Source: Trichoplax adhaerens | Lineage: Eukaryota; Animalia; Placozoa | Reading direction: 5' to 3' | Length of the DNA stretch: 64,000 nucleotides | Assembly: GCF_000150275.1 (NCBI RefSeq) | Contig: NW_002060964.1 | Location: forward strand, 858,975 to 922,974 | In this document: one piece after another, positions 1 through 64,000 of the stretch | Numbering within the stretch: position 1 is the first letter of the stretch | Layout: every line of letters starts with the position of its first letter | Translations under genes and position numbers: made by a program | The notes under the pieces: model-generated | What the model was told of the DNA's origin: nothing | The model's database searches: none | The model's input: only the letters and a program-made list of their open reading frames with translations

Positions 1-2756
1 TACAGGCATTAATCTCGCTATAAAGCTGGTAAGTCTAGTCTCTTCAGTGATATTAATGATAGCTAAGGATTGAATAATCTTAATTATGGCAAAATTATGT
101 TTTAAACGATAAAATACTTACAGTATTACAACCTACTGCCTCTTTGAAGAAATTACTTTAATGAGTATCTTCTATCTATTACATTCTAGGTATTGCCTAT
201 GTTTCAACTATGTGTTTATCTAACTCAGTTGGTGTAGTCGAGAACTCAATGAATTTGGAAGTTGTAGCTGCAATTATGGCGCATGAAATGGGCCATAATT
301 TTGGCATGAATCATGATACGGGCAGAACCTGTTCCTGCCCTTATAAACCAACTGGAGCTACAATATGTATTATGGCAGCGACGTTACGTTCGCCTTACCC
401 GCAATCATTCTCTAGCTGTAGCGTCGCAGACTTGAATAAAAATTTAAATGAAGGACTCGGATCATGTCTGTTTAACGCTCCTACAAAATTATACACAAAT
501 CCAGTTTGTGGAAATGGTTTTAGAGAATCGGGCGAGGAATGTGACTGTGGAAGCGTAACACAGTGTCAGGATCCTTGTTGCAATGCAGCAACATGTAAAC
601 TGCAATCATTTGCTGAATGCGCCTCCGGATCGTGCTGTGCAAATTGTAAATTCAAGGCTAGATCAACGTTATGTCGCAATGTTACGAATGATTGTGATTT
701 ACCAGAATACTGTAGTGGAACATCAGCAGATTGTCCTGTTAATGTCGTCAAGCAATCATCCCTTACATGTGGTAATAGTACCGGTTATTGCTATAATGGA
801 GCATGCGTTACTATCGACGCACAATGTCAAACATTATGGGGTCCTACTGGAAAGAAGGCTCCTCAGCTCTGTTGGGATAGACTCAATGTTGCTGGAAATA
901 AATATGGCTTTTGTAAGAAAACTAGTGCTGGACAGTTTATCGGTTGCACCGCTAGCAATGTTCAATGTGGTAAACTTCATTGCGATACACAAGCCAGTAA
1001 GCCCGCGATCGGTAGTACCTGGAGTTCTGCAACAGCTACATTTACTCAGGTAAGATCGCCTACTTAATGCTACTCGGCAAGTATTACCTCATATACAAAT
1101 ATCGTTAGCTAGGTACTATAACTTGCACCATGATTACATTAGTTTGACCTTAATGTTAACGTTATCTCTGCAAATACTAAATCTCTATTCGGATTTACTA
1201 ATTCTATTATTATAAAGGGTGGAAAGCAAACTATTTGCAGGAGCGCTTCTGTAGACTTAGGCTCGGACATCCCCGATCCAGGGATTGTATTGGACGGAAC
1301 AAAATGTGGAGATAAAAAAATTTGTTTCGATAACGAATGCCGTGATATTTCTAATGTTATTAACGTTAAACAGTGTAACCCTGTTGATTGCTCTAATCAC
1401 GGAGTAAGTAAAAATAATCTAAATTAATCATATTATAATCAGATAATATTCTAAAAATGAAAATAAACAGAGAAAGATAATGATATTAGTTCAGTTCACA
1501 GTAACTTTACTGCATTATTTCTGTTACTAGCTAACTGCTAACGTTGTCAATGTACTGATATCGACCATTTTCTTTACGACCAAAAATGCAGTTAGTTAAG
1601 ATATTGTATGAATTCTTCGTTATAGATTTGCAATAGTAACGGAAACTGTCATTGTGATAATGGTTACGCTCCACCGTCATGTAGTCAACCAGGCAATGGA
1701 GGTAGTATTGATAGTCATGGCCATAGCACTGTACCGACTGCAACTCCAGGTAAGATCGTTCTTAAACAATCTCATGTTTATGTTATACTTACAGCAGTAT
1801 CATATAACTGATAGAGATCGATGGCTATCTTTTCCTTTTCAATACCTTATAGCTTTACTTAGTTTCAGTGATAGTTTTAGTAGTAACAATCAAAATTTCT
1901 TTCCATAATTCTGATAATAGTAACCTTATTAACGTCCCTAATTTATCCATAACGTAGTACCACGATCTGCCAGTTACTTGTTCTTGTCTAGTTTAAGTCT
2001 GATATTGACCTTCAGTAGACAATATTTTTACGACATGTTATAATCTAAATTGATGGGAACTGTATACTAAGATAGAACCTTATAAATTCAAAAATAACAA
2101 TATCACACGTAAAAACGATCAAAATACAATTTCTTGATTCTTCTGCACTAACAGCCACCAGCCAAGCAACTACAAAATTACCCAACACAACTCCAACACA
2201 AACTCCGACTTCAGTCGCTACAACTCCAACTCCGACTTCAGTAGCTACAACTCAAACTCCGACTTTAGGAGCTACAACTCCAGCGCCTGCAACTTCGAAC
2301 TTAGTAACTACCGGTAGGTCTAAATATGTCTCTAGCTATCTCGAGCATAGAACTAGAATGTTAGTCATTTTTAATAGAACTCTTTTATTGTAGTATTTTA
2401 TCTTTAGGCAGTTTTATAGATAAACACCCGTATAGCTTCGACTAGGAGATAATGCCTTTAATTGTATTGCTTGAATTTAATTTTACAGTATTACTTGTAT
2501 AACTTATGTAAATCAAATTTTTACCACCACTAACCGTATCTAATTGCTTTTTCTATATATCTTTTTTCACATTATCATACTAGCATCAACAACTTCAGTC
2601 ACATCTACTATGAATGGAACTACGAACAGTACTAATAGTCCAAATGCTACAGTATCTACAGGAACAGTAGATAATCAAATTTCTGGCGCTTTAGGAAACA
2701 ACTATAACATTCTATATATCTTGTTACTTGTAAAGATTGCTTTTTGGCATTCTTAA
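1..2756 (+). CDS. ADAM-family (M12B) metalloprotease-disintegrin, copy 1 (5' part outside window), predicted GPI-anchored
   Basis: Exons <1-28, 190-1049, 1218-1403, 1626-1749, 2155-2313, 2584-2756, all GT/AG. Contains [12 protein letters not shown], Met-turn CIMAA, disintegrin [15 protein letters not shown]...DCDLPEYC, Cys-rich domain, EGF ending [10 protein letters not shown] stalk and terminal ...[25 protein letters not shown]. One base is missing at about position 20 relative to copy 2. Confidence 0.92.
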
Positions 2757-5700
2757 ACGATTTTTCTAACACTAACTGTGTTCGGTTTATCTATAACATA
2801 CGATTTATTTGTCAAAAACATAGCAAATGTTTATTTTCGATTTTTAGGTAATTTATTGCAATTGCTTTACCGTGAGGGATTATTATTACACTGTCATCAT
2901 TTAATCATCGCTTAATTAGAAATTTATCCGTATTCGTGTTATACAGTAATCATTTTACTTCATCAAGGAAATTTTGTAATATTCATTTCGTTTCATATCA
3001 ATATGCTAACTACTAACCGCTGATTACATATCGTTAATTTCGTAAGAAAAAGCTTAAAAATACATATTTATTTGCATGCTTATCATTTAATAAAATTATT
3101 GTCGCTTGTTTTCTTCACTACGAGAAATATTTAGTAAATGCAGTATGTTATTCATTAAATATTTACCGCGGTTTAGTTCCAGAAACAATCAAATACGAGA
3201 AAACATTACATCTGCACATAAGAATATCGAATTTCACCTAGATAAAGGCGATAATATCCACCTACTACTGAAAGTAACATCTAGTCGTCCCTGCAAATTC
3301 AGCCAAGAATTGAATGTCGTTTCGTTAAATTATTTAGCCTGAAATACAAACTATATCATTAATGAAAAACTATTAAGATTAAATTTAAAGAAAGCTGTAA
3401 AATTCTGCTGCTGACCTATAAACTTAACTAATTTTCTATACTTCATTATTTTAATATACTGCATAGTGAAACGTAGAAGATTAAGCTTAGAAAATGATAA
3501 GAAATTTATGATCACGTTAAATATTATAGAAATACGTCATTAGCCTAAAATTAAAACTTACAAGATCAGAGAATTGCATTTGACAAAAATTTTAAAGCTC
3601 ATCCAAGTTTACGCGTGTTAGAACTTCCCTCTCTTACCAACGATACTGCATATTCGTTGCGTTGCTGACGAATTATGGCTCTTAATGTTATTTTTTAACC
3701 ATACAAATCTGTAAGGGTTCTAGTTACTATTAACCTAACATTACAAATTTCCTATTATATTTTACGATTTTATTCGAGTATGAGGTTGAGAACGCTATCA
3801 GCTGATAGTAAAACAGCAGTAACCGTGCTTCTAAAGTTGCGTAGCTCATGCAGTAACACTGTACTGTACTTTAACTGTCTTAAAGCTAAAGCAATACGAC
3901 TACTATAACTGAACCATTTTAAGAACTTTTAACAAGTTATAAAATTTGTTTTATACTAGGACAGTTGTAGCAGCATAGAGAATACACTGTATACTTTACA
4001 GTATATACCAAATAGATTGAAATAAGCCTTTACCTTGAAACTGGCTTTAACTGCAAAATGATAGCTCGTTATTGTGGCCTATCGTCTATATTGCTAACTG
4101 AAAAATTGCAAACTTCGATTATCGACATGAATTTTAGGCGAAATTATTCCATTCCATTAACCCTTTAACGTCGCATAAATTTTGTAATCTATTATGATCA
4201 ACAACAGTATATCAAGTTAAGCTCATAACAAAAATAAATCAAATTGCTTCTGAAAATCTACCAAATACAATTCTGTTGAAGTAAAGGCAACATATCAATG
4301 TTGAACGACTTGGATCGATTTTATCACTTCTGGGAATAAAAGAAATTGATTCTAATTAAATTGATCTTAGCATTATCATTACGTGTGAATGATTATATTC
4401 GTATTATAATTATAATTTATTCTTAGTTATTATCTGCTATACCAGCCCCGCATTGTATCCAGTAAAAGAGAATGGATTGAAATCATAAACCATCATTGCT
4501 TATAGGCTAGTCAAAGTACTAGTAAATAATCACGATTAATTAGGTTGTATAAAATAGTTAACGAAATAATATCTAGTCCTTAAAAAATATACTAATCCTC
4601 TTCGTCTGAATATTTTTATTAGCCCAAAATTCAATTAATTGATAGACATTTAAATAAATTAAAGGAAGTCTGCCATTCTCAAAAGCAATTAGACCCACCA
4701 CTGTTATTCAATTCACGTCAAATTCTTACCCAAAATGTATTTATATTTTACAGAACAATAGCATTCATTTAGATGCTGACAGAGATATCAACATAAAGGT
4801 ATGACTATCGAAACAATTTAAACCGCAAATTAAGAAGTCTACGTATGTCTCATCTGTACTGACATAAATGAACACTTGGAGGTGTGTTTTTAAATAATAT
4901 TGCAACTGGATTGAACGAGACTCGGATTCTAGCTAAGATAATTTTAAAATTATAGATTTATCAAAAAATCTTCCTAATTATACACTCCTCGATAAGAAGA
5001 TTTTTAAAGCATAACGTTCTCACTCCGATATTAAGAAGCTATTGACAACGAAAATATTGCTTCCTGTACATGCAATAATTTAAAATATACAGTCAGTACG
5101 TATGGTTATCATAAAAATCGATCATATTCTATAGTACGTAGAGTTGCTTACTATAAAATTACTTACTTCCATAAGAGTACTGTACAGCATGCCATTATTC
5201 TATCAAAGTAATCAAAATACAGTACCAAGGACTACTAATACTAATAGTGCTCTACTATAAAGCTGACTTAGAAAGTAAACACTTTCGTAAGATCTATTTA
5301 TGAGTACAAATGAACAAAAATTCTATTTTAGTGCACCTACATGTAGTAAAGCATCCCATACATCAAAATATTATATCAAGGACAACAATTTTTATTGAAG
5401 TAATCTAATCGCTTCGCCTATACGGACATGAATCAGTGATATAAACAGTCCTATCGAAAACTTATCCGTATCATCTAGATCTTGAAGTGTTGGTAAAAAT
5501 TGATCATAACAATACTGCTTCGAGATTTATTCAATTATAACAATATTATTAAACTAATAACGTATATATATGATGTAAATCAGCAGCTTTATTGCTTTTT
5601 CATCCAATGCTTTGTTCCGGCGTAATTCCGTCGCTATAGAATAGTTCAATGACCTGACTCTCTGCAAGTAAATAATACCCTTTCGAGTTGTTTGCTTCTA

Positions 5701-6334
5701 TCTTTTGTGTTCTCTTTCTATCTTTTATTTGACGCTTTGGCGAATAAAAATAATCGCAGACTCAGCCTACAAGTACCGTAATAATTGCCTTAAGCATTAA
5801 TTCCTGCAATGCGTGTTCTTATCGTACTATATTCGGGTAGTGCCCCTCAACACTTTGCATTACTGTTTGATCTTTAATTCTTCTAGGATAATTAAAAGCT
5901 ATAATCAGGTTGTCAAACGATTACTTGCCTTGATTGTATACATTCGTTATACGTGCCATTACTGAGATCGCAAGGGAAAATTGGGTGCAAGTGCATTCAA
6001 CACGCCATAGGTAGGATAAAATTATCTTGTGTAATATATCCTGTGATTTTAAAGTATACAAAAGATCGTAATCAGCTTACTCGTAAACAGATATTCGTGT
6101 GTTTGTTTGAAATTTACTTCTACACAATTTAAGCAATGATACAAGTAGCCGAGTTTTCTGTTGAAAAATAGACTAGAAATACAACGTCCTCCCTAATTTT
6201 TTAATAAAACCCAGATTCCAGAATCAGTTTCTATTTAGAATTGAATTATTCGATATGAATTGTTCATTTAACTGCATATGTATAGACAGACTAAACGATA
6301 AAATGTATCTATGTTTAGCGTACTAGGATTAGCG

Positions 6335-9300
6335 ATGGTCACTCTAGGAAGCAGTAAAACACGGAGCAAGAGCTATTCTCGCTGGCTAACTGTTGCTTTG
6401 TCCTTGATATTGTTAAATACTCTGACCGACGCTAACTTAACCAAGGAACAAAAACAGCAACTACCTCATGGACTTCGTAGTTATCATTTATTTAAACCCG
6501 AAATAACTATTAAAGGAGAAAAATATCAGTGGCCAATTGTATCGTCAACTGCATCAGTCGATATAAATCTAAATGGTGAAAAGCTAACGTTAGATTTACA
6601 GCGTAACGATGGACTAGTCGATCGCTATTTTCATCATACCTATCAAGTTAATGGTCAAATGCGTCGCCAACGAGGCTTAACACAACCATTTTGCTACTAT
6701 CACGGTCGAATTCGCCAAACTGCAAACGCTAAGGTAAGGCTAATGACCTTGACTGTAACTGTATAAGCAGCACGCCACAATTACTAATGTCTATAACTCA
6801 ACTAAATATCCAGTTCATGGATTACCATTAAAGTAACTATTTTACAAGTTACAAACCTACAGAAAGTAACATATTAAACTTTTATGATACTTCACATTCA
6901 TATTACGGTTTATGGATATAGTTACAGTATCCTTAAAAGAAAATAATAAAAGTAAGAATCGAAAATTTCTTTATAAAAGGGAAGATATCTCCATCCATCT
7001 TCCCTTAAATTAAATCGTATAAAAATTAACCAATCACTCTCATATAGTTTCGCCCATAATACAAATAGGTTACCTGTAATACAATAACATAAATGTACCG
7101 TAATTCAATAGCGGATAATACATCGGCTTCACCAGATTGAACAATGTACATAATGCGTTAGATATTGTCTTACATGAATATTAATAAAACTCATTTTTTT
7201 GCAGCTCATGAGTCGTATGATTGAGTTAAAGAAGTCTTTACTTAAAAACTCGCTATTGTAGACGTAGAAATCATTTTGCTATCAACGATTACATTTTTAC
7301 GAGTTAAACCTTAGTCCTAAGCTGTAATTATCATGATAACTAGCTCATAGTATTGCACTATTCGATTAAGATATATTGTGTATTCGTATGATAATTAATC
7401 TTATACACTTAATAGACTAATGGACTAATTTGTTTGCCATCTATCGCCGTTATCGTTAAATTAGGATTCACTAGATAACGTGGCTGTCGCCGCTTGTCGC
7501 GGTATTAAAGGAAGATTTCACTATCGTGGTCATGATTACGCTATAATGCCTCTCGACGATCAACTGCACGCTACCTATCGTATCAAAGATCTAGAAGATC
7601 AAAGTAGTAATCACCTTAAGGAATATCACTGTGCTAGTGAAATCCCAGAATTAAATCCGAAAGTTGAGAAATTGCTTGAAGATAGAAAAGTATTACATCT
7701 ACGTCGTCGGCGCAATGTTATCAATGAAACCAAGTATGTCGAATTAGTATTAGTAAACGATAAGCGATCATTCGATCTCTTAAATGGCAATTTAACCGCT
7801 ATAGAAAGTCATTCTATTCAGGTTAGTGCATAAAATCAATATTTGATATTAATTAATAATTGCCTAACTCCGTACAATCTCATAATTTTCATTACAATTT
7901 TACCTGTTACGCTCACTAAACAACCGCCACACGGTAATGCACTGTGATGTATAGGTATAAGTTAATGAAGTAGTTACTATCGTACACAGAACGTATGTTG
8001 TACAACATTCATGGTAATATTACAATTTTCGCGACTACTGTACTTATTCGAGCATTTATTCAATAGTGGGCCAGCTTCGCAAAAGGGATTGTCCTATCAG
8101 GCGTGATTAACATAACGCCGCATAAATAATGAGCGTTAATCACTAAACAATAGTAAAATTCTATACAATAAATGTACATTATATCGATTGATTATAGCGC
8201 TAACAAGCACTACAATAACTACTAATTAAAATTAATAAAATCACTCTATGTTGCAGTATGTTGATATATTCATTACATATGGTAGGAAAAGTAATTTGAA
8301 TTTTTACACGTTTCGTGTCTTGTAAACTAGTTCGATACCCTGTAAGTGCCAAACTATACAATATTTTAGACATCTTCTGTAAAGTAGCAGCATAATTAGG
8401 TTTTGGTAGGGTATAATTTGAGATTGTCCAACAACAAGGTAGAGCCTATTATGGTTAAGGAATGTAGTCACAGAGCAACTATCAATGGCAATTACTACAA
8501 ATCGCATGTTATCTTTCGCAGTGTTAAGATATTATTTTCATATTCGCAAAGAGTCATGATAAACCAGCTCTTCTATCAAGTGTACCATAAAATATAGAGT
8601 ATCTATCGTAATAGAAACTATGATTATTGTGAACATCTGTTGGTTTCCAGTAGCCTTTAAAAATAGATTGTAAGAATGTGACAGCTCTATTTTGCATAAA
8701 CCTAGGTCGCTAATAACGTCGATTTAAGATATAAGTCAATCAACATACGCGTTGCTCTGATGAGTTTAGTTACGTGGTCCCAAGCTGATCAAATGCTGGT
8801 TACAACAGATGGCTCTGCTACTTTAACTAGGTTCGCTAATTACTCAAATTTGGTTTTGAAGAAATCAAATCCGTATGACAACGCACAATTACTTACAGGC
8901 ATTAATCTCGCTAATAAAGCTGGTAAGTCTAGTCTCTTCAGTGATATTAATGATAGCTAAGGATTAAATAATCTTAATTATGGCAAAATTATGTTTTAAA
9001 CGATAAAATACTTACAGTATTACAACCTACTGCCTCTTTGAAGAAATTACTTTAATGAGTATCTTCTATCTATTACAATCTAGGTATTGCCTATGTTTCA
9101 ACTATGTGTTTATCTAACTCAGTTGGTGTAGTCGAGAACTCAATGAATTTGGAAGTTGTAGCTGCAATTATGGCGCATGAAATGGGCCATAATTTTGGCA
9201 TGAATCATGATACGGGCAGAACCTGTTCCTGCCCTTATAAACCAACTGGAGCTACAATATGTATTATGGCAGCGACGTTACGTTCGCCTTACCCGCAATC

Positions 9301-12300
9301 ATTCTCTAGCTGTAGCGTCGCAGACTTGAATAAAAATTTAAATGAAGGACTCGGATCATGTCTGTTTAACGCTCCTACAAAATTATACACAAATCCAGTT
9401 TGTGGAAATGGTTTTAGAGAATCGGGCGAGGAATGTGACTGCGGAAGCGTAGCACAGTGTCAGGATCCTTGTTGCAATGCAGCAACATGTAAACTGCAAT
9501 CGTTTGCTGAATGCGCCTCCGGATCGTGCTGTGCAAATTGTAAATTCAAGGCTAGATCAACGCTATGCCGCAATGTTACGAATGATTGTGATTTACCAGA
9601 ATACTGTAGTGGAACATCAGCAGATTGTCCTGTTAATGTCGTCAAGCAATCATCGCTTACATGTGGTAATGGTGCCGGTTATTGCTATAATGGAGCATGC
9701 GTTACTATCGACGCACAATGTCAAACATTATGGGGTTCCACTGGAAAGAAGGCTCCTCAGCTCTGTTGGGATAGACTCAATGTTGCTGGAAATAAATATG
9801 GCTTTTGTAAGAAAACTAGTGCTGGACAGTTTATCGGTTGCACCGCAAGCAATGTTCAATGTGGTAAACTTCATTGCGATACACAAGCCAGTAAGCCCGC
9901 GATCGGTAGTACCTGGAGTTCTGCAACAGTTACATTTACTCAGGTAAGATCGCCTACTTAATGCTACTCGGCAAGTATTACCTCATATACAAATATCGTT
10001 AGCTAGGTACTATAACTTGCGCCATGATTACATTAGTTTGACCTTAATGTTAACGTTACCTCTGCAAATACTAAATCTCTATTCGGATTTACTAATTCTA
10101 TTATTATAAAGGGTGGACAGCAAACTATTTGCAAGAGCGCTTCTGTAGACTTAGGCTCGGACATCCCCGATCCAGGGATTGTATTGGACGGAACAAAATG
10201 TGGAGATAAAAAAATTTGTTTCGATAACGAATGCCGAAATATTTCTTCCGTCATCAACGTTAAACAGTGTAACCCTGTTGATTGCTCTAATCACGGAGTA
10301 AGTAAAAAATAATCTAAATTAATCATATTATAATCAGATAATATTCTAAAAATGAAAATGAACAGAGAAAGATAATGATATTACTTCAGTTCACAGTAAC
10401 TCAGCTGCATTATTTCTGATACTAGCTGACAGCTAACGTTGTCAATGTACTGATATCGACCATTTTCTTTACGACCAAAAATGCAGTTAGTTAAGATATT
10501 GTATGAATTCTTCGTTATAGATTTGCAATAGTAACGGAAACTGTCATTGTGATAATGGTTACGCTCCACCGTCATGTAGTCAACCAGGCAATGGAGGCAG
10601 TATTGATAGTCATGGCCATAGCACTGTACCGACTGCAACTCTAGGTAAGATCGTTCTTAAACAATCTCATGTTTATGTTATACTTACAGCAGTATCATAT
10701 AACTGATAGAGATCGATGGCTATCTTTTCCTTTTCAATACCTTATAGCTTTACTTAGTTTCAGTGATAGTTTTAGTAGTAACAATCAAAATTTCTTTCCA
10801 TAATTCTGATAATAGTAACCTTATTAACGTCCCTAATTTATCCATAACGTAGTACCACGATCTGCCAGTTACTTGTTCTTGTCTAGTTTAAGTCTGATAT
10901 TGACCTTCAGTAGACAATATTTTTACGACATATTACAATCTAAATTGATGGCAACTGTATACCAAGATAGAACCTTATAAATTCAAAAAAATAACAATAT
11001 CACACGTAAAAGCGATCAAAATACAATTTCTTGATTCTTCTGCACTAACAGCCACCAGCCAAGCAACTACAAAATTACCCAACACAACTCCAACACAAAC
11101 TCCGACTTCAGTCGCTACAACTCCAACTCCGACTTCAGTAGCTACAACTCAAACTCCGACTTTAGGAGCTACAACTCAAGCTACAACTCAAGCTACAACT
11201 CAAGCTACAACTCAAGCTACGACTCAAGCTACAACTCAAGCTACAACTCAAGCTACAACTCAAGCTACAACTCAAGCTACAACTCAAGCTACAACTCAAG
11301 CTACGACTCAAGCTACAACTCAAGCTACAACTCAAGCTACAACTCAAGCTACGACTCAAGCTACGACTCAAGCTACGACTCAAGCTACGACTCAAGCTAC
11401 GACTCAAGCTACTACTCAAGCTACAACTCAAGCTACAACTCAAGCTACAACTCTAGCTACAACTCTAGCTACAACTCTAGCTACAACTCTAGCTACAACT
11501 CAAGCTACTACTCAAGCTACAACTCAAGCTACGACTCAAGCTACGACTCAAGCTACGACTCAAGCTACGACTCAAGCTACGACTCAAGCTACTACTCAAG
11601 CTACTACTCAAGCTACAACTCAAACTACAACTCAAGCTACTACTCAAGCTACTACTCAAGCTACAACTCAAGCTACAACTCAAGCTACAACTCTAGCTAC
11701 AACTCTAGCTACAAATCAAACTCCGACTTCAGGAGCTACAACTCAAACTACGACATCAGGAGCTTCTACTCAAACTTCGACTTCAGGAGCTACAACTCAA
11801 ACTACGGCCTCAGAGGCTACAACTCAAACTACGACTTTAGGAGCTACAGCTCAAGCTACAACTCAAGCTTCGACTTCAGAAGCTACAACTCAAACTCCAC
11901 TTCAGGAACTACAACTCAAACTACGACCTCAGGAGCTACAACTCAAACTCCGACTTCCGGAGCTACAACCCAAACTTTGACTTCAGGAGCTACAACTCAA
12001 GCTCCAACTTTGGGAACTACAACTCAAACTACGACCTCAGGAGCTACAACTCAAACTCCGACTTCTGGAGCCACAACTCAAACTTCGACTCCAGGAGCTA
12101 CAACTCAAACTCTGACTTCTGGAGCCACAACTCAAACTTCAACTCCAGGAGCTACAACTCCAGCGCCTGCAACTTCGAACTCAGCAACTACGGGTAGGTC
12201 TAAGTAACTGTTTCTAGCTGTCTCCAGAATAGAACTAGAATGTTAGTCATAGTATTCTTTTATTGTAGTATTTTATCTTTAGACAGTTTTATACGAGTAT

Positions 12301-12638
12301 ATAAAACATTCGCGCTGCTTAGAGTAGGAGATTATATCCTTAATTGTATTGCTTGAATTTAATTTTACAGTATTACTTGTATAACTTATGTAAATCAAAT
12401 TTTTTCTACCAGTAACTGTATCTAATTGCTTTTTCTATATATCTTTTTTCACATTATCATACTAGCATCAACAACTTCAGTCACATCTACTATGAATGGA
12501 ACTACGAACAGTACTAATAGTCCAAATGCTACAGTATCTACAGGAACAGTAGATAATCAAATTTCTGGCGCTTTAGGAAACAACTATAACATTCTATATA
12601 TCTTGTTACTTGTAAAGATTGCTTTTTGGCATTCTTAA
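6335..12638 (+). CDS. ADAM-family metalloprotease-disintegrin, copy 2, long mucin stalk (apparent -1 frameshift at about 11899)
   Basis: Exons 6335(or 6311)-6733, 7465-7821, 8706-8922, 9084-9943, 10112-10297, 10521-10644, 11052-12193, 12466-12638. Signal peptide ([17 protein letters not shown]), prodomain FCYYHG, putative Cys switch EYHCASE, furin [28 protein letters not shown]. Confidence 0.93.
11168..11719 (+). repeat. Coding 12-bp minisatellite (GCTACAACTCAA), about 46 units, encoding (ATTQ/ATTL)n
   Basis: 552 bp of 12-bp period. Variation is mostly at the Thr wobble position (aca/acg/act) or caa/cta. Confidence 0.97.
11720..12160 (+). repeat. Coding 27-bp degenerate tandem repeat encoding TPTSGATTQ-like units
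   Basis: Recurring actccgacttcaggagctacaactcaa-type units. The ORF track 11977-12207 shows the translation. Confidence 0.92.
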
Positions 12639-14378
12639 ACGATTTCTCTAACACTAACTGTGTTCGGTTTATCTATAACATACGATTTATTTGTCAAAAA
12701 CATAGCAAATGTTTATTTTCGATTTTTAGGTAATTTATTGCAATTGCTTTACCGTCAGGGATTATTATTACACTGTCATCATTTAATCATCGCTTAATTA
12801 GAAATTTATCCGTATTCGCCTTATACAGTAATCATTTTACTTCATCAAGGAAATTTTGTAATATTCATTTCGTTTCATATCAATATGTTAACTACTAACC
12901 GCTGATTACATATCGTTGATTTCGTAAGAAAAAGCTTAAAATACATATTTATTTGCATGCTTATCATTTAATAAAATGATTGTCGCTTGTCTTCTTCACT
13001 ACGAGAAATATTTAATAAATGCAGTATGTTATTCATTTAATATTTACCGCGGTTTAGTTCCAGAAACAATCAAATACGAGAAAACATTACATCTGCACAT
13101 AAGAATATCGAATTTCACCTAGATAAAGGCGATAATATCCACCTACTACTGAAAGTAACATCTAGTCGTCCCTGCAAATTCAGCCAAGAATTGAAGGTCG
13201 TTTGGTTTAATTATTTAGCCTGAAATACAATCTATATCATTAATGAAAAACTATTAAGATTAAATTTAAAGAAAGCTGTAAAATTCTGCTGCTGACCTAT
13301 AAACTTAACTAATTTTCTATACTTCATTATTTTAATATACTGCTTAGTGAAACGTAGAAGATTAAGCTTAGAAAATGATAAGAAATTTATGATCACGTTA
13401 AATATTATAGAAATACGTGATTAGCCTTAAATTAAAACTTACAAGATCAGAGAATTGCATTTAACAAAAATTTTAAAGCTCATCCAAGTTTACGCGTGTT
13501 AGAACTCCCCTCTCCTACCGACGATACTGCATACTATACAGTGCACACAGTATACTGCATATTCTTCGCATTGCTGACGAATTAAGACTCATAGCTTTAT
13601 TTATTTAGCCTTATAAATATGTGAGGGTTTTAGTTATTATTAAGCTAGCTTCGTGAATTTCCCATTATTTACACGATTATATTCAGGCGAGAAGGTGGGA
13701 ATATTATCAACTGCAGGTAGAATAGCAGTAACCGTGCTTGCAAAGTTGTTGCATCGCTCATACAGTAGCTTTGTACTGTACTTTAACTGTCGTAAAGCTA
13801 AAGCAATGTGACTACTGCTACTGAATGCAAGATGCTTCTGTACCATTTCTAGATCTTTTGAAAAATTGTAAAAATCTGTCTTGTACTAGACAGTGGACGC
13901 TTGCAGTAGTATAGAGTCTATATGCAAGATAGATTGACGTACAACTTTTACCTTGAAAATAGGTTCCGTAGTAGAGGTAACATATCAATATGAAACCATT
14001 CGGATCAATTTTATCTCGTCTGAGAATAAAAGAAATTGATACTAATTAAATTGATCTTAGAACTATCATTATGTGTGATTGATCATATTCAAATTATAAT
14101 TTACGCTACGTTTTTATCTAATATACCAGTTCCGCTGTGTATCTAGTAAAAGAGAATAGTTTGATACTGTAAACTATCATTATTTATTGGCTAATCAAAA
14201 TACTGGTAAAAGATCGCGAGCAGTTAATTTATATGAAATGGCTAACGAAATAATGTCTAGTCTTAAAAAGTTACTGTAAACTGATCCTCTTCATCTAGAT
14301 ATTTTTATTAAGCTGACTTAGAATTCAATTAATTGATAGATATTTAATCAAATTATCGCGAAATACTTGAAGCAAAAG

Positions 14379-14712
14379 TCTGTCACTCTCAAAAGTAATT
14401 AGACACACCTACTGTTATTCCGTACTAATTAAATCTTTATTATATTAACCCAAACATGTTTACATTTTACAGTACGATAGCATTCGTTCTTATGCCTGCC
14501 ATTCTCATAAATAATTAGATACATCCACTGTATCAACTCATGCTAATCAAATTTTTTTTAACCAAAAATATGTTTACATTTTACAGTACGATAGCATTCG
14601 TTTTCCTGCCTGTCATTCTCGTAAGTAATTAGATACATCCACTGTTTCAACTTATGCTAATTAAATTTTTTTAACCGAAATGTGTTTACATTTTACAGTA
14701 CGATAGCATTCA
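14379..14712. repeat. Approximately 115-120 bp element tandemly triplicated upstream of ADAM copy 3
   Basis: Three copies of ...ctctc...taattaga(c/t)aca...actgt...tgtttacattttacagtacgatagcattc. A single homologous copy lies at about 4668-4770, upstream of copy 2. Confidence 0.85.
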
Positions 14713-16200
14713 TTCTGAAACTGACAGAGATTTTGGCTTGAGACACGCCGATCATAGCAGTTTGAACCGAAAATAAAGAGGCTTACCTATGTTTCATCTT
14801 GACTGACATAGATGAAAGCTTGGAGGTGTATTATTCAAACAAGTTCTCGAATGTCTCAAGCAAGTTGAACGAGACTCGTATTGTAGCAAGGACAATTTTA
14901 AAATTAACGATTAATCAGAAGAATCCTTTAAAATTATACAAATGCTCAATAAGAAGATTCTTGTTGCATATAATGTTTTATCTCGAGTTGCTTACATTCA
15001 TAATACTACAATATTGCATGTCATTATTCCATCAACGTGATCAAAATATGGTACCAGGGACTACTAAATACTAATGGTACTCTATTATAAAGCTGGCTTG
15101 AAAAGTAAAACTCTTGCGTAAAATCTATTTATGAGTAAAGTTAAATAGAATCCTTTTCCAGAATCCTATTTTAGTTAAGCATCGCATACTGCAGAATTTT
15201 ATCGAAAGGATAACATCTTTATGGAAGCAGTCTAATCGTTGCACTTCTACAGGAATCAGTGATATCAACAGTCTCATCGAAAATTTATCCGTATCATCCA
15301 GATCTTGAGCTGTTAGTCAAAATATCATAACAACAACATTGCTTAGACATTTTATTCAATTATAACAATAATATTTAACTAATAACATATATATATATAT
15401 AATATACATAATATGTAAATCAGCAGCTTTAAAGGTTATTTCATCCAATGATTTGTTTTGGTGTACTTCCGTCGCTATAGTTCAATCACTTGATTTTCAG
15501 AATGGCAAATAAATAATAGATACGCGCACTTTCGAGTGGTTTGCTCCTATCTTTTATGTTATCTTTCAATCTTTTATTTGACGCTTGAGCAAATAAGAAA
15601 GGTCGCAGATTCATACTAGGGGTGATTTCATACTACAAGTAATAATTGCCTTAAGCATCAATTCCTGTGATTGTACACTTATCGCACTATTTTCCGGTAG
15701 TGCTTTCAACACCTTGTATTACTATTTGATCATATGATTTTTCTGAGATAATTAAAAGCTACAATCGGTTTCTTAAACGATTACTTGCTTTGGTAAGATT
15801 CATCCGTTACACGTAGCATTACCGCGATCGCAACAGAAAACTAGGTACAAGCACATTCAATACACGGTAGGTAAGATAAAATTATTCGGTAGATTATATC
15901 CTATAATTTTAAAGCATGGATAAGGTTACAATCAATCTACTTGAATACAGATTCTCGTGTGTGTTTGTTCAAAATTTACTTCGACATAATCTTAGCAACG
16001 ATACAAGTGGCGGAGTTTTCAGTTGAGAAGTACACGAAGTCTAGAAATAGAATGTCCTCCGTACTTTTCCAATAAACTTAGATTCTAGAATCAGTTTCTA
16101 TGTAGAATTAAATTATTCGGCATGAGTTGATCATTTAGCGGCATATGTATAGACAGCCTGAAACAATAAATATTTCTATATTAATATACTAGAATTAGCG

Positions 16201-19200
16201 ATGATCACGCTGGGAAGTAGTAAAATAAAGAGCAAGTGCTATTCTCTCTGGCTAACTTTTATTTTGTCCCTGATATCACTGAGTATCCTAACCGGTGCTA
16301 ACTTAACCAAGGAACAAAAACAGCAACTACCTCATGGACTTCGTAGTTATCACTTATTTAAACCCGAAGTAACTATTAATGGAGGAAAATATCAGTGGCC
16401 AATTGTATCGCCAAATGCATCAGTCGATATAAATCTAAATGGTGAAAAACTAACGCTAGATTTACAACGTAATGATGGATTAGTCGACCACCATTTTCAC
16501 CATACCTATCAAGTTACAGGCCAAATGCGTCGCCAACGAGGCTTAACACAACCATTTTGCTACTATCATGGACAAATTCGCCAAACCGCAAAAGCTAAGG
16601 TAAGGCCAATGACCTTGACTATGACTATAAAATCAGCACGCCATATAATTACTAATGTCTGTAACTCAACTAAATATCCAGTTCATGGATTACCATTAAA
16701 GTGATCATTTTATATAAGATTCGCAGCTACAGAACATATAAAATATTAAACTTTTATGATACTTCACATTCATATTACGATTCGCCGATATAATTATTGT
16801 ATCGCTCAAAGAAAATACTAAAAGCATGAATCGAAAATTTCTTAAAAGGAGAGAAAATATCTCAATCCACTTTCCTTAAACCAAATCGTTCAAAATTAGC
16901 CGACACGTCTTGTCTTGATGCACTCATAATGTGAATAGGTTACCTGTAGTAAAATAATACCGTACATGATAGATCAATTTCATGAGGTTGCACAATACAG
17001 CAGATAGAATGCGTGCTGTATTGCCATTTGCTGTAAGAGTATCAATAATATTTATCGGGAATTTCCTCAACTGTCAATGTTTTTGACAATATGACAGTGC
17101 TGTCGATACTGTCAAAATCATTGACAGTAGAGGAAATTCCTCAATATTTATTATTTTTACGGGGCTCTTAAGTCGGAGAGTGTATCGAAAGAAGCCTTTA
17201 CTAAAGACGCTGTTGTAGGCGCGGAAATCATTTTACTGTCAGCTGTTATGTATGTAAGAATACAGTAACCTGTTGTACTGCACCTAATGTGTTAGCATAA
17301 GATACGTTATTACGGCTATACTATTTAAATGCAGTAAATCCTAAATAAAAGAGACTTTTAGTAAGCTTACTAGGAGGAGTGTATCAAAGTCCCTCGTGCT
17401 AACGTTAGCGACTAAGAGTGGAAATTCAACGTCAGCGATCACACCTCTTAGTGCTGACAAGTTATTGTCATGATAACTAGATCATGGTGCTACTCCATTT
17501 AATTAGGATATAATGTGTATTCGTGTGATAATTAATCTTATACATTCAATAGACTAATGGACTCATCTGTTTACTATCTTTCGACATTATCTTTTAATTA
17601 GGATTCACTGGATCACGTTGCTGTCACCGCTTGTCGCGGTATTAAAGGAATATTTCACTATCATGGTCATGATTACGCCATAATACCTCTAGATGACCAA
17701 TTACACGCTACCTATCGTATCAAAGATCAAAAAGATCAAAGTAGTAGTCATCTTAAGGAATTCCGCTGTGCTAGTAAGATTGCAAAATTAAATCCGGAAA
17801 CTGAGAAATGGCTTGAAGATAGGAAAGCATTACATTTACGTCGTCGACGCGATGTTTTCACTGAAACTAAGTATGTAGAATTAGTATTAGTTAATGATAA
17901 GCGATCATTCGATTTCTTGAAAGGTAATTTAACCGTTGTGGAGACTCGTTCCATTCAGGTTAGTGTAGAAAATCAATATTTGATAGCTCACGAAATGAGA
18001 TTTTCGTTAGTTATGTCGAAACAATTTCTACATATAATGAGAATTAGTCCGTGCATGTATGTGCGTTTAAGTACTTTTAGCACATACTTCTGTACAGTAT
18101 TATGCCAGTACGTAAGTAAAAAATTGTACAAGTAAAAGACTCGCGAGTATGACGAGAGTTGCTGGGGTCTTTAGTCTCGCAACAATTTACGTCTTACTTG
18201 AGTTTGGTTTATACTTTATTTCAATTACAGTTAACTATGATTGCTGACAACGTGCTCGACTGCGCTGTAAAATATTGTGTTGGTCTTTCATCACAAGTAC
18301 AATAATACATACAATCGCAATTACGGTTAGGGTTATAGGATGTACCTTTTTGTATGACAGTATCAAATTATGCTCTACCGAACTTTTTTACCTACTTTCC
18401 TGCACGTATGGACCACCGTAGGTGTGCTAATACATTGAGCCTTTAAGATTCGATAGCTATGGCTATTTTTGTGAGCCCTTGACCTATGAACGTGTTTGTA
18501 TGATTTTGACGGCTATAGTAACTTGATCAATAGCAGTTACTACAAGTCACATATCAGCTTTCGTAGAATTGAACACATTTATTTTCATACTTGGAAAGAG
18601 TAATGATACATCCACTATTTTATCCTATCATAAAATATAGAGTGTCTATAGTAATAGCAACTATGATCATTCTGAATATCTGTTGGCTTCATTAAAAATA
18701 TACTGTAGAACTGTAACAACTACTCGTATATTTTGCATAAATCTAGGTAGCTAATATCGTCGATTTAAGATATAAGTCAATCAACGTACGCGTTGCCCTG
18801 ATGAGTTTAGTTACATGGAGTGAAACTGATAAAATACTGGTTACATCAAATGCCTCTGCTACTTTAAGCAGGTTCGCCAATTACTCAAATGTTGTTTTGA
18901 AGAAATCCAATCCATATGATAACGCACAACTACTTACAGGTGTTAGTCTCACTAATAAAATTGGTAAGCCTTTTCAATGACACTAGTAATAACTGCAGCT
19001 GGAATAATCTTAATCGTAGCAAAATTTATCTTTTAACGATAACAAGCTTATTACGGATCTCTGTATTTATTCAAGAAATTACTTTATTAATGAATATCTT
19101 CTATCTATTATATTCCAGGTATCGGCTATCTTTCAACTATGTGTTTACCTAATTCAGTAGGAATGGTCGAAAATACACTAAATGTGGAAGGTGTAGCTAC

Positions 19201-21846
19201 AATCATGGCACACGAAATGGGCCATAATTTTGGCATGAATCATGATACGGGCAGAATATGTTCTTGCCCTAATATGCCAGTAGGAGTTACATCATGTATT
19301 ATGGAAGCAGCATTGCATTCACCTTACCCGCAAGCATTCTCTAGCTGTAGCGTCGCAGACTTATTTAAAAGTTTATATGAAGGACTCGGATCATGTCTCT
19401 TTAATGTTCCTACAAAACTATACACAAATCCAGTTTGTGGAAATGGTTTTAAGGAATCGGGCGAGGAATGTGACTGCGGAAGCGTAAGAGAATGTAAGGA
19501 TCGTTGCTGCAATGCAGCAACATGTAAACTGCAATCGTTTGCTGAATGCGCCTCCGGATCGTGCTGTGCAAATTGTAAATTCAAGGCTAGATCAACGTTA
19601 TGTCGCAAAGCTACAAATGATTGTGATTTACCAGAATACTGTAGTGGAACATCAGCAGATTGTCCTGCAAATGTCGTCAAGCAATCATCGCTAACATGTG
19701 GTAATGGTGCCGGTTATTGCTACAATGGAGCTTGCCTCACTACTAACGCACAATGCCAAACCTTATGGGGCCCCACTGGAAAGACAGCTCCTCAGATCTG
19801 TTGGGATAACCTCAATAAAATGGGAAATGAAAGTGGCTTTTGTAAGAAAACCGATGCTGGACAGTTTATCGCTTGCACCGCTAGCAATGTTCAATGTGGT
19901 AAACTCCATTGTGATTCGCAAGCCATTAGGCCCGTGATTGGTAATAGCTGGAATCTTTCAATAGCTGCTTTTGTTTCTAGGGTAAGATCGTCTTCTTAAT
20001 GTTACTCGGCCAGTATTACCTCTTATACGACTATCTTAAGCTAGGTGCCGTAAACTTGCGCATGATTGAATTAGTTTAACTTTAATGCTAACGTTATCTC
20101 TGCTAATACTAAATTTCTATTTGGATTGACTAATTATTATGCAGCCTGGAAAGTTAACTATATGCAAGAGCATTTCTGGGAACTTGGGATCAGACATCCC
20201 AGACCCAGGGATTGTTCTGGAAGGAACCAAATGTGGAGACAAAAAAATTTGTTTCGATAATGAATGTCGCAATATTAATTCCGTTATCAACATTAAGCAG
20301 TGCAACCCTATTGATTGCTCCAATCATGGGGTAAGTAAAACAATTTGAATTAATCATATTATAAACAGATAATGTTTTAAAATTAAAAATAAACATTCAC
20401 TTCACAGTGAGTCTACTACTTTGCGTTAGCACTTTTATTAATTAACTGACGGCTGATGTGGTAAGTCTTGAGGTTGGCCAGTGATAGTTTTCATATAATG
20501 CAGCTCGCGCTTTGCTACTAGTTAATTGATTTTATTGAAGGTTGAACTGTACATGCATTAGGAGGGTAATTGAATGATCAAGTGAAGCAATGCCGAAGAG
20601 TTCTTTAGACTCTCCTTTTATAAGATTCTAGCTGGAATAGTAACGGATCGTTTTATATTATAGCAGCGTCGTACTATACAAATATTTAAGTTTACTATCT
20701 TGCTAGATACGATATAGACAAGCATTTTGACTGCGTAACATGTCGATAATTTGTAATCTATGACTATTAAAACTTATAACTTATCTATTATTTTATAATT
20801 ATCAGACATGAACATTACGCTACGGTTCGGACCTAGTGTATTAGTGCAAAGATACACATATTTTAATGATTATTCGCGACAGCTAACATTATCAATGTGC
20901 TGATACGAGCGGCTACTTAGCCATTTTCTTCACGACAGAAATGAAATTAGTTAAGATATTGTATGAATTCTTCGTTATAGATTTGCAATAGTAACGGAAA
21001 CTGTCACTGTGACAATGGTTACGCTCCACCATCATGTAATCAACCTGGCAACGGGGGCAGTATTGATAGCCATGACCATAATACCTTACCGACCGCAACC
21101 TCAGGTAAGATCGTTCTTAAACAATATCAAGTTATATTGTACTTACGGTAGTAGCACTTAGCTGGTAGAGATCGATGGATATCTTTATTTTTTTTAATTT
21201 CTTATAGCTTACTTGGTTTCATTGATAGTTTTAGTAGTAACAATCGAAATCCTTCTCATAATGCTAGCCAGGGTAGCCTTATGAACGTCTCCTAATCTAT
21301 CCTTAACGTAGTATCATGATCAATCGGTTACTTATTCTTGTCTTGTTTTAAGTCTTACTAGTGTTGATTTTCAGTAGACAAAGTTCTTATGATACCTTAT
21401 AATCTGAATTGATGTCTGCTCTATACTAGAATAGAAGCTCTTCCAATTCAAGAATAACAATGTTACACGTAAAAGTGATCAAATTACAATTTCTTAATTC
21501 CTCTGCGCAACTAGAGACAAGTTTATAAATTACAGTAAACATTCGTATGGCCCAGAGTAGATCATATCTTTAATTGTAATACTTGAATTGAATTTACAGT
21601 ATTGCTTATGAACCTTATCCAAATCAAATCTTTACTTCCACTAACCGTTTCTAATTCTTATTTCTATCTATCTTTTACGCTGCCATGCTAGCACCAACAT
21701 CTAGTACAACGCCAACCTCTTCAGTGAACGGAAATAGTACAATATTGACAGTAACAAAAGATCATGAAATTTCTCGTGCTATGAGAAGCAGCTATAACAT
21801 TCTATTCATCGTGTTACTTGTAAAGATTGCATTTTGGCATTCTTAA
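16201..21846 (+). CDS. ADAM-family metalloprotease-disintegrin, copy 3, stalk exon deleted, predicted GPI-anchored
   Basis: Exons 16201-16599, 17602-17958, 18747-18963, 19119-19981, 20145-20330, 20981-21104, 21692-21846. [30 protein letters not shown]; ends ...[27 protein letters not shown]. Confidence 0.93.
17056..17142. mobile_element. 87-bp near-perfect palindromic MITE-like insertion with 9-bp target-site duplication
   Basis: ggaatttcctcaactgtcaatgtttttgaca...tgtcaaaatcattgacagtagaggaaattcc, flanked by aatatttat at 17047-17055 and 17143-17151. Not present in the paralogous intron of copy 2. Confidence 0.75.
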
Positions 21847-22117
21847 ATGGTTTCTCTAACATTAGTTATATTTAGTTTCTCTAAAATACATGATGTAAGT
21901 GTCAAAAAGATTGCACATGTTTATTTTTAATTTTTAGACAATTTATTGCAATTACTTTACCAATCAGGGATCATTATTATCACACTATCATCATTTAGTT
22001 CGAAATTTATCCCTTTTCGCCTTCTGCAGTAATCGTTTTACTTCATGTAATAAATAAAGCACTACCCTTAGCCGTACTCTAAATTAGTCACCCAATAATA
22101 TATAATTAGTTTTACAA

Positions 22118-22563
22118 TGTAGCGGTTAAAAGTAGTTTATTCTTCAAATCTTGCTGAATATTGCGGTAATAAAGCTCTAGACTACGCAAACTACACTTGG
22201 CTAGCTTTCAGGCACAGTTTATCGACTGCATTGTCTTCTAATGATGACAGCCTTTTATACCCTTCTTCGTAGCATGTTTGCCTAATCATTCTCCCTGATC
22301 AATTCGTCTGCAAACCTATTGTAACTTAATGTAGTCTCTAGTTTCCCTTCATTACTGATATGGGTGCTGCAAGTGGGAGACTCTTTCGCGACTGTAGGTA
22401 TGATTGTCCTGCCTCCCTTTTGAGCCAATCGTACACAAGTTACTGAGGTACGCTGATTCCGCCTGCCGAGGCAATCTCACGTAACTCCTGTACTGTGCAG
22501 TTGTCGTCTCATTACAAACAGCGTCCAGTAAATTGTTGTAGGTAGTTGTCTTTTTGCACTACA
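22118..22563 (-). mobile_element. Candidate solo LTR (446 bp)
   Basis: TGTAG...CTACA termini, higher GC than flanks, - strand TATAAAA (22253-22259) followed by AATAAA (22136-22141) just before the terminal CA. No clean TSD. Confidence 0.45.
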
Positions 22564-23523
22564 CAGTGCCAAGGTCAAGGACTACTAAAATAGTTCCAAT
22601 TGCTTGACTATGAATGTTCCCTAAAATCAAGATTAATTTACAGTTGCAGCAATAATAGACAGCAGTCATTAATCCTTGATCATGTGAGAGTGTGGTGGGT
22701 CACTTTTCTCGTGCAGCAAATATATATTATCCAGTAGCACAACGCAATACAGTATTCTCTGAAGGTTTCTCTTCTACGATGCATTTACACTTAGTGCGAC
22801 AAACTTCTCTAGTGCGGCGTGAATTCCGTATTCTGCGGCATATATGCTCTCTGTGCGGCTACGAACTTCTCTTTGGTAGTCTTTGCCTGCTTGGTACAGG
22901 ATGACGACCGTAACTATAACAACGGTTGGTTGGCAACAAAGATCCCATGACGTACAGTATTTTTAGACCAGTATTTCATGGTGATTGGTTGAAAGCGACC
23001 ATAGACGTCTGTTGGTTTAGCTGTACAGTACTGTATAAGTGTATATTATTATTGCTACGCTTACCAGTAACTGATGGTTTGTATTGCAATTTTCAAAGAA
23101 AGAAAATAACTCAATAATGCAGTAAAAATTGAAAAAAAACATCAAGTGCCAATTGCTTAGGGTTGTCATGATCTGTATTGGTGAAACTTGAGCCAAATTC
23201 AAAGTAAATGCCTTCAAAATTGAAAGACGTAAATAAAGGCTACACTATGTCTGAAGATCGAGTGAATACTTTTTAACCAGTACAGTATAGTACTGTACTG
23301 TACTGTACAGTGTACAGTATAAGGCTCACCACGCCCATGACATCTATGTTACGGCCAAAACCCGATGTTCGCCCAATACGCTATACGCGTATATGGATGT
23401 ACAGTTCTACACTAGCCAGCGATCGTTTGATGAAAATATCTAGTAATGAATCAAGTCGTCATTGTTCATCGTTAGATTATACAGTACAATGAACGTATTG
23501 TACTGTACTATACTGTACTGTAT

Positions 23524-23835
23524 GTGGACGGGCTAATTTCTATGATTTTGGTGCAAACAGATAGATTAAATTTTTTTTTTTTGGACAAATTTTATATCAG
23601 TCTATAGAAAAAGAGTTAATTTACACGAATCTGTCATCAAAATTTACGTAGTTTTCGAAATAACGGTTTGGCTTTAAACATAATTTACGAAGAAACCACG
23701 TTTCGTATAGTGATTCTGACAACGGATTCTTGTAATTTAACTCATTCTCTTTCGTTTCATATAAAATTTATTGAAGATATCAAAAATTTTGTTTACATTT
23801 ACCTTCACAAAAATCATAGAAATTAGCCCGTCCAC
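23524..23835. mobile_element. MITE-like element with about 30-bp terminal inverted repeats
   Basis: gtggacgggctaatttctatgattttggtg ... cacaaaaatcatagaaattagcccgtccac, with an AT-rich non-coding interior. Confidence 0.8.
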
Positions 23836-24578
23836 CCTTGTAGACTCTACAGTGTAGAGTAGGCCCAGCCATAATAACCCCGATTACTCAGATACTGTAG
23901 AGTCATCTAAATGGGATATCGCCGCCTGATTGACATTGAATAACAATAGCCTGTGAAGGACGTCACAAAAGGATTTTTCCTGTTCGATAGTTGGCGAAAC
24001 TATTGTGACAGTCAATTCAACGATTGAAAATAGTGAGTCGGCGGATTCACTTTCTACAGCGTTGTCACAAGCGGTTCGATTGAATCGCCAATAATCCATT
24101 CAGTCTATCTCTCGGTCAACCTTGGACGCTTCATCATTGCCTATCTTGACCTCCATCATTTCTACCATCCTATACTAAAACGAAATGGCCAAGGTGGACT
24201 GAAATTTTCCCTCTCTTGTGTCCTTTTTGCTTGGTTCTTCAGATTCAATAAATAATAATAATATTATTTTCCAGCCTTGTTTTGATTCATTTCTTGACTG
24301 CATTTTTGAATCGTGTATTCATTGGAATAATCCATCAAGTTGAGCTATTTTTACCTGTTATGATGATCCATTTTACCTCTATGTATGCGAGCTGATCCTA
24401 TCCCGTCGCCATCATCCATTCTCAGTACTTTTCCTTGACTTTCTGTTTGATTCTTAAAAGAGAGAATTGGAAAGAAATCAAAAAACAAACTCTTCATTTC
24501 CCCCATCTTGAAAAGAATCGATCGATCTTAAAGTTGCTGTAGTCTTTGTGGTGGCTAATAGACGATATAGTTTACACC

Positions 24579-27500
24579 ATGAAGGTTTTTCGTGCTATTG
24601 CCTTGACTCTATGGTGGGTCATGCATTTGGCAACGATACCGAGTTATGCTGATCTGCTACAACAACAATCATTTCCTTCTTTGTCACATAGCAAAGACAA
24701 ACATCATTCATTTATTCCTCGTCTTCAAGTCGATGGAGTGGAAACTCACTGGCCATTAACATCTCCTACAGTAACACTGTCGATTGATTTCTATGGGCAA
24801 GAGTTAATCATCGATTTAAGACGGAATGATCGATTAATCCCTGAAAACTTCCATCATACTTATCAAGGGAACGATGAAACAGTTCGCCATCAAGGTTTAT
24901 TTCAACCCTTTTGCCATTACCATGGCAGGATTAGAGCTTCTACTAGCCACCAGGTAGTAGCCTTAATGAATCAACTTCAGGCATTCAATTTATTTAATCA
25001 TTACTGCAATAAAGTAATTATGCTCATAAAAACGAGATCTGAAGGAGAAATCGATTCGCTCTTCCAGTATACAGTATAGTGTGTAGCCAATCCAATAATC
25101 TCGATCAATTACCATATTTCGAACTTTATCCTTAAACATATATGTATTTAAACAAGTAAACAGTCTGTAACTCGTCAAGTTTTCGACATTGAAAAATGCC
25201 CATTTGTATTTCCGAACTTGAAATTACTATAGCACGGCCATTAGCATATTTTCTCATCACAGCCGGCAGTTCGATCATTCATTTTTACTTTTTACCATGA
25301 CTCCATGCTCGCAATGTTTCACACATACACTACATCAAAGCTAATTTTCACCACAGTCTACTCGTACTATGTAAATACTGCACCAGTTCTTCTTTTTCTA
25401 GCTCGCTTTCAGTATATTTTATATTATCATCCATGACAGGTTATCATCCGTGTTATTAACTCCTTTCTACTGCACTGTAAACAATTTCACAGTTATTTTT
25501 ATACCTTGACTATTGATTTATGACATTTGCAAATACTAGAATTTACAAAATAGACCGTCGTCAGCGGAAAGAAATAGACTAATATTAACTTCTAATGGTT
25601 GATTAGAATAATAGTTTACAATTGGTAAATACAATTAGATTAGATACTATAATACAAATACGGGAAGAAGCAACGCGAAATTGAAACTACGTTAGAACAG
25701 ATAGGCAAGTGCGAATGATTTCGACTATCAAGTTTGCAATAGAACTTTTCCAAACGGAAACTTGAAACCAATCAGTTATTAGGTGTTGGTTAAAAAGCGA
25801 TCGCAAATATTGTATACGCCAACAATCATTATTAAAAGTGAGAATTTGCGTTGGGTAACAGTACTCTGAACTGCTATGTATGTACTCTAGAATACTAAGG
25901 CTAATTCTTAGCTGACATCTTAAATTTAATGTAAGAGGCGATATCATTTGCTTATGCTGCTCTTTACACCCTATTCAATCACACCTTTCTAGCAATAAAA
26001 CTTGCTACCTAATATCCTATTGAACAAATCGAAAATTTTCCGTTACAACAAATAATGAAGAAAATCTGAATATTTTTATCTTCCTTTACAATACTGAGTT
26101 GATCACGACAACACATCAAATGTCGCTTTCACCAAAAACAATTTCGACCCCCTTTTTGACAAATGATATCCTCCAAGAGCCAAGATTCGGGTGGCCCGTA
26201 CCCTATGGAAGGAATCGGTACTGGAAAGGATTTGTACTGTACGATGAAATCATCCTATCAAAATTAAAATATTTCACATACGTATTGACAAGGATAATGC
26301 CCTTAGTTACCTATAATTAAATTGTTGTCGATTGATCAATGACAGATTTTAACACAATATTCTCGCAGGGTGTACATCCGCATAAGAAAGATGACTGCTC
26401 GCAGTTTACAGTCGCTTTATTAACTTAGTATAAGCAATAGTAAAGTAGCAACGAATTCGCTTTCAAGCACTTCCAACTCCGTAGCAGCACTACCAATAAT
26501 ACAAAAGTTTAGAGACGTTATATGCTGGCATGCATGACTCTCTCGATATAATGTAATGTTATATAGTGTTCTAATGCTACATTGAAGTAAGCGTAGTAAC
26601 CTCAAATGTGCCTTATTAGTGGATTACAGTAAATTAATTTTTTTATACTATGAGTATGCTATTCCTTGAATAATTTAATCATTCTATTGCTTTTTCCATT
26701 GGAAATAGTCACAAATAGACAACGCGGCCATCAGTGCTTGCCAAGGTATTTCAGGCGTCTTTCAATACAAAAATCGAGATTACGGCATCAAACAACTCAA
26801 CGATAAAATTCATAGCATCTATCCTTTAAGTGATCTCTACAGCAAGCTCAACAATCCAGGTAAACCTTTGAAATTGATTGACAAGATCCACACCAGTAAG
26901 TACAATAAACTGCCGATTCAACAAGAGAACAATCACGCTCGTCAACGGCGGAATGTTTTAAGTCAAACCTTGTATGTAGAAATGGTTGTAGTCAATGATA
27001 AACGATCATACGGATTATTTAATAATATCACCGCTGTAGAGAGCTACACTATCCAAGTAAGTATTCAAAGCTAACCGAATTGCAATTATTTTAATTTTCA
27101 GGGCAGAATAAATATTTGAACCATCCGTACTCTCATCTGTAAATTAAGCATAATTACTCAATACCTAAGTAAATACAAGTATATGACAGCCACTTCATTC
27201 TTACCGTTGGTAGTAATATATCACACGCTAATAGTAATTTTGAATAAGCTAGACAATGTCCAGCGTAGATATCCACTAGGCAAAAATGAGAAACTCTTAC
27301 GTGGTGGTAGCTTGATTTTTACCCTTCGCTATAGCAATATTCATTCATACAACTAGTTAATCGCTGCAAAATCATTTAGACACACATAGCTGACGCTTTT
27401 GTTTTTGCTTCGTATCTACTTTATCACTGTATTGCTTTTATAACCATCATCGACTGTTCATTTGGTTTCATGATTACCTTACTACGAATTTAATTCTAGG

Positions 27501-29905
27501 TAATTAACACGGTGGATTTACGCTATAAGGCTATTAACGTTCGCGTTCTACTCGTTGGCATTGTTACCTGGTCACAGCAAGACCAAATTAACGTGACTGA
27601 TAGTGGAACTGCTACCCTAAGTCAATTTTCAGATTATGCTATTAAAACCTTACGATTAACAAATCCCTACGACAGTGCACAATTATTCACTGGTATCTTC
27701 CTTAAAAATGAAGCAGGTAAGAAAAATGACTGTATGACAGGTTACTCCATCGTATACCGTAAGTAGCAAGTCCTGACAAGCCAATATAAGCTTAAATGTT
27801 GATTAATTATCATGACCATTCTCAATATAGGCTTAAATATTGATTATCATTACCATTCTCAGGTATTGCCTATCTGTCTAGCATGTGCTATGGTAATTCC
27901 GTAGGTGTTATTGAGAATACTCTCAATATTCCCGCTGACACTATCGTCTCAGCGCATGAATTGGGCCACAACTTTGGCATGGATCATGACAACAGCCGCC
28001 ACTGCTCGTGCACATTCCAACCAGCCAATGCTACCAGTTGTATCATGGCTGCTATGGTCAGCCAGCCTTATGCGCAAACTTTTTCAAACTGCAGCGTCGC
28101 GGAAATGAAGAGTGGCCTTTCTCAAGGATTAGGATCATGTCTATGGAATATTCCAACTAAATTATTTACTAATCCAATATGCGGTAACGGTATACGAGAA
28201 ACCGGAGAAGAATGCGATTGTGGCTCACCAGCAGAATGTACAAGCAATTGCTGTAATGCCTCAACATGTAAATTGCATGCATCTGCTCAATGTGCAACTG
28301 GTCCTTGCTGTTCTAACTGTACATTTAAACAGAGATCGACACTTTGTCGTGCTGTAAGCAATGATTGCGATCTACCGGAATACTGTAGCGGAAATTCTGC
28401 TGAATGCCCAACTAATATATATAAGCAATCATCAACTAACTGTGGAAATAACACTGGATACTGCTATAAGGGGGCTTGCTTTACAGCCAACGCTCAATGT
28501 CGTCTGTTTTGGGGATCAACTGGAAGAGAAGCGGATAATTTATGCTGGAATATACTCAATACTCGAGGAAAGCCTGAAGGTTACTGCCAAAGAATTGCCA
28601 GTGGTCAGTATATTCCATGTGCCCCAGCTGATATTAAATGCGGAAAGCTGCAATGCGATTCTTCAACTAATTACCCACTTATTGCAATAATTGGCAACAT
28701 AACTATAATATCATTTACGCAGGTACAGTAATTTATAAAGTCATCCATAGTATTCGCCCAATAAATTTACTATGTACGAAAATCAATTCGCCAAACTAAA
28801 TTCCATATATAGCCTAATGTACGCTTCCAACTTTGAAATTAGGGAGCAGTAACATCATATTGTAAAAGCTTCACTGCCGATATAGGCGATAGCACTCAAG
28901 ACCCTGGATCAGTTTTAGATGGCACTAAATGCGGTAATCAAAAAATTTGCTTCAAGCAGCAATGCCGAAGCATCACGGCAGTATTAAACATTACACAATG
29001 TGATCCAGCTGACTGTTCCAATCATGGGGTAAGAATTATTTAACGATTCTAATTCATACTTTTATCAGCATAGCAAGTATTGGCAGGACTACACAAGAAA
29101 TACTTCACCCCGCCATATCCCTCTTTTGTATAGGGGATAAGGATAGTGCTGAAAAATTTCTTGAATGGTCCCTGGTGCCACTCAACATATTATACTGTAT
29201 CATCCGCACTATCATTACTCGGATATCACATCTGCTTCATTTCGCTGCTGCTGTATGTAGATATGCAATAATAAAGGACATTGCCACTGCGATTCTGGAT
29301 ATGCTCCTCCTAACTGCAGTAATCCTGGCAATGGAGGCAGTATAGATAGTCATGGAAATTCTACCGTTGCAACAGCTACAGGTAAAATTTGGAGAAGAAC
29401 CAGCTTGTCCTTGTATCTTGAAGCTATTTTCTTTTAAGTAGTTCTCAGTTATATTTATACACTAATTCACACGTCATTGTTCTAATTATCGTATACCCTA
29501 AAATGTGATATTATTGCCTTATAACATATTTGTATTTTATTTACGCTTCATCGCTCTTTGCCTGCGATTTATTTAAATCGACTAATGAATGAATCTACGT
29601 AATCGGATTTCAAAATATCATTGATTTGGTATGTTGTACTCACGAGCTGAAAGCATGCATTGGTTCCATTGAATTGGATTTAGCTACAGTAGCATCACAG
29701 ATTCAACTATATGTTAAATTTAATCCGCTTGTTTGTAGAATTATTTCTATTTTATTGATAAAAGTTTTTCTTCAAAATTTTCAATCTTATAGATCTCGTC
29801 GTTATATCTCCGTCAGCAACTACACCAAATGGTACAATACGAAATCAAGGCATTCAAAGCATTTATCTAACACTGCTGTGGTTTGCACTATTTCTGTTGA
29901 TTTAA
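24579..29905 (+). CDS. ADAM-family metalloprotease-disintegrin, copy 4 (divergent), predicted GPI-anchored
   Basis: Exons 24579-24953, 26709-27056, 27500-27716, 27863-28722, 28843-29028, 29261-29381, 29793-29905. Signal MKVFRAIALTLWWVMHLATIPSYA, RQRR/NV, HELGHNFGMDHD, CIMAA; ends DLVVISPSATTPNGTIRNQGIQSIYLTLLWFALFLLI*. Confidence 0.92.
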
Positions 29906-30149
29906 TACTTCTAAATCTGAAATTGTATACTACAGCGATAACAACTAGTGCTTTTATCCTCATTCCGATGAATTTGGAATCGGGCTAAAGTAATCACTTA
30001 AATATGTGTAGTACTGTGTAACAGTTTTATCCTAGCTTTGGTATATATTCATATCAAGTATTGTAGAAGTGCTAGATACCCCATGGATGTACTAGAGTTT
30101 CAAATAAAACAGTAAATTTAATAACTTTACTCAGTAACGATCTAGCTAC

Positions 30150-30429
30150 TACACAGTACACGGTATAAAGTTACTGAACCTCTGACAGGTCTACGACAAA
30201 TGGTAATACTATCTGTTAAATGAGCACATTATCGTAAACCGTCAGCAAAGCGACGGGAGTTTGCACTAGTATATTTTCAAACTTGCTAGACCCAAGCATT
30301 ACACAGTACACGGTATAAAGTTACTGAACCTCTGACAGGTCTACTGAGTACGACAAATGGTAATACTATCTGTTAAATGAGCACATTATCGTAAACCCTC
30401 AGCAAAGCGACGGGAGTTTGCACTAGTAT
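30150..30429. repeat. Direct tandem duplication, period 150 bp
   Basis: tacacagtacacggtataaag...gggagtttgcactagtat at 30150-30272 and 30300-30429. The second copy has a 7-bp insertion. Confidence 0.95.
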
Positions 30430-30834
30430 TCATTATTTATACGCATCATTGAATAAGCCATTTTCTCTTGCACCTCAATCACTGCAACAATAAAATTAAA
30501 AGTGTTAATGTTACAAGATGCAATACGGCTATTTCTTTCTTACTTTAGATCGATTGATCAATTACGCTATCATGATTGAGCTATGCTTTTAACGTAGCAT
30601 GAAACGATAAAATTGAACATTAATGAACTCTAATTATGTTAGTGGCGTTGAGAATAAGATTCATATGACCACATTATGAGAAAATTGTGTTCATATTAAT
30701 ACATTTGATTTCTTGATCTTTGTCGAAAAGGCACCATATTAACGTACTTCTGTCGATGCATTTATTACCTTATTACTATCGTAGATGACCTATTTTTTAT
30801 TTATGAGAGTACTCTATATAGACTAATAGCAGCG

Positions 30835-31382
30835 TGTAATGTAACTAGTATTGTGATTGTAGACTGTTAGCCATCTTTAGTATAATGTACGATAGATATT
30901 TATCCTAAGAGATATTTGGTAGCTATAACTATAGACTGTAGTGGTATAGACTCTATGCTAGAGTACAGATGGCTATATACAGTAAATTGTTGAGTTACTA
31001 ATAAGACTATAGGTAAAAATAGAACTGTAAATCATATTTCAGGATATGGTTAATTCATTGTACTTTGGCTGGTGTGAATAATGTCTGCGTAAGTACTGTA
31101 GTCGTATCCATATTGGATTAATGATGGTCCGCAGTAGAATAGTCTTACTAAGAATAATTTAACTATGTGTAATATAAGGTAAAAGGTTGCCATTCGGATT
31201 GTAGCTGCGAATGCTACGAAAAGTATAAAAGCATGCAACTTTAGATTATTTCAGTTAGTTCGTTGTAGAAGTCATTAGTAGTAGTATTCGGCTATAGTAG
31301 AACTGTGTGCAGTTAATCTTTGTATGAGATTCATTAAAGCCCTTATTTTTCTAAAATTTGGAATCTCGTGATTGGTATATAT
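30835..31382. repeat. Dispersed approximately 550-bp repeat, copy A (probable non-autonomous TE fragment)
   Basis: Highly similar to 60044-60589, same orientation. Both carry the same 62-aa - strand ORF. Confidence 0.9.
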
Positions 31383-31479
31383 ACTCAGCGGTATTTCGAT
31401 AACGATAACTTAAATTTTTAAACAATTCTTGATATATAACTAAAGTTTCCAAGCAGTATAAGATATACAACTAGTAACA

Positions 31480-32010
31480 TAATCAATAACTACGGAAAAG
31501 GGATAAATTAATAACCTTGCCCCATAAGAATAATGTCAATATATAATCGTCCAATATAGGATGAAAGGAAAGGTTGTACTACTCATCATAAGCATAAATT
31601 ATAATTATCAACACAACCCGCTGGTCTGGTAATACTTGTTGGTGCTTGAAACTTTTTAAAATATATAGAACCTTTGTTCTGCTAAGTAAAGGCACATTAT
31701 ATCTTTATTATCCAGCAATGTCTTATTCAGTTATAAATATCAGAAATCGTATAATAAAATGAGTTAGAGATCTACAGGAAAATGATGAAAGCCACCTGCT
31801 ACTCATGTACAATATTGGCCAAATTAAATATTTTGAAAGGAAGATAATAATTGTTACGTCAGAATATCCCATCGAGCAAGAAAATAACAGTAAAATAAAT
31901 GAAATCTCTGCAGCACCATTTAGGAAATAATAAATGATGATTGCTCTCCTTATTATTTTAGTAAAAGATTTGATAGATAGATAGTATATCCTTGTTGGTC
32001 TAATCATAGA
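31480..32010 (-). pseudogene. Possible degraded rhodopsin-type GPCR relic
   Basis: Broken frames give TM2-like SDVTIIIFL..., ECL1/TM3-like SRWLSSFSCRSLTHFIIRFLIFIT, then RYNV and TM4-like RVVLIIIIY..SSTTFPFILYW, with stops and frameshifts between them. Pattern recognition only. Confidence 0.3.
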
Positions 32011-33513
32011 AAATAGTCAATTACTCGATGATATCCCAGTGTGCTAAAAATAAATAGCTGTATCTCTATTATCGTCTACATCGAGCACGACTGAAAACAG
32101 TAGACGATGAATATTAAACAATACAGCCATCATCTGTATTTTCATGCTAACCAAAATGCTAAATGAGAGCCCTACCAACGTTCTGCATTTGTTTTAAATG
32201 CTTAACTGGGTTATATTATACTTTCTTTTAACGTATGCATGTAGTGAGCGAAAATGATTAAGAGGATATTACATATGAACCCTTAGGAAGTTACTATGAA
32301 ATGACAGGATACCTCTGTTAGGTTGATCAAGAAAAGAAAACCCAGTAACCCAGCGAGTTGCATCATCTTTCTATTCATTATTCATATTCAACATGATCTA
32401 AAATAGTAAACGCTTATTACTACGATACTAAATTATTGCCTTTAGTGAAATGATGTTCATAAGGGAAAAATTCTCTTTGTTATCCTAGATAATACAGAGC
32501 TTAGTTTGTCTTTCAAGATTATACCCTATCCCTCTATGATCAATTAACACTCACAAAAATCTGTCTTGATGGAACATTATAATTCATCGACTCTGCGAAT
32601 CTATCAATGTACCTAATCTTTAAACTTTAATGACAATCCATACTGATGTAATTAATAGTTAATGCCTTTCACTACGGCAACATTGGGCATTGATTAATAC
32701 TTATGTACACTCACAATTATTTATCTAGGACTTGATAATAAAATAAGGTTGAACAATGCTTCGGTGTTAACTTTTAGATAATATTTGTTATAAGCATCCG
32801 ACATAAACTATTGCCGTATTCAACTCATCCTCCATCAAACGAGTCATTAATGAATATATCGTCCAATTCTTTCATAAGATAAATCATTACTATTATCTCT
32901 GACTACAATAAAGTATCGAATTTACTATACTCCAAACTTCAGTCTAGAGGATAAAAATGGGCAAGACTAATTTTAAAAATTTTTTTCAATAACTTCAATA
33001 ATTTACTTTTGAATGGAACGACCTCATGGTGTTTTTAGTTTATCCTGATTTTCTTCTATACATTGGGTGTCGACGGACTCCAGCAGAGAGAAGAAGATGA
33101 AAAGGTCAATATCCGCCATGAAGAAAGAAAGAGTATCCGTACTGGATCATGTTTCCAATCATCATGTTTTATGATGATCGAGTCAGTCGCTAAATATAGC
33201 CTACCTATATCCCATAATAGGTTTAATTAACTAACAACGAACTCTCGAATCTGATTTCCCACTTGGATATCTGTAGTGCGGTCGTATTTTGAAGCTAATC
33301 ATTTATCAGTTGAATAATTTTTATGGTTCTTATCTGATTCCCCTAACTACTGAACTATTTTACAACTAGCCTCTCATATTCCTCTACATCGCTTTAGTAA
33401 GATATTTGCTTATCATTATTTGTAATTTGTTTTAAATAGTACATTTGAACTAAAGTAACTAATAAATTTTCCTCTATTCCCTGCTATTTGTTCCGCTATC
33501 TTAGATCATAACG

Positions 33514-36500
33514 ATGCAGATTGCGTCAAGAAATGAAATTCTTGTCTATGCGTATTTGATTGTGATCTTATCTAGCGCATTATGTACTTCAGCACAAACT
33601 TCTAGATTAACTAAAAAACAACAACATTATTTGCGATCTCAAGGTATAGTCAATTATTACGTCTTCGAACCGTACCTGGAAGAGAAAAACCAACCCATTA
33701 CATGGCCATTGACATCACCAAAATCGTCAATTACTCTTGATTTCTTTGGTTCTGAACTAACATTTGATCTGAAATTAAACGATGGTTTACTAAGCCGCCA
33801 TTTTCACCACACGTATCAGCAAGGCCAAGATAAGAAGCGTGTAGAAGGTTTATCGCGTCCATTTTGTTACTATCATGGTCAAATTAGACAAGCAGAACAT
33901 GTAAGTAAACCATTCACATTTATGCCATCTTGAATCATAATCTAAAACGTGGCTTACGTTAGCCATAATCACTAGTTCGTACATTGTTTCAGTCTTCAAA
34001 TCGCACGATGAAAATACGAACATTTTGTAGGACCAAATCAGTGGAATGACCAAATAAAATATAGCTACACTTACATACCTATATAAGGAATAATCGATCA
34101 ACACGATATTAAATTGAACATGTTAACAATGAATACATTTCATCCCCATCAGTTTAGCCTCAACTGAAAAAATAACTCATCAGAGCGATAAACAAGAATG
34201 GGATGTAAATAAATTCCTTGCATAACAGCATCCATATTGAATAGTTAAATAACATGTTATCGTAGAAGTAATAAATTCATCACTGTATCCATGCTAGGCA
34301 ATTAGGTACCGTACATACACTTTAGTCATTTTCCAATCGATTCATCATCAAGTTTCTCCAGTATCATGATAAAAATAAATAATCCTATACTTATGCTGAG
34401 TTATGCATCTGTATGATACTCGACATACAGTTGAGTAGCAATCCTAACAAGATCGAGTCTTATCCACATGTATATGAGAATCTACTGTACTGTGTACTGT
34501 ATACGTGCTGTATAGTCAAGAGTATTTAATGACTGGGACTGCAAAAAATATATTCACCACATACATACCATCCATAAATCATAATCGAACAACATAAATC
34601 TGCTTATCAGAGGGACTAAGTCACAGTTAGTAAAAAATCGAATAGTGACCCATTTCTGGAACTAGAAATTGAATTCCAATCACATCCGTGTTGTATGTTG
34701 ATAATCTTATCGCTACTGTAATTGATGGAAGCAATTTTCATTGGATCCATTTCCAACGATAAAGTTAATTAATGAATCTTAAACAAAACTGTTTTTCCAT
34801 ACCCGTACTAGGCAGTGGGGTATTTACTTACAAAATTACCCAGAATAACTACCGTACTATTCATGCATATCTTCATAAATTATAGTTAGACACGATTTTA
34901 TTAGCGATAAGAATTGCAAAGGAACAGGACTTGTTCATATGCATTTCTATACTTTTGACTCAACTAATTTCTCATCACGGCTTGGATAAGCAAAAGCAAG
35001 TTTTATTCATTGCATGTTTCCATACTGTAAGATCGAACGATAATTCATAACTAAGACTATAAATTGTAGTTAAACCTAATCAATGCAATTTTATACACGT
35101 CCAATGTATATAATATGTTTAGTGTAACATATATGATGCATAATCTAATAATTTCTTTCGACCGGAACGAAATAAATCTATATCATATACGCTTATACAA
35201 CCGATAAATAGCGAAATAATATCTTGTTTTTAGAACTGCTAGAGAAAGTTGGAAGTACATGCTGTATATTAACACTTCCAGTATTTAGAGGAAGTCTATG
35301 TTTGTATAGTAATACAAATGAGCCTTTATCGTATACTGCAATAGAAGAAGCATCCTTACAGATATCATTAAATTTGTTTTATATTTCTAAATCTATTTCT
35401 GTTTATTCCTTATTTATAAGACTCAAGATCATGTTGCTATAGCGGCATGTCGGGGATTAGAGGGAACATTCGAATATCGTGGAAAGAACTATGCAATTCT
35501 ACCTGTTGATAACCAAATTCATATCCTTTATCGCCAAGAGGATAGCCATGACAGTTTAAACGATTTTACTCGACAACATCGATGTGATTATGCTGTTGCA
35601 GAGGGGAATGATGATAGGCGTAAGATGATGCAAGAACAAAGGCAAGCCAGTCATCAACGCCGACGTCGTAATGCTCTTAACGAAACCAAATATTTGGAAT
35701 TAGTTTTAGTCAACGATAAGCGATCCTACGATTTATTTAATGGTAATTTGACAACACTGGAAAGTCATACTATTCAAGTAAGTACGATGATTTAATAACC
35801 TAATTATACAGTAAAACTAATTTCTCATACGTCTGGCTTACGCTTTTTGACCCCGATTACATTGCCTCCATGAATTAGAAAATCTGATCAATTTTGAATA
35901 GATTAGAACATTAAGTATGATTAGGTTACATATGAAAAATTTTGAGATTCTCCTCCCTTAATCATTTCTATTATCTTTCGAGCTAAAAAAATCAATTATA
36001 AACCCCTATCACTATGTACTTTAGTAAAATCACGATATTAGATATTTTTGATAAACACTCTTAACTGTAATCAATTATATCATAATTAGTATTCGGCTTT
36101 AAATCAAACCCGCAGCTTCGTACTATTTCATTGTTGATATGATGCGATAAATAATTTAATTACCGAACTTCAAATCATTTTTTATTCGGATTTTAAGGTA
36201 TACGCATAATCTAATAAAATCGAAGGCAATTACCCGAGTAAACAGCCTGAAATAAGACCGATTTATTGACAGAAAAGATGCATTCCTGTAAAACCAGTAT
36301 TGAAACTGATTTCTCATTAGCATAAGCCACAATGTGTTTCAAGTTTTTAAATTCTTGTTACATGCCTCTCAACACCATTATTAGAAATAATACCATAAGA
36401 ATGACTAAATTTACACAGTATAATAAGTCTTTAAAGGTCAAATAGTCATTGACGCCGACTAAAAGCTAATTCGAGCGCTACTATTCTATGATAACGCAAA

Positions 36501-39500
36501 CATCCTCATTTTAACAATTATCATCGCCAAAGGGTAGAAAGACTATTCTATCCCATTTGAATAGCTTTAAGTTAAGGCATATTCAATAGTGATGACTCAG
36601 ATAACATTGAGACGATAGTTATTGAAAAGGCTATCTTAAATGACAGTATCACTTATTATACCGTGAGAATTAATAAGAAACAAAATAATGCAAGGATAGA
36701 CGGTTTGGCGTAAACAATGCAAATTATTGTTATCTAAGTTCTTTCTTCAAGCATTTTAAGATTGATTTTCAGGTTGATTTTCAATTTTCGGTAAAGCACT
36801 CTATGCTCATTATTAAGTCAAGTCCAAAGGAAGTATAATTAGTGAACGTTGTAAATCTTTCATTGATGACAATGTCCGATTAAGCATTTGTCCTCGACTC
36901 AATAGGCTCCCAATTGTACGGAAAAGGATTTATTGATCTAATTAATAGATAATATAGAAGTCTGATGCCTAAATAATGCAATGTTCAAAGACAGTTCTTT
37001 AAATAACATATCAATTTATAATCTTAAATTGAAACGATTATGATTAATCTTTATCTCTTTTATTTTTACTGATTTATTTTACTCGCTAATGTAGCTATTA
37101 TAATTAATGAATAATTCTTCTAAACTTCTGGATAAGTTTAATATTATATAGTTACACTTTATTTATTGAACGTAGATATAGATTTGATCGTCTTATAAGA
37201 CTACTAAGGATGATAGCACTATTAATTTCAACTCAATATTACTCTAGATTGCTAATGGCGTTGATCTACGTTACAAAACCATTCAAATTCGTGTAGCATT
37301 AATTGGTATCGTTACATGGTCTGTGCAAGATCCAATTACAGTCACGGCAGACGCTTCGGCAACACTAACCAAGTTTGCTAATTATTCACGCCTAGTCTTA
37401 AAATCTATTCATGCTTATGATAGTGCTCAACTCTTGACTGGAATCAGTTTAACCGGAAAATCAGGTAAGTTTATTCTCGATACAATATTTGATAGTAGTA
37501 AACAACGGCAAAGAAATTTGATTTAATAGCCTTACCGAACCAGTTGAATACCGTATTCATCTAGTAATAAGTGCCATACTACTCAAACGACCACTGGTTC
37601 AGATCTGCTAAGGAATAGAATTATTTTTTCTAGCTGCACCGAGCTTCCAAGTTGCCAATAATATTAATTATAAGTGATCTCTCTTTCTACAGTCAACATT
37701 AATAGCAAATTCAGCATACACTTATAGTATAGTTTATGATAGAAAGCAACTGCAAATCTTCTTTTTACCCTAGTTCATGCTTTGATGTCTTCTCTGTTTT
37801 GCTGTATCGATCGATAACTTTTCAAACCACTGCCCAACGGAAAGGCAGACATATATTTTATGCAAATGTACGCTTATACGTGCTCGAGTCATGAAAAATT
37901 TCCGGTATCTTAGATCATCTTATTATCAGTTGATATTTTAACATCGGCGATATTTTGTTACTCTATTAAGTATTCAAGTCAATGTCAATTAAATTAAATA
38001 TAAAATAGCAAGGAAAGTACACGTTACAGGCTCTAGATAGCGAATCAATCGCCTATAGCTTTACTAAAATGCAAATTCTATCTTAACTAAAGCGCTTTTT
38101 TTTCATACATTTATATCTATTGCATCTTGCTTACGTAGCCAAACTTCTTAAGAAATTTGTGCCATATCGGATTTCACTATCTATCTCCTCACTCCTTTAA
38201 ATTATGATTTAATACCCAACCTATCTCCCCGCAATGCCTGTCACTTACATCAATATACTAATGAAATAAATGTATTCGGTTTCATGTATAATATAGTATT
38301 GATAGTTACATTAGAACTGATATAGCTAAATCAGCTATGACTAATGTATAGGTAGAAATAAAAATTTGAATTGCCAAAAGTAGCCAAAATGAAACAGTAT
38401 GCTATTTATTCTATCTAGGTCTAGCCTATGTCTCAACTATGTGCCTATCCAATGCAGTGGGTATTTCCCATAACTCCAAAAATGTTGATCAAGTTGCCGC
38501 TATCCTTTCTCATGAAATTGGGCACGTTTTCGGTATGAATCATGATACTGGACGAACTTGCACCTGTGTTTATAAACCTAGTAGTGCCAAGATATGCGTT
38601 ATGTCTAGTGTACTCTCGCAGCCCTATCCGCAATCATTTTCAAGTTGTAGTGTTGCAGATTTAAATAAGAGCCTACAGGAAGGATTAGGCTCCTGCTTAT
38701 TTAATCAACCTACAAAATTAGCAACAGCACCAAAATGTGGTAATGGATTCGTTGAAGTAGGAGAAGAATGCGATTGTGGCTCGGTAGCAGAATGTACTAA
38801 TCAATGTTGTAACGCCACAACGTGTAAACTCCGTGCTTCAGCAAAGTGTGCTTCAGGTCCTTGCTGTCATAATTGCCAGTATAAAGCAAAATCAATACTC
38901 TGTCGTGGAGCGATCAATGACTGTGATCTGCCAGAATATTGTAGTGGTAAGTCAGAATTATGTCCAGCTAATATGGTAAAACAAAATGCGCTACAATGCT
39001 CCAGAAATACTGGTTATTGCTATAATGGGGCATGCTTAACCATTGATGCACAATGTCGAACACTATGGGGACCACATAGTGCAGATGCAGCTAGTATTTG
39101 TTGGAATCGGCTTAATGTTATGGGAAATCAATATGGATATTGTAAGAGATCTAGTAGTGGAGCTTATACTGGTTGTAGTGCAGCCAATGTTCGTTGTGGT
39201 AAACTACATTGCTGGACTAATGCTTCAGCGCCAGTAATAGGTGCTACTTGGAGATTGGCAACAGTTACATTTACTCAGGTAGTGGAGAAGAAGATGTATT
39301 AGAATTAAATTTTATGTAATAAATTTAGCTACCTTGACCATTTCATATTAAAATTGAAAGTGATCAATTAAAACCATAACTAATCTATTTCTACTCTCAA
39401 TTGTAATTTAGGGAAGCGCTCAAATACCATGTAAGAGCATTTCAATCGATTTAGGTAATGATATTCCTGATCCAGGTATTGTCATCGATGGAACCAAATG

Positions 39501-41813
39501 TGGTCAAGAAAAGATTTGCTTTAATAATGAGTGCCAAAATATAAAATCAGTCTTAAATATCAAAGAATGCAACCCAGCTAACTGCTCTAATCATGGAGTA
39601 AGGATTACATTGATAAGATATTGAAAACTCTCATTTCTATCGGATAGTAGAATCTGATAATAAGAAGTCACGTTTAGTATTCTACACTTTCATTCATTGA
39701 AATGCACCATGTTTCTACTATGATGATAGAAATTTTTCATATATTTATTCTCCAAATTAGATTTGTAACAGTAATGGCAATTGCCATTGCAATGCTGGAT
39801 ATGCTCCTCCTGATTGTAGCCAATCAGGTAATGGCGGTAGTATTGACAGTCATGGAAATCAAACAACTGTAAATCCTAGTGTAGGTTAGTAAAATTTCCG
39901 TCCTTTGCTAGTAATCAGATATTTATGTAGAATCCTGTATAATCGTAACCTTCTTGCACAATTGATTTCCTCCAGTGCCTAGCCAAGTCGTTTCCTCATC
40001 GACATCAACAGTCACAACATCACAGCAAGGTAGCTTTAAAATATTTCATATGTATTAGTGAATGATGCGGATTGGTTAATATTCTAAATGAACTACTTCT
40101 TCATTAATACTTCATGTATAAATTTAAGTCTTTGTACCGTAATACCGTACTAAAGTAAGGTAGCTAAATACTATTTTAAAAATTCTTTAATTTTATTTAT
40201 TTGCGGTCTTTCAGTTTCTTCCAGCCAGGTCCTATCTTCATCTATATCTACTACATTATCGTCGCAGCAAAGTAAGAAAGGGAATAAATATAACAAGATT
40301 ACATCCTATAATGTGTAGCATTAAGAATGAATAGAGTAACATTAGTTCATGGAAATGTTGTTGGATATTATCTCACGGAATAAGTTTTCTGTAGTTACTC
40401 TAGAATACGAGTTTACCAGAAGTTTCATAGTTAGCATCAACATGAAAGATTAAATATTTAATCCAACGGCTTTGAGGCTTCTATTCCACTCTTTTTTATT
40501 TATCTGCATTTGCAGCACCATCGTTGCGAGTAGATTTGGATGCCGTAAATCAAATGCCTACATTATGCGTATACTATGCATCATTCTCGCGATAAATCAG
40601 CTATGACCATTGGATACAGCATTAAATATTTATTTTGCTTACGTCAGATATCTCTGTAGTGTGATGCGGCGAGTTATGTGCAAATTTATTCTTAAACTTA
40701 CCATCTTTACTCACAAATTATCTATCAAAAACACAATTTAAATATTGTAAATTATTTCAGCTATTGCTCAACTAATGGTTGATCTTTTTTGTTGAAGCCT
40801 CTAGTCAAACGCCTACCAGTTCTTCCATTTCAGTAACATCATCTCATCAAAGTAAGAAGCCAGGAAATTTAATTGCGTTTCCTATTAGGATTGATATCTA
40901 AATTGCTATTTCTTGTTAAAATGAAAGTCAAATTTATATCATTTTAAGTTATTGCTGAGAGCAATGCAGAAAATTTAAATATAACAGTCTTGAATATTTA
41001 CAACAACCTTTGAAAATCAGTCAGCACTAATTAAAAGATAATTTGAACTGTTTTAGCATCTTCTTCATCGGTTCATCAAACTACTACAACAAGCTCAGTC
41101 ATAAGTACATACACTACAGCTTTGCTTCTTTCACAATAATTAGAGAAAAAATAATATATATATAGTTAATTAACTGGTTTAAAATCACTTCTATTTACTA
41201 CAGCATCAACTCTATCCTCTACAACATCGCAAAGTACAGGTAGGCCACTAAATGTTAATTTCGTTGTCATTCTACTCTAAAATGATTGTCAACTCCTATT
41301 TTAGCCACAACAGGAATTAATCCTACTAAGGCTACGTCTAGTGAGCCAGCAACATTCACTAGCTCTACCTTTGGTAAGTACAAAAATTTAAAGATACATT
41401 ACCTTACTATAAAACTGGTTGAGATGACTATGATCATCACTGTACCGGTTTAGTAAATTTACTTGGCAATTGCATCTATTTCTTATAGATTTATCACTAA
41501 TCTTAACATCAGAAGCTATCACCAATCAATCGGGTAATTTATTTGAGTGAAATTAGAATATATTCCTTATTAAAAATAGTTGCTTAGTATTCTGGTGTTG
41601 GTTGTACTTAATACTCTTTTTATTATCTGCTGCTTTCGCACATCTATAGAACCAAATGGAACTTTGGCCAATTCGGATGCGACACCTACGATACAGCCAA
41701 GTCCAATTGGAACATTATCAACAGAAACCAGCGATGCAATCAAACTACAGCATCAATCAATGTGGATCCCATTAATCCTGACTTTGTTAACTCTATTGAT
41801 ATTTAAGCCATAA
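33514..41813 (+). CDS. ADAM-family metalloprotease-disintegrin, copy 5, micro-exon-encoded S/T stalk, predicted GPI-anchored
   Basis: Exons 33514-33900, 35421-35777, 37248-37464, 38419-39278, 39412-39597, 39761-39884; micro-exons 39976-40029, 40215-40271, 40798-40851, 41057-41104, 41204-41239, 41305-41373, 41489-41533; last exon 41650-41813. [30 protein letters not shown]; ends ...[30 protein letters not shown]. Confidence 0.9.
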
Positions 41814-42686
41814 GTAAATTATTACTATCATTCCACCTATGGCAATTATTATAATCGTCTAGATAGAATGTAGTAGATAAGCATAACTAACCTATATGAA
41901 GTATACCACAATAGTTTCGAAAATAAACCATTCAAATTAGTCTGGAATTTTTACATTGACTGTACGGTGGTAACATCATGAAATAATACTTTTATCAAGA
42001 TATAGATTTAAATAATAGTATCGCGACAAAAGCATTCTGAAACAAATACATTTTGATTACTCAAACAAGGCTAATGTTGAGAAAATCACTCTTCTATGCA
42101 ATTTTATCATAGATACCGTAGAGTAAAAGTTGCTATTTTATCAATTTTAAAAAGTTTGCATATTAAAATCAGATTCATCATTACTGTAGCTTTTATAAAC
42201 TCTTTCCATTCTGATTTTAATAAGCAGACACTTGTTCGTTACTTAGTTGATGTAGCTATAGGATAATATTTTTGTCTGTTATTTCTAAATAAAAAGCATT
42301 AATTGCCTGATAGAATAATTACGGATAGCTCCTCTTTAAAGAGCTTTAATAACATATTGTACAATGTTCGTTTTAATGCTTTGCATTAATTATAATATCA
42401 GAACCTTTCATAATTTATTTTTATCAGCAGTATCTAATATACCATCAAAGTCTTGCATATTATGAAGTAATCCTCCTACTATTCGATATATCTAATGCAT
42501 TATTACGGCATAGCCAGTTAGTTGAGTATACAGTGAAACATTTGACCCTACTTAAGAATATGAATTTATTGGAATTTGAACTATATTATTATACACGATT
42601 GTTATTACCGGCTGAATTATACATAGTCAGTTATCCCTACGCATATTTTATTTGATTAGGGTATTGGAAATAGGAATTTTGCATGG

Positions 42687-43160
42687 CTAATTAAATTTAC
42701 TTAGTAATTTAGAAAAGTGCTTATTGATTGCATTCACTTGGATGATCATCAAACTAGGCCATTTTTTTGATAAATCTAAAAGTAAGAATTCTTTTCTATA
42801 AGAAACTTTTAGTATCAAATGTGTGGCATTAGATACATAAATGTGATGTAAAATGGATTTTAATGCATTCATAGCTGCTGAGGTAGTTGTTATTACTATT
42901 GCTATTACAACAAAAATAAGACTTGTTGCGTAATCAATGAGCTTTAACATAGCTGGATAATTCATTACATGCACAAATAGCCTTAAACTATCTTATAATA
43001 TAGCAATCTGTTAACAGTAGCTAATACCACTGCTAGCATAATAAATTCCACTTGTAAAATATGGCATCTAACACAGTACATTCCAAAACACCAGCAGCAA
43101 TATACAACAGTACTGCAAGTAAGTTTATTTCTATTTCTCTTATACATACAAGCTGAAAAA
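42687..43160 (-). pseudogene. Possible degraded rhodopsin-type GPCR relic
   Basis: Fragments INLLAVLLYIAAG (TM2-like), FIMLAVVLATVNRLLYYKIV (TM3 D/NRY-like) and IAIVITTTSAAMNA...YRKEF (TM7/helix 8-like) in broken frames. Confidence 0.25.
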
Positions 43161-43434
43161 GATAAAGTCATCATGCAAGTTGACAATCTAAGTAAAGGCT
43201 TTTTGAACTCAATTAAGTTTAGTAACCGTAAGAAGATTACTCAGTTCTAACGAATTTAGGTTCATGTTCTGACTTTGATACTCTAGTAATAATGACTTGT
43301 ATAGGAGTCTCGCCGATTAATTTACCGTAATTGCTAACAGCTTTCTAACAGTTAGACCATTCAATATAGTAAGATTAAATTTTCTGATGAAGTTCAGATC
43401 TAAATTAATTTCGCTCTATAGGTAATAAAAAATT

Positions 43435-46400
43435 TTATATTGCGGTCGGTACTGGTATTTTTTTCGATTTTCTACGGTTAGATTTTAATCTATTTGGTTG
43501 AACCACGGATTGAATATTTTGGTCATTTCGCTGCCAATCTTGATGAAAATCTTGACGAATGATTTGGAACCGGTTTATTAATGCTTTCTTAAATGTTAAT
43601 TTCTAGTCATCGGCAAGAATAAATATCACATTATTGCAACAAACGCCGGTTACCGTAATTAATATAATTATTTTAAACTTTACTCATTTACAGCTACAAT
43701 AAGTTATTGCATCTTCTTACCCTAGTACTGGGGTGGCGAGTATCTTGTACAGCTGCTACAATCCATTCCATTAGAAGGATGACAATACTAAACCCAATCG
43801 TTATAAGCAAGATGTAGAAAATTCCTGCAAGGTTCTCCAGTTTAACTGGCTCAAGCCTTGAAGACGATTGTGCTGTATTGCAAGCTCCACCAAACCTGTC
43901 AATAGAAATAACGGTAGCATATTTAAATCAGCCCCAAATCATGCCATATTAGTATTAGGGTGCGATTGTTGAAAGCTCTAACAGCTCACTCAGGATTTGT
44001 CATAGTATCGATTGATGGTATCTAGACTACATTAGCTATATCCAATTTCCTTCTTACGAGATACATAACATTAATCTCTCTAATATAAGAGCATCCACTG
44101 AACTTGATAGGCGTAAAATAATTTCTAATAAATAAGCCAATTTAGTCGTAGCTTGACTTCATTAGTATCGATTACAATCAGATTAAGCAGCAGCCTTAAT
44201 AATAAATTGATCATAGAATTTAATTTATAGCTCTACTAAATATTATTCCAGTCATCATTAAAACTTATCCTATCGATACTGGGAGACCTATTTCCAATTG
44301 CTACTTAATTAAACCCCAATTTCATCTCGACTCTATCCTATATAATTAACTTACATATGTATTACACCTGCTGACGGTAAGCTCTTGACTTGATTTTAAT
44401 TAATAAAAGGGCTAATTAAGATCTCTAAGCTGATGGTTTTCTTCAAGAGGCTACATCATTTAAGTACAAATACTATACCTATGACGAAGTTAGAGCTCTA
44501 ATTTCAAAATTTAATGATAAAGCAAAATTATCATTAACAGTAGTCTAAAACGCTCCATGTGTTTTAATATCAAGGATACTCAAAATTTTGATGTAGCTAT
44601 CCTCGTGGACAGTTTATAACTATCAACTCAAGCATAATTACCATTTAGCTCGAAGAATATCTAAATAGCCTTCTTCACGCAATTTAAGTACTTGTATGCT
44701 AATTTCTTTCCAATAAAGGGACTCCTTTTGAACAGCTAAAGCGAGGCTATCTTCTTTAAAACTGCCAATTGTAGTTAAATTGCAATTTTTACTTTTTGCA
44801 TAATCTAACGTTGCCGTATCACTTATAAATGCATAAGGTTCAGTTGTGCCAGCTAAAACACGTTCTATTCCTTCCGCAGTATTGGCTACATTTTTCAAAT
44901 GATACTTCATATCTTTATAGGGCGAGATACTGGTATGTAAAAAGAATGTTTCTGTACTTGTGTTTGCCATAACACCATAACTAATGCCTGAAGTCCTAGC
45001 CAAATCTTGTAACGACTCAATGGCTAAGTAAAATTTACAAAAGATTTAAAAAATAAAACTAGTATAAATAAACGAAACATAATGAACTTTCTATCCGTCT
45101 AGTCTAATTAACTCCATAATGATAGAGCTTAGAGTATTAGGCAAACTTACTTGCATGCAAACTATTCACTGTTAAGAATGCAGTTAAATTAGCCGTATAA
45201 GTAGCTATCATGATGACCGAAGCTAGCCACCACATAGCTGTAATTAGGCGTGCAGATATCGATCTTGAAGTTCTTTCAGCCCCTTGAGATAAAAAAGATT
45301 CCAAAGTATACCACAGATTATTGCTAAATGAAAATGCCTCTAATTCGTTTTCCTTTTCAGTCTTCCAAAACTTTCTATCTTCTTCTGCTTGATCAGAATA
45401 GGAGTTTGATCTCTGCAATAATTTAATCTGATCAGCAGCTCTACCGTAATAATCGTATGGGCTTAACCGATTGATGCATGTAGTAACTGCTGCTATAATA
45501 ATTAATGTAATCACGATGCCAATCCAGACTTCAATCCTAAGCGGTAAGAAAGCTTGAAAAACCGAAACTGGTGGATTACTTTCTCGTAATGTTAAGACAG
45601 TTAGTCCTTGGTTAATGTACGGTATGGTAAAGTCTAAGACCTGCTGTCGTTCTGGTGTTATCGACAAAGCTGCTGCAGCAATATCAGCTTCCTGAGAGAA
45701 AAATTATTATAAAGATTCCGTAAAACTAATCGCATTCAATCCGACCGTTAGCTTTATCAAATTAAACGTTGGATAATTTAATCAGGCAATAGCGGATAAT
45801 CTGAATTAATTACGTTCAGCTACCACAGACTCAAAATTGTGCAGTAATTCATGGCAGTTCCTCCGCTATACGGAGGAAATTTAGCTGGTGCCAGGCAATG
45901 TATACTGTTGATTATATAGGATTGAATGCTATCCAATATTACTTAGTAAAAAGTAATACTTCATTATTGTATAATTGCGCCATAAATTAGAGAGCGACTT
46001 ACTCCGATAACAACTTCTCTCACCATACCCGTCCAAACGATAGCACCATATTCATTTCGATTTTGTACCCCATATTGACCATCCGCAACCAATCGAATGT
46101 CATACGTAAAATTCAAATTTTCACTTATACGATCTATTAAATCGATAATGTAGCCATCATAGCGACTATTAGGCGTAGGACTATTTGAATTTTCGATAGT
46201 AAATGGAGGTTCCTGCATTTGTTATCAAATAAATATAAGAACTGCTTAAGTATGATTACAATGATTATTTTCTCACGTATTCAGTGATAAAGTTATTAAC
46301 AACTTAAATACGAGTAAATCAGTAGTATGATTTCCACTACTATATCATAAATAAAAATTTGCACGGATGTATATAATCGTAAACTTTATCATCATTTCAT

Positions 46401-49400
46401 CTCTCTATGTTCGTTAAATATCAATAACAAATCGTCCAAAATATTTTCGTGATATAGCTGACAGTATTAATAGATGCAAAATTTTCCATTCAAGAAAGAA
46501 TTGTAGATGGATAAACTTTAATACAAATATTTAGATAATCGTACTACAACCTGGATAGCTGAGAATGCAGCATTGAAAGCATAGCATTCATTATTGATCA
46601 ATGTCTCCAGATTATACGATATAATGAAAAAGATATTTTAAAAGTTAGAGAAGGGACTTACAATAATAGTCGTAACAATGAGGTTCTTGCCATTTAGAAA
46701 CGAACCTGAATCAATGATATGATTCATTCCATCGAAGAAGTAAATTACATCATCATCAAGATTTAACTTGTGATCACTAGTCCAATCCCCAACCTGATAA
46801 TTGAAGATAAGCTTAATGTAGGTTAGCTGTACAATTCTCCTTCATAAGTTATTATTATTATCGATGTAAAATAAAATGAGGCAATGTTATTATAAGCAAA
46901 TTAAGGATGTAATATACTCTTCAATATTTCTAATGATGACTTATTTTGATCGTATAATACGGTAGAAAATGCGTTACTTTATTGTAAAAATTAATTTTAT
47001 TACTCTCATGTCTCAGATTTCATTGTCTACTGTACGTTACAGCATAATTGCCGATTACCTACAGATTAATTTACGGATAAAATATTAGTTTAATAATAAT
47101 AAATCTGAGAAGCACATACTCCTAAGGGGTATATACTTAGGTAGTTTATTTAGAGAAGAAAAGATTGCATAAATATTAAGAAATGCAACAAATTTGCCGA
47201 CTAATCCGGAGTTGCTTAAATTATCTTTTGCTGTTAATTTAATTGATTGTGGCTAGAAATTTAGCTCTATAATACTTTGGAACTTTCTGGTTTAATTTAT
47301 AAGTTAACTACAAACTCCTGTTTCTCTTAGTCAAAGATTATGGCATTGTTTTCAGTGTCGCTATGGGAGAGCCGTCTAATCTTTTAAAATTACCTTAGCC
47401 CATGTCTGGCCATGCAAATTAACGATATCATAACCAACATTAGCTGGGCCACCATCAGCATCAAAATCAATGGATAGGATAGTTGATGGACCGGATGACT
47501 ATGAATTGTAAAAGAATTACAGGAACTAAAAATTTCGAAATTCTTATTCAAAATTCGCCTTGCAGTTATGAGTTGAATACTATATAGATTCATTGCTCAA
47601 ATAATGCGATGTTTATAAAAAACCAAACTAAGACGCTTTGCATTACAACAGAACACATAGACTTAACTACTATTTTATAGGACTAGCATGCTCCTTAAGA
47701 AGATCAAAGCAGGAGAAATGTAACTTAACTGTTTCTATATAATGAAGATTATGCTGTCGTTTCCAAATTTGAGAACACATGATGTTATTGCACTATGAGT
47801 AATGGTATCTTGAATTATTAGTATCTCCTAATTTATGTCTAGTGGGCAAAATAAAATTTGGTCTGTAATCTTTATGTAGATAGCCAAATAATATTAAAAA
47901 TAATCCATGGCAAATCATCGCATTACATTTTTACGGTCATAACTTAAAATATTGACCTTATCGATATTCATATGCTAGTAAAGGCCTTTATCTGAAGATG
48001 CTTATATTTCAAACATTTGGTATAAATCTTGATTGTGTTCTATCATTCTAACCTCTTTAATTAATTGTAGCATTTCATATCCATCTTTCCAGGGAACAGG
48101 AACTGTTTTAGTGGTACAAGTTAGGTTAGCTGGATTCAATGATAGACCAGCCTTTAGCATCTTTTGGATACCATACCCAGCTGCTAAAACTGCATCAAAA
48201 TACTGCAAATACAAAGACTGCTCGGATAAAGAATGAAATAAAAAATAAATTATGATAAGTCTGTCGTTTTAAATTTTATAGATCAATTTTGTTATTATAA
48301 CTGGAATTAAATTGCTAGCGTAACACTTAGAAAAATATGAAAAAATAACTGCGAATATACATTATTTTTGTGTATTGAATTGTACTAATTATCCTTAATA
48401 TCTCGTAAAGCTAATAATTCTCTTCTCACTTAGGTAAGTAATTATCTTATGTTCAAGTCGTTAATTACCTCAATTGGTTGATTATATTGTCTAAAATATT
48501 TTGCTGTTACATTATGATAAAGCTGTCCGTGATTGCTATAATATCGTAATCCTAGTAAGCCATTTAAGTACGTGGGTAAGTTGGAGGTCTGCGAAACAGT
48601 AAAGAATATCATCACTTTAAAAACTGCCAGAAAGTCATAAAAACATGGCAAAAGATTTGTTTAATGAGTTAGCACTATAGTTTTAATTTTATAAAGTAGT
48701 TAAAGTAGGATTGAAACTGCTATATTGACCTTTATTTCTAGATATTAGCAGGTATAGATATAGAACTCTCTCTCTTACAATACTGTAGGAATTCAAGACA
48801 GATTACTAAAGAAATTAAATGTACAGCTGTATTGATGGTTCTTTTATTTAGAAGGTTATGTAATAAATTCTATAGCAACATGCAAGTGAATCCACAGTAT
48901 TCAAATTAGAGCATGTAGTGTTTATCATCCTATTGATCAGTTAAATTACGACTATCTATTGTCATAGCAATGCGTGCTTATGTGAAAATTAATTTTGCTA
49001 ATTATCAATCATCCGATCGGAAAAGTTTATTTGTACTAATTCAGCGATCAATATTGTTGATGTATACTAAAAATAAACTTTCTTAAGACCTCAAACCTGA
49101 GCATAGTCCAACTAATTTACGATCAAACTACATTATTCTACTGTTGGACAAGCATTAATGCCTATCTGTGCTGTCCAGTACATCGCTCTACCTGCGAAGC
49201 AATAGCATCGGCAGCTATCCAACACCATCCTCGATCAAGCATACCATAAGAACGTGCTTTACTAAATATTTGCATTGCCTGGCTAGCTAAACAGCTAATA
49301 ATAACAATTCTTGTACCTAATAATATTTGCATATATAACGTAATCATGGACAATATCATTATCATGACTATATTATGACAGCAATAACATATTTCAAATT

Positions 49401-50662
49401 ATAAGCAACGTAATATTATTTTCCGTTACTAAACTTTTACAATCGAATAGTGATTTCAGCTAGTTACGGTAGTTGTGATTTTTAAAATATGATGATAAAA
49501 TTGAAATATGTTACTATTGTATATGATGCAGAATAGACGGTTATGCTAAATAATGTAATTATCGATAATGGCCGATATTGGTCTTTATGATGAAATGGTG
49601 CAAAGATAATTTTAAAGTGGGTATAAATGTAGTGTAGAATATTAACTATTGTAAATTGCACAAATATCATTTTAAATTTTATCGAGGAATTATTTAGCGC
49701 ACAATAGAATTTTTAATAAATTTACCTGAATTTTTAATACGACGTAAATGACTTTCAATGTCAACTAAATTTCCTGTGCGATCAATCCTAAATACTTCAA
49801 AAGCAAGAATCCTCCAGGATTTCCTCGATGCTATTTCACGAAATTTGGTCATTGAATTAACGCCTAAAAAATTTAAATTGTCTTATGTTATCGACTGTAG
49901 AATCTTAGCTATGGCTTCATGTTTCACTAATTCCACTAATACGTTTAAAAAAAGCAATTTCGAAGGCGAATAAAAAGTTAATTCGCTCCCAGAAATATTT
50001 TTGAACATTACATTTATAGTCTATTTTATAGCAATGCGATCATACTGGTAGTACCCATCTCTTGATATCTAACCACGATTTATTGTTTGAAAATAATAGT
50101 AAATCTTACCAAAGTCCGTATTAGATGTTAGTATAGTCATTTTTGTCCATCCATAATGGCTGATGATGGATGCAATGGTAGTACTTTCTGTTGTAGCAAC
50201 GGGTAGCATTCGTAATAAGTAATTATAATTGGGATTACGGACTAAGCTTGGGTCTGAAGCTAATGGAGCAATCTGTGGCATATTTAAGGCTGAACAAGCA
50301 AATTGTGTCCCTTTTGTTGCACTAGACACTACTGGCCCTATAATCACCATAAGCTCTTCCTTCATAGCATTGCAAGCTAGATTAAATGCAAGTTAAAAGA
50401 GAGCATAAATAGGAATATTCATAGCCAATGGAAGTTCGTTCAATAAGTATAACATGTAGTAGTAGGATACTGAAACGAAATTGATCAATTAATTTACCAC
50501 TTTGAAAATTATCATAAGGACTGTACAGATCTGTATGATAATACAAGGCAGACAACTTAGTTTGATTTAAATCAATTTGAGGAATTTCATTTCCATTAAT
50601 CATATCGATTGCTAGTTGGACTGCCCGCTCTAGCTTTATATAATCCGGTGGCAGTAGAACCC
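43435..50662 (-). CDS. Ionotropic glutamate receptor-family subunit A (non-NMDA-like, possibly Epsilon subfamily); signal-peptide exon not located
   Basis: Exons (5'->3') 50662-50498, 50376-50110, 49863-49726, 49316-49192, 48588-48469, 48217-48053, 47498-47394, 46793-46662, 46212-46003, 45691-45151, 45023-44642, 43895-43721, 43602-43435. ATD (VIIGP, MPQIAP, HYGWTK), S1 (GYIIDL, DGQYG, LSITPERQQVLDFTIPY), M1-M2-M3 (RSISAR, TYTANLTAFLT), S2, M4 (LENLAGIFYIL), tail ...PVPTAI*. Confidence 0.95.
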
Positions 50663-53600
50663 CTAGAAGGATATTAAAGTCATCTGTTATGTTAAACTTA
50701 GATGAAATTGATTTTGAAGAATTAGAAATAATATAGCTTAAAAATTTGCTCAACTTCATCATTTTAGATTAATTAGGCAATCATAATTATTGCAGCTTCT
50801 TCAATACTTTGCTAAAGATATTTCAAATTCACTAGAATTCTATTTTCGATTCAAAATATCCATCAAGTAGAAACAATGATAAACAGATTGATGTAAGTAG
50901 TTGCTATAATGAATAATTTCATTGCGTTTAAATTCAGAATTTTTTTCAATAGTCATAGTACTCTATTAAGTACAAGGTATTCTAATATGTAATTGGTAAA
51001 AGATATTTTGGACAATCATTGATTAATATTAGACCTTTTTATACCGATCTAGACATTAATCGTAAGGTATTACAATGTTTTACTGACAAAATGGAGGCGC
51101 TAAAGTAGCTAATATAATTAGAATAAGATTTTTCTGAACTTTACAAAAAAAATACTTCATGAATATTCCTAATTTCATATTTGATAGTCATAAAACATGA
51201 TTTTTGAGAATGATTTTCAAATCAAATAAATCCAACCTCATTGTTAAAAAGCACCAAAATCTGCTCATAAACTTTTCCGGTGAATATAAGATTTTTGGCA
51301 TACATAACATGGTTTTATTGAAATAAATAGGCATATTATTGCCAAGAAAATCAGATATGAGTCAAATAATCCATGTGATTGATTTATGATAGTCCATAAC
51401 CTGTAATTGCCGGTACTGTAGCAGCTATCTACTAATACTGTAATTTAATAGAGATTCATTTACAATGACATAGCTAAAATAACTTTTATCTATCAATCTC
51501 AACTACATAAAAGTTATAAAGGAATTGTTAAAATTGCTTACAATTCTCAATCAATTTAATTAGTCTGTATCATAACATTTTACTTTCTGGTACGGACAAA
51601 GCCAATAGCTAACTAATTTCTAGCTAATCTGTAGGCTGAATTGAAACAGATCAGTAAAACCGTAGCTGCAATAATTTTGAAGGAAAAATGAAGCTTGACG
51701 ATATGAGTAAGAATTGTTTAAAATTTTAACATGACTGAATTAAATTAAATTTTTTACATCATTTGCTAATCAAATAGTCCATCTATGTGGATGAGTTATA
51801 TTTCCTAGCTACACGTAATTACTACTGAGTAATCCCTGCAAAAATGAAATTAATCGACAAAATGACGGCGAAATCAATTTTAACCAGATTAATCTCAAAA
51901 ATATATGCCTGAATCATTAGAATGATTACCGGTAGATGATTAAATCCAATACTTTCACCAGTTTGTAATTCAAATATTGAATCTATGTGATTAACTTTGT
52001 TTTCTCGATACGTATAATGCCGTTAGATAATTAACTGCTAACTCATCCCTACAATAACTGAAACTGATTAATTATCAAAACAATAAAAGAATTAATTTGG
52101 ATGCAGTTAATTTTGATGGTATAGATAAGAATATTGTAAACATCGCTAAATCTTATTTAATACTTCTAACCAGGAAAGGCAATATATCAATTAATAGATC
52201 TATGTAATTAAATCTTGATAATATTGTAGTGTTTACTTCTAAATACGGCGTAGTCCATTTAAAGTGAAACGCTAATTTCCACTAGACTGTAACATAACTC
52301 TAAATATGCTTAACTTATATTTAGCAAATTTACACGGTGGAAATCTCTTAGACTCTAGCTAGATTATGCCGTAGTATTACCCTTACATAGAAGTAACATA
52401 TTATTATGAATCATCCGTGTCTATAAGTAATTTCCTCCTGCTATGCTCTTAATGTAATAAAAGCTATCTTCTTTCGCCAATTTCATTAGTTAGTTCTGGT
52501 AGGTGCACGGTAAGCTTGCACGCTTTACCTATTCTACACTACTATAGTTATTCGACTAGTCACATCGTTACCTGCACGATAATCTTACACGATTATTCTC
52601 TTTCACTAGCTCAATAAGGATTACTCTTCTATTAACTTTTCTATTGTAATTTATTGCGACTAATGTCGAACTCTCAACCTTCGGCAACATCACAGATATA
52701 ATGTCTTTATCAGCTGATTGCTAATTAGCCGTACAGTGCTTAAGTTGAAAATTGATTGACAGGAAGATAGCATAATTAATTAATCTAATCCTAAAAAAAC
52801 ATAAAAAGATATTCATTATCAAGGCCAAGTTCAGTACACTTAATATAAAATGCTTATCTACTGAATAATAAACTAAAATATGACTAGTTTGACCTTAAAT
52901 TAAATAGCGTTGTGATTGCTGTATAAATTGATAAATGAAACTTCCTATATACATGCCAAATTATAATTAAAAACGTGTTTATCTTCATACTTTTACTCAA
53001 ATGTAATAAATACTGTGGAACGTAGATATTACGAGATATAAATTTATATACTACTAGTATTGCGGTTTTATTAAGAAAAGCGAATAAAACTTATAGGTAT
53101 ACGAAAAAATTTAAATTAAATTCGAATTTCAATTTCTCTTATGATAAGTATATCTCAAGTAACGCGAATGGCATCAGCAACTTTTACAGTCTTGGCAACT
53201 AAAAAATTGTATAAAGAAGCTAATATGCAAGGATATCACTGCCATGTCTAAGAGACAATCCTTTTTACTAGAAAGCGAACTATATAAGTGAAACTTAAAC
53301 GCCCCGCACGAGATCTATATATGGTACTCGTAAATTTACTCATGAAACTGTAGAAATGGCTGATTTCATTCAGGATACTAGATAATATACGAGTATATCG
53401 TAAGCGCTTAAAAATGAGGACATTGAATCAATATCATCCTATTCAGACGATTTATCTCATGCAAAATGATAAGCTACTCAAGCAGTGCTCGTTTTAATTA
53501 GCTAAACTAGAAAAATTTTTAAGGTAATCTCAGCCGTCTCTGCATCGTTATTTATGAATGAAAAATTTCCATTCGTGTTATTCCTGGACATGTCACTCTT

Positions 53601-56298
53601 CAATCTGTATTCTATGATTCTTTTTCGCTATTACTAATGTAACTAGTAGCTTGGATTTCAATTATTGACAGATGCAGGATAACAAGGCAAGATATTAAAG
53701 TATATTATGAAAGAAATTTAAGTAATTTTAAATTATTATAACTTGATGTGGCATTATTATCGAATCAACTGATAGCTCTAACTATAACATATTTAAATAA
53801 TTGTTAAACGATTTTTCTCGCTCCTGAATACTGTTTTACAATAAAGTAAACAATTTAGTGTAAATCTTTAAAATTATTTCATATATTAACATAGCAAAAA
53901 TTGCGCTAAAACATGAAAAGTGATAGGCTTTATAAGATTTATTACTTATGATAATATTAAAGGCTTGATCATCTACTTAGCAGATTAATAAATTAAAGCA
54001 TGATCAATTTAACCAAGAATTCATCTGACCTATATTATAAGTTGTTTCAGCTTTAGTGAGAACTTTAGAAAGAGGGCGATTTCCTTGATAAATCAGAAAA
54101 ATTATTAACGTGTTCCAAATTGGTACGGACATAACTTTTCTGACTGTAGATATCCCAAATTCTACCGATGGTGAATGTAAACCAGACGCTTTGCAAGCGA
54201 TGTCTTATAATAGAGATCTAATCAAGATTTATATTTTAATAGCTTATCGAAACTTTCTCTTAATTTTATTTCGAATCCATACAATATCTCCTATTGATAT
54301 CAAAGAAAATGTTTAAATATTGAAATGTAAAAAAAGCAATAAATTAATAAAATCCTATTCATGGACTATAATGGACATATCACCATGACCTTTCCTTTAC
54401 CCAATCAAGCATGACTCAATATCATATATTTAAGATATTCTGTATAAGATTGAGTATCATATCATAGACAGTAATTAATCAAAGATATTTAATCCTTTAC
54501 TTAGTTCACTAATCAAACCCTGCTATTGTCATTTTTTTCAATTAATTTTTATTGAAGAAACAAGAATGGACATGAATAAAAGCCAATACTATGTATTTAG
54601 CAGACGCTTTCTTACGGCTTAAATAGCACTAGGAAGACAATAGTTTAGATTGTATTTTATCTTGCGGTCCATGACTAGACAGAATGGTTCAGCCATTCTT
54701 AAGGGAATAATTATGCAACTCCATAGTACTATTTTATACATCAACGTAATGGTAAGAAAGTATTTTTGATTACCGCCAAAGTATATTTACTGTCAACTTC
54801 AAAGCTATAGAACAGATCTATATTTTACTATATGTCCTCTTATCACATGAAGCGTCAACTACCTCCTATGTATATAGTATATCTCGAAGAATATTACATA
54901 GCAATATATCTTAAAGCAGTAATATATATGTTATATATATTTTGAAAGTGAAAAGAGATATCATAATCACTACTAAAATTTTAACTGTCAGATAAGGTTA
55001 TAGACTATAAGACAAATATTTAGTCATTATTCGGCGACATAGAAGAATTAAAAATCAACGCAAACTAATAAACTTGATATGTACAGATGTTTTCAGAAAT
55101 TTAGAGCTCTCAAATTAATTCATTTTTAATCCTTTCTAGAGTTATTTGACGTTGCATTAGACTTTATCATTATTGCCTACTGATACATTTGACTCTGTCA
55201 TCTAGCTCCTAATGGTACTTAAATTAATGCTATAATATTTTAGTAAGGTGCTCTAAAATCGAAGTTTTTATTCAATTGAATGAGAAGTGATCAATTGAAT
55301 GTTTTAGTAAGGCTAATTATTTAGATATGACTACTGTAGATGCTTTTGAGGCACTCTTTTGGACTGCAATAAAGTGCCAGATTATTGAATTTTAACTCTA
55401 GCAATCAAAAGCTGCAACATTTTTCTAACACTACGTATCAGATTCTTTAATCTATTGGATTATAGTATATCTGGTACCCTTTCTATTAAAATCTTGAAAT
55501 AAGAATGGCGTGGAGAATTATAATTAAGCAGAAAATTTAAGCTAGAGCGCTGTTAGTTAAATATCATGGGGTATTTTAAGTAACCAAATAGCTTACATTT
55601 ATAACGGGTGTGTGAATAGTTGCAATCTGATATGCATAAACGGAGAGATAGAGATGATAATGAATTTACCGCATTTATTTTTCCTTTCAAATCTTGTTTT
55701 CCTAATCTAAATTTTGATCACATTAAACTTCAATTATAATACGTTCTATATCTATCAGTACATTTTTACTACAAGTATAATCAGTAATATTGCAATGGAA
55801 ACTTCTATTTCGGATCCGAAAATTTGACTCAAGAGGATTATATACTACATGCATATGTTTTGCAATTTGATTTCTGATAATCTGTGCTTTGCAATGATAC
55901 AGCATCCATAGGTAATTTTGCTTGTAACAGGCACAACTCAATGCTTTTTTTATGAGAGATTTGGTTATCGAGCTCTGATATGATATGAAAACCGAATTAA
56001 AATTCGAAATGAATTCTAACTTATCAAATCCTGATAAAGAAACAAGATTATGATGTGTTAAAATTACAATTATCGTATGCAATCTTTCCTATATTCCCCA
56101 AAAAACCTTGATCTATTCATATGGAAATATCCCTTCTAGTTTATAAAGATGTTTAACTCTCATCAAAGAGACTATATCGAACATATTTGAAGCACGCATT
56201 AGTACCTTTGACATTCTCGATTTTATTGTTACTTATTATCCAAACATTCGAATATGATCCGATATTTATCAGTGATGTATAGGTAAACTCAACTGTAC

Positions 56299-59200
56299 TT
56301 AAATCATAGTTGAGCCCTTTCTGCTACCTATCTGGTAAAGATCTTTGGAATTTAATTCATCTACTTTAGTCCTGTAAGATAGATCTGACAATAAGTCATC
56401 CAAAACATATCGAAGCCGCTGTTTCATGGCCCTCTCAAATGACATCACCTAATGGTATAAGCAAAGGGAAGATTACTAGAAGTACTGCATCAAAAAGATT
56501 ACATCCAAGTTTTATTCAAGGCCGTAATACGAGTATTGACTAAAGGTCACTAAATGGGTTAGTAATCAGATAATACTCTCTTACTCTCGTGCTAGTACTT
56601 CGTGTATCTTTAATTGCAGCTACAATCCATTCTATAAATAGTATAGCAAAGCTGAATCCAATTGCAGCTAGCAGCATGTAAAATACCCCTGCAAGATTCT
56701 CAAATTTTATAGGATCATGGCTTGAAGCTTGCGCATTATTCTTACATTTTCCATCAATCCTGCAGTAGAAGAACAGATTAGAAATGTATCTCGTTGCTAA
56801 ATATTATTTGCATACTATCACATTTATTTGGACTTGAAACTTAAAAATCTATCAGCAGCCTAAATACCATTTTGCTTTCAGCTTATCTAGATATCCTAAC
56901 TCGTTTAGTTTCAATATCTGCATATTAATTTCTTCCCAATAAGGTGATCCTTTTGGCACTGCTAGACTTAATCTGTCTATTTTAAATTTTCCAATGGTAG
57001 TCAAGTTACAGTACTTACTTTGGGCATAGCTAAGCATTGTAGCACCTCCAATGAAAGCATACTGCTCATTTTTACTGGTCAGTACACGTTGAATGCCATC
57101 CTCAGTAGTAATCACATTTTTTAGATTTTTTTTCATTTCTTGATAGGGCGATATTGTAGTTTTTGAGAAGAAAGATTCATAGCTGCTATTAGCTAGAACA
57201 CCGTAATTCAAGTCTGGATTTCTAGCTAGATCCTGTAAGGAACTGAAGGCTAAATTAATTCAACAAAAAAGTAAAAATAAGAATGATAGCGTTCAATTCA
57301 TATTCATCAATTAGACAGGATAATAGCGATGTCATTATTAGTCATCATAAATTATTTTTAGCAGGATTGTAATTGTTACTTAAGCTTACTAGTATGTAAA
57401 CTGTTAATTGTTAAGAATGCAGTTAAATTTGCAGTATAAGTTGCTGTAATGATGACGGAAGCAAACCACCAAATTGCAGTAATTAAACGCGCAGATATCG
57501 ATCTTGGGGTCCTATCAGGTCCTTGTAATAAAATTGAAGCCAATGCATACCATAAATTATTACTAAATGAAAATACTTCTGATTCTGATTCTTTCTCTAT
57601 TTGCCAATATTTATAACTGTTCTGTAATCCATTTTCCATGTGTTTACTTTTGTTTGAGGCTCTCAATCTGTATATAGCTCTACCATAATAATCAAAAGGA
57701 CTCCAGCGATTCATACAGGTAATCACTGCTGCTACGATAATCATTGATATCAAAATACCGATCCAAACTTCAGTTTTAAGAGGAGAGAATGCCTGAAATA
57801 AAGAAGCTGGTTGAGTTGCTTTGGTTGCTGTTAAAATGGTTAAAGCTTCATCAAGGAAGGGCATAGTAAAATCTATAATTTGCTGGCGTTCAGGAGTAAT
57901 AGACAATGGTGCAGCACCAATATCGGTTTGCTATTAGAAAGAATCCCATAAGTAAGATTTAAAAATTTTGTCAAAATACAGTATTGTATTACACTTATAG
58001 CAATCTACTAAAGAAGAGCTACATAATAACTAATAGCTCCTTTTGCATCTCAAATAGCCTAATGCAACACAGAATTATCCTATAAAATATTAAATGTGTA
58101 TATTATTAGCTGAAAAGTCATAAATCAACATTTATGTTAATTAGCTGTGATGAAAATGATATGCAACTTTTGCAACGATTGCTTAGAAATCTTCACAGGC
58201 TACTATGCTACTTCGAGGCTTTTATTATTATCAACATCAACAGCTACTAATCTTCTCGACTACTGTTTCATGATTAATAACGAGTACTTTAAGGTACTAT
58301 AATTGACACACGAAGCCAGATAAGAATTAACACATACTCGTACATTATCAAATATCATGTAAATGTTAACATAAACTCTGATATTCACCCCATTAAGTAT
58401 TTCGCCAATAATTCCTGACCATGTGAAGGTACCATTAACACTGATTTCAGTACCATAAAAACCGTCCGCAACTACTCTCACGTTATACGAAAAATTTAAA
58501 TTTCTACTAATTTCATCCATTAAATCGATGATATATCCTTTATACTTTTTACCAGTAATAGCATAATCATTATCTATCATTATGAATGGAGCGCTCTAAA
58601 ATAAAATAACAAGAAAATTACAACAAAAGATATTTAATAGCTTATTAACGAGTTTATAAAGGAATGCCAATATCGGGGATAATACATAATAAAAATAATA
58701 GCAGCTACTCCATATCGACTGCTCTACCTTTCTGCCATCTCCTTCACAATAATTACTACTAAGAATTAGTAATAGAACAGGTAAATATTTTACGAGACCA
58801 CGTAATGGATTGTTTTGGAGATCAGTTAGCTGCTATATGTAAGTACTGCGTAGCCATGAAAGAGGAACCAATATTTTTAGACTACGAAAATCTCTACAAT
58901 TGAATATCCTTACTAGCAAAGCTATTTCATCAAACATTCAGTATCTTTTAATGATTCTTATGCATTTATGTCTATATACTGTAGTACTATTGCTTTTCAT
59001 TTTCAATAGCAATTTCCAATTATCATTACAAGAAATAATCTGATCTGCATCTACTACATATTATAATTTTATACTTAAAGCTAGTAGTCTTACCAAAATG
59101 ATTGTTGCAGTGAGATTTTTGCCACTGATGAAGGAGCCAGAGTCACTTATACGGTTAACTCCCTCGAGAAAATAGGTTCGATCGTGATCTAGACTTAAGC

Positions 59201-62200
59201 TATGATGGTTGCTCCAATTTCCAACCTAATTCATAGAAAAAAGAGTAATAACCAACTCTCGGTTATGTAGCTTAGATTTAATGCGATTTATATTAATTTT
59301 ATGATCGTGCTAATTATTACCTGAGCCCAAGTTTCACCATGTAAATTCACAATATTATAGTTAATATAAGCCGGACCACCATCAGAAGTAAAATTAATAG
59401 ATAGCATCGTGGATGGACCAGAAGCCTAGAATAGGGAAATACTCATGGATAAGAAATGCTCGCTCATTTATTGCGATATATTGTATCAAAGATTTCAACA
59501 ATTATTATTAGACTAGATATTTTTTAAGAGGCATAATTTAATCACCAATTAGAAATGCGAGAAATAGCATGCAATTTCACATCTATACCTTTTTAATAGA
59601 TTTAAATACTTGGTTACCGTCTACCCATGGGATCGGATTCGTTCTAGTACATACTAATTTTTTAGTTTTTATTTGCTTTTTTTCTTTTAGCATGGTTTGA
59701 ATTCCATAGCCAACGGCCAAAACAGAATCAAAATATTGAAGGTAGAGTGACTAAACAGTACACCGATAAAAATTCTATCATGGATGTGCATCATAAGATA
59801 AAATCACATTATCATCGGATCAATGATTTTACTAATACATGGATCTGAGCATTATCAAGAAGACAATCTAAAATGAATTCACTCTTATCAGGTAATAGAT
59901 TTTCGAAATGCTGCAGGTATATAGGTAATGATACGTTGATAAATATAATATCAAATAGGAACAAATTCAGAATGAAATCTCGTCCTTATCAGATTGATGA
60001 CAGTAGCTAAATAGGAATATAAGTAATACCGAGAGAAGACACATGTAATGTAACTTAGTATTGTGATTGTAGACTGTTAGCCATGTGTAGTATAATGTAC
60101 GGTAGATATTTATCCTAAGAGATATTTGGTAGCTGTAACTATAGACTGTAGTGGTAGAGACGCTATGCTAGAGTACAGATGGCTATATACAGTAAGCTGT
60201 TGAGTTACTAATATGGCTATAGGTAAAAATAGAACTGTAAATCATATATTAGGATATGGTTAATTCATTGTACTTTGGCTGGTGTGAATAATGTCTACGT
60301 AAGTACTGTAGTCGTATCCATATTGGATTAATGATGGTCCGCAATAGAATAGTCTTACTAAGAATAATTTAACTATGTGTAAAATAAGGTAAAAGGTTGC
60401 CATGCGGATTGTAGCTGCGAATGCTACGGAAAGTATAAAAGCATGCAACTTTAGATTATTCTGTTAGTTCGTTCTAGAAGTCTTTAGTAGTAGTATTCGG
60501 CTAGAGTAGAGCTGTGTAGTTAATCTATGTATAAGATTCAATAAAGCCCTTATTTTTCTAAAATTTGGAATTTCGTGATTGGTATATATCACAACACAGT
60601 ATTAAATAAAATCATATCCTGATCAGACTTTCTGTTATTTTTTCTAAATATTAAAGCTGTGATAATGATCAAAGAATGCATCGATAAATATATTATCAAG
60701 AAATTTACTAAGATATGGACTGTATACTAAAATAAGCTGCATAAATATAGAGAGCAGAATAATAATTTTTCGTGAATTAGTAATCACGATTATATTTATT
60801 GGAAGTAAGTTGCTATGTGGAGCGGAAATAAATCTGAATCTATTTTAAATCATTACTTAATATTTTAAATACCGGTACCTCAATACTTTCATTGTATCGA
60901 TGATAATATTTAGTGAATACGCTTTGATATAATTGTCCTTGTCTGCTATGATATTTCAAGCCAATTAAACCATTCAGATTGGAAGGTAAACTATGCACCT
61001 AACAGCAGCATAAGTACGCCTAATAGTTACATCATTAATTTTATTAATCTTGATTACTAATAATGAATACACTTTTATTCACAGATTGCCGTACTCAAGT
61101 TCTGCTCTAATATTAGGCGTAAGATCGCATGATTAAGCAGCTAGCACTACTATTATTGCCCATAATGTTAATCAATTCCAATGGCAATGGCAAATAAATG
61201 ATATGCATTAATGAAATTGTCTACAAAAAATGTTAAATTGATGACAATCACTAGTTCTACGTAATAAGTAAATTTCTTAGCTTCCCGATACAATCCTAAA
61301 ATTAAACCCGGACTGCACCTCTGAGGTTGTCGCATCAACCATAATCCAACACCATCCCCTTCCCATCATTTCCATCCTATGTGCATATTTAAAAATTTCC
61401 AATGCTTGAGACGTTAGACACTTTACGATCACAATTCTGGAGCCTAAGAAGAATGAAAGTATCAAAAAATCTAATTACAATTTCTACTTAGCTCAAAAAT
61501 CAAATATATCGTGTCATTTTGAGCATTCTTTGCTTTACAATAAGTGTACACTAAGGTATATATTTGGGACGCATATCGTCGAAGAAAATAATGTAGCGAG
61601 TAATTCTATATTTTCAATTAGTTATCATATTATGTGTGATATTGACATATTCGAGCACAAGACATGTATATGATAAAAATTTTGAACTCGTTAGCTAATT
61701 TAATCCTATACCGATATTGACAATATGAGACGTTGCGAAATTACTATCGATTTACACGATTTGTTCAATTACTTTACTCTATGTTAAACTCTATTAATAC
61801 TAAAATTCATATCACTATTATACTACATCGATACCAAACAATATTTCCTTGTAGCAGCATTAATACCTAAAAGGCCGTTCACGGTTTCATGTCTTTAATC
61901 AATCTTTTACATAATCTAAATAAGAATTACCTGACATTTTAATATTTTGCAGATTAGCTTTAATTTCCAGTGCATTGCCGACCTTATCTACTTTAAAGCG
62001 TTCGAAGGCTAGAATCTTCCATGATTTACTAGATGCAATTTCTCGAAATTTTGATAGAACATCGATACCTATTTCAGAATATGTCATGTAGACAGGGAAA
62101 AAAATTTCAATACGAAAAACTGTATAGTTGTTGATAGGTAAAGTTAATCAATCTTAATAAATAAAAATGGTTTAGCTATTTAGCATCACCATTTATAATG

Positions 62201-62837
62201 TAAGATAATTAGTATACAGAATATACATTATGGTTATATTATCAAAATCAGAAAATTTTTAATTGTAAACTAGATTGTGCTATTCTTTCAACTTATGAGT
62301 AGATATTCATCGTACCAGAGTCCGCATAAGATGCTAATAGAGCCATTTTAGTCCAACCATAATACTCAATAAAAGAAGCAAGGGCCTTACTTTTGGCAGT
62401 AGATACTGGAAGCATTCGAAGTAAGAAATTATAATTTGGACTGTTAACTAGATTTGCATCTACTGTATTAGGTGCAATGTGCGGCATATGCAACTTTGAG
62501 CAAGCAATTTGAGTTCCGACAGCTGCACTTGGAAGTATTGGTCCGATGATAGCTACAACTCCTTCCTTCATGGCATCACATGCTATTTTCAGATCGAAAT
62601 TAAGATCAGTCAAAATACGTCTATCTTTAAATAATCATAGTGTCTGTTTTAATGCAATCTACTTTCACTCACCTTTATGGAAATTATCGTATGGGCTATA
62701 TAAGTCTGCGATATGAAATGATGCGGATATCTTGCTGTGATTCAACTTAATATCATCAATCTCATTACTATTAATCATATCTAGAGCTAATTGAACAGCT
62801 CGTTCTATTTTATTATATCTCGCAGGTAGTAGAATCC
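56299..62837 (-). CDS. Ionotropic glutamate receptor-family subunit B (tandem paralog of A); signal-peptide exon not located
   Basis: Exons 62837-62673, 62582-62316, 62068-61931, 61443-61319, 60998-60879, 59750-59589, 59425-59321, 59225-59094, 58595-58389, 57930-57390, 57249-56868, 56759-56585, 56448-56299. Intron positions and phases match gene A. APLSITPERQQIIDFTMPF, TYTANLTAFLT, FENLAGVFYML, tail ...RKGSTMI*. Confidence 0.95.
60044..60589. repeat. Dispersed approximately 550-bp repeat, copy B, within an intron of iGluR B
   Basis: Highly similar to 30835-31382. Lies between exons 60879-60998 and 59589-59750. Confidence 0.9.
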
Positions 62838-64000
62838 CTACATGATGAGCGAAATAAGAGACTTATTTACGAATACAAGCTTATACAGGCATACTAATAT
62901 GCAGTATAGCAGTGAAATATAACGCTAATAATACTCGAAAGGATGACTGAATTAAATTCTCTTTTAATGCTATTATGTGGTCTCTAAATCCATTGCAATA
63001 CTAACGATTTATCAATAACATGAAAAATTTATTGATCAATACTGTAGCTCCGGTATTTTAATGGACTGTAGATAATTGTATCTCTTGAATAAAATCAGAA
63101 TTTCTGTATCGTAGAAATCTTGTCTAACTTTCCGATACTAAAATTATGAGATAATGAAAACAAAGCAAGAAATAATTTAAAGTCTTTAGTTACAGTGCTC
63201 ATCTAGAAAACTAAATATGCTTATAAGTTATTAAAATTAATAACCTAATATGTATGATGCCAATCCGGTCTAAATTATACAAAATCACTAAATTACAGCA
63301 AATAGCCTGCAACTAAAAGCCAGAATAGATCTGGTACTTGTAATAAGTTATTATCGAGTTAGCCTATTTACAGTATCATACGCTAATGCTAGATCAAATT
63401 AAGTAATTCAGTCATTCATTAATTCAAACATTACGTAAACAGATAGAATACTGTTTAGACGCATGCAATTATTAGCATTGTAGGTAAGTTTATTATCTGC
63501 TTTATTACATTATAATAAAATTCACATAAAAGCAAAGGTAGCTAAAGTATTCGACAACTTAAATGCATTAGTACCAATAGCTGGCAAAGTACGGTAATGT
63601 ACATAAGATTTTGTTGTTAACCGATTATTATTAACTGATAATTTTTTATTTTTTTACGATATTAAAACTTTACTATTAAAATGCTTTAAGTAATAGGTAC
63701 AATAAAATACCAAAATATCTATGAAGGATATAATAATTAATTTAGAAATTAATTTGCGAAAACATTCTTCAACACTTTTCAAACCACAAATATAACGTCA
63801 GAATAATTAAAACTCTGTAATATCATACAAAGCATATATTTAAAAATCACAGGTACATAATATACGGCAAGTTTCATTAACGATTATGACCTTATTTATT
63901 AGCCATTGAAAAAATACCCCTTTTCTCATATACCGTAGTCAAATAACAAGCTCATCGGCTGACAATCTCTTAAATTCGACTTATGGAGTAATAAGGCACC

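Follow-up and report, generated by a model that had tools for sequence, protein, structure and literature searches.

How does a membrane protease family behave at a locus where its membrane anchor appears to have been exchanged? ADAMs are well-studied proteases, the textbook type I membrane sheddases, and their transmembrane segment and cytoplasmic tail are considered the main route of their regulation, by way of iRhoms, tetraspanins, kinases and SH3 partners. We analysed a 64-kb stretch of placozoan DNA (the window) that carries five tandem ADAM paralogues, all on the plus strand. From their C-terminal tails we infer GPI attachment of the encoded proteins, and we consider this the best reading of the tails and a probable one.

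A tandem array of M12B genes

The array consists of tandem M12B adamalysin paralogues of a placozoan. That all five genes have intact zinc motifs, as originally claimed, is borne out by a motif search of the window, which found HExxHxxGxxHD in copies 1–5, and by the Pfam domains. A CIM or CVM Met-turn follows the zinc motif in the array ADAMs, and the peptide strings quoted earlier (five GGSIDSH and five HExxHxxGxxH among them) were all recovered at the positions given, on the plus strand. The Pfam matches comprise Reprolysin (PF01421; E 1e-19 to 1e-24 on exon E4 and 8e-14 on E3), Pep_M12B_propep (PF01562; E 1.7e-7 on E1 of copy 2) and, above cut-off in each copy tested, Disintegrin (PF00200; E about 1e-21) and ADAM_CR (PF08516; E about 1e-23). 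The EGF exon is a weak match to PF07974, at 17.8 bits below the 22.1-bit cut-off, and aligns to the EGF region of many ADAMs with 60–83% identity. By inspection, copies 2–5 begin with a signal peptide made up of the Met, a hydrophobic core of 12–16 residues and a small-residue cleavage site, and they contain a furin site, RRRR or RQRR. The array ADAMs look catalytically competent from these features.

All coordinates below are on the plus strand of the window. Copy 1 has no visible 5′ half because 7,860 N lie directly upstream of the window. Its E4 (190–1049), 98% identical to that of copy 2, encodes the C-terminal half of the catalytic domain, the disintegrin domain and the ADAM cysteine-rich domain; E5 (1218–1403, with conserved AG/GT boundaries) completes the cysteine-rich region and E6 (1626–1749) encodes the EGF-like domain with GGSIDSH and ends in a phase-1 donor. 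A T/P-rich stalk exon of 159 nt with symmetric 1-1 phase is predicted at 2155–2313, followed by the last exon (2584–2756), which encodes an N/S/T-rich linker, the triplet S-G-A, the spacer LGNNYN and a hydrophobic end running to the stop.

In copy 2, E1–E3 (6335–8933) cover the signal peptide, the propeptide, an RRRR furin site and the start of the catalytic domain; they were placed by homology as blocks at 6335–6763, 7465–7830 and 8706–8933, with approximate splice sites. E4 (9084–9943), E5 (10112–10297) and E6, the EGF exon (10521–10644), precede an expanded TTQA-type mucin repeat exon (11052–12193; about 71 copies of a 12-nt unit) and a last exon (12466–12638) whose peptide is identical to that of copy 1. 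Copy 3 comprises E1–E3 (16201–18977, with blocks inside 16201–16701, 17602–18132 and 18747–18977; signal peptide, propeptide and RRRR site), E4 (19119–19981), E5 (20145–20330), E6 with the EGF domain (20981–21104) and a last exon (21692–21846) with S-R-A, the spacer MRSSYN and a hydrophobic end.

C-terminal tails and stalks

A phase-1 GT donor closes every EGF exon of the array, and each of the five last exons has an AG acceptor from which the frame continues into the quoted tail. The tails share a single plan in which a small-residue triplet and a polar spacer are followed by 13–17 hydrophobic residues up to the stop, a length that counts in the single Lys of copies 1–3. The strings KIAFWHS (three times) and LLWFALFLLI each run into a stop codon. 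Under a home-made rule for C-terminal signals of the GPI type, which the array tails pass, the triplet, spacer length and hydrophobic length are S-G-A/6/15, S-R-A/6/15, N-G-T/8/14 and S-D-A/7/17. The rule asks for small residues at omega and omega+2, then a polar spacer of 5–10 residues and a hydrophobic stretch of 10–20 residues that closes the protein. The distance from the putative omega site to the end had been put at 24–27 residues, and recomputation agrees, giving 24, 24, 24, 25 and 27 residues for copies 1–5. Strings, frames and distances together confirm a GPI-type tail pattern with no cytoplasmic tail in all five genes. The longest uninterrupted apolar run is 8–16 residues, with 0–7 residues after it, which supports the view that the tails would be too short to span a membrane and that they fit an omega/spacer/hydrophobic rule. 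The predicted signal is weaker in copies 1–3 because the Lys interrupts the hydrophobic end and the terminus is WHS. In copy 4, omega+2 would be occupied by Thr, a suboptimal residue.

The array departs from canonical ADAMs in lacking both the transmembrane helix of a type I protein and a cytoplasmic tail. This limits the architecture and not the family membership, because accepted soluble ADAM forms also lack them. No open frame combining a transmembrane segment with a basic stretch was found in any intergenic stretch of the window.

The stalks vary greatly. Long stalks are confined to copies 1, 2 and 5; the S/T-rich segment of copies 3 and 4 has no more than about 15–30 residues. The repeat exon of copy 2 is 1142 nt long, which is not a multiple of three; its T-rich reading frame changes near 11893, and the initial one runs into a stop at 11977, so copy 2 would end before its tail unless the stalk exon is skipped or misassembled. 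Mucin stalks, which had been proposed for the whole set, fit copies 1 and 5, and copy 2 if its frame is real, and do not fit copies 3 and 4. The stalks may be O-glycosylated.

RNA evidence for copies 4 and 5

Copy 4 begins with E1–E3 (24579–27727; blocks within 24579–25076, 26709–27071 and 27500–27727), encoding the signal peptide and a propeptide with RQRR; the cysteine-switch Cys is absent from E2. Its E4 (HELGHNFGMDHD; 27863–28722) is joined to E5 (28843–29028) by the RNA joint 28722/28843 in four runs; the joints of E5 were seen in the same number of runs, and E6, with the EGF domain (29261–29381), is likewise covered by RNA. The last exon, from the major acceptor (29817–29905), encodes N-G-T, the spacer IRNQGIQS, 14 hydrophobic residues and the stop. 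The joint 29381>29817 was found in all four RNA runs, from three studies, and a minor in-frame acceptor at 29793, which adds 8 residues, in two of the four (29381>29793). Spliced RNA contigs continue beyond the stop for about 270 nt, through a 3′ UTR (29906–30175) and into a 157-nt tandem repeat, and coverage is zero across 31540–33140 further downstream. No GT..AG joint leads out of the last exon in RNA contigs from the four runs and three studies. A contig that retains the last intron would encode a soluble form, and may simply be unspliced precursor. In a strain diverged by about 2.5% the tail is kept, with changes of L>L and I>V only.

Copy 5 has a non-coding 5′ exon (33253–33396) that is spliced to 33505 by a GT..AG joint present in four runs. 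E1 (33505–33900) encodes the signal peptide, with its Met at 33514, and propeptide, and an RNA contig connects it to E2 at 35421. E2, with the RRRR site, and E3 (37248–37469) together occupy 35421–37469, their inner boundaries being predicted. E4 (38419–39278), E5 (39412–39597) and E6, the EGF exon (39761–39884; donor G/GTTAGT), are followed by S/T-rich micro-exons of phase 1-1 within 39976–41533. We predict six of these, not the seven counted originally, at 39976–40029, 40215–40271, 40798–40851, 41204–41239, 41305–41373 and 41513–41533. The last exon (41650–41813) encodes S-D-A, the spacer IKLQHQS, 15 hydrophobic residues, KP and the stop.

Expression and the true 3′ end are established for copy 4, and expression for copy 5. 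RNA confirmation of the last exons, which the original prediction had called for, was obtained from the spliced contigs of copy 4; the other copies rest on sequence. Onward splicing to a transmembrane exon, named there as the contrary outcome, is not seen in the RNA of copy 4, and the remaining copies have no candidate exon downstream. Support for the last exons as real coding ends comes from RNA in copy 4 and, in the other copies, from frame, composition and conservation.

Paralogues, conservation and GPI machinery

The genome contains only two other ADAM_CR genes, G000:C1393 (about 960.9 kb) and C1414 (about 1.422 Mb), and in our tree these and the array genes form one placozoan clade. They share with the array the ectodomain, an S/T-rich stalk and an EGF domain that closes with GGS(I/L)DS. 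In the two paralogues, however, EGF domain, stalk, transmembrane segment and basic tail lie in a single exon, with 24–25 apolar residues, then KRRR or KYRQK, and beyond that another 65 or 39 residues, whereas in the array genes an intron separates the EGF exon from what follows and the reading frame stops 23–26 residues past the small triplet. Both paralogues fail the home-made tail check.

A copy-4 orthologue in another placozoan is 70% identical in E4 and is placed as a sister with 100/100 support. It too has a phase-1 donor, with a single downstream tail frame of unrelated sequence and like design. The split between copy 4, copy 5 and copies 1–3 predates the divergence of the placozoan lineages compared. 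Exon-wise matches above cut-off to PIG-T (Gpi16; best E 3e-39) and GPAA1 (Gaa1; E 2e-22) support the conclusion that the genome encodes GPI transamidase subunits; a Peptidase_C13 match, also above cut-off (E 8e-11), could be PIGK or legumain.

Weighing other readings of the tails

The tails are hydrophobic and C-terminal, and in copies 1–3 and 5 the last 2–3 residues (WHS, KP) are polar and could lie on the cytosolic side, as expected of a type I protein that had kept a very short transmembrane anchor and next to no cytoplasmic tail. We hold this to be quite unlikely, given apolar runs shorter than those of the transmembrane paralogues, the lack of a positive-inside cluster, and the small triplet and polar spacer that recur with correct spacing in three unrelated tails and in another species. 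It is also unlikely that the products are mainly soluble secreted proteases, like soluble ADAM splice forms or snake-venom P-III enzymes, with the tail omitted by splicing, missing through a retained intron or a disrupted frame, or cleaved off with no lipid put in its place. The intron-retaining contig of copy 4 would terminate 18 codons past the EGF exon, the copy 2 stalk exon as assembled reaches its stop before the tail, and secreted P-III metalloproteinases are the nearest relatives of known structure. Yet in all four runs the spliced, tail-encoding form of copy 4 has the greater depth, the design of the tail is conserved among paralogues that separated before the placozoan lineages compared, and a protein destined solely for secretion would have no use for a hydrophobic C-terminus.

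With RNA support for a last exon confined to copy 4, the proposed tails of copies 1–3 and 5 might be fortuitous open frames, their true 3′ ends lying elsewhere; when our home-made heuristic was applied in loose form to stop-to-stop frames of this AT-rich window, 35 of 897 (about 4%) passed. Requiring an upstream S/T-rich segment, however, leaves the ADAM exons alone, namely the last exons of copies 1, 2, 3 and 5 (four of 457 frames); copy 4 falls outside this strict filter because its frame is too short, and its last exon was confirmed by RNA instead. All last exons are moreover in frame with phase-1 acceptors, those of copies 1 and 3 differ by an in-frame 18-nt indel, no transmembrane exon that could stand in for them lies downstream, with iGluR genes beginning about 1.6 kb past copy 5, and the RNA of copy 4 proves a like architecture there. 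Chance frames are, on this evidence, very unlikely.

GPI anchoring as the probable mechanism

Each gene encodes a zymogen of the secretory pathway with a signal peptide, a furin-site propeptide, an active-looking zinc protease and disintegrin, cysteine-rich and EGF domains. The phase-1 intron past the EGF exon leads into a short last exon that replaces the transmembrane helix and cytoplasmic tail, preceded in copies 1, 2 and 5 by predicted symmetric S/T-rich cassette exons. The mechanism we consider most likely is as follows. In the ER, GPI transamidase would cleave at S-G-A, S-R-A, N-G-T or S-D-A and transfer the ectodomain to the GPI lipid. The active protease would then be anchored in the plasma membrane's outer leaflet, raised on a stalk that is O-glycosylated and differs greatly in length between copies; it would receive no cytoplasmic signalling input and could be released by phospholipase or shedding. 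Digestion, defence and remodelling as roles are pure speculation.

Comparison with known proteases

The best sequence relatives are classical membrane ADAMs, with 40–47% identity over E4. The array shares with the ADAM9/12/15/19/33/22 group the order of propeptide, reprolysin, disintegrin, ADAM_CR and EGF domains, HExxHxxGxxHD and the furin site, and differs from classical ADAMs in having no transmembrane helix or cytoplasmic tail, a separate last exon of the GPI type and a stalk of cassette exons. The top solved structures for E4 are the P-III metalloproteinases RVV-X heavy chain, atragin and VAP1 (E 4e-65 to 3e-55). Snake-venom P-III enzymes have the same metalloprotease/disintegrin/cysteine-rich core but, unlike the array proteins, are secreted and have no EGF domain, stalk or anchor; nothing suggests a venom role for the array ADAMs.

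GPI-anchored metzincins include MT4-MMP/MMP17, MT6-MMP/MMP25, C. elegans ZMP-1 and Leishmania GP63. A literature search returned GP63 and ZMP-1 under the term 'GPI-anchored metalloprotease'. These are likewise zinc protease families in which some members have a GPI instead of a transmembrane anchor and no cytoplasmic tail, but they belong to M10 and M8, not M12B, and lack disintegrin and cysteine-rich domains, so that the likeness is one of analogy and not of relationship.

The GPI-like tail design is not unique to the placozoan array. ADAM models with such ends occur in glass sponges (Oopsacas minuta KAI6661768.1 and a Vazella transcript ORF), Lingula (XP_013399533.1) and Owenia (CAH1796798.1), with a complete ADAM ectodomain, a small-residue site and a hydrophobic C-terminus of 14–20 residues. 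The signal follows directly after the EGF domain in the glass sponges; in the models of Lingula, Owenia and P0106 it comes after a further cysteine-rich module, which closes with CC....CN, looks Ly6/uPAR-like and has a sub-threshold QVR match. Because no sponge, Lingula or Owenia model groups with the placozoan clade of the tree, independent origins of the tails are probable. We found no paper in the searchable literature that describes GPI-anchored ADAMs, the sponge, brachiopod and annelid models included.

Implications

A wider claim, which we regard as evenly balanced, is that ADAMs have repeatedly and genuinely taken up GPI anchoring in place of the transmembrane tail, and that this was overlooked because it is absent in vertebrates and flies. 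If true, GPI anchoring would be the majority mode in placozoans (five of seven ADAM_CR-type genes) and older than the lineage split compared. It would have independent origins in glass sponges and also in brachiopods and annelids, in the latter two combined with a Ly6/uPAR-like module. If the tails are not GPI signals, an ordinary lineage-specific expansion of ADAMs remains. The transmembrane paralogues and the sponge, brachiopod and annelid models make the idea testable by comparison.

With GPI-ADAMs, the family would be divided into transmembrane and GPI forms as the MT-MMPs are. Such enzymes would be tail-less, raft-targeted and phospholipase-releasable sheddases or surface proteases with a stalk length tuned by cassette exons and repeat expansion. 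Placozoans, which digest food on their outer surface, would offer a simple system for the function of a lipid-anchored, mucin-stalked ADAM. Lipid-tethered and catalytically intact ADAMs would show that the ectodomain works without transmembrane or cytoplasmic input.

A tandem array of five ADAM genes

Five ADAM (M12B adamalysin) genes, copies 1–5, lie head to tail on the + strand at 1–41,813 of the window, which corresponds to C1393:858975–922974 in a genome of 105,631,681 bases and 1,414 contigs. Copy 1 is cut and its 5′ half hidden, because the 7,860 bases immediately upstream of the window (G000:C1393:851115–858974; 2116–9975 of the retrieved stretch L010) read N, representing either a gap in the assembly or withheld sequence. 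When the copies were compared, six coding blocks (E1 to E6) proved to be conserved. At the DNA level copies 1 and 2 share 98% identity, and copy 3 matches these two at about 84%; E4 identity among copies 2, 4 and 5 is 53–68%.

All searches were run exon by exon, and joined spliced proteins were used solely for local frame checks. Pep_M12B_propep, Reprolysin, Disintegrin and ADAM_CR domains scored above the Pfam cut-off by a wide margin, and the EGF match was sub-threshold. For E4 (300 residues), the top solved relatives are snake-venom P-III metalloproteinases and ADAM22, and 4,648 matches were obtained among 1.8 billion representative proteins, the top ones being ADAM12/19/33-like at 40–52% identity. 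An all-against-all HMMER search returned nothing above 52% identity and a word-indexed search nothing above 70%, in collections that apparently lack the source genome and its close relatives. An Rfam scan of 1–43500 gave zero matches.

The strings quoted in the original prediction were all located in the window where it had placed them, and the zinc motif is intact in all five genes, as it had claimed (HExxHxxGxxH at 282, 9176, 19211, 27955 and 38511). The EGF motif GGSIDSH occurs five times, and the tails are of three kinds, each with a stop codon directly after it. Copies 2–5 have a plausible signal peptide at their start and RRRR or RQRR ahead of the catalytic domain. Copies 2, 3 and 5 carry a single cysteine in the propeptide exon E2, within an HCAS, RCAS or RCDY motif; this cysteine-switch-like residue is missing from E2 of copy 4 (26709–27071), so that, judged from sequence, the latency mechanism of copy 4 may differ from that of the other three.

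The tails resemble GPI-attachment signals

We examined the tails with a home-made GPI rule that covers the omega (putative attachment) and omega+2 residues, the length of the spacer and a hydrophobic stretch that runs to the terminus. Copies 1 and 2 end in S-G-A, a spacer of 6 residues and a hydrophobic end of 15; copy 3 in S-R-A with the same lengths (6 and 15); copy 4 in N-G-T, 8 and 14; and copy 5 in S-D-A, 7 and 17. The distance from omega to the end is 24–27 residues, in agreement with the original prediction, and the presence in the window of a five-gene ADAM array with C-terminal tails of this form is confirmed. By itself the loose rule is weak evidence, because 35 of the 897 stop-to-stop frames in this AT-rich window pass it. 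When an S/T/P/N-rich upstream stretch was also required, four of 457 frames passed, and these four coincide with the last exons of copies 1, 2, 3 and 5. The genome encodes PIG-T and GPAA1 of the GPI machinery, and also a C13 peptidase.

Genome-wide there are only seven ADAM_CR loci, the five in the array and two others, both of which are transmembrane-type paralogues. One lies about 38 kb downstream of the window (L011 1129–1953, equivalent to G000:C1393 ~961.6–962.5 kb) and the other on the minus strand of a different contig (L012; G000:C1414 ~1.4208–1.4219 Mb). In both, one uninterrupted exon encodes the EGF domain, then a long stalk rich in S/T, an apolar transmembrane segment of 24–25 residues, a basic cluster and a short basic cytoplasmic tail, with 65 or 39 residues beyond the apolar segment and basic cluster. 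In contrast, the array tails have an uninterrupted apolar run of 8–16 residues followed by 0–7 residues. This contrast with two paralogues of the same genome is the decisive one. GPI-attachment signals are the best-supported explanation of the array tails, and we regard it as probable.

Last exons and transcripts

Scanning of the five intergenic stretches for hidden transmembrane exons yielded AT-rich chance frames alone, all lacking a basic tail, and glutamate-receptor genes begin about 1.6 kb past copy 5. The EGF exon has a phase-1 donor in all five genes (G|GTAAG; G|GTTAG in copy 5), and an AG acceptor that keeps the frame into the tail precedes all five proposed last exons. Those of copies 1–3 and 5 are predicted from such signals, and that of copy 4 was confirmed by spliced RNA contigs. 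Contigs from four runs of three studies, two of the runs recorded as RNA-seq, were placed on 27940–33939, and spliced joints were present in all four. The copy 4 joints 28722/28843, 29028/29261 and 29381/29817 were each found in 4/4 runs and a minor joint, 29381/29793, in 2/4. The two acceptors, 24 nt apart, are both in frame; the upstream one adds eight residues, and the downstream one (29817) is the major acceptor in 4/4 runs. The contigs continue past the stop codon (29903–29905) to about 30175, and none from the four runs contains a GT..AG joint leaving the copy 4 last exon. A contig with the last intron retained (29352–29817) was also present, with less depth. Both runs recorded as RNA-seq derive from a strain that differs by about 2.5%; 12 of the 23 coding differences listed are synonymous, and two fall in the copy 4 tail (L>L and I>V).

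Copy 5 is also expressed, with a non-coding first exon (33253–33396) joined in 4/4 runs to an exon from 33505 that contains the start codon at 33514. In the RNA contigs its E1 ends at 33900, and the transcript resumes at 35421. RNA-contig coverage was nil across 31540–33140. A strong RNA signal at 30740–31540, between copies 4 and 5, was ruled out as an exon and represents a 548-nt dispersed repeat (30835–31382; more than 650 candidate genome copies at about 95% identity). Together with a tandem repeat of a 157-nt unit (30150–30429), this repeat accounts for the very high RNA-contig depth across 30140–31540.

Stalk exons differ between copies

Symmetric phase 1-1 S/T-rich exons sit between the EGF exon and the last exon in some copies. 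A single such exon of 159 nt is predicted in copy 1 (2155–2313, + strand), and six are predictable in copy 5 (39976–41533, + strand), against seven in a separate count; copies 3 and 4 have none. At the equivalent place copy 2 has a repeat exon of 1,142 nt (11052–12193, + strand) in which a 12-nt TTQA unit is repeated about 71 times, an expansion of about 1.1 kb relative to the 159 nt of the 98%-identical copy 1. The length of the copy 2 exon is not divisible by three; near 11893 the loss of one base changes the T-rich frame, and the original frame meets a stop at 11977. The copy 2 frame is therefore broken as assembled, and for the tail to be reached the exon would have to be skipped or the repeat misassembled. 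The shift may reflect a misassembled repeat, or the exon may really be disrupted. The proposal that all five proteins stand on mucin stalks is right in part: it fits copies 1 and 5, with their predicted S/T-rich exons, would fit copy 2 if its frame is real, and does not fit copies 3 and 4, which have no such exons. The roles put forward for the enzymes, external digestion, defence or tissue remodelling, are speculative.

Orthologues in other placozoans

Exon-level ORFs of other placozoans were retrieved with copy 4 E4 as the query. In a maximum-likelihood tree the placozoan sequences all fall together (88/88), with copy 4 and the placozoan ORF P0159 as one sister pair and copy 5 and P0162 as another, both at 100/100. 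Copies 1–3 cluster together as a recent group, and separate orthologues exist for the C1414 transmembrane paralogue. From these pairings, the split between copy 4, copy 5 and copies 1–3 predates the species compared and the triplication is young.

P0159, the copy 4 orthologue, lies on a 4.6-kb contig that contains an EGF exon whose donor is likewise in phase 1. One downstream frame encodes an S/T-rich stretch and the small residues N-T-G and G-G-A, after which a brief spacer leads to 15 hydrophobic residues at the end, and the in-frame acceptor is the second of two AGs 10 nt apart. Sequence similarity between this tail and that of copy 4 is not evident, a comparison that rests on the copy 4 orthologue, the orthologue contigs for copy 5 (L019) and copies 1–3 (L015–L018) ending before a last exon. 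GPI signals typically evolve in this way, with the design kept and the sequence not.

GPI-like ADAMs outside placozoans

Among the 150 closest representatives, 10 have a GPI-like end by the loose rule. Inspection left as convincing two ADAMs of glass sponges (Oopsacas and a Vazella transcriptome ORF), with the signal directly after the EGF domain; lophotrochozoan models from Lingula (P0107/P0158) and Owenia (P0135) and the model P0106, with the signal after an additional cysteine-rich module ending CC....CN; and one further protein with a mucin-like stalk. The module of the Lingula, Owenia and P0106 models has a Ly6/uPAR-like layout, followed by the GPI-like tail; its sole family match is a sub-threshold hit of P0106 to the QVR (u-PAR/Ly-6-like) Pfam family. 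In the tree, these GPI-like ADAMs all lie outside the placozoan clade.

No natural GPI-anchored ADAM was found in the full-text literature searched, which covers few subscription journals. One review mentions a GPI-anchored ADAM in passing, with no example given, and the other matches concerned GPI-anchored substrates, GP63, ZMP-1, RECK and engineered ADAMTS13. The array genes would combine an ADAM ectodomain with a GPI-type end, an arrangement analogous to that of the GPI-anchored MT-MMPs.

What the first reader, a model, noticed from the sequence alone, without database searches (positions are those of the whole stretch)
39976..41533. Cassette of seven symmetric, in-frame micro-exons encoding a modular mucin stalk
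Seen, and invisible to the ORF track: exons of 54, 57, 54, 48, 36, 69 and 45 bp, each AG/GT-bounded, each phase 1-1 and a multiple of 3, each stop-free and S/T-rich. They encode [100 protein letters not shown] and [14 protein letters not shown]. The first three look like exon duplicates. Any subset can be skipped without frameshift, giving up to 128 combinations. Established analogies are CD44 variant exons and schistosome micro-exon genes. Inference: a splice-tunable tether length for a GPI-anchored protease.
Basis: partly seen in the sequence, partly recalled or inferred. Interest (0 to 1): 0.78.

Follow-up and report, generated by a model that had tools for sequence, protein, structure and literature searches.

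The report
Short-exon mucin stalk on placozoan ADAM
Seven short exons in a Trichoplax protease gene are real and are spliced into one serine/threonine-rich stretch that likely forms a sugar-coated stalk holding the enzyme off the cell surface, but public RNA assemblies show only the form with all seven, so length tuning by splicing is unsupported.

Summary
All seven AG/GT-bounded, phase 1-1, 3n, S/T-rich exons lie at the stated places. RNA-derived contigs of five runs from five studies splice them in order into an 885-aa ADAM (M12B) metalloprotease of Trichoplax adhaerens, the last of five tandem paralogs. The reference gene model lacks the cassette. No skipping junction was seen (0 of 28 possible in the complete joint table), and two contigs run unbroken through all seven exons; contigs drop rare forms, so minor skipping stays open. 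Symmetry needs no splicing explanation: the host intron is phase 1 in all five paralogs, so any exon added by duplication or exonisation must be 1-1. Stalk length differs between paralogs in the DNA (about 47, 62, 121, 186 and about 450 residues after the EGF motif): a likely exon deletion, repeat expansion within one exon, and this multi-exon cassette. The GPI anchor is a motif-level prediction. Best reading: a mainly constitutive mucin-like stalk on a predicted GPI-anchored placozoan ADAM. It is built like the CD46 STP region but is not shown to be alternatively spliced, and it is not a schistosome MEG.

The parts
33514..33900 (+). First coding exon of ADAM gene E: signal peptide and start of the M12B propeptide (a 5' UTR exon ends at 33396)
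   Evidence: RNA joints 33396>33505 and 33900>35421; hydrophobic N-terminus; PF01562 E=3.6e-8
35421..35777 (+). Exon 2: rest of the propeptide, RRRR furin-type site (aa 209-212), start of the catalytic domain
   Evidence: RNA joints; motif scan
37248..37464 (+). Exon 3: reprolysin domain, N-terminal part
   Evidence: RNA joints; Pfam on P0129/P0130
38419..39278 (+). Exon 4: zinc motif [12 protein letters not shown] (aa 352-363), disintegrin and cysteine-rich domains
39412..39597 (+). Exon 5: end of the cysteine-rich domain, start of the EGF-like domain
39761..39884 (+). Exon 6: EGF-like domain; ends in phase 1, as in all four paralogs
39976..40029 (+). Short exon 1 (54 nt, phase 1-1), likely duplicate of short exon 2
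40215..40271 (+). Short exon 2 (57 nt, phase 1-1)
40272..40797 (+). Longest cassette intron (526 nt); low-depth unspliced contigs cover it in X4, X5, X6 and X7; read-through would stop after 15 codons
40798..40851 (+). Short exon 3 (54 nt, phase 1-1), AAG acceptor; absent from the H2 gene model
41057..41104 (+). Short exon 4 (48 nt, phase 1-1), weakest splice sites of the cassette; absent from the H2 gene model
41204..41239 (+). Short exon 5 (36 nt, phase 1-1)
41305..41373 (+). Short exon 6 (69 nt, phase 1-1)
41489..41533 (+). Short exon 7 (45 nt, phase 1-1), carries an N-glycosylation sequon at aa 829
41650..41813 (+). Last coding exon: end of the stalk, candidate GPI cleavage site S859 (codon 41730-41732, S-D-A), polar spacer, hydrophobic end from M869 and a two-residue tail; the 3' UTR runs to about 42200-42320
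   Evidence: RNA joints and contig ends; hydropathy; the GPI reading rests on recalled motif rules, no predictor was run

Best explanation
The seven exons are spliced together, mainly all at once, into a 121-residue serine/threonine-rich segment that likely acts as an O-glycosylated stalk lifting a predicted GPI-anchored ADAM metalloprotease off the cell surface of Trichoplax. Shown: splicing of all seven in order, an intact frame, the domain order propeptide-reprolysin-disintegrin-Cys-rich-EGF-stalk-hydrophobic end, and an intact zinc motif. Inferred: the stalk grew exon by exon inside a phase-1 intron (at least one tandem duplication, exons 1 and 2), which forces every added exon to be 1-1 and 3n, so symmetry records how the stalk was built rather than ongoing splice choice. 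Also inferred: reach is set mostly per gene, since the five tandem paralogs carry stalks of very different length in their DNA. O-glycosylation, the GPI anchor, protease activity and substrates are untested.
For: Consecutive joints in 5 spliced runs of 5 studies and no skipping joint among 14 rows (complete table) or 15 shown rows. X5#13 and X9#25 run unbroken through the cassette (674 = 674 letters), and the breaks in X6 and X7 fall exactly where the unspliced-intron contigs branch off (423 = 423; 453 = 453). The EGF exon ends in phase 1 in A-E; A has one 159-nt 1-1 stalk exon; B has the same exon swollen by 12-nt repeats (71 copies); C lacks it, with both flanking intron halves still 67-93% like A's; D has none. 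Seven extra phase-1 introns by random intron gain would have p of about 4e-4 at a one-third prior. Exon skipping is low in T. adhaerens relative to other non-bilaterians and goes with long flanking introns (PMC6142364, passages); six of the eight cassette introns are under 200 nt, and all eight lie between 65 and 526 nt. Symmetric exons arise from duplication and shuffling (PMC6335736, first part of the text). Tail shape: 4 of 131 stored proteins passed the GPI-like rule, all of them Trichoplax, against 71 with a membrane helix plus tail.
Against: Contigs cannot show rare isoforms (tool text), and the runs are probably whole animals (inference), so cell-type skipping would be diluted. 38 joint rows were hidden, and X4 lacks the exon 1-2 joint. 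The H2 model P0130 skips exons 3 and 4, the two with the weakest sites (AAG acceptor, AA|GTACAT donor). The Patthy paper itself says that new symmetric exons are prone to skipping. A duplication signal is absent for exons 4-7. No orthologous stalk could be fetched to test conservation. GPI and O-glycosylation are motif-level only.
Confidence: 0.72

Rival explanations
1. Regulated alternative splicing tunes stalk length in some cell types or conditions (the first reader's model in a limited form, most likely skipping of exons 3 and 4), as in the CD46 STP region.
For: All exons can be skipped in frame; exons 3 and 4 have the weakest sites and follow the longest intron; the H2 model lacks exactly these two; CD46 precedent (PMC2118878, abstract); contigs hide minor forms.
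Against: 0 of 28 possible skipping junctions; unbroken full-inclusion contigs in X5 and X9, and from exon 3 to the 3' UTR in X6 and X7; X6 shares the H2 model's allele at 41778 yet includes exons 3 and 4; the H2 model is a MAKER/Augustus product (PMC6057997, passages) that fuses two genes; low skipping rate in the species.
Confidence: 0.17
2. The stalk was one long exon that later gained introns, or the exons are exonised intron with little constraint; symmetry is incidental and the region is a neutral spacer.
For: No sequence relation among exons 4-7 or among intron flanks; paralog D manages with almost no stalk.
Against: Random intron gain giving seven more phase-1 introns has p of 6e-5 to 8e-3 for priors of 0.25 to 0.5; exons 1-3 share an SSS...SSQQ/SSHQ pattern. 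Exonisation is compatible with the best explanation.
Confidence: 0.06
3. The stalk reading holds but the anchor does not: the C-terminal hydrophobic stretch is a short membrane helix with a two-residue tail, or the protein is secreted.
For: No GPI predictor was run; canonical ADAMs are type I membrane proteins (71 of 131 stored proteins); the GPI rule used was a simple hydropathy cut-off, which the A-type tail (P0127, 1.83) narrowly failed.
Against: About 15 hydrophobic residues at the very end, a polar spacer and small residues S-D-A 26 residues from the end fit recalled GPI-signal rules; all five paralogs end in a hydrophobic run without a cytosolic domain.
Confidence: 0.15

Closest known systems
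ADAM family (M12B reprolysins; ADAM12/19/33/8/15-like branch)
   Same: Signal peptide, PF01562 propeptide, furin-type site, PF01421 with HExxHxxGxxHD, PF00200, PF08516 and an EGF-like domain; 42-49% identity to vertebrate ADAM12/19/33 over the long exon.
   Different: A 186-residue tail after the EGF motif with a mucin-like stalk and no cytosolic domain; the median EGF-to-helix distance in the 71 membrane-type homologs is 26 residues. S/T-rich stalks alone are not unique: three unnamed homologs (P0012, P0017, P0026) have 82-88-residue stalks, 37-43% S+T, before a helix and tail.
CD46/MCP serine/threonine/proline-rich (STP) exons
   Same: Short exons encoding an O-glycosylated membrane-proximal spacer below the folded domains (STP-B is 15 aa; PMC2118878, abstract). 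The best structural analogy.
   Different: CD46 skipping is proven and gives major isoforms; here only full inclusion is seen. Unrelated protein family; CD46 is a type I membrane protein; the stalk here is poor in proline (3%).
CD44 variant exons and CD45 exons 4-6 (recalled, not read)
   Same: A run of in-frame exons inserted in a membrane-proximal or extracellular glycosylated stem.
   Different: CD44 variant exons are skipped by default and are longer; here inclusion is the default and no variant is shown.
Schistosoma micro-exon genes (MEG)
   Same: Short symmetric exons in the 6-81 nt range and a signal peptide (10.1101/2023.06.21.545858, passages).
   Different: MEGs consist of 10-20 very short exons (mostly 15 nt) with introns up to 5 kb, encode small secreted proteins and give many isoforms. 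Here seven exons of 36-69 nt make 13.7% of a multidomain enzyme, introns are 65-526 nt, and one isoform is seen.
GPI-anchored metzincins (MT4-MMP, MT6-MMP, leishmanolysin; recalled, not read)
   Same: A zinc protease held at the cell surface by a GPI anchor, if the prediction holds.
   Different: Different families (M10, M8). No GPI-anchored ADAM turned up in the listings, which were not read in full.

Membership tests
ADAM (M12B) | Propeptide, reprolysin, disintegrin, Cys-rich and EGF-like domains in order | tested here: met
   Pfam on P0129, P0130 and exon 1; spliced model
ADAM (M12B) | Intact zinc motif HExxHxxGxxHD | tested here: met
   [12 protein letters not shown] at aa 352
ADAM (M12B) | Type I membrane helix with a cytosolic tail | tested here: not met
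   The hydrophobic run ends two residues before the stop, so it is filed as a variant: ADAM ectodomain with a different anchor
ADAM (M12B) | Proteolytic activity | not testable with these tools
   no assay
GPI-anchored protein | N-terminal signal, small residues at the cleavage site and +2, polar spacer, terminal hydrophobic run, no cytosolic tail | tested here: inconclusive
   The pattern is present by hydropathy and by eye; rules recalled, no dedicated predictor
Mucin-like stalk | S/T-rich, Cys-free, membrane-proximal segment | tested here: met
   58% S+T over 121 aa; last Cys at aa 688
Mucin-like stalk | Dense O-glycosylation | not testable with these tools
   no glycoproteomic data
Alternatively spliced stalk cassette (CD46 STP / CD44 variant type) | Symmetric in-frame short exons in the stalk | tested here: met
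Alternatively spliced stalk cassette (CD46 STP / CD44 variant type) | Major isoforms that skip exons | tested here: not met
   no skipping joint; unbroken full-inclusion contigs
Alternatively spliced stalk cassette (CD46 STP / CD44 variant type) | Minor or cell-type-specific skipping | not testable with these tools
   all 23 listed runs are held as contigs, none as raw reads
Schistosome MEG | Coding sequence made mostly of 10-20 very short exons; small secreted protein; many isoforms | tested here: not met
   13.7% of the CDS, seven exons, 885-aa enzyme
Microexon (size class) | 27-30 nt or shorter (strict), or 51 nt or shorter (loose) | tested here: not met
   0 of 7 strict, 3 of 7 loose; thresholds from abstract starts of PMC7935315, PMC7821500 and PMC4317164

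The most novel reading that the evidence does not exclude
Placozoans have their own clade of GPI-anchored ADAM proteases whose reach above the membrane is diversified twice over: between tandem paralogs by exon loss, repeat expansion and exon accretion, and within gene E by cell-type-specific skipping of short symmetric exons (most likely 3 and 4). This would be a CD46/CD44-like stalk ruler in an animal lineage with very little exon skipping, missed so far because the reference gene model omits the cassette.
Probability: 0.15. Interest if true: 0.65.

Novelty: new variant of a known kind. Interest (0 to 1): 0.33.

Why it matters
It corrects a gene model: the reference protein TRIADDRAFT_32445 (P0129, 524 aa) lacks the signal peptide, the cassette and the anchor signal, and the H2 model fuses two genes and drops two exons. 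It points to a placozoan ADAM clade that appears to have a GPI signal instead of the membrane helix and tail, with stalks ranging about tenfold in length across neighbouring genes, a compact natural series for asking how tether length sets the substrates of a surface protease. It is also a clean example that symmetric short exons are not by themselves evidence of alternative splicing. If skipping were found in raw or single-cell reads, it would be a proteome-diversifying cassette in a lineage with low exon skipping.

Tried and rejected
No whole genome is held for this window, so no genome-wide intron-phase or splice-site baseline could be built; splice strength was judged only by matches to a recalled U1 consensus, where cassette donors score 5-7 of 9 against 5-9 of 9 for the six upstream donors. 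The metagenome scan gave 6 loci from 353 candidates, all weak zinc-motif matches (E 1e-6 to 3e-5), none placozoan-like. A search with the EGF-stalk-tail part of P0130 among shorter proteins gave 3 hits, all to the EGF part and none to the stalk, so no transcript-derived isoform or ortholog stalk was found. P0121 (76% identical, sister to gene E at 100/100) covers only the long exon. Retention of intron 40272-40797 as a switch to a secreted form was considered and set aside: its contigs (depth 6.9-18.7 against 69-921 for the spliced path) are of the same order as other intron contigs in X4 and X6 (about 5-8), which fits pre-mRNA background, and contig depth is a poor measure. Exon duplication with flanking introns was not detected (1 of 42 flank tests at p=0.004, not significant after correction). 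Contig breaks in X4 inside exon 1 and 10 nt into the last exon do not fall where a skipping branch would, and were not counted for or against. Paralog D joints were among the hidden rows, so the paralog stalk structures rest on genomic sequence and public gene models, not on RNA. Three look-ups of earlier findings returned nothing. Literature searches for this gene or cluster listed no paper on it; the accession search found 0 papers; only listings were seen, and subscription journals and supplements were not searched. A search for guinea-pig DAF stalk splicing gave no usable paper, so that recalled precedent is not used. No structure or complex prediction was run.

Full report
Setting. The window is Trichoplax adhaerens DNA: proteins TRIADDRAFT_32380, _64349 and _61393 match ORFs of the window. 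It holds five tandem ADAM genes on the + strand, here A (ends 2756), B (ends 12638), C (ends 21846), D (ends 29905) and E (33514-41813), followed by ionotropic glutamate receptor-like genes on the - strand (that family label is from recalled motifs, not tested). The finding lies in gene E, annotated as TRIADDRAFT_32445 (P0129, 524 aa), which lacks the first exon, the cassette and the last exon.

Observation. A blind scan of AG/GT-bounded, 3n, stop-free, S/T-rich segments recovers all seven exons at the stated coordinates. Under a similar rule, 200 Markov resamples of the region give 0.25 phase-1 candidates on average and never more than 2. With exon borders taken from RNA joints, the gene has 14 coding exons, 2658 nt, 885 aa and no internal stop; exon 6 (EGF-like) ends in phase 1 and every later intron is phase 1. 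The cassette encodes aa 711-831: 41 Ser, 29 Thr, 11 Gln, 4 Pro, no Cys.

RNA evidence. 23 runs were listed, all held as contigs; 8 were laid. X5, X6, X7 and X9 show 8 of 8 consecutive junctions, and X4 shows 6 of 8 plus a loose end equal to the start of the last exon. These five runs belong to five studies. X1, X12 and X19 are unspliced here, and X1 has one contig across 35355-42450, so the joined form was not seen as DNA. No skipping joint stands in the complete table (14 rows; 28 skipping junctions are possible) or in the 15 shown rows (38 hidden). X5#13 and X9#25 pass through the whole cassette, with 674 letters where full inclusion predicts 674. X6 and X7 each break once, exactly where a low-depth contig of the unspliced 526-nt intron branches (423 and 453 letters predicted and seen), and then run unbroken from exon 3 to the 3' UTR. 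Limit: Logan contigs collapse minor variants (10.1101/2024.07.30.605881, passages). From recall of the assembler's rules, short side paths under roughly a fifth of the main depth can be removed, so this test speaks for major isoforms only.

The one hint of skipping. The Trichoplax sp. H2 model RDD38338.1 (P0130) contains exons 1, 2, 5, 6 and 7 but not 3 and 4. These two have the weakest sites (AAG acceptor; AA|GTACAT donor with the poorest pyrimidine tract). But the model fuses genes D and E into 1562 aa and comes from MAKER with Augustus and GeneMark (PMC6057997, passages), and weak short exons are what such predictors tend to miss (inference). Run X6 carries C>A at 41778, which gives the same L-to-M change as P0130, and it includes exons 3 and 4. 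I read the gap as a likely prediction miss, with a minor isoform not excluded.

Why the exons are symmetric. The intron after the EGF exon is phase 1 in all five paralogs. An exon added there by duplication or exonisation must be 1-1 and 3n to keep the frame, and each addition creates another phase-1 intron. Random intron gain into one long exon would give seven more phase-1 introns with p of about 4e-4 at a one-third prior. Exons 1 and 2 look like duplicates (11 of 17 aa, p=0.0002; DNA p=0.003 before correction for 21 pairs), exon 3 weakly (8 of 17, p=0.02-0.04; 10 of 17 with exon 2 when aligned from the start, no control), exons 4-7 not at all, and intron flanks have lost any likeness. This fits the view that symmetric exons come from duplication and shuffling (PMC6335736, first of two parts read), though that paper also says such exons are prone to skipping. 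T. adhaerens has a low skipping frequency among non-bilaterians, and skipping goes with long flanking introns and weak sites (PMC6142364, passages). If that survey used the reference models, it could not have scored this cassette (inference).

Stalk length varies between genes. Residues after the GGSIDS motif of the EGF exon: D about 47 (counted from P0005 and the last-exon translation), C 62, A 121, E 186, and B about 450 if its frame break is an assembly error (estimate). A has one 159-nt 1-1 stalk exon. In B the same exon is 1142 nt, expanded by 12- and 24-nt repeats, and changes frame near 11,900. C's intron aligns to A's two flanking introns at 67-93% identity but lacks A 2147-2420, which holds the exon; a deletion in C is the likelier direction but is not proven. 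So the cluster varies the tether in its DNA by three routes. These paralog structures rest on genomic sequence and public models (P0003, P0005, P0127, P0128), not on RNA joints seen here.

Protein. Pfam finds propeptide, reprolysin, disintegrin, ADAM Cys-rich and EGF-like domains; the zinc motif and a furin-type RRRR site are intact. The only hydrophobic stretches are the signal peptide and the last 18 residues. S859-D-A, a polar spacer and about 15 hydrophobic residues followed by two more fit recalled GPI-signal rules; no predictor was run. Among 131 stored proteins, 71 have a membrane helix with a tail (median 26 residues after the EGF motif), 4 pass a simple GPI-like rule (all Trichoplax), 18 have no passing hydrophobic run (including the A-type tail at 1.83 against a cut-off of 1.9), and 38 have no or too short a tail. 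Three unnamed homologs have S/T-rich stalks of 82-88 residues before a helix, so a stalk as such is not unique. In a tree of 27 of 29 chosen rows (P0027 and P0029 dropped for lack of the anchor motif), the Trichoplax genes and four unnamed proteins form one clade (99/93), and gene E pairs with P0121 (100/100, 76% identity), so gene E likely has an ortholog in another genome, probably another placozoan, whose stalk could not be fetched.

Mechanism. Most likely (0.72): a secreted proenzyme is activated at the furin-type site, receives a GPI anchor and dense O-glycans, and is displayed on a stiff stalk longer than that of paralogs A, C and D, reaching substrates further out in the surface coat. 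Splicing and domain content are shown; every step after translation is inferred. Regulated minor skipping keeps 0.17.

Comparison and verdict. It is built like the CD46 STP region (PMC2118878, abstract) but fails the test of major skipped isoforms. It is not a schistosome MEG (10.1101/2023.06.21.545858, passages), and most exons exceed microexon size. It is an ADAM by ectodomain and departs from the family in its anchor. Searches listed no paper on this gene, cluster or a GPI-anchored ADAM; only listings were seen, and supplements of placozoan genome and single-cell papers were not searched and may name these genes. Verdict: a real, unannotated feature and a new variant of a known kind; the headline claim of splice tuning is unsupported. 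Interest 0.33.

Noticed in passing
window 11052-12193: Paralog B's stalk exon is expanded by 12- and 24-nt repeats (TQAT units, 71 copies of the 12-mer) to 1142 nt, is not a multiple of three and changes frame near 11,900: an assembly error or a broken allele.
   Followed up: partly
window 21105-21691 against 1750-2583: Paralog C lacks the symmetric stalk exon of A and B while both flanking intron halves remain 67-93% alike: a likely clean exon deletion.
   Followed up: partly
window 1-2756 and 8700-12640: Paralogs A and B are near-identical, introns included: a very recent tandem duplication, differing mainly in the stalk repeat.
   Followed up: partly
window 40272-40797: The longest cassette intron is covered by low-depth unspliced contigs in four of five spliced runs; read-through would give an anchorless product. 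Probably pre-mRNA background.
   Followed up: partly
window 43694-51000 and 56500-62700, - strand: At least two tandem ionotropic glutamate receptor-like genes lie tail-to-tail with the ADAM cluster (label from recalled motifs in the ORFs).
   Followed up: no
window 23260-23530, 23830-24100 and 30150-31320: High-copy repeat elements (summed contig depth up to about 126,000 in X1), with TACAGTA-rich motifs and a 157-nt duplication at 30150-30429, sit between the ADAM paralogs.
   Followed up: no
window 14445-14716: 114-nt tandem repeat, 2.4 copies, between paralogs B and C.
   Followed up: no
P0131 (Trichoplax sp. H2, RDD36268.1): A more distant placozoan ADAM from another locus also has a long S/T-rich tail (175 residues, model partial), so mucin-like stalks may be general in this clade.
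   Followed up: no
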